From Takakia lepidozioides (lineage: Eukaryota; Plantae; Bryophyta): a stretch of 64,000 bases of DNA. This document shows positions 1-64,000 of this stretch, piece after piece. The DNA is taken from NCBI GenBank assembly GCA_030704615.1, contig CM060734.1, forward strand, positions 186,001-250,000, given 5' to 3'. The position numbers and the translations under genes are program-made. Position 1 is the stretch's first letter, and every line of letters begins with the position of its first letter. The notes beneath the pieces are model-generated. The model did not search any database, had not been told where the DNA came from, and saw only the letters and a program-made list of their open reading frames with translations.

Positions 1-1140
1 AATGTGAATTCCAAAAAATGTATTTTGAGAGATGGAAGCGGTTTTGTCGGCGGCAATGCCAGTACAGGAAGTCCTTGGACTAGCAAAATATCTGGGCATA
101 ACCTTGCCAAGCAAAGGCACGGGTGCCCTTGGGAGCATACACAAGGTAGTAGCCATGGGGGTATAGTGTGGTCCGGTGGGCGACCTTGGAACGTGCCTGC
201 ATTGATGAGGTTAAACCATCTGGATTTCGGATGTGAAGTGAGAATTTTGTGGAGTTGTCTAACCCTTGGTTATGTCTAGTTACCCGCAACCCATGAATTA
301 TGGGGTGGTTGCAGTAGAGAAGTAAGTGTGGCCATCTGTCTATTTGGGGATTTTGGGATGAACACAACATGCAGTGTTTATGAGGGTATAATAATGGTCA
401 GAACAAGTTCCGTCGTTGATTGCCCATGCATTGACCATACCGAAATTTCAGTGTTTGTTTGATTTGTGCACCAGTAACCCTAGGGGATGTCCAAAATGAT
501 TGGACATACTATGTAGCAGGTGCGGGGATGAGATCCACTTAGATATATAGGAATTTTTGTAGGTACGAGATTATTGTATAAGTAGTTTGGTCTCGCCCTT
601 AATGTGTGTGTGCAGGTTCCGTATATGTGCTATGGTCGGGAATCTAGCCCTTGCTGATATGAGCGAGAACGGGTATTGTGCGACCGGTGGATTGGGCTGG
701 TCGAGGGGTTCGTGATTGGCTGAATGGGACCAAGTTGGCAAGATGGTCTGCTATGTCATTACCTATTATGTCTGTGTGAGATCGAACTTTATGTATATGG
801 ATTTACAGCGGTAAAGCGGATACAATATCGACGATTCCTTTTATAAGTGTAATATTAGGATGGTGGATTTGTGATGATGGCTTGCAGATTTGGTTGGTGA
901 GAAGGTGTAGGGAGACCCGTAAATAAATAGTATGTGTAAGTAGGTTGGTGGGGGAGAGACTTGAGAGCATCATATATAGCCATAATCTCCGCTCGCAAGA
1001 TATTCTGGCGACCAGGGAGACGGCTATATATTTTGGTGTTGGTGCCAACCAAATATACACCATAACCCGCCTAGGCATCTTTTAAGGAGCCATCAGTATA
1101 TATGCAATTTTGTGGTGAGAATTTCAAGGTTGGCATAACA
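1..1140 (-). mobile_element. Decayed non-LTR retrotransposon 3' part (RNase H + Cys/His knuckle + restriction-like endonuclease), Dualen/RandI-like
   Basis: Minus-strand translation across frameshifts gives RNase H motifs CIYTDGS (~1085-1107), NILRAEIMAI and KVRSHTDIIGNDIAD (~745-790). HLLLxC..RHN follows, then a PD-(D/E)xK-like RLE segment ARLCPDILLVQG...KIHFLEFT (~4-110). Confidence 0.75.
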
Positions 1141-2312
1141 CCAGTCACTGCTACTGATGATGGCAGCCATGGCCGTGGATGGCCATCGCGCACGGAATCC
1201 GTTCTCGTGAACGGTGATGAATGTTACATCTCCATTCATGACAACGGATGTCATCATCCATCACCGTCACGGTGATGGGCTCTGTGACCCGTCGCAGTGG
1301 AGAAAAGACTCTCTATCAATGGTCAACCTACCTGTATTCCGTAGGGATGAGGATTTTCTGGGCCCGTCGATAGATCTGAGATGTTTGTCTTGTAGCCTAC
1401 CCCATTGTGCGTGTGCGGCGCATGAAAAAGAATGCACCAAAGATCCTACAATAGAGAGGATTCAAAATCTTAAAAAGTCGAGAATCATTCCCCGTAATTT
1501 CCTTGCCACGCAATAAAAAAGAGCGGTTTGTTTATTCGAATATTTGAAAGAATCTGAATGCGTACATACGTATACCCCTGCCCTCCGCTACGACCCCTCT
1601 CTCGAACATCATACCTCCCGTCAAAAGTCAGAGCTTTTCCTATAAACCTCAGATGTCGCATGCATTACTATAGAATACCTTGGGTATCTCCATCGATCAC
1701 TTGGTGCTAGTCAAAACTGTCCGCTTGAGGGCCACTACCTAATGTACCCTGGAATGGTCGAGCAGCAGCAGCGATAACGCTGTGTAAGACTTGGGGACCG
1801 GGCTGGCCTCGCTATGGAATACCAAATGCTCGACAATTTTACTATCATCTACAACCCTCGACAAATCAACCACTAGTGGTTGTAGATGATTTGTCCAGGG
1901 TTGATTTTTGGGCAAACGGTATTCGTTGGAATACCAAATGCCCATGTCTTCATCCCACTTGTTCAATGAATATTCTCTAATAGATTCTTAGATCCTTCAA
2001 ATTTATGCTTAGATGCTCTCATCTTTGATTTGTCGGGCATTTGGTACACGAAGAAATACCGTATGACCACGTCCCTCGACAAATCAACTTAGTTGTTCAC
2101 ACCACTTGTTGACAACATGGGTGTCAACAGCGTAGGTGGCGCCAACAAGGTTAGTGGCGCGAGGTTGTTGGCACAACCTAATTTCTGATAAATACATATA
2201 CATACGTATACGTAGAGGGTTTAGGGTCATTTGCATAATTCAAATATGATGAGACCTTGTCTTTAAGAATGTTGGACTATAACGTAATAATTTGATGATA
2301 TTTAAAGAACAA

Positions 2313-3600
2313 CTAGATCTAATATGTGGACGTATAATCTATAGTGTTCTAGTTTATTCGTATTACTTAGAATTTTTATATTATGATATGCAATAAAGTA
2401 TTGTGAATTAAAAAATCACAAAGGGGTAGAGATTGAATTAAAATATATCCTATAACAGCCTTATTAAATGCATATGAAATATCACAAGTCAGTGTTCACT
2501 CTTACATGTGTTTTCTATTATTATATTGGTCATTTATGTGTACATAGTCTCATAAGTAGAATATTTTCATTGTCCTGCAATAAGTTATTTTTAATTAAAA
2601 ATACAAGGATGTGTGAGACCGGATTATAAGAAAATAACAAATTTATTTTAAAATGCAGATAAGATTTTATAATTTAATATTCACTCATACACGCACTTGC
2701 TATTATTATTATTTATTTGTATCCCATGAATTCAAGAAGATTATGAGTAACCTATGCATAGGATGGATGCATAGGAATTGTGATAAAGAACAATTGGATC
2801 TAATAACATGTGTGCACGTATACTCTATAGTTTTCTAGTTTGTTCGTAATACTTGGAATTTTTGTATTGACAGATATGCAATGAAACATTTTTAACTAAA
2901 AATAATTACAAATATGTGACAGATCCAATTTATTCTATAACAGCCTTCATAAATGCATATAAAATATCACAATTCCCTGTTCATTCTTACATGTACCTTC
3001 TATTATTATATTGATCATTTATGTATACAGAGTCTCATAAGTAGAATATTTTTCATTGTCGTGCATAAGTTGTTTTAAATTTTTAAAAAACACATGGATT
3101 TGGGAGATCAAATTGAAAAATGAATAGCAAATATCATTTTAATATGTATATTCGATTTTATAATTCAATATTCATTCTAAGTTCTAACATGCACCTCCTA
3201 TTATTATATTGATCATTTATGTGTATCGCATGAACTCAAAAATATCCTGAGTGACCTATACATAGGCTGCATGATTTAGAGATGATGTATAGATATATAG
3301 TCAATGCATTTCTGTACTTAAATACTTATAAATGTTTGAAATATTGTGTTCATAAAACTTAAGAATGTTTTGTATTGCTAGACATGCAATGCAATGTTCT
3401 CAATAAAAAATCACAAGGATGTGACAAACGAAATATAAAAGATTATATAGCATCATTTATAAATACATATAATATTTAACAATTTAATTTTCATTTCTAC
3501 AATGTACATGACACATGTACCCCCCAATATTATGTAGGTCATTTATAATAAATATATCATATAACCAAGATGAAGTACTTATACAAACAAGCAACGTCAC
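2313..3600. repeat. AT-rich degenerate tandem duplication, ~480-bp period
   Basis: gatctaata..gtggacgtata..ctatagt.ttctagttt.ttcgta.tactt occurs at ~2317 and ~2797. tctcataagtagaatatttt occurs at ~2548 and ~3033. A third partial unit lies near 3350-3550. Confidence 0.65.
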
Positions 3601-5058
3601 AAAATATATATATGTATATATATTGCAAATGACAACATGTCACTTGTAAATATTGTGTGCTTTTTCTTCATGGAACTATTGTCTTCTCCACTAGACTACA
3701 CAAAGCAATGCCCACCCACCTAAATCCCAAAAACAATGTTTCTTTGCACATTGAAATACTAAAACCCAAAAGTAAATGAATGGGCGGGGTCTACCTATAT
3801 CACATGGCTAGGAATGACATGTAGTTCAATTAAAAATATCTTCTTCAATTAATGTTACATTATGGCCCTGTTTAGGTTAATTTTTTCCTCTATCTTTTAA
3901 TTTGAGTAACTCAGCCTTTGTCCCGTTTGGATGGAGTTGCATCTGATTGATGCTCTGGAGTTCTCGTGTTGTCTGGACATGTCACAACTCTCTAGCACTT
4001 ATGGAAAAGCTGTTGTAAGCGTGTCCAATCCCATAAAAGATCCGCCGACCACAATAGCTTTGCACATGATTTTTTGTTTATATGTTAGTTAAAGGAGATA
4101 AAACGAGGGATGTGTGTTTTGCATCTATTAGATTAGATATTTTGAAAAGAGACAATCAATTCTTCTTCATGATTTCAACTCCTCGTGGGACTGGTGCAAC
4201 ATCCTTTGCATGTGACATTCTGATTCACACGCAGATTGGTCCTCCAACTTTCTGGACGGCTAGAGGCTCTCATATTAATTTGTGGAATTCTTCTACACAC
4301 CCCGGCGACTAGAGACTTAGGCATCGTACAAATATGAACTGAAAACCACGCTGCAACGTGGCGGGTGGTAGTGAAAATGCATTTGAATTTTGAGCCATTT
4401 GTAGGAAACGCTTGATGTCTGTCACCTAATCCACTACAATGAATTATTGAGGTTAATAATTCTTTGTCAAGAAAATAATTAAAAATATTTATGAATTCAT
4501 TTCTTATGTATATAAAATATTATATAGCATCATTCATAAATACATACAAGACTTAACAAATTCAATTTTACATAACGGCGCCCAGTTCATGCCACATCCT
4601 CATGCATAATTCCATTGTCATTGTTGTCCTCATCATCGGAGACCGCCATTTCAGACGGGGTCGGGTCCCTTTGATACGCACCCCCCTCCGAAGGAACAAA
4701 ATCCCGGTTCATGACAAGATCATGAACTTCATGAATTAACGTCGTGGGGTTGTGGCCGGCATCCTAAGATGCCAAAAACAACCAAGTCATTATCAGTTTC
4801 CATACATGGCGTTGTTCATTATCATACAGGATAAAACCCAAAGTACACATTATATACACGAGGGAAATACATACATTGCTTCACCACATGAAGGAGACAC
4901 TATATAATTCAAAATACCCAAATTCACATATAACGTCCACCCAAACTCCCTTTGAATATAGCATGAAAAACTGCATCCAAATACACATAAATGCCTATGT
5001 ATATATATACACGGTGGAAGTAGTCACCTCAATGTACAAAATGTCTTCCTACGTCCAT

Positions 5059-5499
5059 CTACACATGATGAAACTCGGCTAACGCATCCCCGTCATGGCA
5101 CTCATCCCAAAACACGTTGGCGGTGTGGCCCGGCGGTAAGGTAACTGAACTGTTGATGAGCCCAGCCACGTTGCCGTACACATCGGGGTTTCCGTCACAA
5201 TAAATATGGGCTTTGTGGCCAAAACTTCTCGCCCTTACATCATTGTCGTTCACAACAAGGATGTAAGGATGGATCAAGGACCCAAGGCCGTGTGTCTGCA
5301 ATAATTGCCACTCCCAGTGGGTGTACCTCGGCCCAAAATAGGGGAACAAATCCACAGAATCCTCTCCTCCCCCCAAAACTACATCCTCTATAAAAAAAAA
5401 TCCACGACCCATACTAGGGTTCATTGCCTCCATCACGCAATACATGCGACCCCAAAAAAGAAAGGGCTCACCCTCGGGAATCGGAACTGGACAAGGCAC
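5059..5499 (-). pseudogene. SET-domain-like fragment
   Basis: GRGFFFIEDV...LFPYFGP...YCDG...GNVAGLINSS resembles the SET motifs GxGLFA/YxG/D..GNxARFINHS. The C-terminal ELxxDY motif is not seen. Confidence 0.45.
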
Positions 5500-5559
5500 A
5501 AGATATTGGTAGAAATGGGGTTGGACTCCCTAGCACCACGATGACGTATGGTGCCGTCA

Positions 5560-6141
5560 TCAGGCCGGTGGGTGGCCGCCCTCCTCTCCCCTTCTCTCTC
5601 CCCTTCGCAAAGGCACCTAGTCGCCGCCAAGGTTTTCCGGTGGGGTCGCCACACTGGCGCGCCGCGGCTGCACTGACCGCCGCTCACTCCCCCTCTCAAT
5701 CTCTCTCTCTGATCTCTCTCTCCCTCACCCTCCTCCTCTCACTCTTCCTCCCTCCCCTCCCTCCATCCCTACTTTGATTTTTTTGCTCTCCAGCTCTCCC
5801 GGGCGCAACTACCCCCGCGCGCCGGAGCGTTTTCCGACGGCGGTGACGCAGCACTGATGCGCCATGGCATTCAAACCCGCGCGCGCCCTCTCTCACACTC
5901 TCCCTCTCGCCCTAATCCCTCTCCCTCACTCTCTCTCTCTTGCTCTCTCTCTCCCTCTTCTATCTCTTTTTGTTTTTTTTTGCTGTTTGAGCGAGCTGGG
6001 AGCGCGCCCCGTGACCTGCTGGTGGAGCGCCAGCCGAACGCCAGCGCCGCGGGAGGGATCGGCAGCGTGAAGGAGCTGCCGCGTGAGGGAGCTGCCCCTC
6101 CCTCTCTTTCTCTCTCTCTCATTCTCCCTCTTAGCTCTCAC
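5560..6141. repeat. GC-rich, (CT)n-rich low-complexity repeat abutting the last traced helicase exon
   Basis: Several (CT)n tracts (5690-5770, 5885-5965, 6095-6140) are interleaved with GC-rich segments. Confidence 0.5.
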
Positions 6142-14726
<8,585 letters not shown>

Positions 14727-15200
14727 TGATTCTGCATCCAGAGGCATCCACCACACACAAACCCCAAACCTTCCTCGCACCTTTGTTTGCTCTTCTCGTG
14801 CTTTTTTAGGGTTTTCTCGTTTTCCCCTCCGGACATGGAACTCTTGTTATTAGCTCTTAAAAAAGACAATATTGGGTGATCTTGGGTTCAACCCTACAAA
14901 CCACCTCTCTTAGGATGGGGTTTGTATGCGAATTTGTATGCAAGTAAAGGGTTACTCTTCCATCCACTTGAGATCGAAGTTGGGTTTGTATAGGGGAAGT
15001 TCCCATCCGAGGGCCTACCACGGTGTGAGGGGAGTAGTCCGAGGGCATAGCCCGAGTACATGGATGCTAGATCATGAGCGGTGAGCCTGAGCTCACGTGA
15101 GCGGTGGCTGCCTCACGATTTTTTATAAAAGGTACTGTACCTATTTCCGCGGATGGCACCTACAACCGCTAGTGGGATTTCCCTGAAGGCATGCCAGTGG

Positions 15201-15608
15201 TCGGCTGGTCCGACATTTGGTCAACGACTACATCCCATGGTCGAAGATAAAATCAATTACCGTGGCTATGGTGGGCCAATGAATCTCCTCCTCCGACAAC
15301 CCATGAAGGATCGTAACAGTCTTGGGAGGGTGAAGTTAGGGCAGACGGAGCGTGATTGCATGCTTGGCCATGGAGCTTCAGCTACCCTGCAAGAACGCTA
15401 CTTTCTTGTTAGCGATCCCTACAAATTGAACATATGTTCGATATGCCGGCTGTCAGCCAGCATGGATACAACACAAAGACCGAAGTCCCGCTTTTGCAAA
15501 AGTGGCAAGCACATCGTGCAAATTCAAATCCCCTATGCCTGCAAATTGCTTTACCAGGAACTCTCAAGCATTGGCATCAGTGTGTACCTGGATACTGAGC
15601 TCTGCTGA
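15201..15608 (+). pseudogene. Intronless C-terminal fragment of RNA polymerase IV/V second-largest subunit (NRPD2/NRPE2-like), diverged
   Basis: GPTFGQRL.PMVEDK, RQP..DR...G.VKLGQTERDC..HGASA.LQER and IPYACKLLYQEL are present. The DTELC C-terminus resembles NRPD2 (DTKLC). The conserved GEMERD is mutated and no upstream exons are visible. Confidence 0.8.
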
Positions 15609-15761
15609 ATGACTTGTTTGTCACTGACAAGGTTATATGAAGAGCACAGTTGCCAAAGATGCTACCGATTACTGTGATTTTGATAGTGGGCACAATTAAG
15701 ATGAGTAATTTGGGGAAAAGAGGTCTAGTGGAAGGTCTTACTTGCTGGTGTTATTGAGAAG

Positions 15762-15879
15762 TGCATGTTTGGCCATGAAGCTTCAGCTACCCTGCAAGAA
15801 CGCTACTTTCTTGTTAACGATCCCTACAAATTGAACATATATTCGATATGTCGGCTACCAGTCAGCATGGATACAACAC
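15762..15879 (+). pseudogene. Second, shorter copy of the NRPD2-like fragment, cut by an LTR
   Basis: Near-identical to 15357-15472 (tgcatg.ttggccatg.agcttcagctaccctgcaagaacgc...atggatacaacac). Confidence 0.8.
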
Positions 15880-16407
15880 TGTCGTGCGCATACGTATCGC
15901 TATACAACTACATCGCTGTCCAAACCACACCACACATATATGCACAATAAAGTAGTCTGCCACAATTGATATAAAAACTAAACTCACACTGGCTGTTGAC
16001 ACAAAACACGAAATACAATATAATCACTCGTTAAAATAAGAGTCAAGCTAGGGGCACCCCAAGCTATGGGGACTCCACGCCACAACATCCTACTCTCCCT
16101 CCATAATTACACTCAGATGCTAAGCAACGAGGGAGCTCGGTCGTGCAGGCTCAACTCGAGAGAGATGAGCCGCACGACTGACGAGCTCGTGAAGATAAGA
16201 TGGTTCAGGTGTCAAGCTAAACTTGACACCTAACTTAACACTTGAACTAATTCCAAGTGTTAAATACAAATAACTAGATTTATTCTAGTTAGTTTCACAC
16301 TGTGTTTATTTAACATGACAGCTGTCGTGCGCATACGTATCGCTACACAACTACATCGTTGTCCTAACCACACCACACATATATGCACAATAAAGTAGTC
16401 TGTCACA
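15880..16407. repeat. LTR-like sequence (TGTCGTG...CATGACA, 15880-16320) plus a partial second copy (16323-16402)
   Basis: TG...CA inverted ends and an 80-bp direct repeat (15880-15959 / 16323-16402). A polypurine-tract-like AGGGGGA lies on the minus strand at 16413-16419. Confidence 0.6.
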
Positions 16408-19400
16408 ATCGTCCCCCTAGTTGGTGGTTAGGTCCCTCTAACTCCAGATAGCTACAAGATGTAATAGCCACAACCGTACTAAGTCCTCTATCACTGTCCC
16501 TATTGTACTCAAACTCTATAGACCAAGAGGCCGGGTACAAGAGCAGCCCCATCGTTAGTCGCCGTCTTGCAATCTGTGAAACTTGAGCCAGGATCTCGTG
16601 TGTTGGTCTCCTAGTAGCTTGGCCTTGCATTTCTTGTTAGCCTTCCATGGTTGTATCCACTCCCACGTCCTACAGTCACATCCAGGGTCGTTGGAGCAGT
16701 TTGCTGCAGATAAACATAGTCACCTAGGTGAAATCTCCGAACCCCAGGACGATAGCCCCCACCACGTATGGTAGCATACCTCAACGTATCACGATGTTGT
16801 GCAATGGCAAGGTTCTTGAAAGCCAGGGGCATGACTTTCTAAACAAACTCCGCGCGCTGACCACATGCACGTGCCCACACGTCCAGATCGTCAAGATTGA
16901 GGACTATTGTAGCCTCTCTACGAATAGATGTAGGCAAGTCTGGCTCTCGGCCCAAAGAGAAGGAAATAAGGGTGAGAACGAGACAAGTAATGCGTGCTTG
17001 ATAAACCTGTAGCCCATGGCTAACCAGGGTAACTGAAGGTCCCAATCTCCTAGGGTCCCTTCTGCAAGCCATACTTGCGCAAACCCCTCTTCACTGTCTG
17101 AACACAACCCTCTCTGCAAAGCATCGGCCTCAGGATGATCCCGAGAAGTTAGTAGTGCGGTGGTCTATCAAGGCTTTGTCACACAATGCCTGATGTGAAA
17201 CTCCCCAAGAACTCTCTCCCTTGGTCCGTGAGTACCTCAGCGGGAGCAAGAATCGGCTAAGTACATGATCCAAGAATGCATACGTAGCCCCCCTCACTAG
17301 CTTATCAGGCAATGGAACCAATTCGATTCACTTGGAGAAGTGCTTCCACCATAACCAACACGTATTGTTGTGGCGATATGGTCAGTGGCAACGGCCCTGC
17401 GAAAGTCTATACTCCACATGTAGCCCAATCCCATGATCGGAAGAGGGTGCAATTGTGGTGAAGGGGCGTGGAATGAAGCACGCACCCTGTCACACACCAT
17501 GCACCCAGCCACAAATTGTTGCACTTTTGTGTGCATATCACACCCACAATACTGCCATTTGTAGTAGACTATGAGTGCATCGCACCCCAAAATGCCCCCC
17601 AATCCTCATGGGCATGTGCCCGCTGTTTTGGGTGAGGACAAATCCTCACTTGACCATCCTCCCACCTCGGAGCAGGTGTGTCCCCTCCCACTTGAACCTC
17701 TTGGCTCGTTGAAGGATCCGATCCTCTCCTTGGCAGTCACAGTGGCTGCCGTGTCTCCAGTGCGGAGATAGTCCAACACAGCTGAATCCTCATGTATATC
17801 TTTGGCGACACCTTGCTCATTGTTGGCCTCAGGATCCTCAGACACTCGGTCTACAGTCATCCCTGTTGTAGGTCCAACTTGGCCTTCGCTGCCAAGATAC
17901 ACAGAAATGCAGATGAATGTCATCCGGGCACCATTCCCCTAGTCCGTTTCACCATGCCACCGAGCTCCAGTGTCATCCTGCTGGCTCATGCATGGATTGC
18001 CGACTCCAACCCATCCGCATCCGAGTGATTGACCAAACCCGGTCGATGCACAACCTGAAAGTCACACTCTTGAAGTATGAGTGCCCACCGTGCAAGCTTC
18101 CCCGTAAGCTTGTTTGACTCCATCAACCACTTGAGTGGCTGGTGATCCATGACAAGGGTGAAGAGATTGCCGCTATAGATAGACCTGAAGTGTGTCACGG
18201 CCCACACTGCCAGCTAAGCACTTCTCCCTCATATGAGCTATACTTAGCTCTCTGCAGCGTTGTGCGAGCGGCTAGCATAAGCCACTACGCGAACTCTCTT
18301 CCCTCATCATCCACCTGTGTGAGCACCGCCTCCAAGCCCCAACATTGCTCCAATATGTATGCAGCTGAAAAGGACGCCCCTTGGATAGGTCGTCTCAAGA
18401 TGGGCGCCGAGGTCAACCTCGCCTTGAGCTCTTGAAAAGCTCGTTCTTGCTCATGTTCCCACCGCCACTCCCGGTTCACCTTGGTCAGCTTGGTTAGAGC
18501 CTTTGCAATGGCACTAAATCCCTTGACAACCCATCTATAATGGTTTGCCAACCCATGAAAGCTCGAACTCGGTCACATCCGTGGGGCGTGGAATCTGTTG
18601 CAATGGCCTATACCTCTAGTATGTTGTACCCCCAATCCTCCAGGATGTATCATGTGACCCAGATACTCAATATGGTTGTGGAAAAACTTGCATTTCCCCG
18701 GATGTAACTTCAATCCATGGCACCCTCAAGCGCTCAAATACCACATGAAGGTGCCTCTCATGCTCCTCCACCGTAGCATAAAGATGATGATGTCCATGTA
18801 GCACCGAGCAAACTCCACCCATGCTAGAATCCTGTCCAGACTCTCTGAAATCTACAGGAGTGTTCTTAAGCCCAAATGGTAAGAACCGCCACTGGTTTTA
18901 TAAGGCAACCTTCCCGTGCTCATTGATCCCCCAGAATGTCGTCTTCTGCTTATCCGCCTCCTTGATCGGCAACTGGTGATATCCGGATCGTAAATCCAAA
19001 GTGCTAAAGACCTTGGCATGCCAATGGCATCAAAGATCTCCTCTGGTGTTGGCAATGGCATACCTACGGAGTGGTCTGACGATTTACAGGCCGGTTAATC
19101 ACCGTATATACGTCTCTCCGTCTAATTGCCATAGACATCCTCTTGGCTGGCATCACTGTGCGGAAGCATAATCTCCACCAGATAGCTCACCAACACAGCC
19201 TCCCAGAGGTCCTGAGTTCTCATCTGAATCAAGGACCTCCATGTCACTGTATCTATAGGATATCCGAAAGATTGGCGTGTCAGTGGCCAATTCAATGCGA
19301 ATCTCTTGACCCTTCAGTGCTCCTAAGTTCTTCACACTAAAGGCAAAGCAGAACCTGTAAGCCCTCAAGAACCGCCGTATCCGTCGTCTCTCTCACAAGT

Positions 19401-20700
19401 AATATAGGTCCAACATCAGGCTCCCAATTATCCTCCGTGACTGCCAACCTTGAGTCCAGCAGGCTTAGAGGTAGAAGACGCATCTCGTGGTTGCTATGCT
19501 GCACCTCTTGAGCAGTGACCACTGCCTGCTCTGTCAGTGACAATGTCTCATCCTGCCCCATCATCCCATCATTGAGGACCTCCTCACCCGAGAGAAATCC
19601 CCAACCTCACATCCACCGTCGCCTTGGCTGCCAACTCCCTCTGAACCTCGGGCACCTCCCACGTGAGCCATGGATGTGGCCTGCACCTTATGGTCCTCAC
19701 ATGTTTGCCCCCACTTGATGCATGTACCATCTCGGTAGGCAGAGAGACCATCAAGGGAAGTGTACTCCGTACTCTGCGCTGCTCAGCCATAGCTAAGCTG
19801 ATAATCCAGGTCAAGGCAATGGAGATCCATTGCTTGCCCCAACACCTGACGACGTGATGCTCAGGAAAGAGATGGCACCGCAGTGGTACCAGTGGTTAAA
19901 ACCATCGCTTCCGCTCGCGCTCGTCATAATGGGGCCTCCACAATTGCTGTAACTGGCTATCCAACAAGAGGCCAGGTTCCACAATCTCGGAAGCATGAGA
20001 TCCTGCGAAAGCTGAGCAGTGTAGGCAATGTTGCTCATGGGTGACCCACCTTATTGAACACTGCCAAAGATGATTGGTCATCGTGTCTGACACGCTGAGA
20101 CTGCCTCCTTATGTCCAAAATGCTATCCACCGTCAGGTTGGTGGCCGCTGCACCCCATCAAATGCACGTTTGAGCCAATGCAGGTGGCATTCAAGTTGGT
20201 CCACATAGTCGTGGGCGATGAGCCCGTGACCCCACTGCAGCTGCATCCAGCAACACTGCTAACCCAAGCCAAGACCGCATTTGATGCACACAGCCATCAC
20301 CTTAGCCCGGAGAATCACCCATCAATGGCACATTCACCAAGATATATGCCGGAGAGTCTGTCTGATGAAGCTGAAAATAACGCAGGACCCTCAACATCTC
20401 CCAAAACAGGCATGACCTTGAGTCTTGTAACGCATTGCCCCAACCTGCCACTACCAAGTGAATAGGGCCAACCCGCTCCAAATCATGCACCCCCAGCAAA
20501 GAGATGTTTGCTGGCAAGGCTTGTTGTATCCACGAACTGCAGACAATGGCAACAAATCAGGGATTACGCTGCACCAACTGAGCAACATGGCACAATGAGA
20601 TGCGTTGTGCGTCTCATCCCTCTCCATTATTCAGGTAACGTCGAAACTCGTACACCTGCCTGCAGCACTTCAGCCAATCCAGTGCTAATCCCGCAAACAA
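16408..20700 (-). mobile_element. Heavily frameshifted Ty3/Gypsy internal region (protease-RT-RNase H-integrase)
   Basis: Fragments include PLPTPEEIFDAIG (RT), FSAIAKALTKLT and WAVTHFR..FTLVMDHQPLKWL..LARWAL (RNase H), and CMVCDR/LHPLPI..WSIDF (integrase). The domain order is Gypsy-type. Confidence 0.85.
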
Positions 20701-23649
20701 GTTAGAAGGCATATGCCTTCATCCGGGCATGCCCACACAAGAGGTGTGGTTGTCCACTGGTAAACTGAGGTGGCGTGGTGCCAATCACCGCACTCCCTCA
20801 TTTCTTGACGGTACAAAGGCCTCTACCCAGGCTTGTTGAACCCGTCTATCAGCAGCGGGGGATGCCTCGGCATGAGCCTGGTCACGTGAGCGCGTGAGCA
20901 CAACTCGCGATCACGCCACGTCACATTGCGCCAATGCCAATTCACGGGACTCACTCCACGTCATCACACTTGAAGACCGCGTCACCATGCGCCCAGGAAG
21001 AAGTGGAGTGTATTCCCGCGGTTTGGCACCCTTTACCGCGGAAACAAGCTGGACGACATAATAAAAGGCAGTGGTCATTCCCACCTGAAAGCAACAGATG
21101 AATAAAGGATGGATGAATGTACAGTTGGATGATAAACAGATGGATGAGTGTGAAAAATGAATGTAGATGGATGAATGAGGGATGGATAAGAGTCAAATGG
21201 ATGAATGTATAATGGATGTTGAGCAATGAAAAACATTCATGACAGGAAGATGCATGACTAAAACTTTAGACAAATGCACAACGTATATGACATGAGTGTG
21301 GAAGGTTTGTGGGGTGGATTAAAGAGTACAGAGGATGAATGTACAATGGATGTTGAACAAAGGAAAACATTCATGAATGGAGCACACATGAATACACTGT
21401 AGATGAAAGCACAATGGATATGACAAGAGTGAGGGAGGTTTGTGAGATGGATTCATACATATTGCAATTTAAATGGTAGTTGATTCTTTGATTATTTTTC
21501 TTTCCAAAGGAACAACTACGTTGGAGGAAGGGGATTCAACGTTTTCCAAAGAGGATGAAACAGAATATTAAAAGAACATAGTTCAGTCTGACTCAGAGTC
21601 AGTACAATGTATCCCCGCTTCCTCTGCATCTAAGTCTAAGTATTTAAGAACTCCGGATCTACGCTGGCTATACCTACGGCCGGGCAATAAAAATTCAGGG
21701 GATAGGGACTCGGCCGCGTGAAGTGCCATTGCTTCGGCATAATCAGGAAGCAGAAAATTGGAAAGGGGGCTGTCGAAAACAGACTCGCCACAAATGATTG
21801 TATCTCCTGAAGATCCACCGCTGCCTTTCCTAAAAGACAGCCTGAAAAAAGTTATTACTGTAACTTTGATGTTATTGAGAAATTGAGTATGACTCCCAAA
21901 GTGGGTTTAGCACTTACTCACATGAAAAGTCGTTGTCGACCTGCTTATCTTCGGATCATCATCATTTCGAATTTGAATCCGATCAGTCTGTGTGCCTGAA
22001 GTGGAGCCAGACAAAAGGGGAGGAGCACTGTGTTGTAGAGGTCAGAATCACCCTCCATGCCAAAAAGGCTTCTTCCGCCTGCCTTGCATGCATGGTAAGT
22101 TGCTCCTGCACCAGACAGGAGGACATGAACAGTTCGGTGGGGGGATTTAAGTAGATGGAACTAGTGAAAGAAGAAGAATTAAAAGGAAGAGACAACCTGT
22201 GGACACGAAGAGCGCAATTCACCCTTGGACGAGATGATGCAGAGTGGCTCATGCTCCACCACAGTATTTGCATGAACGCTTGGATTTTTCCTTTGCACCT
22301 CTCAGGGAGTGGTCATCTGGTCTCTTCTTCAGAGTCTGACTGGACGCTGAGTTGTACAAAATGTCATCGACATGCGGCTCATATGGGGGGTTGAACGAAA
22401 CAACCCTGGTCAGAAATCTCAAAGCTGCGGATGGAGGATGGTGTCTTTGAGGTGCGAATCCTCCGCAGGCAGATCGCCTCGACATCCCTCGTCTGCCAAA
22501 GATAGCAGGTTAGTGTGGTAACACAATCTATAGTGGAAGTGTGTACACTCGGCTATTCAGACTCAGGCACAAAACAATCATTTTTATCACGAATCGGTGA
22601 TGATCGGTTCAATCATGACAGATTCCTCTAGAGTGGAGCTGCAGAGAACATTGAAAATCATCATGAAATCACAAGCAGAAGGGAGATGGCATACCAGCTG
22701 ACCAGGAACCCCCTTTCACAAGGTAGAGGCTGTTCACACATTCCATTTCGCAAAACTTCAAACCCTGAGACTTTCAGGTATGATGCCAATGCCTGACGAC
22801 TATCTTTGTCACATGATTGAAAAAGCGAAAGTGGCCCTACATCAGAGAGGAATTATTACAGAACCCGAAACACCCAACTCCAGTAGTTGTCCCTCGAATT
22901 TGTTCCAGCCTGGCGTCTTGCCCTTTGGAAGAACTTCTGATCAGCCTGGCCATCCGGGTGATTTCGAGAATGACAATGGTCAGCCGCATATGTTTTTCTG
23001 GCACACCGCACACAAGGTGGGACCTGTGCTCACCTGCAACAGACATGTTTTTTTAAAGAACGATGGAAAGAATGTTTTCAAAGAACCAAACTGAAATACT
23101 GCCAATGAAACTTTCAAAGAAAAAGGAAAGAAACTGGAATTCTCACCAGATTGAGAATGAGATTATGTTGTCCAGGTAGGCGAAGGCACCCCAGTGTATC
23201 CTCTCTTTCGACTCTGCATCATCGACAGCCAACCCTCATTGACATTTTAATCTCTCCTGCCAAATCAGAACGGGGGGGGGGGGGGGGGCGGGAAGGGTCT
23301 TGCAACCAAACACGCACTGATTTGTGCGGGTATATCTTCCAGCAGTGAAATCCTGCCACATCTCCATCTCCTTTTCTTTCTCCTTCCCCTTACCATTCCT
23401 TTGCTTCATGGCTCTCCAATCCTCTCCTACGTAACATAGTCATGTATGGAGGCCTCAGTGATAAGCCCTGCTGGTTCTAAATCAGGTTGTTGTGCTAACA
23501 GTTTCTATCTAAACAATGAACCGAGTATTGGTGCTTCTGCTAGCTAATCACATTGCAAAGTTGGGCTTGCCCTTCAAAAATTTGACTTCAGGGGAATCCC
23601 ATGGCCCTGCATATTTTGCATTTCTCTTGCCTCACTTCGACAGCAACCT

Positions 23650-24760
23650 CGCTCCTTTCTGACACCATGTCCCCCTACTTATGCATGTCTATACACAAAC
23701 ACATCAACACAATGCAACCTCAGCAATTCCATTCTACAACATCTGGCTCACCAATACCATCCTAACTGACAGGATATACTCTTACCTATATCCCCCACAG
23801 GCCTGGCCTATACTCTGCCGACCACATACCCCTGCACCATTACATCCCTCTATCACTCTTCCATGCCGAACCTTTTTTTTTTTTCCATACAATTACCAAC
23901 ACACATACCCCCTCTACCCGCATCTCAATATCAGTTTACATATGGGCTTCCTTGAACTGGTTACACCACAACTTCCCCTCCAACCTGACCGTTTCCTGCT
24001 TAGAAAATTCAACACAATTTGGTCACAGCCATGTAACTCAGACCACCCCGCTAAAATACACACTCCCCTATACACATGGGCACCTATCCGCAACCTACAC
24101 TCACACCTCATATGCCCCCCACAAATTGCCCCTCATATCATACTGCCAAACTACCCAGCATCCCCCATCCTGAAATATACCTCTAACAGTCAAAGTCTAC
24201 CACCACACCCACCATCCCCCAACAATTCTTATTCACATGTCAACACAACATCACATTACACAGTCTTCTCCCAAGCCCTACAAACCTATTACCAACTCCC
24301 TCCCTTGCCTTAACCATCCCCTTTTTGCAATGCATATAGTACCAAAATCTCCTAGCCGCCTCCTCTCTTCATACTCCTCTATCATTGCCTAGACAAACTC
24401 TGATATTGTCCCCTCCCCCCCCTTGGTATCAATGGCCAGTACATTGCTGCATTTAATACTTCTCACTGCCAGCCTCATCACCATATCTTTACCACTATGC
24501 CAGCCATCACTACAACCCTCTCCCGCTCTATCCAAAGACTTGGTTACCACACAAACTGCCTGGCCCTCAGTAATTATGCGGCCAAACTTAATACATGGAC
24601 TAATCCCACCACCCCTACATTGAACGTTCTTAACTTCCCCAAGCCGCCAGAGCTTTATTCCAAGCCCACAATCTCGCCAACTTGCCATCATACTACATAA
24701 TATACATTTGCCGCACCTCGACGCAAGCCTCACACTTCCAGCTGCTCTCCCTGGATGCCA
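23650..24760 (+). mobile_element. Decayed LINE fragment, probably the same Dualen-like family (region between RT and RNase H)
   Basis: C/A-rich sense strand like the other Dualen-like pieces. PNYPASPILKY resembles the PTLKF..CIYTDGS context near 1110-1135. Confidence 0.45.
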
Positions 24761-24936
24761 CAGCCAAACCATCAGCTTTCTACACCCTCTCTTGCCAGAT
24801 TTTTCTCTCCTCTTTTGTTAGCACTCTTCACTAATCCAATTCTTCACATAGTGGTTCTTCACTGCCCTATTTCCTCTCTGCCTGCAGTACCCATGTCTTC
24901 CCTCCCAATTACATCCCCCAAGGCACGACCCCAAAA

Positions 24937-26000
24937 CATGGCTTCCAAGAAAAAATTGTTTGTGGAGAGTTTAGTCACGCCCACCCCCATGGCTCCTGAG
25001 ACTACACCACGCAAGCAATCCACTGTCACAACCAACCACAACATCTCCCCGGTACCACCCACACCAGCCAGCACCAATTCAACAAGTCAGCAACAACACC
25101 TTGAATGCCCGACACTTCGGTCGACGTACTGGCGGCCCCTCCCAGCAATCGACCTACGGCAATTTCTCCCTCACCCAGCCAGCGCCAGTACAAACGATCT
25201 TCATGGGAGGTCACTAGTGCAGATACTCCAGCTCCCTCGGACTCGAAAAAGTCTAGAAATCAGCACACTGAGGCCCAGGAGCAACAACCTTTGGAAGTCA
25301 CCAGCCAAAAAAAGGCCCTACACCTCTGGTACGGGTATCAGAACATGGAAATGTACGCTTACGAGAACAACGTCCCATGGATCACCGAGACACGCATCAA
25401 GGAGCAGCTGCTACTTCTGGGCATCCCTCCATCCGAGTGCGAGGAACTCATCCATTGCAAGAAAGCCTTTCCGAGAGTCCCTCAGAGACTCTACCCATCC
25501 ACTTGGCTAGATGGTCTCGATGGTCAATTCCTCCATCTCACGCAACTACCCACAGGTACAATCATCAACAATGATTTTGGTCTCCCCGCTAACCCCTACC
25601 ATTAAATGATTTGCTTCGATTCCAGTGTCGAATTGCATAAGGATCTGATCCACGTCAGGGTGACTGATCGGCGTTTCCCGGACATGAACATCCCCCTAGG
25701 TATTGTACTCTTCGCCCCAATCTCTGTCTATTCTAAGCTTGCTACACAGATATGGTCAGGGCTCATAAAGGTTGAACTCTACAACCCGAGGTAGATGGGC
25801 TGGCTCTGCTCCATGGCGACAGGCCTTTCATTCTCGAAATGGATCCTGAGGTCATGCTACAAGGAAAAGTTGAAAAGGCATACGACCTACTTGCCTCATC
25901 CGAACGGCTTTCCCTCTACTTTACTGACGTCATTCTACAAGGAACGGTGGGCACCCTGCTCGCTATGCATTTTATCACAGAGACCTTTGATGGGGAATGC
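24937..26000 (+). pseudogene. Decayed TE-associated ORF of unknown function (possibly LINE ORF1-like)
   Basis: Consecutive same-frame ORFs 25105-25605, 25606-25794 and 25795- are separated by single stops. No domain is recognised with certainty. Confidence 0.35.
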
Positions 26001-26394
26001 TAGAGTGTGAGCCCACCCCGCGAGCCCAGGAGCCCGTGAGCCTAGCCAGGCTCACGCCACGTCATGGTTTAATTTTGAACATGCAGGCCGTATTTCCACG
26101 GGATGCACCTATTTCCGCGGAATATTGCTCTTTATACAGTCAACCAAAAACCTTTTTTTTTTTTGGGTGGATTTACGGGCCTGTAAAACTGTGTGCGGCA
26201 ACACACACACACCCAATCTCCAATCTCCCCCCCCCCCCCCCAACAATTTTTTTTTAATAATAAATAAATAAAACGTTTTGGGTGGGTTTACGAGCCTAGA
26301 AAACTGTGTGCGTCAACGGGGCTGCCAAATGGGTGTTTTTTTTTTTGTTGCGACTAGTGGTGGGCTAGCTGCTACGGTGCATCCACCAGTCTAT

Positions 26395-26813
26395 ACTTCG
26401 CATCCCACAAAAAGGATGGCAAAACAGTACATCGTGTGCCCTCGGGACCTGATCACAATGCGAAGGTGGAAGCTGCCAGACTTTTTCAGGCTCGGGTAAC
26501 AAAAACTATGGAAGTTCCTTCACCTGGGTATGGACAGGTTTATACTTTGGTCACTTCTGGGTCTGTTTTGCATGACAGGGCATATCAGGTGACGGTGTGC
26601 AATTTTCTAGATTGTACTTGTCCGGATTTTGTGTCCATGCTTGAGGGCAGTCTCGGGAAGAGAGGGACATGGGTTCCCGGCAAGCATCTTTACTACATTT
26701 TTTTGCGCATGATGTATTGTGATCCCAAAAGAGACCAATTCATTCACCAGGCGACACTTGGTCCTAGCGAGGTGAAGAGACTTTTGCAGCGAGACAGTGG
26801 CAATAGTGAGTAG
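26395..26813 (+). pseudogene. Isolated SWIM zinc-finger C-terminus of a related Mutator-like transposase
   Basis: VPSPGYGQVY...YQVTVCNFLDCTCPDF...PGKHLYY...FIHQATL aligns with 36700-36990 (VPPPGLGRVY...CNCTDF...CKHLY...FIHAPAL). Confidence 0.75.
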
Positions 26814-27104
26814 TGTGGCATACGTTGTGATTTTTCGCCATGTCCAGGCAGGGCTGCACTGTTTGTAGAACTTCCTCTGTTTGTGGTGCTAGTGGCATTG
26901 GGTCCTAAACATGAACATTGTTTGTAACTCAATGTAGACATAGTTTCTGGTTTTCATGTTGGTTTTGTTATGAAGGATCTCGTTTCCTGTCTTCTTGTAG
27001 ACTCTTTTGCTGTGACTACATGGAACATGACATTTCCAAATGGTGAAGTTCTGCCATTGTTCTGTTAGTGACAGTAACCTCATTTCAAATAACACATTCT
27101 CACC

Positions 27105-27500
27105 CTCTTCACGATGATCCACAAATTTTTTGGAACCTCAATAAGCTTCACGATGATCATTTGATTTTTTTTCACCTTCTTCAATAACAAAAACCTGGAC
27201 AAGTTTCACAATGAGCGCTCATTTTTTTTTCACCTCTTCTTTAGAAACAAAGCCTAAATAAGCTTCATGATGACCATCCGCATTTTTTTCACCTCTCCTT
27301 CAATATTCCATCCATCCATCATCCATCCACCAGGATGGAATATTGCAAACCTCAGTAAGCTTCACAATGAACATCCAATTTTTTTTTTACCTCTTCTTCA
27401 GTAACAAACCCTAAATAAGCTTCATGATGACTTACCGAGTTTTTTTTTAACAAAACCTCAGTAAGCTTCACAATGAGCATCCATTTTTTCTATACCTCTT
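27105..27500. repeat. Degenerate ~55-60-bp tandem repeat (taagcttcacaatga...ttttttcacctc)
   Basis: About seven recurrences of aagcttca(c/t)(a/g)atga followed by a T-tract. Confidence 0.6.
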
Positions 27501-27599
27501 TTTTTAAGCGAAACACCCCCGGGAAGCACCAATGTTGGCCAACCCAGCTCTCTGATTCTCACTGAGTTCCCACAAAATGATTATGTCTAGTTACCACCA

Positions 27600-29490
27600 G
27601 TCTCAACCCTCTTGCTCCATCCTTACTAGATGCTAGCAGCCTCTCTGCTCAGTGCTACCAGTTGCTATGCTGCTCGTTGTGTTCTCTTTTGTGCTTCATA
27701 ACATGTACCCCTCAGGGCCTTGCCCATTTGCTTTAATCAGGTTCTCGCTCTCTCGCTATGACTACACCACCTCTCTGCTCGCCTCTCTGCGATCCCCTCA
27801 TTCTTGTACCAACCCGAAACTATACTCTCACCTCTCTTCCCTCAATCACCCAAGTCCCCATACTCACTCAGGTTGTCATACTCACAGTTCAAAGAGCCCA
27901 CAAACCTCACACTGTCAACTTGCGCGCTGCCACCCGACGGCACAGGGGCTCCTCACCAGCCACCTGTCTAGTCTCAGTCGCCATGTACCCCCCCCCCCCT
28001 TTTAAATTTGAATCAGTCCTCAAACATGCACTCACATTCTCCGTAAGCCCTATCCCCTCCCCGAATCATCTCAACGGCTCCAGCCGGTCCTACCCCCACC
28101 CACTCTTGACACCTGGCCGACTCTATTCCGGGCTCCAAGTATCGTACCCAGGCCTATTAATATGCCATTATCAAATAATCAACAGCTACCGCATCCCCCC
28201 GATGATACACCTCGCCCAGCAAATTAATGGTCCATACCCAACACTCATCTTACTACTACTACATCCACCCTCTCCAACATTCATCCATCACCATGCCCTT
28301 AACCACGCCAAAATCGCACCCCTTACTTATAACTGACACCACACCCTGCTATTTACCCCTACATTTTATAATACTCACACTATCACATCACCCATAACCC
28401 CTAACTTCATGTCACTCTCCACCTCTCTCCGCTATTATGCCGCACTCATAACTTTTCCATCCAACACTCAACTTATTAATACCCTCAATAACACCCATAC
28501 CCTAACCATACCAATTTTTTTATATATCACGGACATCATACCAAGTGTTTCCTTAAAGACCTACTTATATGCTCCACTACCATACCCGATGCACACTACC
28601 CCCACCAGAGGCCCATGAGATTAACCCCACCCCTCATTAATCCCTACCACATTAATGGTGGGATGGTCGTCCCTGCATGGTTCCCACCGGTGGTCTCTAC
28701 CCCCTCACAACTATTACAACGCACCCATTGGGCTATAAACGCCACATCAGGCATTCCCCTCCTCCATATATCTTTATCCCAACCCCCACACTCCCTGTAC
28801 ACTAGCCCCACCCTCACCTCTGAGACCATGCCACACCACATAAAAAATTAAATTAAAAGTAAAATTAAAACAAAGCGTTGCCGAAGCAAGCGTAACTTAT
28901 GGTGTCACTTGACCCCATAGGGCTACTGCCTTCCAGTGGGAAGGTGGACACCGTAATGACTTCCAACAGATGGATTGAACCCACAGCCACTCGTGAGAGG
29001 GTATGTGCCCTTACCACTGGGCTACATGTTGGTTGTTACCACATAAATATATCACAACACGCCCACTTCTACCCTCCCACACAACCCGGTGAGTTACTTA
29101 AAAAATATCACCCCATTCCCCATTTCCCTCATGAGCGATATCGCTATCTCCCCTTAGCATCTAAACATCACCTCCACCATCCTCCCTCGCCTAACACCAT
29201 GTATCGCAACCTCTGTATCACTCTCACCCTACTCAAATGCAGGGACATCCACCCCAATCCAGGACCTACATCTATATAAGATGGCATCATCAGCCCACTG
29301 CCACCTGACCAACAAGACCGATACGCACTGTACTTCTGCCCAAACAACATCTCCCTTGTTCGTACTTATCATCACCTATATGACCACTTCGCTCCTTCCC
29401 TCCCCACACTGCCCACCAATACCCACTTTCCCAAACAGACTGCCAGGCACTCCTTCTCCACCTTTGGACTTCCTACCCATCCTCACTCGG
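27600..29490 (+). mobile_element. 5' part of a decayed Dualen-like LINE, upstream of the APE domain
   Basis: C/A-rich sense strand containing LLKCRDIHPNPGP (~29230-29268), a motif typical just before non-LTR APE domains. It plausibly continues on the minus strand from 44738. Confidence 0.55.
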
Positions 29491-30829
29491 CACCTCTGTG
29501 GTGTCTTGTAGGGATCCACCGTCTCTGTGGGTCCCTCGCTTACATTGGCATCTGTCATTTGGGCACCCCTGGCCTCTTCAGCTGCCTTTTGTCTTTCCTC
29601 CTGCTAGCATTCTGTCTCGTCTGTTCTTTTGCCCTCTCTTTTTGCCCTCTCACGGGCTTTCTGTTTCTTACTAGGGCTAGCAGCAGGGAGCCCTCCAGGA
29701 CGACCACCTTTGATTGAGGCAAACTGACACCCTCGCCGCGCACTGCTTACTCCCCCCTCCGCAGCCCGTGACTGCTCTCTCGCCTGGGATTGCATGTGCT
29801 TCTTCTTTCTTTCTTCTTTTTCTTTGTGTGGGCGGGCCCTACTGCATGTGCATGAACAACCTCCATTGCCGGATCTGCTGTCCTCATGTCCTCACCCCTT
29901 CACCTGCCATGCCGCCTGCACCAACCTCCCCAATGCCTACTCTGTTGTAATCTCGTTGCAAGTCCTCCCGTCCACAACAAAAGGTTTAAGTTTGCCCTCT
30001 CGCCCCAAGTTGGGCGATTCAAACATGCGATGAGTTGGAGCTGTCGATGATACCATCAGCGTGCCGGGCTCGTCGTCACTCTGTCATTGACAAAAATCGT
30101 GAAAACCAACATCGGTGCAAAAAGCAGCATCGCAACGAGCAGCGCAACCACCATAGCAACAATCATGTAGCAAAAATGAAAACATAACAAGTTTAGGAAG
30201 TATGGAGAGCCATGCAACAACAATGAAAACAAATGCAACCATTGCCTAAGAATGACATGCACAAGCAGCCTTCTCCAGAGCTGCCGGATTTGCACACGCA
30301 TTGCAAACAATCTAAGGTTCACTCAACTATCTAAAGTTCACTCATACAGCAAAGCCAGGATGAAGATGCAAAAACAAAGCGAGGTAACAAAGCGAAAGCA
30401 AAAAATAATCGAACAAACCGAAAGCAGAAGTGGCTTGCCTGAGAGTACTCGCTTCAGTTGGCGCAGGTTGTGAGCAAGACACTGGAATCTCCTGCTGGAG
30501 CTTCAGTTTGGCCATGCGAGAGATTGGCCGTCGTCCGTAGTACAGAGCTTTCAACTTCCGCCGCGGTCTGGATGTGAGGTCTCTCTCAGGAGAGCCACGC
30601 CCTTCAGGCGGCATAAGTCCCAGCCAAAAAGATCTCCTTTTTTGGGGTACATGCCTGGAATACCATGTTAAGCCAAGTTTAGCATGAGATTTAGGGTACG
30701 TGTCCAGGAAGCCATGCGTCGCCAGCCCGAATAATAACCGACGGCCGTCGACATTTATTGCCCAACTGCGCAATTAAATGTCGGATGAAGCCCTCCATGT
30801 CGGATGAAAATCGACGTAAACAGTCCCGG

Positions 30830-33120
30830 AATTTCCAACGTAGAGGTAATTCGGAGCGCTGCACGATGGAATTCCGGCGACGGATTTCCATCCTGCAGGT
30901 AATTCGGAGCGCAGCAGGATGGATATCCGGCGCCGAATTTCCATCCGCGGAGGAAGGGCGGCGGTGGAAATTTCCCTCACGCAGGTAATTCGGAAACCCG
31001 CGGATGGAAATCCGGCGCCGAATTTCCATCCGCGGAGGTAGGGCGGCGGTGGAAATTTCCCTCACGCAGGTAATTCGCCCGCGGATGGAAATCCGGCGCC
31101 GAATTTCCATCCGCGGAGGTAGGGCGGCGCTGGAAATTTCCCTCACGCAGGTAATTCGGAAGCGCGCGGATGGAAATCCGGCGCCGAATTTCCATCCACG
31201 CAGGTAGGGCGGTGCGCCAAATTTCCCTCACGCAGGTAATTCGGAAGCCCGCGGATGGAAATCCGGCGCCGAATTTCCATCCGCGGAGGTAGGGCGGCGC
31301 TGGAAATTTCCCTCACGCAGGTAATTCGGAAGCGCGCGGATGGAAATCCGGCGCCGAATTTCCATCCGCGGAGGTAGGGCGGCGCTGGAAATTTCCCTCA
31401 CGCAGGTAATTCGGAAGCGCGCGGATGGAAATCCGGCGCCGAATTTCTATCCGCGCAGGTAGGGCGGTGCGCCAAATTTCCCTCAAGCAGGTAATTCGGC
31501 GCCGAATTTCCATCCTGCAGGTAATTCGAATCCCGGATGAATGGAAATTCGGCGCCGAATTTCCATCCAGCAGGTAAGTGGAATCTCGGATGGATGGAGA
31601 TTCGGCGCCGAATTTCCATCCAGCAGGTAAGTCGAATCCCTGCTGCATGGAAATTCGGCGCCGAATTTCCATCCAGCAGGTAAGTCCGATCGGTGCTGTA
31701 TGGATATTCGGCGCCGAATTTCCATTCGCCATGTATTTCTGCGCGTGGAATTACCTTCGTGCGAGTAATTCCCATATAAGAATTACCTTCCTGCAGGTAA
31801 TTCCCAGATGAGAATTACCTTCGTGTAGGTAATTATGGACGAGGAATTAACATCGATTGGAATTACCTGCAGGAAGGTAATTCTCATCTGAAAATTACCT
31901 GCACGAAGGTAATTCTCATCTGGGAATTACCTGCAGGAAGGTAATTCTTATATGGGAATTACCTGAACGAAGGTAATTCCTCGCGCAGAAATACATGGCG
32001 AATGGAAATTCGGCGCCGAATATCCATACGGCACCGATCGGACTTACCTGCTGGATGGAAATTCGGCGCCGAATCTCCATCCATCCGAGATTCCACTTAC
32101 CTGCTATTCCACTTCCCTGCTGGATGGAAATTCGGCGCCGAATCTCCATCCATCCGAGATTCCACTTACCTGCTGGATGGAAATTCGGCGCCGAATCTCC
32201 ATCCATCCGGGATTCCACTTACCTGCTGGATGGAAATTCGGCGCCGAATTTCCATCCGGGGGATGGTCTCTGTCGGAGAGGTGCCGCCTCTCCGCCGCTC
32301 TGTTGGATATTCGGTGCCGAATTTCCGTCCGGGGGTTGAAATATGACGGCCAGGTGCCGACCTCTCCCTTCTCCCCGACTGCATTGGAACGGCCCCGAAT
32401 TGAAATTCGGCGCCGTTTTCCCATCTGTGGAGGTTTTTATGTCGGCCAGTTTTTGGTCTGACCCCCCGACAAGACTTCCTTTGGGGGGGCCCGGATGGAA
32501 TTCGGCGCCGAATCTCCGTCCAGGGGATGTTCTCTGTCGCACACTCGCCGGCCTCTGCGCCCGAGGCGACTTCATTCGGGCGTCCCCTGTTCGATATTCG
32601 GTGCCGAATTTCCGTCCGGGGGTTGAAATGTGACGGCCAAGTGCAGGCCACTCCCCCCTCCCCGACTGCATCCGAACCGCCCCGGATGGAAATTCGGCGC
32701 CGTTTTTCCATCTGGGGATGTTTTTATGCCGTCCAGTTTTCGGCCTGACCCCCCGACACGACTCCCTTTGGGGGCCCGGATGGAAATTTGGCGCCGAATC
32801 TCCATCCAGGGGATGTTCTCTGTCGCACACACTCCGGCCTCTGTGCCCGAGTCGACTTCATCCGGGCTTCCTCTGTTGGAAATTCGGCGCCGTTTTTGCA
32901 TCCGCGGAGGTTTTTATGTCGGCCAATTTTCGACCTGACCCCCCGACAGGACTTCCTTTGGGGGGATCCGAATGGAAATTCGGCGCTGAATTTCCATCCG
33001 GGGGATGTTCTCTGTCGGACAGTGCCGGCATCTTTGCCCCAGACGACTTCATCCGTGCGGCCCCTGTTGGATATTGGGTGCCGAATTTCCATTCGGGGGT
33101 AGTAATGTGACGGCACGGTG
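30830..33120. repeat. Compound tandem arrays built on palindrome GGAAATTCGGCGCCGAATTTCC (85-bp x~7; 53-bp units on both sides of an inverted-repeat axis; ~96-bp units in a ~290-bp higher-order repeat)
   Basis: GGCGCC cores at 30929, 31014, 31095, 31180, 31265, 31350, 31435, then 31551, 31604, 31657, 31710, then ~95-96-bp spacing from 32313 to 33077. Confidence 0.95.
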
Positions 33121-33381
33121 CCGGCTTCTCCCCTTCAGCCGACATCATCCGGACGGCCCCCCACTTTCTGACTACATACCGTTGGCAGTTATTGCGCAAA
33201 GACCAGGGGCCGCATTCCGGAGACAAGGTTCATTAACACTCTGACTGTGGATTTTTGAGATAGTTGGCTCCCTGGATTTGGATCAGGCTTCGTCGCTCGG
33301 ACAAATCGGCACCGCATTCCTTCCCATCGTTGCATCCCCCTTCTACCAAGGAGCTTCCCCGCACGCCATCCTGGCAGTCTT

Positions 33382-36300
33382 GTGTGCACATCTTCCATGG
33401 CGGAAAACCCGAGCGCTACAGTGTACTGCCCTCCTCACGAGCATAGAGCTTCATTTCCGTGCAGAGGGGACATCTGCCGGGTGATGGAGAAATATCTGTG
33501 CGTTCGATACCACCTGAAACCGGGGTCGGTTTTTTTGGAGGAGGAAAGGAAGGACTCAAATGGCCTTGTTGTCGAGAGTATTGTTGTGCTCCACGATGAT
33601 TTCGGCGATGGCAGGGAATGGCGAGTTCCACCATCGGACAACGTCATATACAGGGCTGTTGGTGACTTCATTTGCCCGCCAAATGCACCTTCTATCCTGG
33701 CGCCTTCCACGAAACAATCCGCGAATCAGAGAGTGGCTACCTCAAAGAGAGAAGTCCGCAACGAAGTAAATCCAGAGCCGAACCCATCCATGAAGACGAG
33801 CGAGAACCGGGTTGTTCACAACCTATCCGACGCAGATGAGGTCATGGAAGTTCCGAGGTCGTCCTGGAGATCAGGCAAGTCCTCAATGGACGTCAGTGGA
33901 GGAGGGAGTCATATTCCCAGCACGAGCACCGCAGTTCGATCTATTCTTGAAATTCTTCGAGGGCTTCACCTGGAGGGACACCGGTCGGAGCTGGCCGGGC
34001 TGGACTACAGCAAGTTTGCAATTAAATTGGTTACATGCCTTCCCGCCGACGTCGACAGTAATATCTTCTTTGAGTTCCCTCCTCGGGCGGACTACTCGAG
34101 GGCGTCCGGAATGTTGACAGATATGGATAGAAAACATGACGGTCATCCTTGGTGCGTTACCAAAATCACCAGCATGAAGATGCTTGATGGTGTGCGGGTG
34201 CGCTACGTTGTTTGTGCGGGCGTGTTGCGGTGTTTCTCCCCAACTTGCTTCCACTTTAAATCCAGAGGTCACAAGAACGAGACCGATTGGACAGGCACAG
34301 CTCATCAACCATTTCGAGCTCAGGAGAAGGTTCCGAACTCCACATTTAAGTGTGTGCATTGCAAAGAACCACCACACTGCATGTCTGTTTGTAATGCCAA
34401 GCAGTTCTATGTGTTGCACCGTTTCCCTGACCTCACCCGAGCTTGCATACACGTTGGTTCCCATTGTCACAAATTGGCGAGGGGGAACTCGCGGGAGGTT
34501 GCCCACGATGCAGAGCAGCTCGTTCAGGAGGAGGTTAAGTTGAGACCGGGTGCCAAACCCAAACAGATACAGCTCCAAGCCGCCCATAAGATGGCATTGG
34601 CCAGAATTATGTCGGAAGACGGCTCCGATAGAGTTCCTCTCGACGAGAAGGAAATGGAGGCATTGCTGGAGTCGGTGTCCCACGTATGTTCACCGAATGT
34701 CCGAAACCACATTGTCTCATGCAAACGAAAATTGGGCGTGGCTCGGATATGCACTCCATTCTGGAGGTGAAGCGACGATGTGGATATGACTACATTCATG
34801 GAAGTAGGTTTCCAGGACAAGGGACTGAGGCAGATCGTTGTTTCGTATTGAAAATGTCCACGTGTGGACCTGGCAGTGGCGTCGAACTGGTCGACAGGAT
34901 GACGAGTGGGAACTTGTCAAACAGTTGGGTCATGTTCGACCATATCAAGCGAATTACAAATCACCAGTGGGTGACAATGGGTGCACATGTCTACGACACC
35001 CACTGCAGGATGCTAATGACAATTGCTATTTGTGAGATGAAAGGAGAGGACACACAATCGGAGATGCTTCTTTGGCAGGGAATAAACGAACAGATGGCCA
35101 AGGCGGGATTGCCCCCTCCCAATTTCCGTGGTTTCATGGCGGACAACGCACAAGCAAATTGGGCTGCCATCCGAAGGGTGTACGGGCAAGACCCCAATGT
35201 TCCCATGGAAGGCAAGGAGAGATCTTGTGGGTTCCATTTTCTGCAGAGCCTTTCGCAGTACACAACCAGGCTCGTGGCGCCAGATTTCAGAGAGGAGCAC
35301 CGTTCCATGTGCCTTGCGTGGAAGCGCGCTCCCACCTTGGATGATGCAGAGACACAGTTTGCATGCATACGGGCTTGGTGGACATCGTCAGGTGCTGTAA
35401 GGAAATCAGACGAAGGAGCAATGGTCAGTTGGCTAGCATGGTGGCATTATCGTTTCCTCCTCCAGTTCGGCGACTATATGCGGGAGGTGAGTTGCCACGA
35501 ATTCGCGTCCCGTTGGATATTATTCTTGGCCATATTTGTAACTTGCTTGTAACCTGAACATGTGCTTGTGCAGGAAATGTGTCTCGACTCCGACACCGAC
35601 ATGCCCATGACAAACATGGCCGAATCAGTGCACTCTTCCTGGCGTGCCTCCTCTGCGGCGCATCTGGTGGACATCCTCACTGCCACAACGGAGGACATTG
35701 TGAGGTCAATTATGCAGCAATGCAGGTACAACGAGTTCTTGAAAGGGAAACAGTGGGCTTGGGCCGGACAGGCAGGAAATGCTGATGCGGACTGCCTCCA
35801 GATCGAAGAATCCTCGGAAGTGGGCGGCGGCCTTGCAAGAGGGCCTTCGGGACACGCCATTGCTGCGAAGAGGCCAACATTTGGAAGGAGATGTTCATAC
35901 CCGTCCAGTGAGACAAAGACTTGACGAGGCACCTGGCGGAGAAGAGGATTCATGGCGAGCTGACAAGAATATTCGCACGCTCCCTCGTGGTCCGGTGATG
36001 TTGTCCGAGGAGGTCTCGTCGAGCACCGGAAGTCCTGCACGTTCAAGATCGCCATCTCCTTTGAGCACAGGGCGCGTGCCCCGGCAACATAACGAGCCAT
36101 CTGTAGTAGTAAAGCAATACAACATTCCCATTGTGGAGAGAAGAGTGTCGGAGTCACAGTGGAGAATTGCGAGGACATTGCCGGCATTTCGAGGGAAGTG
36201 TTGCGCCATCCGGGTGGATACGAGAGCACGCTGTGGTGAGATGATTCGGAGGAACCCACACGGTGCTGTACCTGCACCTTGTTTCAGCGGCAGATTTTTG

Positions 36301-36991
36301 ACTCCCACATTTGCTCACGCCACAACGCAGACATTTTGGTTCTGTAGGCACGACATAATGACCTGTGTATTTGGCAAGCCCAAGTACGGGATTCAGGGAA
36401 TGCCGGAGCCTCTGGGCATCTGGCCTGTTGCACCGGGTTGCAGCCTCTCTCAGAATGAGGCGGATGCTCTATCTGCAACAGGATTTCGAATGGTGCAACG
36501 CACAGACATCCCGGCCCACGCATTTCCGGTTCCTCAGACCCAGCCATTGCAGACTGCTCGGTCCATAGAGACGGATTGGACAATTCTGCACATCCCACAA
36601 TGCGATTCGGAAGAGTGAAGAGACGACACCCTCCCAACAAGTTGAATGAGACTCGGATTGCCAATGCTCTTGGGATGGCTTGCACTATTCAGAGCTCCGT
36701 GGACGTACCCCCACCCGGCCTTGGGCGTGTGTATCGGATGGCAACGGCCGGCTCGGCTGTACGCGACGATGTATACACAATTACGATTGGAGTGGAGCCG
36801 ACTTGCAACTGTACGGACTTCTCGTTGATGGAAGCAAAGAAGGGTTCGAAGTATTATCCGTGCAAGCATCTGTATACATTTACCTGAAGAGGTTAAGGAT
36901 GAACGTGACTATTGATGACTTTATTCATGCACCGGCGTTGAGCGTGAACGAGCTGCACAAACTCCTCCTTAGGGATTCCAGAAATCATTGA
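33382..36991 (+). pseudogene. Mutator-like (MULE) DDE transposase: GCM-like zinc domain, DDE core with CxxH, C-terminal SWIM; one intron; at least 4 frameshifts
   Basis: N-terminal DGHPW..CAGVLRC..CVHC..CIHVGSHCH (GCM-like). Core: VMFD (34938), MADNAQA (35142), CGFH (35226), intron 35487-35573, TNMAES (35622). SWIM CNC..CKH at 36804-36869. Frameshifts near 34730 and 35760 are absent from the second copy. Confidence 0.82.
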
Positions 36992-37139
36992 TGGGGCAAA
37001 CGGAATCCTCCATATGGATATTTTCAAATGCATTTTGCTGTATCAGACTTTTTTTTGTAGTGTAATGAAATGCACCCCAAAACTCCTGGAATGAGGCAAT
37101 ATTCTATTCAAACTGAGATCCAACAGAAGCAGTTGTGGG

Positions 37140-37760
37140 GCCATTTCTGGAAAAATGGCGCCGAATTTCTCTTTTTGGGGCCGAAAACTCGCTAAGTCCC
37201 AACATGCATTGGTACCTGTGTTTGGGAAAATGGCGCCGAATTTCTCTTTTTGGGGCCGAAAACTGGCTAAGTCCCAACATGCACTGGTACTGTGTCTGGA
37301 AAAATGGCGCCGAATTTCTCTTTTTTGGGCCGAAAACTGGCTAAGTCCGAACATGCACTGGAAAAATGGCGCCGAATTACCTGTCATGAGGGGACCTATA
37401 GCCGCGGAATTCGGCACCATTTTTCGCCAGAGAGACCTATTGCCGCGAAATACGTCGCCGTTTTTTCAGGTTACGGACCCTATTACCGCGAAATTCGGCG
37501 CCATATTTGCACATGTCGCTGGGAATTGGCATGAGCGGAAGACGAAATATCATGAGCACAACTGTCAAAAGTGCAATTTTCCCTTCAAGGGGCCGAATAA
37601 TATATTTGTTTTTTCTGACACATTGCATTAAATTATTGTTTTTTTATTGTTTTTTATTTTCGAAATTTGTACTTCTGCTCATGAAAACCGATTGTGTTAC
37701 TACTCTGCTCATGCCGCTCATGCCGCTCATGCCGCTCATGCTCATGAAATAGCAAACCTC
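37140..37760. repeat. Subterminal palindrome array (74-75-bp units) and terminal (CTCATGCCG)n/TIR region
   Basis: GGCGCC cores at 37157, 37232, 37306, 37368. The segment 37380-37760 is an inverted homolog of 59181-59540. Confidence 0.85.
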
Positions 37761-37990
37761 CTGTAAGCAGTCAGCTGAGTAAGAAAAGAATCCCAGTCCA
37801 TGGGCCTGCAAAATAGGAACATGCAAGGGAGTATGAGCCTTGTGCCCATACAACAATTCAAAGGGAGTGAGGCGAGTGCTAGCATGCACAGAGGTCCTAT
37901 AAGCAAAAATTAGGATAAGCAGCATGATATCCCACTCATCTGTCAAGGCACCATTCTTTTCCAGAAGCTTACACATCGTTTTGTTGAACG
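37761..37990 (-). mobile_element. Gypsy-type integrase core fragment (upstream half of the target site)
   Basis: WD..L..LIFAYRTSVHASTRLTPFELLYG, ending ...ADCLQ at the TSD. Confidence 0.8.
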
Positions 37991-38689
37991 ATTTTTATAC
38001 ACCCATCCCTTAGCCAATCTTGGTGGGTACTCTAGATAGGAGGTATTGGAATACTCTAAGTATTCATGTTGTTCAGAATCGGTAGACATGACTTGTTGCG
38101 GATGGTATCATGGCGGATCAATGAGGGTTTATACTTCTGGCTAGGACAAGGCTTCATGACGTCAGTGAACTTGGGTATCCTTTACGTAGATAGGTTGGTT
38201 CTCCTTAATGAAGATAGTTCATGTTTCTGTGTAAGGCTCTTCACTGGCTTCTGTAGCTATCAATCTCTACTTAGGTATTCAATAATGCGGGTGTTTATAT
38301 ATCAAGTACATTCCTAAGTATGTGGGATCTCAACACCCGGATGTTGAGATCTTTCCTAACAATCATTCTCATTACTTACGCATTCACATTACAGGCTTAA
38401 AGACACAAGTATGGATTCTGAATAAGCATCATCTTTATCAGCTCATAGCAATGAATACAAGGTTCTTTATCCCTCATCACGCTCTGTCGAAGTGCGTCCT
38501 ACTCTGGAACAGACGCGTAAACTCTTACATGCAGTGCCTGCTGCCCATCCGCCCATGCGATGGCCAGGCGTCGCCGCCTGGCCTCGGCGCCAGGTGGCGA
38601 CCTGCGGGGTTGGCGTCGCACGTTCAGCGCCGCGCGGGGTGTGGGGGCGCAGCTGGCGTCGCCAAACCCCCCCATTTGCTGTAGTGATT

Positions 38690-39771
38690 TTGGTTCATGC
38701 CTCCTACATATTGCCAAGGGGATGTGGTGTGTGCGGATGAACGACACAACGGTCTTCGCTCGCTTGATAAGTTGTTTCACCTACTGTTCTTTTCCCCAAT
38801 CTTTCAAAATGAGGTCAAGGATATGAGCAGCACAGCCTTGATAGTACATATGGGGATATCGTGCCAATAACATGTCTGCAATGTTTCTCATGTTAGCGGC
38901 ATTGTCTGTGCATATTTGCACGATTCTATCACTTCCGACCTGTTCGATGAAGGTCCGTCAATAGCTGACATTGATAACGTCAATCTTTCTTCTCGCCGTT
39001 AGTGTCTACCGATCCTAAGAATTGTTCCCCAGCTGGACATACGAGCATGACATTGAACAATGATCTGTTTGTAATAGAACTCCAACCATCGGCACATATA
39101 GTATATTTTCTGAGAGACTCGCTCGTCGTATCGTTGACATTTTGGGTAAGCTTTGTCATGACGTCTTCTAGCAATCATGTGCGGAGATTGTGATAAGAAA
39201 AAGGCACGTACGTGGATTTGGACTCCGAGGTTGCTCTAACTGCAGAAACAAATGCCGGAAGCCTTGCCACATTAAACGGTATGTTAGCCTCGAAGAAAAA
39301 CTACGTCCATTTTTTATCCAATTGCCTTTTCGCAGACAAGTTGAGGCCTTCCTGCATGGATTGCTGCCGTAATCCTCTACTTCGTTAAAGTGTAAGGGTA
39401 CAAAGAGGTGTTAAAGCAGGTGTTGCTTCGGCACAACCCACTTGTCCAAGGACACCTGAAGCCTCACAAGAGTCCCCTTAGGTACTGATCGGGGCATCCT
39501 GACGGGAAGATGAAGTGTTCTGCTCTGAGGTCGTGTCAAGGTCCAGAGACATTGGAATAATATTGCCTCCACACTGGGCAAAGTGGGTTTTTACCCGCAT
39601 AGATGCTTTAAGGCATAAGCCCATCCCGACGACCTTCCCACATTTATAGCCGAGGCGATGCAACAGCCTATCCTTACAATAAGAAAACTTCAGTCCACAT
39701 AGGTTGCACTCAACACTGCCAGTGTTCGGGATTACCCTATACCAAGGGCTCCATTCCTCCCTCATCTTCAT
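38690..39771 (-). pseudogene. hAT transposase remnant (BED finger + DUF659-type region)
   Basis: W...VECNLC...RLLHRLG (BED), TICADGWSS..N..L, VQICTDNAANM and CAAHILDLILKDWGK. Confidence 0.85.
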
Positions 39772-40179
39772 CCAATATTCACTCCTCTAGTGATGTAAGC
39801 AACAAAAAACAGTGACTTGTATATGAACCTGTGAATGTAGAGTGCAATGCGACAGCCCAACACTTTTACACCAACCTAAGTAGGTCGATGCACCTTATAG
39901 TGTTGAGCTTATACACAATATGCTGAAGTGACTTTAGTGGAAGCCACAACAGCAAAAGGTGCGCACCTTCCTCTTGGGCTATACTTTCGTTCAATGGAAG
40001 AGAACATCCATCGTAACCTCAAGTGTTTGTGCCAAAAAAAATGAGGAGCTTGGTGACCCTGGTCCCTTATATATGTTGCAGGAAGGATAAAAGTAAAATG
40101 AAAGTGAAATGAAAAAATGACCGACCAATAGCGCCCACCCGAAAAATGCGGTACAACCATATTTGTTATAGTTTTAAAA

Positions 40180-41050
40180 TGAAACGACCGCTAATACTGC
40201 GGTCGTTATTTTTTTATTTTATAAAACACAAGCGACCGCCAATATTGCGGTCGCTTTTATTTCCTTTGATTTTGTAAAATATTGCGGTCGGTTGTATTTT
40301 TATCATTTTCTAAATTACAAGCGACCGCCAATATGGTGGTCGTTTTTATTTATTTATTTATTTAAATTAGAGCGACCGCCAATCTGGCGGTCGCTATTAT
40401 TTTTTGCGACCACCGGTATTCCAGTCGCTTATATTTTCTTACGACGCTTTAGTTTTATATTTTAAAATAATGCAACCGCCATAAAATTCTTAATATTTTT
40501 AAAATACAGTGACCGCCAGTATGGTGGTCGTTTTTAATTTTTTATATTTTTAAATTTGAGTGACCGCCAGTCTGGCGGTCGCCATTACTTTTTTATTTTC
40601 CAATATAAAGCGACCTTCGGTATTGGGGTCGTTTCTATTTTTTTATGTCGCTTATATTTTTTATATTTTTAAAATAAAGCGACAGCCATATGGTGGTCGC
40701 TTGTTTTTTTATATATATTTTAAAGATAAAGCCGCTTTTTTTTTTTTAATTTTAAAAATAAGGCGACCGCCAATGTGGCGGTCGCGTATTTCATTTTATT
40801 TCTAAAATAAAGCGACCGCCAGTATGGCGGTCTCTTGGTTTTTATATATATTTTCAAATAAAACGACTGTCAATATGGCGATCACTTATTTTTATTATTT
40901 TAGAAATAAGACGACCGCCAATGTGGCGGTCGCGTGTTTTATTTTATTTTTAAATTAAAGCGACCGCTAATATGGCGGTCTCTTGTTTAAAAATAAATAA
41001 ATAAAGCAACTGCCGCTCTTATTTGTCTTATTTCGAAATATAAAGCGACC
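40180..41050. repeat. Array of hairpin motifs GCGACCGCC-N5-GGCGGTCGC separated by A/T tracts (probable hAT subterminal repeats)
   Basis: More than a dozen degenerate copies, e.g. 40372-40394, 40763-40785, 40812-40831, 40912-40933. Confidence 0.8.
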
Positions 41051-41379
41051 TGTCGGCAACGTGACTGCTTAAATGGCAATGTTTTACCTAGTTGTTTTTT
41101 TACTAGAATATTCTCGGAACCTGACGTGACGGAGGTCTCGTCAGCGTCAGGTCTAACGTGACCTGACGCTGACTGATGTCACTGATGCTAATAACCGGGG
41201 TTTAAAGAGAGAGAGAAAAAACTCCGGCCAAAGCCGGCGTAACTAAGAGCCTCTTCGCCTTACGGCTACTGCCCCTTTCGGGGATGGGCCCTATTTTTGC
41301 TATCCTCTGCCGACACTGGGGCCAACATGGTCAGCATGCTGGGCCTGGGTCGACCTCGTCCTTCTGGGACGGGGACTGC

Positions 41380-44300
41380 AGAGTTTAAAGAATTTGAAGA
41401 GGAGAAGATGAAATTGGGGGTCAAGTGCTTGGAGGATTGCATTTGGGATCAGGTCAGGTCCAGGGGTTTTGGATTTGGATAGGGCTTTTAGGCATGAGTT
41501 ATACATGTTAATTGTAAAGAGGTCATGGATGTGATCAGAGGGGGAGCCTCGTCGGTCTAGTGTGAAACCGTCTAGGTCATGCCACGGATAGTGCTTGACT
41601 TTACACGTGCTGTTTTGGTTATGATGGTTTGGGTGTAGACAGTTAGTGGTAGTGGGCATGTATGAGGCTGCAGCTTGGATCCAGATCTCGTTCTTGATGT
41701 CAACGGGTTTAGTTTATAAGTGGCCAAGCCTATGCTTGAGGCGGTCAATGGGTGGGTTTAGTGCAGGATTGAAGATGGCTTTGTGAGCTTTTTTGGGATG
41801 ATCATGTAGTAGCTGATTGAAAGAAGCAACAATTTTTTTGTGATTGAAAACCAAAAACCTTGAGCTAGAGTGGGTTCAAGGAACTTATGAAAAGACAGTT
41901 TGTGCCCCTCAACGCGTCCTGGCTCGCCCGGGACAAGATGATGAACTTGAAACAAATTGATGACATTCGGGGATATGTGTTCAGGCTTTCAATGTGCTAT
42001 TGCTCGAAGTCGCGGATATGGCAGAGCCAGAAATGGTCTTCAACTTTGTGGCGGGATTGGCCCCATAGGCCAGACAGAAGTTGGAGGAAAAGCCACCGAA
42101 GACTTTGAACGAGGCAATTCCCGTAGCTTTTTGTTTGGTACTGATTATGTAGGCTGTTTTTTGGGATTCTCTGCCCAGTTTGGATAGGGCAACAATCCAG
42201 GTAAGGATGGTGGGTGGGTCTTTGGGGGAGGGGGGGCATGAGGGCACGACAGGCAGAGAAGGTGTTGAGGCTGGTGATGCGGGGGTCTGACCTCTAGTTA
42301 TTGTGAAGTGAGGGTAGTGACAAGTAGGGTACGATAGTGAGGGCCCGTTGAACGGTGTGATAAATGTTGAGGTGAGTTCCAAGCACGTTTTTGTGATCTA
42401 GTAAGGTAACCACCATTTTGTTTGGAACGGGTGGTTTGAGGAATGACAGGGGGGGCAGAACATGTGGCAGTGACGCTTTTTGTCATTTCTTGTATTAATG
42501 ATGCTAGTGTGTGCTCTGCATCAAACCAAGTGGCCTCGGGAGAGTGCGATAGGTTAGTGTCAGAGAGGATGTGCGAGAGTTTAAGCGTGAGGATCGAGAC
42601 AGTTGGATGAAAGTGATTTTGGAATGCAACAATGTTGCATTGTGGTAGTGGGGAGAGGATCCGGGGCTGAGGGGTGGGGGTTGGGTGTCGCGGCCCTTTG
42701 CCTTGAGGGCAGGGGGTCGGGACACAAGAGGGGCTGCCCCTGTGGTGGGGGCAGTGGCAGCGATAGGTATGGGGGGCTGAAGCACCCTTGAGTGCCCAAG
42801 GCACTCAGGAGGCAGAGGCGCTCACTAGGTGGAGCCCCGCACACCGGGTTGCGGTGGGGGTGGCTCCACAAGGGGTGGTGGTAGCTTAGCGGGACTTAGT
42901 GGGGTGGCATAGGACTCACCCTGGGGCGGAGACCTCGTGGTGGGAGTCGTGGGGAGTCTTGGGACTCATCACGGTCCATAGGGGCCGTGGTGGGTGGGCC
43001 AAGACTCACCGCGACTCATCACCGGGAGTCGAGGGTGTTCGTGGTGGTTCGCCATAAAATGGCATGGTTGTTTGTGAAACCCCCGTGGACAGCTACAGAA
43101 GTATATATAGGGAGTAGTAACCCCGAGAACGGTGCAAGCCCGTTGGTGACCAAAAACTAGTGAGTAAGCGAGCGAGCCGGAAAGCGACCAAAGAGTGGGG
43201 AGCTGTTCCGGACTGCCAACTACCAAAGGGAATTCCGCTGGTTCCAAATCGTTGGAGGGTTCTTTGGGAGATCAAAGGGGGACCGTTATGCCCCGGTGAG
43301 CAGCCGGAGCTCCAAGTTGGTCCGGCGGCCAGGTTGGGAGTTAGGCGCGCGCATCAAGCGAGTAACTATGACTTGAGGGGAGAGCTTACCGAAGTGAGGT
43401 GCGCGACATTGGGGCTAGAGGGACCGGTCGTATGGGGATAAGGGATGGGGGGAGGGAGATGGATACCGGGTAGTGATCAGAGTTACATAAGCTGTCGGTG
43501 TGGATGTGGTGGCTCATGAGATACGTCGGGATTTGGGTGTGTGTCCGGAGGTAGAAACCGTCAATAAAGCTTAATGATGAGTAGTGGAGCCCACTTTGTC
43601 GCACGAGTAGTGGTGGTGGGCTGGGATGTAGGAGAATTGATGTTGTTGTATAAATTTATCCCAATCATGGTCGAGTGGGATAGGAGTTTTGTGTAGGCCA
43701 TTGAATGTGTGTCCAAGTAGGGCAATGTCACAGCTAAAGTCACCGGCGAGTATGTAGTGGAAGTGTTGATGTTCAGGGTGGGAGACAGTGTTAGAGATAG
43801 TGTGTAGTATTTCCGGTATCAAAGCTAGGTCTTCAGTGTGCGAGGGCATATATAGGTGGATTAAGGTGATGGGGTCGAGGGCGGGTAGGGGGATTTGGAT
43901 AATTTGTAAATAAGAACGGAGGGGGATAGGTACGGATATTTTTAAGTGTAGAGCTGGGGGAGTGATGTGTTCAGAGGATACCGAGTGCCATGCCACCATG
44001 AGAGGGGCTATATGGGGCAGAGCGATGTTTAAGGCATTGTGATGCAGTTAGGGGGGTGCCGTATAGGAGGTAGTAGTCTGGCAGGAGTTTGTTGATGTAT
44101 GAACTGGTGGAATTGTTAGTGTGTAGTTTGGTTTCTTGTAAGAGAATAATGTGAGGGGCCATGGAATCTGTGAGGAGGTGAATTAAACTTTGGATGCTTG
44201 AGGCTAGAGAGCCCACGTTCCAAGTAGTGATGGTAAGAGTGTGAGAGCATATGTCGGGGGGGTTAGGGGGATGACTGGGTGAGGTGTCCGGTGTGGGAGT

Positions 44301-44738
44301 TTGAGGTTGGGTTGGGGGTGGAGATGGTTGCGGTGGCACAGGAGCAGGTGGAGGTTGGTAAGCGAGAAGGGGGTAAGGATAGTAAGGGTAGCCGAGAGAA
44401 CCCTTTCAGAGAGAAATGGGAATTTATTGGTGATGCTTTGGTGGTCTTGGTCCGTGTTGGTCGTGAGGGTAGCAAGGTGGTCACCGAGCTTCTTGTGCAA
44501 AATGCTCGGTTGTGATTGTAGCAGATTGAGCGATGTGAGTAGGTGTGATAAGCAGTGAGTTGGGGCTAGGTAGTTGTTAGGATATGGGGGAAGAGATTGT
44601 AAATCATGTAAAGTAGAAATGATTTGAGAGTCTGGTTGTGTGGTTAAGTAGGCGTCACATTCTTTGGGTAGTGGGGAGATGATGACGATGAGAGAAGAGA
44701 AGATGTTGTGCTGGGTAGGTGTTGAGTTTTAGAATAGC
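41380..44738 (-). mobile_element. Decayed Dualen-like LINE: APE endonuclease through the start of RT
   Basis: APE motifs LTITTWNV, IILLQETK, IHLYMPSH, ILAGDF, FIDGF and SDHYPV. RT domain 0 (KTPGPDLIPN) at ~41445-41470, then truncated. Confidence 0.85.
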
Positions 44739-44800
44739 CTTGGAGTAGCACACCGGTTAGACCATCGTGGGCAAGAGCAGCCCCCGCAATTACCCATACG

Positions 44801-47800
44801 GTGGAGAGTGGAGGAGAGGAAAGAACACCTGAAAGAGCACGGATTGTGCAAGTTCGAGGTGAAGCCAGGGAGAGGGCAGTAGAGACGACGAGAGTGCTGG
44901 AGGTGGTTTCGCAGGTGGCTGACCCTGTTGAGGAGGACGACATGGAGGTTTTTGACCAGGATGACATCCTCCCGGACATCCCCAGGCCCCAAACCCGGAG
45001 CATACAGGCTGGATTTGGCGGTCCTGGTGGGCTGCCGGAAAACCCCTCTGCAGCAGACGTCATGTCTGAGGCGGATATGAAGTTGGCCGCTGCCAAGATG
45101 TTGGAGGCAACCCACAGCAACATTGGCAGGGTGCTGGGGGGCATGGTGTACCCGGCCAAGCTTCGAATTCCCCTTTGCCGCTTGGTGTCATTGCAGGTGG
45201 TGAGACCTGCCCTCCCAGGCGATATCGACAAGCTGAAATTCTCTTTCCGGGATGGATATCGAATGGGGTCTGCCGCCTTTTACGTTTCCATTGAGAACGA
45301 CCACGGAGCTTCCCGTGCCCACACTTCCGATGAGGTGGACAAATGGGGTCCCCATTGGCAAACGCGAAATGAGGAGTTCGAGAGATCGATTGCTAGTGAT
45401 CCTCTTTTCCAGCACATGTCCGGTAAGATGTTCTACGTGTGGGACGGCAATCATCGCCTCCTGGCATGGATGGAGCACATTGCCCAAGCCCACCCCAACG
45501 ATCTCGATTGGCATTTCGCCGTCGACTGTGTTGTGCTGAAGGTTGCGGGGCCCAAAGATCGCAGTCTTCTCAAAGCTGCAATGGCCGACATCAACTCGTA
45601 AGCTACAACCCCTCTCGCTTTTGGACTTTGAATTTGGAAGTCATTTCATTGCGAATCCTCATATATGATGAAAATTCCCATTTCAGTATTGTTTGATGGA
45701 AATGTGGCACTGCAGGGTGACTGAGAATGCCTTCATTGCCACCAACTTGTCCCATATGCTCTTCCAGTGAAGGATGTCGGGAAGCAGGGGGTGCAAGAGT
45801 TTGCCAATTCCCTCAGTGCCGACCTCCTGCGCAAGTCGGAGGCAAAGGCAGACAGAACCTGGTATAGGCTGAGCGTCGACGCCATGGTGGACTACATATT
45901 TCGGGTAAAGCTCCTGACAATTTTGTTGAGCTAATCTGTCTCTCCTCCCCCAATAGAAGAAATTGTGTTGAGCAAGATCTCTAATCTTATGTGCGCATTC
46001 TTGACAGACGAAAATACAGCAGGATTTGGCACATGCGCGGAGGTTCTACATGGAGTCAGAGGAGAAGAATCCAACCCTCCCGGAACTCGAATCGTATGTC
46101 AAAGCTGCGGAGGTGAGGGCCCGCATAAAGTACAAGTCGCGGATGGTAAAGTACGTGGCCATAGCTGATCCCGCCCTTGGTGCCGACTTTCTGGTGGAGG
46201 TGGGGAAGCACTACTCTCACGCTCTGAAGCCCACGATGACATTGGAGAAGCTCCATCGTCTAGCCACATCCTGTGTGGATGCAACAGAAAAGGTGATACA
46301 TTCTTAACAAATTGTGGTGGCAACAACTCCTTTTTGTGGTGTTTGGCGCTTACGAATATGCTGGGTGGTTGGACAGACCCGGTGGCTCCAAATCTGGAAT
46401 GGTTCCCAAAGTACCAGGGACATGTGGAGCTTCCCCAAACCGGACAAACTCTCTGACCCCACATTCGACATGTGGATGAACCGCATGACATGGTGGTTTC
46501 AGGTACTTCCCCACGCTTCGTTTGGGGCTTCTACTCTAGTAGGGGGTGGATTCATTGTATTTTTTGAGGAAAGCGATCTGATGGACAATCTCCACAGGTG
46601 ACGACGAATGCGCAAGAGCAGCTGGACACACAAGCACATCAGTTCAAGATGGAGATATCTCCTGCAGCAGAGAGCCTACGTGACTATGTGACGAGGTACT
46701 TTCTGCTCTACAAAACCAACCTATTCTTTCGGGAGATAGCAGATGCTCGCCGGAGCCACGAGTTCACCGACCAGCCGAATGCGGACAAAGCAGCAATGCG
46801 CCTTCTGTACAGGTACATACGCGCTGCCTTTCTTTCAAGTCCTGGCATTTCAGGATGTTAAAGGCCTCAAGTGGTGTTAGGGAAAATGGCGCCGAATTTC
46901 CAGTCAGGGCTCCGAAAATGGCTAAGTCCCTAGACTGGCTGGCCCGGAACTGGAAATTCGGCGCCATTTTCCAGTTCCAGGCCCTATTGCCGTTCAGGGA
47001 CTTAGCCATTTTCGGCCTAAGTCCCTAGACTGGCTGGCCCTGAAGTGGAAATTCGGCGCCATATTCCAGTTTTAGGCCCTATTGCCGTTCAGGGACTTAG
47101 CCATTTTCGGCCTAAGTCCCTAGTGTGGCTGGCCCGCAACTGGAAATTCGGCGCCGTTTTCCAGTTCTAGGCCCTATTGCCGTCCAGGGACTTAGCCATT
47201 TTCGGGCTAAGTCCCTAGACTGGCTGGCCCTGAACTGGAAATTCGGCGCCCTTTTCCAGTTCCAGGCCGTATTGCCGTTCAGGGACTTAGCCATTTTCGG
47301 GCTAAGTCCCTAGACTGGCTGGCCCTGAAGTGGAAATTCGGCGCCATATTCCAGTTCCAGGCCCTATTGCCGTCCAGGGACTTAGCCATTTTCGGTCTAA
47401 GTCCCTACGGTGGCTGGCCAGGAACTGGAAATTCGGCGCCGTTTTCCAGTTCTAGGCCCTATTGCCGTCCAGGGACTTAGCCATTTTCGGGCTAAGTCCC
47501 TAGGGTGGCTGGCCCGGAACTGGAAATTCGGCGCCGTTTTCCAGTTCTAGGCCCTATTGCCGTCCAGGGACTTAGCCATTTTCGGGCTAAGTCCCTAGAC
47601 TGGCTGGCTCTGAACTGGAAATTCGGCGCCATTTTCCAGTTCCAGGCCGTATTGCCGTTCAGGGACTTAGCCATTTTCGGGCTAAGTCCCTAGACTGGGT
47701 GGCCCTGAAGTGGAAATTCGGCGCCATATTCCAGTTGTAGGCCCTATTGCCGTTCAGGGACTTAGCCATTTTCGGACCTCATTGTGTTTTTCATGAATGC

Positions 47801-50155
47801 AGGTACTGTAAGTTCTCCCTTTTGGAGAAAGGTCATCTGTCTTTCGAGCCACCATTCTTCCTGGCATGGAGGAACCCTGGGGCTGACTCCATGTACACTG
47901 ACGATATTGTGAAGGAGTGGCATCTGGAACATTTGCGTGATTGCCCTTGGTATGTGGACCTTCCGCCCGGCTCGCTCGACCCATCCGAGTTTCAATTGAA
48001 GCTGGATGCTGAATTCCGACGAAACCAGGCTCCGCTGCCTCCGTTGGGTGCAAAAGAGGCAAAAGCGCTTGCGAACTCCAGGAAAGCGGCAGAGCTTGCT
48101 CAGGCAGGAATTCAGGAGAAATTGCATGAGAAGAGTAAAGGTCAAAGGAAAAGGACAAGGAAACAGGTGACTGCAGTAACACCCAAAAAGAAGAAAACCA
48201 TCGGGGCATCGGAGGAGGCGCAGGAGGGGACCCAAGAGAGTGACTCCGACGCTGATTTTGTTCAAGGTCCTGCGACTGCTGTTGCTCCTACCCAGTCACC
48301 GGTCGTCCGGGTTCCCAAGTCAGTTCGGAGTGGGACTGGCTCTGCCAAGAAGTTGGCATTTGAGGGCGAGCCTACACGGCGGTATTCGGCGGTGACGTTT
48401 ACGCACAGGCCAAAGCTAGAACCTCCAACCATCATCCAATGCGTCAATGAGAGCTTCCTTGACGCTCTCGCTGCCAGGGCGAAGAAGGTGGCACACAACA
48501 AGTCTCTGGCGGAGCAGAAGGGGAAAGCCAAGAAGAGGGCTGCCGGTACAGAGCCTAAAGACACCCCTGGTTTTGAAGCCATGATGGAATTCTTCACGGC
48601 TGTGAGCACGAATTGCAAGAGCACTCGGGGGGGGGGGTTGAGGTGGAGAGAGCTTGCGACATGATTCTCCTCGACATTCCAGATGGGGAGCTGCTGGAGG
48701 GCCTGGATGGTGTGCCCACCTGGAACAGGTTTACTGAGGACTACTGGAAAGCCGGGTTTGGGCTGGCGGGGATGCTTCTGGATGACGGTGGATGTGTGGT
48801 TGTCCTTGCCACGAGAGGGAAGACCACAGAGAATGCGGTGGCAAGGTGGACACCGAAAAGTGTCACCCCGGTCCTCCTCAGAAAATGGTTCTGCATCAGT
48901 ACGCAGGGGTTGCGAACAGAGGGCCAAAGTGTAAGTTATCAATCTATTGCATTCACTTCATATTGTGGTGTATGTTAAGTAGACCCTGGAATTGATCCCT
49001 TCTTTGTTGGATGTGCAGACATTGGTGTTTGAGGCATATTGCTTTGTGAAGAGAGGGTCTACGTTCAAATTCCGCAACGACGGTCGTCTTGTTGATGCCG
49101 CTGTGGACCCTGTAACCTACGATGTCCTCTACAACTATGTGCCCCACTCTAGTATGCCGAAGGACACAAAGACAGGCAAACCGTGGCGGTACAGCCGGAC
49201 CCGGAGCCCTGCTTTCATCCAAACCCTCATGGAGACGTGCTCGGATGTCCAAGGGCGGATTCTGGACCTCACATGCGGCACGGGTAAGCCTTCACGTGCT
49301 CAGTTTGTCCCCTGGCCCCATTGCAATTGCATGCCGCAAGCTATTAACCGCCCGCTTTGTTCCTCAGGTGCTTCAATGTGGGCAGGGACATTGTCCGACA
49401 GGCATGTGTTCGCCTTCGAGCCAGATACTGCCCTCCACAACTCGGAACTTGCAGCGGCTGAACGTCTGCCGAAAGAGGAAGAGGCATCCTCGGAGGATGA
49501 GGAAAAATCCGAGAAGGAGCAGGGGGAGGAAGTTGGGATCGAGGCCGAGGAGCCCCCGGTTTACGAGTGAGTGGTGGCATTGTAAGTTGCCTCCAGATTT
49601 TGTGAGGCACCTCCCTCCGCTCTCTTATTTCATTGAAAACCCTTTCTGGTTGTGCTGGTATTGACATTCTTCAAGTGGATTTGTTCTTACTGTAGGATGC
49701 CAAGTACTGCCGGAGGGACGTCTACACCGGAGTTCATGGGCAGGAGGAACGTGCCTTTTTTTGCCAGGGGGGATTTCATGCCTAGTCCAGAAAGGGAGTA
49801 CATCCTTCCTACTTATGCTGCCCGGCTTGCTTCGGTGTCCATTAGGAGGTGTTCCGAACGTAGTCGTGTACAGCAGATTTTAGACGAGGCAAGCCTCAAG
49901 AAAATGAAGATGAGGGAGGAGGCAGCAGCTATTAGAGCCCGTCGGGCTCGTAGATTTGTGTTGGATTCTGCTGAGGAAAGTGGGGGAGAAGACGCAGAAG
50001 ATTCCCAGGAGGTGAGGTGGACAGTCCCCCAAGGAGAGGACGGGATTTTTGAGAGGCATAGTGGAACTGATGCATCACAGAGCTCGGAGGATGAGGGGGA
50101 TGAGGGGGATGAGGAAGAAGGTGGGGCAAGTTCCTCGGAGGGTGTAGGAGAGTAG
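44801..50155 (+). pseudogene. Spliced gene: ParB/Srx-like domain + beta-class N4C/N6A DNA methyltransferase-like domain, ~1200 aa, two frameshifts, 5' end displaced
   Basis: GT-AG exons in phase: ..45597, 45716-45904, 46008-46292, 46377-46502, 46598-46812, 47803-48930, 49019-49283, 49368-49566, 49696-50155. FYVWDGNHRLLAW at 45443. CDMILLDIPD (motif IV-like, 48673) precedes RSPAFIQTLMETCS..GRILDLTCGTGASMWAG...RHVFAFEPD (motifs X-I-II). Frameshifts at ~45767 and in the poly-G at 48627-48637. Confidence 0.75.
46880..47775. repeat. 95-bp tandem array (x9 plus a partial unit) filling an intron of the ParB-MTase gene
   Basis: GGAAATTCGGCGCC at 46952, 47047, 47142, 47237, 47332, 47427, 47522, 47617, 47712. 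Each unit also has the hairpin GGGACTTAGCC..GGCTAAGTCCC. Confidence 0.95.
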
Positions 50156-50376
50156 TGCCCATTCCGGCTATGACAGTTAGAACACACTTGTATAGACGTG
50201 GCTTGCCACAAAATTTGCAATAAAATGTTGCATTTCAAGTCCACTGGTGCCACATTCCAACTTCACATGACCCTATTTCCGTGCCTCCTAACCCTATTTC
50301 CGTGGACTCACAATGGTCTGCTCATGCTTTTTTTTTTTCCGCTCATGCTCATGCCGCTCATGAAATAGCAGCCCCC

Positions 50377-50770
50377 TGCTTACAGGTGCGGGTTGCTTGA
50401 AATTGCTAAACACAACATTCAGATTGCACAGGTGGTTCAAGCCAAGCACTACAACATGAGAGTTGTGTATTCCGAGAGTTTTCGTATTGGACAAACTGTG
50501 TGTGTTAGATTGCAGCCCGGCAAGCAGGTATCCAAGGCCAAGCTGCGAATCGACAGTCCCTATCTCATTCAAGACATACTTCCTGGTCGGCAGTACAAGC
50601 TTCTTCCTCAGCATTCTTCCACAACTCCGATCATTGGCAGTGTGCATGTTGCACAGCTTGTTCCTTCTCGACGTCAGTTTGATTTAACTTGCTTTAATGT
50701 AGAGAACCGCCATGTCATCTTGACTCCTAGGAAGCGTGCTCGTATAGAATTTGATTCTCTTGAGGAGTAG
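50377..50770 (+). mobile_element. Gypsy-type integrase C-terminal part (downstream half of the target site)
   Basis: Starts with the TSD (CLQ), then AKHNIQIAQ..QAKHY, FRIGQTV, SPYLI (GPY/F-like) and VHVAQL. Confidence 0.75.
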
Positions 50771-52959
50771 TTTAGTGGTGACACTGGCATGGATTGGATT
50801 TATTTTGACATTGGGTTACCATGACTTTCTCTCAGGTTTCACTCTCCAGAGATGGGGTTTTTCCCCATAAAGGTTTTGTCCTTCGCTCAAATTGCAGAGC
50901 AAGGTTTTCCTTTCTGAGGTTTTTTCATCCCATCTTTATGAAATCTTGAGCTTTGATTTGATTGTTCTGCTCGCTGGAGCTCGCAACTCTGCGTCAGGAG
51001 GCTTCACATATGTGATGACAAGATTCCACCTTCCTGGAAATTTCCTTGTGATGAATGAAGTGGATGACCATTAGGATGAAGTCACTCCGGTGAGCTGGCA
51101 GTTTTATGATTTATAAATACCTTGTCATCTAGTAAAACAACTAGCTTATCCTTAAGCTTACGGCATGGCATCTGACCTGGATAGACATCTGGTTGAGATC
51201 TACAGAACCAATCATGGAAAACCAAGTTGCTAAGATGATGATGTTGGAAGGATTATATAAAGCAGTACCCTGGCAAGCTAAGGCACCTGGTGTACTTTGG
51301 TGTGATCATTTTTCTATGTACAAGTAACGGATGTATGTGTGTTTGGATGAACTGTGAACCTTTGTGTGAGATCTTGTGTCCTCTTAGATAGATCCTTTCT
51401 TCCTCGCTTGCAAGCTTTACCGAGCTGACATCCATAATCAAGCATAAACCCGCAAAGGAGGAAAATCACCCGGGTATGCGAGAATATGGCTTCACAGCAC
51501 AACGATATTGATTGAAGTAGGCAAAACATCATCCATGCAGGCAATCTTTTCAGTCCATAATGTCAAAACGTCATCCACAAAGGCCATTCTTTTCATCTGT
51601 GGAATCTCGTACATCCAGATATATTAAATAATAACCTATTACCACTGCGCGGTTATCGGCTGCTGGTCAAAAGCTGTAGTGCAGGGATGAACTTATTATA
51701 GGATAAAAATAACGGATGGTGAGGATGGATGCAACACAGGAGTAAAAATTAGAATAGTCAGCAAAGAAGGGCAAGTCAGCAAGGCAAGATTCCAGTCATA
51801 ATGCGGGTCAGTGATGTGAATTGATGGGTGGACATCAGTGTCTATTTTTTAAGACTGCAACAGTGTCCTGGAAATAATTTGAGTTGAACCACCAAATGGC
51901 CCCTCATTCTGAGAACCAACCGGCTAAGTGGGTTGCGGAGTCGGTTGCTTCCCCTTAATGGTAAGTACAATAGTCAATTTCCTATGTAAACTTCCTCGGT
52001 AAATTTCCTAAGGTTTCAATTATCACTCGAAAATTCCTCGAAATCATTCGGCTAGCATGTAACTGGCTGCCGATTCTCCCCGTCGGTAGGACTGAGCAAC
52101 GCCCTTCAACTTGCAAAAATGCTCCATATGAAGGGCAAAAAAATCAGGGCCCTTCAAAAGAAAGGCTAGATAAAATCTGAACCTTTTATCATGAAGGGCT
52201 AAAAAAACAAGAAACTTGCAAATGAAAGTCTAAGTGTAATAATGAAGGGTTCAAGCCTCAAGGTACAAGTGCTTGATAATGAAGGTACAAGTGCTTAAAC
52301 CTATTGATTGACGAAACGAGATCCAAGGGTTGGAACTAGTGACTAGTGATTTTGTAAGTTAGTATTATGTATCATTTGTTGATGATTTACTGAATGGGAG
52401 CTTGTTGAACCCTAAAGCACCTTTCCTAAGTTGAAGGATATTGAATAGCTACAGACATGGGGGTGCTATATTGGGCTGTGGACTGGACTGGTTACTGCAG
52501 GTTGTTTTTATTTGCTCTGCTTGTAGGCTTTTCCTTTCATTATGGAGATTGTTGTGGATAGCAATATTTTGATGTCACAGATCTCGGATTTTAGGTGAGT
52601 AAACTAGTGTTGGGCGGGTATCTCATTGAGAACATCACCTACGGGCCCGGACTTGTCAATTTCGAAACACATTTAAAGCCCGCCGGGCCCGGACTTATCA
52701 GGAAACAAAGGTTTTTGTTGTCCGGCGGACATGCATAATTTGCAATTATTTTCTTTTTGCCGGACATGGATTTAAAGGGTTTGCTCTTATAAAAGCCCGC
52801 AGGTCATGTATAAGGGCAGGTCATGAATTTTATTATATATATATATATATTCAAATTACTCCAATTCCTATTATGAGAACAAAAAAAATGAAAATCCCAC
52901 TTAAATTAAACAATTAGTGTCTTGTTCAAAGCCTTAAAAACAAGCAATAAACCCATAGC

Positions 52960-53740
52960 TTAGTGAGAGTAATCAGATGTACTCATAAAGTCCATCTCAA
53001 AAAATCCAAAACTGTCAATGAGTTCCTCATTTTCTTCAATGATGTTATCTTCCATCGCAAGAAACTCTGCAATATCTGAACTGGCCATTCCACCACCACC
53101 AACTGTGGTATCCATTCTTGGGTCGTCAAGCCAATTCTTCATGATCAAAATAATTTTCTCAAGGTTCTCAATGCCGAGCCGACAACGACACAAGCATGTG
53201 ATGACACCCGCAATGTTGAATATACGCTCGGTCTCTATTTGAGATCCAACAACCCCAAGAATTTGACGTGCGAGAAACCCCACATTTGAAAATTGTAGTT
53301 CATGATTTTTCCACCATAACAAGGGATCGCTCTCATCCCCAGACACCGCCAACCGTCTAAATAGATACAGTTCAGATTTCAATAATCCAATGGATGTCTC
53401 CTCATTAGTTGCCAATGCCCCAAAAAGACCCACATCATGCAAAACAACATGTGGATCAGGGTCAACCTGGGCTGGTGGGGTCAAGCGGTTGAAAACTCAC
53501 AAGAGGAGGGACATCATTACACTTCTGTCATACTCTGCAATGCTGAGAACAACATTGCCCACATAATCTTGAATCACTTTAAGGCTCTTGTGCCGAGGGT
53601 CCAACATAAGGGCCAGCATGTTGTGGGCTCCACGGGCATGGTAAGTGCATGCAAAGGATAAAAATGGCTTTAATACCTCTATGACCTCAACTTTCATGCA
53701 AAAATAGAGGTATTCTAGCTCTGAGTCAAAGTCACCAGCC
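52960..53740 (-). pseudogene. hAT transposase C-terminal (dimerisation domain) remnant
   Basis: LMLDPRHK and DPLLWWK..FSNVGFLARQILG..GSQIETERIF..RL....LE..I.IMKNW. Confidence 0.88.
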
Positions 53741-54029
53741 TGTAAAATTCATACTCCATTTGTTAGTTTATGGTGCATATGGTCTAATTATCCTTGCATC
53801 AATTTCACACATTAAAAAAAAAATCAACAACAAGATTGATGTAACATAGAAGGGAAGATAAATAACATATAGGAACCACATGACAAGTGACAAGTCCAAT
53901 ACCTGCATGATGTGATCAGGGCCAGCTCCCCCATGGATAGCATGTCCGGGAAGCTCCGTGTACATATGCACGCACATTTTAATGGCAGTTGCAATGGCAT
54001 CCGAAAGCAGCCAATAACTGCAGAGATCT

Positions 54030-54930
54030 GGGAAGATGGCTTTGCATCCTACGATGCCTACTGAACCATTTCAGAAATGGGGACTAGACTTTGTTGGACC
54101 AATTAACCCACTAGCCAAGAATACATAGAACAAGTATATAATCACAACCACTGATTATACTACAAAGTGGGTGGAAGCTAAAGCTCTGAGGGACAACACA
54201 GCTAAGTCCACAGCAAGGTTCATGTATGAGAACATACTTACACGATTTGGCTGTCCCCTGGAATTTATCAGTGACTAGGGAAGTCACTTCATTAATGAGA
54301 CCATAGAACTATTGACTAAAGAGTTCATGATTGTGCATAGGAAGAGTACAACTTATTACCCATAGGGTAATAGGCAGGCAGAGGCTACCAACAAAATACT
54401 ATGTACTATCTTGGCTAAGATAGTCAATGCAAACAGAACAGATTGGGATACCAAGCTGCTGACAGCTTTGTGGTCATACAAGACTTCATATAAAGTCACC
54501 ACTAAGTATACACCATTCCAATTAGTTTATGATATGGAAGCTTTACTTCCAGTGGAATTCTTGTTACCTACCATGAGAACTGAATGGGGAAGGAGAATGG
54601 AATTGGAAGATTCAATTAAGGTCAGGAAACATGAATTATACCATGTGCAAGAAGTACGTGCTGATGCAGCTGATAACATGACCAGAATTCAGATGAAGAG
54701 GAAGGATCAGTTTGATGAAGGTAAATTAAAGACTTTTAAGACGGGAGATTTGGTACTGTGGTTGCAGAAGAAGGGGAAGATTAAAGCTTTTAAGCTTAAA
54801 TCACCATGGAAAGGACCTTATGTCATACAGAAGATGTATGATAATAACACCGCCATGTTACAAACCATTAACAAAGAAATGCTGGGAAGAGTCAATGCCA
54901 ATAAGTTGAAGGGATACAGTGGTATCCATG
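54030..54930 (+). mobile_element. Ty3/Gypsy (Athila/Tat-like) integrase, with in-frame stops
   Basis: PFQKWGLDFVGPI, DYTTKWVEA, ISD*GSHF, YP*GNRQAE, TPFQLVY and WKGPY. Confidence 0.9.
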
Positions 54931-55064
54931 ACAAACCATTGCAGCACTATTTGCATGTTGAAACACAAAAACAGTCACGGGCTGCGCCGGTAATACCAAC
55001 GGAGTATGAAGCACTTGTTGCTAAGCCGAGAGTGTATGACCAGGGCGGGAAGTACAGGTGTTTG

Positions 55065-55270
55065 CATAGCTATCACAGCCCATCACAGTGCCAAACAGCC
55101 TATCACAGCCGATCACAGCCGATCACAGTGTGACACAGCCTATCACAGCCGATCACAGTGTGACACAGCCTATCACAGCCGATCACAGTGTGATACAGCC
55201 TATCACAGCCCACCACAGTGTCACACAGCCTATCACAGCTCGTCACAGTTTGACATAGTCTGTCACAGCC
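55065..55270 (+). repeat. 30-bp minisatellite (gcctatcacagccgatcacagtgtgacaca) x~6
   Basis: Direct tandem copies downstream of the integrase. Confidence 0.9.
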
Positions 55271-55846
55271 CAACACAACCCACGCGAGTTACACAGTCCA
55301 TAGGGTCAGTGACAAGTGGACGTGGGTTAACGTCCGGAAAGTGGCCGGCGGGTGAAAAGACAGCTTGGAAGTCAAACTCGGAGAAGGTGCCACACGGACA
55401 GGGGAAGATGGAGGCAGGTCTAGAAACGAACACATGGTCGCCAGGGCGAAGCACACCGCAGCGCATATATTGCAAAAGCAGATGTCATCATGCAAGAAGC
55501 CACATTGAGCCGTCAAAGTACCTACCCGGTACATCAGCCAAAACTATTTGTGGGCCCATTAATGCATTCAGGGCAGGGGTAATGGAACCCTTTCCGAGTA
55601 CAGAAAAGAGGGACTTTTACCACATGTGTTACTGGACATTCCAGATGGAAATGTCCACGGAGGGGGGTAGAATTAAAAAGTTACCTAAGCAGGCAACAAC
55701 CAATCTGGAGCGAGAATTTCATGCAGGTGGTTCCCTCCAAGAAACAAGAACAAGAAATTGGAAGAGTTATGAGCGGAAGAGTCGGGGTGGCTTTGTATAG
55801 CTCGTGTCTCGACGGGAGGGGCAATCAAAGCTATAGCTTTGTAGCT

Positions 55847-58800
55847 ATGGCGGATATAACGGATTACACGCTCGCTTTACTTCTCACGCAGTGGCGCAAG
55901 GACGAACAAATTGAGAGTATATTCTCTCTCACTCGATACTTGCAAGCCCCACAGGCTTACACACTCTTACCTGTTCCATTCTGTGCCAACCATACCTTTA
56001 TGCTCTGTGCCCTGCAAGCTTTCCTACAGCTGTTTCAAACAAGGCCTTTTTGTTTGTCTAGAATGAAGAGAATGAGGGGAATGGAGGATATCAGGGTGAA
56101 GAGCACCACGATTATGCAAAAGCAAACAATTGCTACACCGAAGGCAGTGCAGCTGCTGAGGGAGTTGCGATTGGAGGGGCTGCTATGCAAGGATTGGTCC
56201 TTGCATCATCGGCAGTATATGATTCAATTTCTTCATAACTTTGAGCCTCGGACGGGATTACCCAGGTGAGGGGAGTAGATATAGAAATTACTCCCAGTAC
56301 TTGCAGCAATTGTTTAATTTGCCATCGGGTCATGTGGATGTGGATGAGCACAGGGCAAGATTGCAGATAGGGAATTTGTTCCAAGAAGGGAGTTTCTTTA
56401 AGACTCAAAGTTACGCTTGTACCAAAGCCGAGTACCCAGGGCTCAGAGAAGTTGGCCAAATATTGAACGTTCTGTTTGCCATGAAACAGAACCAACAGTA
56501 TTTGAGCAGGTCATTCACAAAGGAGATCCTGAAAGCTTTGAGGGGAGAGGATGTAGCTTGGCCAGAGTTAATGTACAATGGTCTGGTGGAAGAGATGAAG
56601 AGGTTACAAGGCACTGCTGCTAAGTCTCCGATCATTGTGTCTGGTCCAGTCATTGCCCAAATCATTCTTGACTCTTGCATACTTGATACTCGGGAACGTA
56701 AGGAGATGAGAGTGTTTGAGGCAGTAACCACTGCAATTGAAGAGCAGGGCTCTTCACATAGTGAGGGTGGACTGGCAGGGCAACATCAGTCTAAGAGACA
56801 GAAGCGGGGTATGACTGTAGTGGCGGATCCACTGGCTTCACGGAAACCGCAAGATGATGTTTCCCAAGCTCTTGTGCAGGATGGGGCACAGCAGCACATA
56901 GGGCTGTTATTATTGGAAGCACGGCCTTCGAAGAGGGAAGAAGAAGTCACTTTGGTACCATAGCCATCACAACCAGTTAACTCAGTTGTCTCAGAGGTTC
57001 CACAGTTAGAACATGCTGTGACACCACCCCCAATTGCTCTGGACGGAGAAAGGTTGGACATTCCCACTACAGAGCAGGTTGTGGCAGAAATTGAGAAGGG
57101 TGACCTTCTCTATGAAATCTCTTGCTTGGTAAGGGAATCAGTGGTTCTAGAGGTGCAGAGTTTGTCCAGGGAAATCCCTGCTGTGCATGTAATACCCACA
57201 CCTGTGACGGAGGTACCAGGGATAGAATATAAAGACACTGCAGCACCTGTGGAGGATGAGGTGGTTCAGGAAAAGGATCCGGTGGGGCAATGGCCTGAAT
57301 GGTTGGTGAAACATCACACTATGGAAGATCAGGGGGAATAGCAGCAAGTTCACCATGATGATCCCCAGCAGGCCATGCTTATGAGTTCCATAAGCATGAC
57401 ACTCAATTTGTTGGGCACTTATGTGAAATCCCATGTTTCATCTACCCAATTGGCAGCTTTGAGGGAGGAACTCAAGAAGGAGTTTGAGACTTGAATTGCC
57501 ACTGAGTGTGCTAACAAGGTAGATGAGGAGGTCAATCTCAAGTTACAGCAAGAGTTGGAGGACACAAAGGCTGCCTTGTAGTTGGCTAAGGGACATTTGA
57601 TTGAAGCAGGTCTCGAGCAGGACCAGTTGCATGAAGCACATAAACAACAGTTATACCAATTGCAGGTGAAGCATGAGGGCAAGTTGCAAGAAATGAACGT
57701 ACTACATACAAAGTTGGAGGCAGTACATCAGAGGATGACCATACAATGTGCTACACTCACAACTGCTCTAGAGCAAACTACATTAGAAGTTAACAGACAA
57801 GGGGGGAGATGTATGATGGCAGAAGCTGAGATAATAGAGCAAGGGAAACTCATTGTTGATTTGCAGGCTACAATCTGTCGCAATGAGAATACTTTCCAAC
57901 AGTACAGACAGGTTGAGGCTGACTAGGAGAGGTACATCCTGGAGTTGCAACAAACAGTCATGGTCAATAGAAATGAACTCTCTATGGCTAACAAGGCTTG
58001 GAAGGAAGCCAATAATCTGGCTGCTACCTATGCGGGCTTGGTTGAACCTCATGCGAAGCGCATGGAGACTTTACAGCAGTAGTTAGATGTGTACAGACTC
58101 ACGGAGGAGCAGACTCTCAAGGGTGCCACATAGGACTTGGTGGATAACCACCTTATGCAGGTCTGGTTAGCACAAGGGCCGGTAGAAGGCAAAGCACCAA
58201 GGAAGCTCACCCAGGGCGAGATGAATGAGCTCAGATTGCAGGTGCAGAACATTGCCACAACTACTATAGGCAATCTCTATAGTAGGACAGCGGAGCTACA
58301 GGAGGATGTGGAAGGCCTGCAGACTCAAGTGGATGACATGAGTTCAAATATTGACAATAAAGTCTTTGTTCCTGAGGAGCAGTTGATGGCTACTTATTTA
58401 CATGCCAAGACTCTAATTTTTCAGTCTTCTTTGCAGGGGGTGCAGGAGATGCCAATGGTAGAAGGGCCAGTGGTACCAATACCACATCAGGTGCCTGTGC
58501 AGGTAGCTGATCCTGTTGCTACTACAGCCAAACCACAGCCTGAGGTATGGGGGGATGCTGCTTTTAACCCACCTAGGACTCCTGCTGCACGGGAGTACAG
58601 TCAGGCTATGATTATGCCCTTCAACCAAATTCCCATTGTGCTGGATTTGGCTTCGAAGGAGTTTAGTCCTCCGCAGTCGTTGGCACATTACTACCAGATC
58701 ATGCGCATTTGGTTGCCAGTGGCAACTCGGACTAAGGTTCTTCCAAACAATCGCCCCATTGAGGATCATCACTTTGCAAGGTACTGGTCTAAGGCAGGTA

Positions 58801-59180
58801 CCATGCTGAAGGAATTAATTGCCTTCCAGGTTGTACATGGGTACATCTATACCAAGACCAAGGAGGTATCTAGTATTGTCATGGGCTGTGGATTATACTA
58901 TGCTGCTTGTTTTATGGCACGTTATCACATTGAGCAGCAGAAGATGCAATCACGATTTCTGAGTTATTCCAGTGGGGATCATTGGGTCTTACCTTCAGTG
59001 CCACCTCATATGTACCTATATGATGCGAAAGTTATGATGCAGAAGGATTCCCAACTTCGTTCATGGTTTAATTCGGCTTGAAACAATTTGGCAACACAGA
59101 AATTCGGCCCTGAGGATATTTTCTTTAAGGGACATGAAGCCTGGAAATACTTACATTGTTCCAAAGTCATTGGCACACCT
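55847..59180 (+). pseudogene. Long additional 3' ORF of the LTR retrotransposon (~1100 codons, coiled-coil rich), decayed and interrupted at 59181
   Basis: ORFs starting at 56241, 57018, 57582, 58137 and 59088 share one frame, broken by single stops, with one frameshift near 56260. It lies downstream of the integrase on the same strand. Confidence 0.65.
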
Positions 59181-59664
59181 GAGGTTAGCTATTTCATGAG
59201 CATGAGCGGCATGAGCGGAGTAGCAAAACAATTGGTTTTCATGAGCAGAAGTACAAATTTTGGAAATAAAAAACATTAAAAAACATTATTTTCAATGGAA
59301 TGTGTCAGGAAAAAAAAAAAACCAATATAATATTCATTGTTTGAAGTAAAAATTGTAGTTTTGAGAGCCGTGCTCATGATATTTCGTCTTCCGCTCATGT
59401 GAATTCCGAGCGACATCTGCAAAAATGGCGCCGAATTTCGCGGTAATAGGTTCCACAACCGGAGAAAGCTGCGACGTATTTCGCGGTAATAGGTGTCTCC
59501 GGCGAAAAATGGTGCCAAATTTCGCGGCTATAGGTCCCAACATGGCAGGTGTGTAAGCCCAAAATTTGAAAATGTGGCGCCGAATTTCGGTACATGGTGC
59601 CGGGGATTGCACAGATGTTGGGCAGTTCTTGGGCCATGTAACTGGAGATTCGGCGCCATTTTCT

Positions 59665-61258
59665 CAGACATCGGACTTGCGGTGCTCGACAAGACCTCCT
59701 CGGGCAACATCACGGGACCACCAGGGAGCGTGCGAATATTCTTGTCAGCTCGCCATGGATCGTCTTCTCCGCCAGGTGCCTCGTCAAGTCTTCGTCTCAC
59801 TGGACGGGTGTGAACATCTCCTTTCAAGTGTTGGCCACTTCGAAGCAATGGCGTGCCCCGAAGGCCCTCTCGCAAGGCTGCCACCCACTTGCGAGGATTC
59901 TTCGATCTGGAGGCAGTCTGCATCAGCATTTCCTGCCTGTCCGGCCCCAAGCCCCACTGTTTCTCTTTCAAGAACTCGTTGTACCTGCATTGCTGCATAA
60001 TTGACCTGACAATGTCCTCAGTTGTGGCAGTGAGGATGTCCACCAGATGCGCCGCAGAGGAGGCACGCCAGGAAGAATGTACTGATTCGGCCATGTTTGT
60101 TGTCGGCATGTCGGTGTCGGAGTCGAGACACATTTCCTGCACATGCACATGTTCAGGTTACAAGCAAATTACAAATAATGAGTAGCTAGCATAATATTCA
60201 ACGGGACGCAGATTTGTCCAACTCACCTCCCGCATATAGTCGCCGAACTGGAGGAAACGATAATGCCACCATGCTAGCCAACTGACCATTGCTCCCTCGT
60301 CTGATTTCTTTACAGCACCTGACGTTGTCCACCAAGCCCGTATACATGCAAACTGTGTCTCTACATCATCCAAGGTGGGAGCACACTTCCACGCAAGACA
60401 CATGGAACGGTGCTCCTCTCTGAAATCTGGCGCCACGAGCCTGGTTGTGTACTGCGACAAGCTCTGCAGAAAATGGAACCCACAAGATCTCTCCTTGCTT
60501 TTCATCGGAACATTGGGGTCTTCCCCGTACACCCTTCGGATGGCAGCCCAATTTGCTTGTGCGTTGTCCGCCATGAAACCACTAAAATTGGGAGGGGGAA
60601 ATCTTGCCCTGGCCATCTGTTCGTTTATTCCCTGCCAAAGAAGCATCTCCAATTGTGTGTCCTCTCCTTTCATCTCACAAATAACAACTGTCATTAGCAT
60701 CCTGCAGTGGGTGTCGTAGACATGTGCACCCATTGTCACCCACTGGTGATTTGTAATTCGCTTGATATGGTCGAACATGACCCAATTGTTTGACAAGTCC
60801 CCACTCGTCATCCGGTGGACCAGTTCGACGCCGCTGCCAGGCCCACACGTTGACATTTTGAATACGAAACAACGATCTGCCTCAGTCCCTTGTCCTGGAA
60901 ATCTACTTCCATGAATGTAGTCATATCGACATCGTCACTTCACCTCCTGAATGGAGTGCATATCCGAGCCACGCCCAATTCTCTGTTTGCAGGAGACAAT
61001 GTGGTTTCGGACATTCAGTGAACAGACGTGGAACACCGACTCTAGCAATGCCTCCATTTCCTTCTCATCGAAAGGAACTCTGTCGGAGCCGTCTTCCGAC
61101 ATAATTCTGGCCAATGCCATCTTATGGGCGCCCTGCAGCTGTATCTGTTTGGGTTTGGCACCAGGTCTCAACTTAACCTCCTCCTGAACGAGCTGCTCTG
61201 CCTCGTGGGCAGCCTCCCGCGAGTTACCCCTCGTCAATTTGTGACAATGGGAACCAAT
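59665..61258 (-). pseudogene. Partial Mutator-like transposase (DDE core only; GCM-like N-terminus and SWIM deleted)
   Basis: Close homolog of ~34455-36030, with VMFDHIK, MADNAQA, CGFH, TNMAES and the same intron. Confidence 0.9.
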
Positions 61259-62590
61259 GTGTCGGATGAAGTCGTCTCAGGGGGACAGGCCGACACCTGG
61301 CCGACAGAGAACATCCCTCGGATGGAAAAACGGCGCCGAATTTCCATTAGAGGCCGTTCGGATGAAGTGGTCTCGGGGGGAGAGGCCGACACCTGGCCGA
61401 CAGAGAATATCCCACGGATGGAAAAATGGCGCCGAATTTCAATACGAGGCCCGTCAGATGAAGTCGTCTCGGAGGAGAGGCCGACACCTGGCCGACAGAG
61501 AACATCCCTTGGATGGAAAAACGGCGCCGAATCTCCAATGAGGCCATTCGGATGAAGTTGTCTTGGGGGTAGAGGCCGACACCTGGCCTACAGAGAATAT
61601 CCCCCGGATGGCAAAACGGCGCCGACTTTCCATCCGAGGCCGTTCGGATGAAGTTGTCTCGGGGGGAGAGGCCGACACCTGGCCGACAGAGAACATCCCA
61701 CGGATGGAAAAATGGCGCCGAATTTCCATACGAGCCCCGTCGGATGAAGTCGTCTCGGGGGGAGAGGCCGACACCTGGCCGACAGAGAACATCCATCGGA
61801 TGGAAAAACGGCGCCGAATTTCCATCCGAGGCCGTTCGGATGAAGTCATCTCGTGGGGAGAGGACGACACCTGGCCGACAGAGAACATCCCTCGGATGGA
61901 AAAACGGCGCCGAATTTCCATCCGAGGCTGTTCGGATGAAGTGGTCTCAGGGGGAGAGGCCGACACCTGGCCGACAGAGAACATCCCTTGGATGAAAAAA
62001 CGGCGCCGAATTTCCATCCGAGGCCGTTCGGATGAAGTCGTCTCGTGGGGAGAGGACGACACCTGCCCGACAGAGAACATCCCCCGGATGGAAAAACGGC
62101 GCCGAATTTCCATCCGAGGCCGTTCGGATGAAGTCGTCTCGGGGGGAGAGGCCGACACCTGGCCAACAGAAAACATCCCCCGGATGAAAAAAACGGCGCC
62201 GAATTTCCATCCGAGGCCGTTCGGATGAAGTCGTCTCGGGGGGAGAGGCGGACACCTGGCCGATAGAGAATATCCCCCGGATGGAAAAACGGCGCCGAAT
62301 TTCCATTCGAGGCCCGTCGGATGAAGTCGTCTCGTGGGGAGAGGCCGACACCTGGCCGACAGAGAACATCCCCCGGATGGAATAACGGCGCCGAATTTCA
62401 GGACGAGGCCCGTCGGATGAAGTTGTCTCGGGGGGAGAGGCCGACATCTAGCCGACAGAGAACATCCCTCGAATGGAAAAACGACACCGTATTTCCATCC
62501 AAGGCCGCACGGATGGAGTCGTCTCGGGGGGAGTGGCTGAAAGAGATCATCTGCAGGATGGAAAAACAGTGCCGAATATCCATCAACCAA
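61259..62590. repeat. 96-bp tandem array x~13-14 with core GGATGGAAAAACGGCGCCGAATTTCCATCC
   Basis: Cores near 61331, 61427, 61522, 61617, 61713, 61809, 61905, 62001, 62097, 62194, 62290, 62386. Confidence 0.95.
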
Positions 62591-62719
62591 CGCCCGTATC
62601 GACCCTTCATCAACAATTTTGATTCATTTTTCGCGTTTTTTTGTCTAATCAGTCACTCAACTTAGAGTTTTTCGCCTGCGGTCCACTTTTTGGCACGTTA
62701 TGCCCACCAATGTCGTCCG

Positions 62720-64000
62720 GTAGAGACAAATTCGGTGTCGGATTTCCATCCATGAGGTGGACCGATTTACTTGCAGGATGGAAATTCGGTGCCGATTTTC
62801 CATCCTGCAGCCCTCCGGTTTACCTGCAGGATGGAAATTCGGCGCCGGTTTTCCATCCTGCAGCGCTCCGGTTTACCTGCAGGATGGAAATTCGGTGCCG
62901 GAATATGTGCCATCCGCCCCAGGGACTTAGCCATTTTTGGACCCTGTACTGGAAAAATGGCACCATTTTTCCAGTACAGGGTCCAAAAATGGCTAAGTCC
63001 CAGAAATAACTGGGCCCGGAACTGGGAAAATGGCGCCGAATTTCCAGAATATGTGCCATCCGCCCCAGGGACTTAGCCATTTTCGGACCCTGTACTGGAA
63101 AAATGGCGTCATTTTTCCAGTACAGGGTCCGAAAATGGCCAAGTCCCAGAACTGACTGGGCCCGGAACTGGAAAAATGGCGCCGAATTTCCAAACTGTGC
63201 CAGCCACCCCCGGGGCTTAGCCATCCGCCCCATGGCCGGAAACAGGAAATTCGGCGTCATTTTTCTAGGGGCTTCACAACTAATTTTCATGCGCTACATA
63301 CGGCAACTTACATCCTGGAAATGTAGGGACTACAATGGCCACGGATCAAAGAAAGGCAACGCGTATGTACCTGTACAGAATGCTCGTTGCCGCTTTGTCG
63401 CCGTTCGGCTGGTCGGCATTGCCGCATTGCCGCCCGTAGTACAAAGGCTTCAGTTTGCGACGCGGTCTCGATGTGGGGTTCTCTCAAGAGAGCCACGCCC
63501 TTCTCCACGCGGCATACGTCCAAGTAAAAGAAAAAATCTCCCGCAGAATGCGTGCGTACATGCCTCGAATGGAACTTCAACCACCCGTCACATCAGGTGT
63601 TGAAGGCGTATCCGGGAAGCAAGCGCGGTATCCGTGTGGAACGTCCGGTTCAAAACAGACGGCAGAGGACATTTAATGCGGAACTGCGCCCTTAAATGTA
63701 GGTATGGAGGTCGCCCACAGGCGCCACCTGGCCCACCCTCCCCCCGAGACTTCATCAACAGCCCGCTGGATGGAAAAAAATGACGCCGAATTTCCATTCA
63801 GCGGATGAATGTGGCACCGTGGCCCTCCCTCCGCCCGAGACGTTCTCATCCAGAAGCAGCCGGATGGAAAACTGGCGCCGAATTTCCATCCTGCAGGTAA
63901 ACCGGAGCGCTGCAGGATGGAAAACCGGCACCGAATTTCCATCCTGCAGGTAAACCGGAGCGCTGCAGGATGGAAAACCGGCACCGAATTTCCATCCTGC
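62720..64000. repeat. 53-bp and GGGACTTAGCC-type palindrome arrays flanking a cargo-gene-like fragment (63340-63700, minus)
   Basis: 53-bp units at 62772, 62825, 62878 and 63860-64000. The minus strand at 63350-63415 reads DQPNGDKAATSILYRYIRVAFL, homologous to 46768-46835. Confidence 0.8.

Follow-up and report, generated by a model that had tools for sequence, protein, structure and literature searches.

Within the 64-kb window, i.e., the whole stretch of DNA analysed here, two pieces separated by 7 kb make up one 13,904-bp cut-and-paste transposon, which landed in an old gypsy-type retrotransposon, namely within its integrase gene, duplicating 9 bp, and was later split by a 15.2-kb inversion. 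By its duplication and its terminal inverted repeats (TIRs), this element is Mutator-like. In its original order, it comprised a TIR, 74-bp subterminal repeats, an outward-facing transposase gene, 2.3 kb of palindrome arrays, an outward-facing cargo gene of ParB/methyltransferase-like (ParB/MTase-like) type and the second TIR, with a further palindrome array inside an intron of the cargo gene. The design, hitherto described in algae alone, is here represented in a land plant. Taken as a whole, i.e., with the insertion of a Mutator-like element, the 15.2-kb inversion and the roles inferred at family level for transposase and cargo, this reading is regarded as very probable. A first-pass annotation of the sequence had proposed the same layout, namely a rearranged element of about 14 kb ordered TIR, transposase, arrays, ParB/MTase-like gene and TIR, and contigs from other copies of the family now back it.

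Termini, target site and inversion

Read on the plus strand, both termini are right ends, the one, ...GCTCATGAAATAGCAAACCTC, having its last base at 37760 and the other, ...GCTCATGAAATAGCAGCCCCC, at 50376, exactly where the first-pass annotation had put them. They can be aligned over about 38 bp, with 18 of 21 positions identical at the tip and CATGAGC repeats thereafter, and their 14-mer core, GCTATTTCATGAGC, occurs exactly three times within the window, for an expectation of 0.5 matches per window with up to two mismatches. On the 13,904-bp element, these ends form terminal inverted repeats, as in Mutator/MULE transposons, namely a left TIR with GAGGTTTGCTATTTCATGAGC and CATGAGC repeats (37723..37760, minus strand, now in inverted orientation) and a right TIR reading inward as GGGGGCTGCTATTTCATGAGC.. 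(50339..50376, plus strand). Each terminus is abutted by the 9-mer TGCTTACAG, reverse-complemented at 37761..37769 (minus strand) and forward at 50377..50385 (plus strand); these mirrored copies are its only two occurrences in 64 kb, and the chance of the same 9-mer abutting both termini is about 4e-6. The shared 9-mer, which had been noticed beforehand, could be either a target-site duplication (TSD) or a part of the termini; since another sequence (..GGCACACCT) flanks the third family copy, which begins with GAGGTTAGCTATTTCATGAGC at 59181, the 9-mer is target DNA lying outside the terminus. Its length agrees with the duplications of Mutator/MULE elements, i.e., about 9 bp within a range of 8-11 bp.

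The flanks of the two termini complement each other to a single integrase reading frame, both halves of which read from the 9-mer positions, as expected from the earlier proposal of an integrase split across the insertion site. From 37994 to 37761, the minus strand translates to ..FAYRTSVHASTRLTPFELLYGHKAHTPL..SADCLQ, and from 50377 the plus strand reads CLQVRVA and then, after a 1-nt frame change, LLEIAKHNIQIAQVVQAKHYNMRVV..FRIGQTVCV. From its recognised motifs, we take the interrupted frame to be a Ty3/gypsy integrase, with a degenerate 5' half identified at motif level only (37770..38150, minus strand) and a 3' half (50386..50767, plus strand); the short integrase pieces had no match in Pfam, and a search of PDB sequences with the integrase piece returned nothing significant.

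The junction between the two pieces is documented by other copies of the family. In four public runs (three studies), contigs match the window from 29494 onward and extend leftward past this position with ..GATGGTCTAACCGGTGTGCTACTGCCT, an exact and, in the window, unique match to 44744-44766 on the minus strand, and the family letters AGGC at the joint 29494/44744 give an open reading frame (ORF) that continues in frame into the ParB exon. The pieces were concatenated solely for reading frames and composition across the two junctions. As for the third copy (59181..64000, plus strand), it keeps its left end, is internally deleted or rearranged and leaves the window; it matches 37723-37379 at 59200-59550 (85%), 36035-34449 at 59673-61262 (93.5%) and the arrays of 33158-32228 at 61263-62584. 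Further on, it carries 46767-46835 in reverse complement (63348-63416) and, 15 bp away, a match to 30532-30637 (63431-63541), so that equivalents of these two stretches of the window element lie close together in this copy. Given such a third copy in the same window and the great abundance of the family, whose summed depth in public-run contigs exceeds that of single-copy sequence about a thousandfold, the two pieces might be viewed as truncated remains of two different neighbouring copies. This is highly improbable, however, considering the mirrored 9-mer at both termini with its very low chance expectation, the flanks complementing each other in one integrase frame, and the fact that the pieces end exactly on either side of a single internal junction of the family and sum to 13,904 bp with no overlap and no gap beyond 4 bp. 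The two pieces being halves of one element, this copy gives structural proof for the family, as it exhibits the two ends, the complete order of parts and a 9-bp duplication whose coding target can still be recognised.

The inversion has its breakpoints at 29490-29494, where the start proposed earlier (29491) was within 3 bp of the true position, and at 44739-44744, one of which interrupts the cargo gene within its first coding exon, the other having hit the 5' region of a neighbouring LINE. The inverted segment contains the transposase half, the upstream half of the integrase, a hAT-like transposase remnant (38500..39786, minus strand; DUF659 E 4e-8, CAAHILDL motif) and most of the LINE. Left of junction 1 lies the C-rich 5' part of this LINE-like element in sense orientation (28896..29490, plus strand), the translation of which contains a 2A-like DIHPNPGP motif; its continuation, placed right of junction 2 (41303..44739, minus strand), encodes an apurinic-type endonuclease (Exo_endo_phos E 5.6e-5; GPDLIPNAIL) and the start of a reverse transcriptase. 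Both sides of this LINE junction share an unusual base composition, with C at about 37% and G at 11-13%, that of the left flank (A.28, C.37, G.11, T.24) being near-identical to that of 43000-44739 read in sense. Among the contigs listed, none bridges 29490|29494 (span 29459-29502), the Logan contigs ending at 29459, and the region is rich in repeats; on these grounds, the inversion could be an assembly artefact and the element really uninterrupted, with the LINE, the hAT remnant and the integrase half upstream in forward orientation. Assembly inversions, though, normally arise between inverted repeats, and self-BLAST of the window found no sequence common to the two breakpoints, while the left junction adjoins single-copy sequence (read depth about 38-40 in run X1), making such an artefact improbable. 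Whether the inversion is real or an artefact, the reconstruction of the element stands. For neither the gypsy element nor the LINE did a second copy turn up that would display an empty site or an unbroken LINE. Insertion of the LINE between 29494 and 44744, with breakpoints elsewhere, was also considered and rejected, the left flank having the LINE 5' end in sense without reverse transcriptase and other copies joining 29494 directly to 44744. The later inversion illustrates how such elements decay.

Transposase and cargo protein

The transposase persists as a pseudogene directed toward the 37760 terminus (33259..36988, plus strand). Its translation exhibits a Cys/His-rich N-terminal region, a DDE-like core (MFDH .. 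MADNAQANW .. CGFH .. TNMAESVH, i.e., the pattern D..D..CxxH..TNxAES) and a SWIM finger (CNCTDF..CKH) with CxC..CxH spacing. In Pfam, the finger is borderline (PF04434, 19.5 bits for a cut-off of 19.6, E 7e-4), the core is unmatched in window pieces and Riccia ORFs alike, including by MULE (PF10551) and Transposase_mut, and the best match of the transposase is a weak one to the ZSWIM1-3 RNaseH-like domain (E 0.18); across the 30-odd ORF pieces searched, only SWIM (borderline), DUF659, Exo_endo_phos and a hAT dimerisation domain were found. The nearest ESM-Atlas clusters are nearly all MULE, with values of 0.78-0.82 that count as a lead only according to the tool, and searches for homologous proteins returned no match for the 503-aa N-terminal piece and two short ENA fragments for the DDE piece. 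Of the Mutator hallmarks put forward in the first-pass annotation, the 9-bp TSD and the TIRs stand, and the transposase core is seen as a motif pattern with a SWIM finger just below its cut-off. Compared with the third copy and Riccia, the gene is frameshifted near 34700, and it contains an in-frame stop at 35550 as well as further frame changes; as the cargo gene is in addition split, with an in-frame stop, this copy is dead. At the level of the family, the DDE/SWIM transposase would bind the TIR and the CATGAGC subterminal repeats and move the element.

The cargo gene contains introns and is distributed over the two halves. Its upstream region and the 5' part of its first coding exon, delineated from other-copy contigs, are inverted and cut off at 29494..30817 (minus strand), and the rest of this exon, with the ParB/Srx-like domain (IPLCRLV .. 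VWDGNHRLLAW), follows at 44744..45598 (plus strand). Next come middle exons (..KYVAIADPALGADF.., ..VTRYFLLYKT..; 46005..46858, plus strand), recognised from their similarity to the Riccia protein P0160 (blastp E 0.002 over residues 433-452, and by eye only around residue 605), and then the 3' exons, including the FLAWRNPGADSMY region (47850..50152, plus strand). Searches and structure predictions were run on unjoined ORF pieces, or on the Riccia homolog, rather than on a joined or spliced window protein.

For the N-terminal domain of the cargo protein, structural modelling supports a ParB/Srx fold. The AlphaFold2 model of the domain has a pLDDT of 91, and the 40 best Foldseek matches in the PDB all correspond to this fold, among them PadC, sulfiredoxin (Srx), Noc, ParB and KorB, with probabilities of mostly 0.9-1.0, yet with a best E of 7e-3 and TM of 0.4-0.5, which is weak in absolute terms. 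At the sequence level, Pfam ParB_N did not match the window pieces at E<=1, and a profile of 38 homologs of the domain found no ParB among PDB sequences. Over these 38 homologs, G, N, H and R are (nearly) invariant in a nucleotide-binding GxxRxxA-type motif (GNHRLLA in the window), a pattern that represents the CTP-binding box. The ParB exon has homologs in 479 representative clusters at E<=1e-3, and no algal protein was identified among 10 source-checked members of the 150 best representatives.

Less firmly than the ParB/Srx fold, a beta-class amino-methyltransferase fold is supported for the 3' exons, which successively encode a motif IV-like LLDIPDG (48577-48975), motif I ILDLTCGTG (48983-49567) and a C-terminal FVLDSAEE tail (49637-50152). 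Motif IV precedes motif I, as does motif X, in the circular order of the beta class, the motif IV-like segment lying about 150 aa upstream of ..FVQTLLENFT..GDIVIDFAGGWGAT in Riccia and of ..FIQTLMET..GRILDLTCGTG in the window. With a Riccia homolog folded instead of the window domain, itself split over two reading-frame pieces, the 28 best Foldseek matches were all beta-class N6A/N4C DNA methyltransferases (E 4e-7 to 2e-4) for a model with a pLDDT of only 51.6. The MTase profile had M1.HpyAVI/DpnA as best but non-significant match among PDB sequences. Pfam found nothing in the window's own MTase pieces and scored three Riccia paralogs at 23.7, 24.8 and 26.2 bits for N6_N4_Mtase, below the curated cut-off of 26.7 and over the C-terminal 50 residues of the model only; one Riccia paralog has a precomputed PF01555 match.

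The question then arises whether the cargo protein would be an active N6-adenine/N4-cytosine DNA methyltransferase methylating the arrays of the element. Such an activity, in line with the first-pass proposal of a protein that would chemically mark its own element, would fit with the beta-class fold and the preserved motif I, with one fern homolog keeping an aromatic loop residue (DVPFG) and with the annotation of algal counterparts as N4C/N6A methyltransferases (PMC12477816). It appears rather unlikely, however, as the canonical catalytic motif (D/N/S)PP(Y/F/W) is absent from all homologs inspected, in addition to the Pfam scores falling below the curated cut-off. Motif IV takes the form D[LMIVF]P[TSDFI]G in every homolog inspected, i.e., DIPDG in the window, DLPTG, DMPSG and DMPTG in Riccia, and DVPFG and DFPIG in Adiantum. 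Because DPPY is replaced by this conserved DxPxG, the cargo protein is more likely to act as a sequence-specific binder or clamp, which would shield or regulate the element, than as a canonical methylase.

Palindrome arrays and relatives in Riccia and Adiantum

Out of 65 GGCGCC sites in the window, 61 are inside the three element pieces, when base composition would predict about 12 for the whole window. In the split element, palindromes are repeated in (i) the central arrays (30818..33160), with units of 85, 53, 32 and 96 bp and the core palindrome TGGAAATTCGGCGCCGAATTTCCA, which form one large inverted repeat centred near 31864, (ii) the subterminal 74-bp repeats with a degenerate GGCGCC palindrome (37146..37361), and (iii) nine 95-bp units with a GGCGCC palindrome (46920..47775), at an intron position of the cargo gene where they separate exons that are contiguous in the Riccia protein.

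The same layout is found at locus L001 of the liverwort Riccia sorocarpa. There, an array of the palindrome ATTCCGGCGAGsCTCGCCGGAAT (8504-9372) lies between a minus-strand homolog of the transposase (tblastn E 1e-42 and 1e-26) and a plus-strand ParB/MTase-like gene of 1207 aa, and subterminal palindromes of a second type are present on both sides. A candidate TIR pair is located at 2138-2170 / 15990-16022, for which no convincing duplication was found. The palindromes have similar half-sites, ATTC(C)GGCG, and different centres, namely GGCGCC in the window and CGAGsCTCG in Riccia. A homologous-protein search with the MTase region of Riccia P0160 returned Riccia paralogs only. Adiantum proteins possess both the ParB and the motif IV regions. 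The ParB-plus-methylase-like gene and the arrays have stayed with this high-copy transposon of seed-free land plants since before the divergence of liverworts and ferns.

These arrays could also be transposase-binding or promoter elements, like the subterminal repeats of other TIR transposons, in which case the ParB/MTase-like protein would not recognise them and would do another job or be a long-carried passenger. Along this line, degenerate palindromes occur in the 74-bp subterminal repeats beside the TIR, the second Riccia palindrome type is subterminal at both ends, the central array sits between divergent genes as expected of a bidirectional promoter, and no ParB-type helix-turn-helix DNA-binding domain was identified in the cargo protein. 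Against it, the Riccia cargo gene keeps its position and orientation beside the arrays, the ParB-plus-methylase-like fusion is also present in Adiantum ferns, and a palindrome array has entered one intron of the cargo gene. In algae, moreover, ParB cargo adjoins tandem inverted repeats with three transposase superfamilies (bioRxiv 10.1101/2025.02.11.637652; PMC12477816), the repeats being linked more closely to the ParB gene than to any one type of transposase. All in all, a role confined to transposase or promoter is possible but doubtful. Rather, at family level, the cargo protein would act on the element's own palindrome arrays via its ParB-like nucleotide-binding and methyltransferase-derived domains.

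Comparable designs in algae, plants and phages

Close published counterparts come from algae. In the brown alga Ectocarpus, Sola1-1_Ec32 (PMC12477816) is a large TIR transposon with an accessory gene on the strand opposite the transposase, encoding a protein of about 1100 aa with ParB-like and N4C/N6A DNA methyltransferase domains, which the authors propose to bind and modify its own element. Likeness to the present element is by domain makeup, i.e., a gene for ParB plus methyltransferase(-like) domains opposite the transposase inside TIRs; however, the transposase is there Sola1, in a brown alga, and here Mutator-like, in a land plant, and the passage describing Sola1-1_Ec32 reports no palindrome array, in contrast with the arrays seen here. 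In the red alga Bostrychia, Plavaka (EnSpm/CACTA) elements carry PAG2/PAG3 accessory genes, for which Chondrus crispus reportedly has homologs in both Plavaka and Mutator elements; a ParB-domain accessory protein is encoded beside tandem inverted-repeat arrays and a further accessory gene encodes an N6-adenine methylase-like domain, self-binding and self-modification being proposed (bioRxiv 10.1101/2025.02.11.637652). As in Plavaka, the ParB-domain gene here adjoins tandem inverted-repeat arrays within the element; there, though, ParB and the methylase are encoded by separate genes, the former with a 2OG-dependent oxygenase as fusion partner and the latter with a SET domain, whereas here ParB and a methylase-like domain with altered catalytic loop belong to one protein. 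The window reconstruction and Riccia L001 both have a ParB accessory gene with a DNA-modifying(-like) domain inside (in L001, candidate) TIRs and opposite the transposase, and tandem inverted-repeat arrays adjoin the ParB gene.

In Arabidopsis, VANDAL MULEs encode the anti-silencing accessory protein VANC, which is thought to act on short motifs amplified in their own sequence and has neither a ParB nor a methyltransferase domain; the likeness, a Mutator-like element with a self-targeting accessory protein, is a functional analogy only. As for phage and plasmid ParB-methyltransferase fusions (for phage ParB-terminase loci, see Iyer et al., PMC4738411), the cargo protein similarly has a ParB/Srx-like N-terminal domain (GxxRxxA-type, GNHRLLA) joined to a putative beta-class fold, but is encoded by a eukaryotic intron-containing gene, comprises about 1200 aa, of which about 600 aa form a middle region, and has lost DPPY. 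The candidate sites are palindromic as in ParB/parS systems, unlike which no ParB helix-turn-helix was identified.

For land plants, no description of such an element was found in the literature, and to this extent the earlier view that the combination is not a described family holds; it does not extend to algae, since ParB-plus-N4/N6-methyltransferase accessory genes facing away from the transposase strand, as well as ParB-domain ones adjoining tandem inverted repeats, are already published for transposons of brown and red algae (PMC12477816; bioRxiv 10.1101/2025.02.11.637652). Tentatively, Mutator-like transposons of land plants may carry a self-recognition module in which the nucleotide-gated ParB-like and remodelled methyltransferase domains of one protein load on element-specific palindrome arrays and keep the chromatin of the element open or mark it. 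If true, this would amount to a counter-silencing system encoded by transposons and derived from bacteria or phages, the site specificity of which would co-evolve with the arrays. Bryophytes are tractable systems in which to test the part played by bacterial-type DNA-recognition modules in the escape of transposons from silencing.

Termini, target site and reconstruction of a 13,904-bp element

The two termini reported by the first-pass annotation are real, i.e., ...GCTCATGAAATAGCAAACCTC stops at 37760 and ...GCTCATGAAATAGCAGCCCCC at 50376, both appearing as "right ends" on the + strand. They align over about 38 bp, with a tip identical at 18/21 positions followed by CATGAGC repeats, and the terminal 14-mer core has exactly three occurrences in the 64 kb, of which the third, at 59188, is oppositely oriented. 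The 9-mer TGCTTACAG is present only twice within the window, each time abutting a terminus, as the reverse complement at one and in forward orientation at the other. A third copy of the family (59181 to the end of the window) starts with GAGGTTAGCTATTTCATGAGC and is preceded by ..GGCACACCT, which differs from this 9-mer; as such, the 9-mer corresponds to target sequence and not to a part of the termini, as had been considered. The two flanks can be read as halves of a single integrase-like frame, namely ..FAYRTSVHASTRLTPFELLYGHKAHTPL..SADCLQ on the minus strand and, on the + strand, CLQVRVA, a one-base frame change and LLEIAKHNIQIAQVVQAKHYNMRVV..FRIGQTVCV. We take these halves to be the stretch that follows the catalytic core in plant Ty3/gypsy integrases, an identity for which Pfam gave no confirmation on these short, decayed pieces. 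The initial observation of termini, shared 9-mer and split integrase frame is thus confirmed as a whole.

Public-read contigs from four runs (three studies, a plant metagenome among them) were placed on 28300-30900. In 4/4 runs, contigs from other copies match the window rightward from 29494, their leftward extension being ..CGCGATGGTCTAACCGGTGTGCTACTGCCT, of which 23 letters of consensus have an exact and unique match in the window at 44744-44766 on the minus strand. Consequently, the reverse complement of the sequence starting at 29494, then AGGC, then the sequence from 44744 onward are contiguous in other copies, and the breakpoints are bounded to 29490-29494 and 44739-44744. The proposal that the 29491 side was once contiguous with about 44.7 kb, and with it the structural interpretation, is therefore supported, the left (29494-37760) and right (44744-50376) pieces forming one element of 8267 + 4 + 5633 = 13,904 bp. 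With the family AGGC inserted, a single reading frame crosses the joint (..EERQKAAEEARGAQMTDANVSEGPTETVDPYKTPQ before it, RGSSTPVRPSW..MEVFDQDD.. after it) and continues into a ParB-like domain, so that the break interrupts the first coding exon of the cargo gene, i.e., the ParB/Srx-like and methyltransferase-like gene opposite the transposase. The third copy provides an independent tie: it resembles the transposase end at 85-93.5% identity, the arrays come next, and the reverse complement of 46767-46835 lies just 15 bp from the match to 30532-30637. This internally deleted relative brings together sequences of both halves, which therefore belong to one family. At 29721, 29748, 29946 and 30056, the letter of the window differs from that of all or almost all family contigs of the runs examined; these look like private mutations of the window copy, fitting an old, decaying insertion.

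The other junction joins the C-rich LINE-like 5' part at 28896-29490 (+), ending at 29490, to the reverse complement of the sequence ending at 44739. The former exhibits a 2A-like DIHPNPGP motif (LTLLKCRDIHPNPGP, 29230-29276, +), placed 5' of the endonuclease in a C-rich LINE-like element, and then a His/Pro/Thr-rich stretch; the latter contains similar sequence running into an apurinic-type LINE endonuclease (44405-43574, minus strand; Exo_endo_phos, E 5.6e-5), after which a reverse transcriptase begins. With C 37% and G 11-13%, the base composition is unusual and near-identical on both sides. All of this is accounted for by a simple two-break inversion of 15.2 kb, with one breakpoint that would fall in the 5' region of the LINE and the other inside the transposon, and the C-rich LINE-like element is now split by it. 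That the inverted arrangement would instead be an assembly error is very unlikely: among the contigs listed from the public runs none crosses the junction itself, but the breakpoints bear no inverted repeat able to cause misassembly. The element was inserted by cut-and-paste with a 9-bp duplication and was later split by the inversion, its original order being left TIR, 74-bp subterminal repeats, outward transposase gene, 2.3 kb of arrays, about 0.8 kb of upstream sequence, outward cargo gene and right TIR. At 28822-29082 (about 260 bp), summed contig depth in two runs is about a thousand times that of single-copy flanks, this segment being a very abundant short repeat within otherwise unique sequence.

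The transposase and the cargo protein

The transposase has a Cys/His-rich N-terminal region and the pattern D (MFDH) .. D (MADNAQANW) .. CxxH (CGFH) .. TNMAESVH. Its SWIM finger scores 19.5 bits (cut-off 19.6), the catalytic core was not recognised by Pfam, and in a language-model search the nearest clusters were MULEs, with scores only at lead level; the 9-bp duplication and the TIRs are as in the Mutator superfamily, of which the transposase is a candidate member. Relative to the third copy and Riccia, the window gene carries a frameshift near 34.7 kb, and there is an in-frame stop at 35550; further frame changes may be introns. A second, more diverged SWIM-type C-terminus at 26358-26810 (+) (..FLDCTCPDF..GKHLYYIFLRMMY..FIHQATL..LLQRD) resembles 36750-36988 by eye and is probably a remnant of a related Mutator-like element.

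At E<=1e-3, the first cargo exon retrieves 479 representative relatives, including sequences from the liverwort Riccia sorocarpa, Adiantum ferns and many metagenome fragments. The ParB-like domain was modelled by AlphaFold2 with a pLDDT of 91 (38-sequence alignment), and the best 40 Foldseek matches in PDB were all of ParB/Srx fold (40/40; e.g., PadC, sulfiredoxin, Noc, ParB, KorB), with high probabilities, modest E-values and modest TM-scores. Among homologs of this domain GNHRLxAW is nearly invariant, and it fits the ParB GxxRxxA nucleotide-binding pattern.

The C-terminal part aligns with P0160, a 1207-aa ParB/methyltransferase-like protein of Riccia, over a motif IV-like segment, motif X/I and an acidic tail. 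Three lines, each weak alone, point to a predicted beta-class amino-methyltransferase fold: Pfam N6_N4_Mtase scores 23.7-26.2 bits on the Riccia paralogs, just below cut-off; the best match of the family profile against PDB is M1.HpyAVI/DpnA (E 0.45); and the best 28 matches of a low-confidence model (pLDDT 51.6) are all beta-class N6A/N4C DNA methyltransferases. In every homolog inspected, D-x-P-x-G stands in place of the catalytic DPPY-type motif, i.e., DIPDG in the window, DLPTG/DMPSG in Riccia and DVPFG/DFPIG in Adiantum. Because this replacement is conserved, it suggests a retained function, of which canonical methyl transfer is probably not part; that the cargo protein genuinely methylates appears unlikely.

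Palindrome arrays and relatives in Riccia and Adiantum

The arrays consist of 85-, 53-, 32- and 96-bp units around two palindromes, TGGAAATTCGGCGCCGAATTTCCA and GAATTACCT..AGGTAATTC, and together make up a large inverted repeat whose centre lies near 31864, with a near-perfect palindrome at 31622-32105 (213-nt arms, 94% complementary, 58 nt apart). In the third copy, a block adjoining the arrays has the reverse of its orientation in the main copy, suggesting that the arrays promote internal inversions. Of the GGCGCC sites in the window, 61/65 lie within the three element pieces. A further array (9 x 95 bp, 46920-47775) occupies an intron position, as the exons on either side of it directly follow one another in the Riccia protein (..RYYVWHLQSEKAP followed by ACFLLWRNP..).

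Elsewhere, an AT-rich array at 40160-41050 (period about 49-51 bp), whose units contain a different perfect-type palindrome, AGCGACCGCCAATATGGCGGTCGCT, sits between a hAT remnant and a LINE and may be part of another transposon family. A hAT transposase distinct from the remnant at 38500-39786 is represented by its C-terminal portion at 52963-53748 (minus strand; Dimer_Tnp_hAT, E 3e-8), and 55030-55300 comprises tandem 10-bp units (CTATCACAGC / CGATCACAGT / GTGACACAGC).

The two genes lie together between the ends not only in the window element, as the first-pass annotation had proposed, but also in further copies and in a second species. A Riccia sorocarpa locus (L001) repeats the architecture of the window element, with a minus-strand transposase homolog (tblastn E 1e-42 and 1e-26), a palindrome array at 8504-9372 (ATTCCGGCGAGsCTCGCCGGAAT, unlike the palindrome of the window), a plus-strand ParB/methyltransferase-like gene, subterminal palindromes of a second type on both sides, and a candidate TIR pair 13.9 kb apart. 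The palindromes at 8504-9372 in Riccia and 30818-33160 in the window are different, yet share a similar half-site (ATTCCGGCG vs ATTCGGCG) with different spacing about the centre, which could reflect conserved recognition or chance. Adiantum proteins contain ParB and motif-IV regions together.

Algal counterparts and a possible role

Comparable elements are known in algae. Ectocarpus Sola1-1_Ec32 encodes a 1104-aa ParB-like and N4C/N6A methyltransferase protein opposite the transposase (PMC12477816). In Bostrychia, Plavaka elements carry a ParB-plus-oxygenase gene adjoining tandem inverted repeats, the N6-adenine methylase/SET domains being encoded by a separate gene; Plavaka and Mutator elements of Chondrus are reported to contain homologs (bioRxiv 10.1101/2025.02.11.637652). 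According to Iyer et al., eukaryotic ParB-linked adenine methylases go back to phage ParB-terminase loci (PMC4738411). As full-text literature searches yielded no account of elements of this type from bryophytes or ferns, the occurrence in land plants is rated new, the kind itself being already known from algae.

In the proposed mechanism, the transposase would act on the TIR and CATGAGC repeats, and the cargo protein on the palindrome arrays, because the arrays vary by species while the gene stays adjoining, because one array has colonised an intron, and because algal ParB-domain cargo adjoins tandem inverted repeats alongside other transposase types. A role of the cargo protein in self-recognition or anti-silencing is about as probable as the arrays instead serving the transposase or promoters, each being less likely than not.
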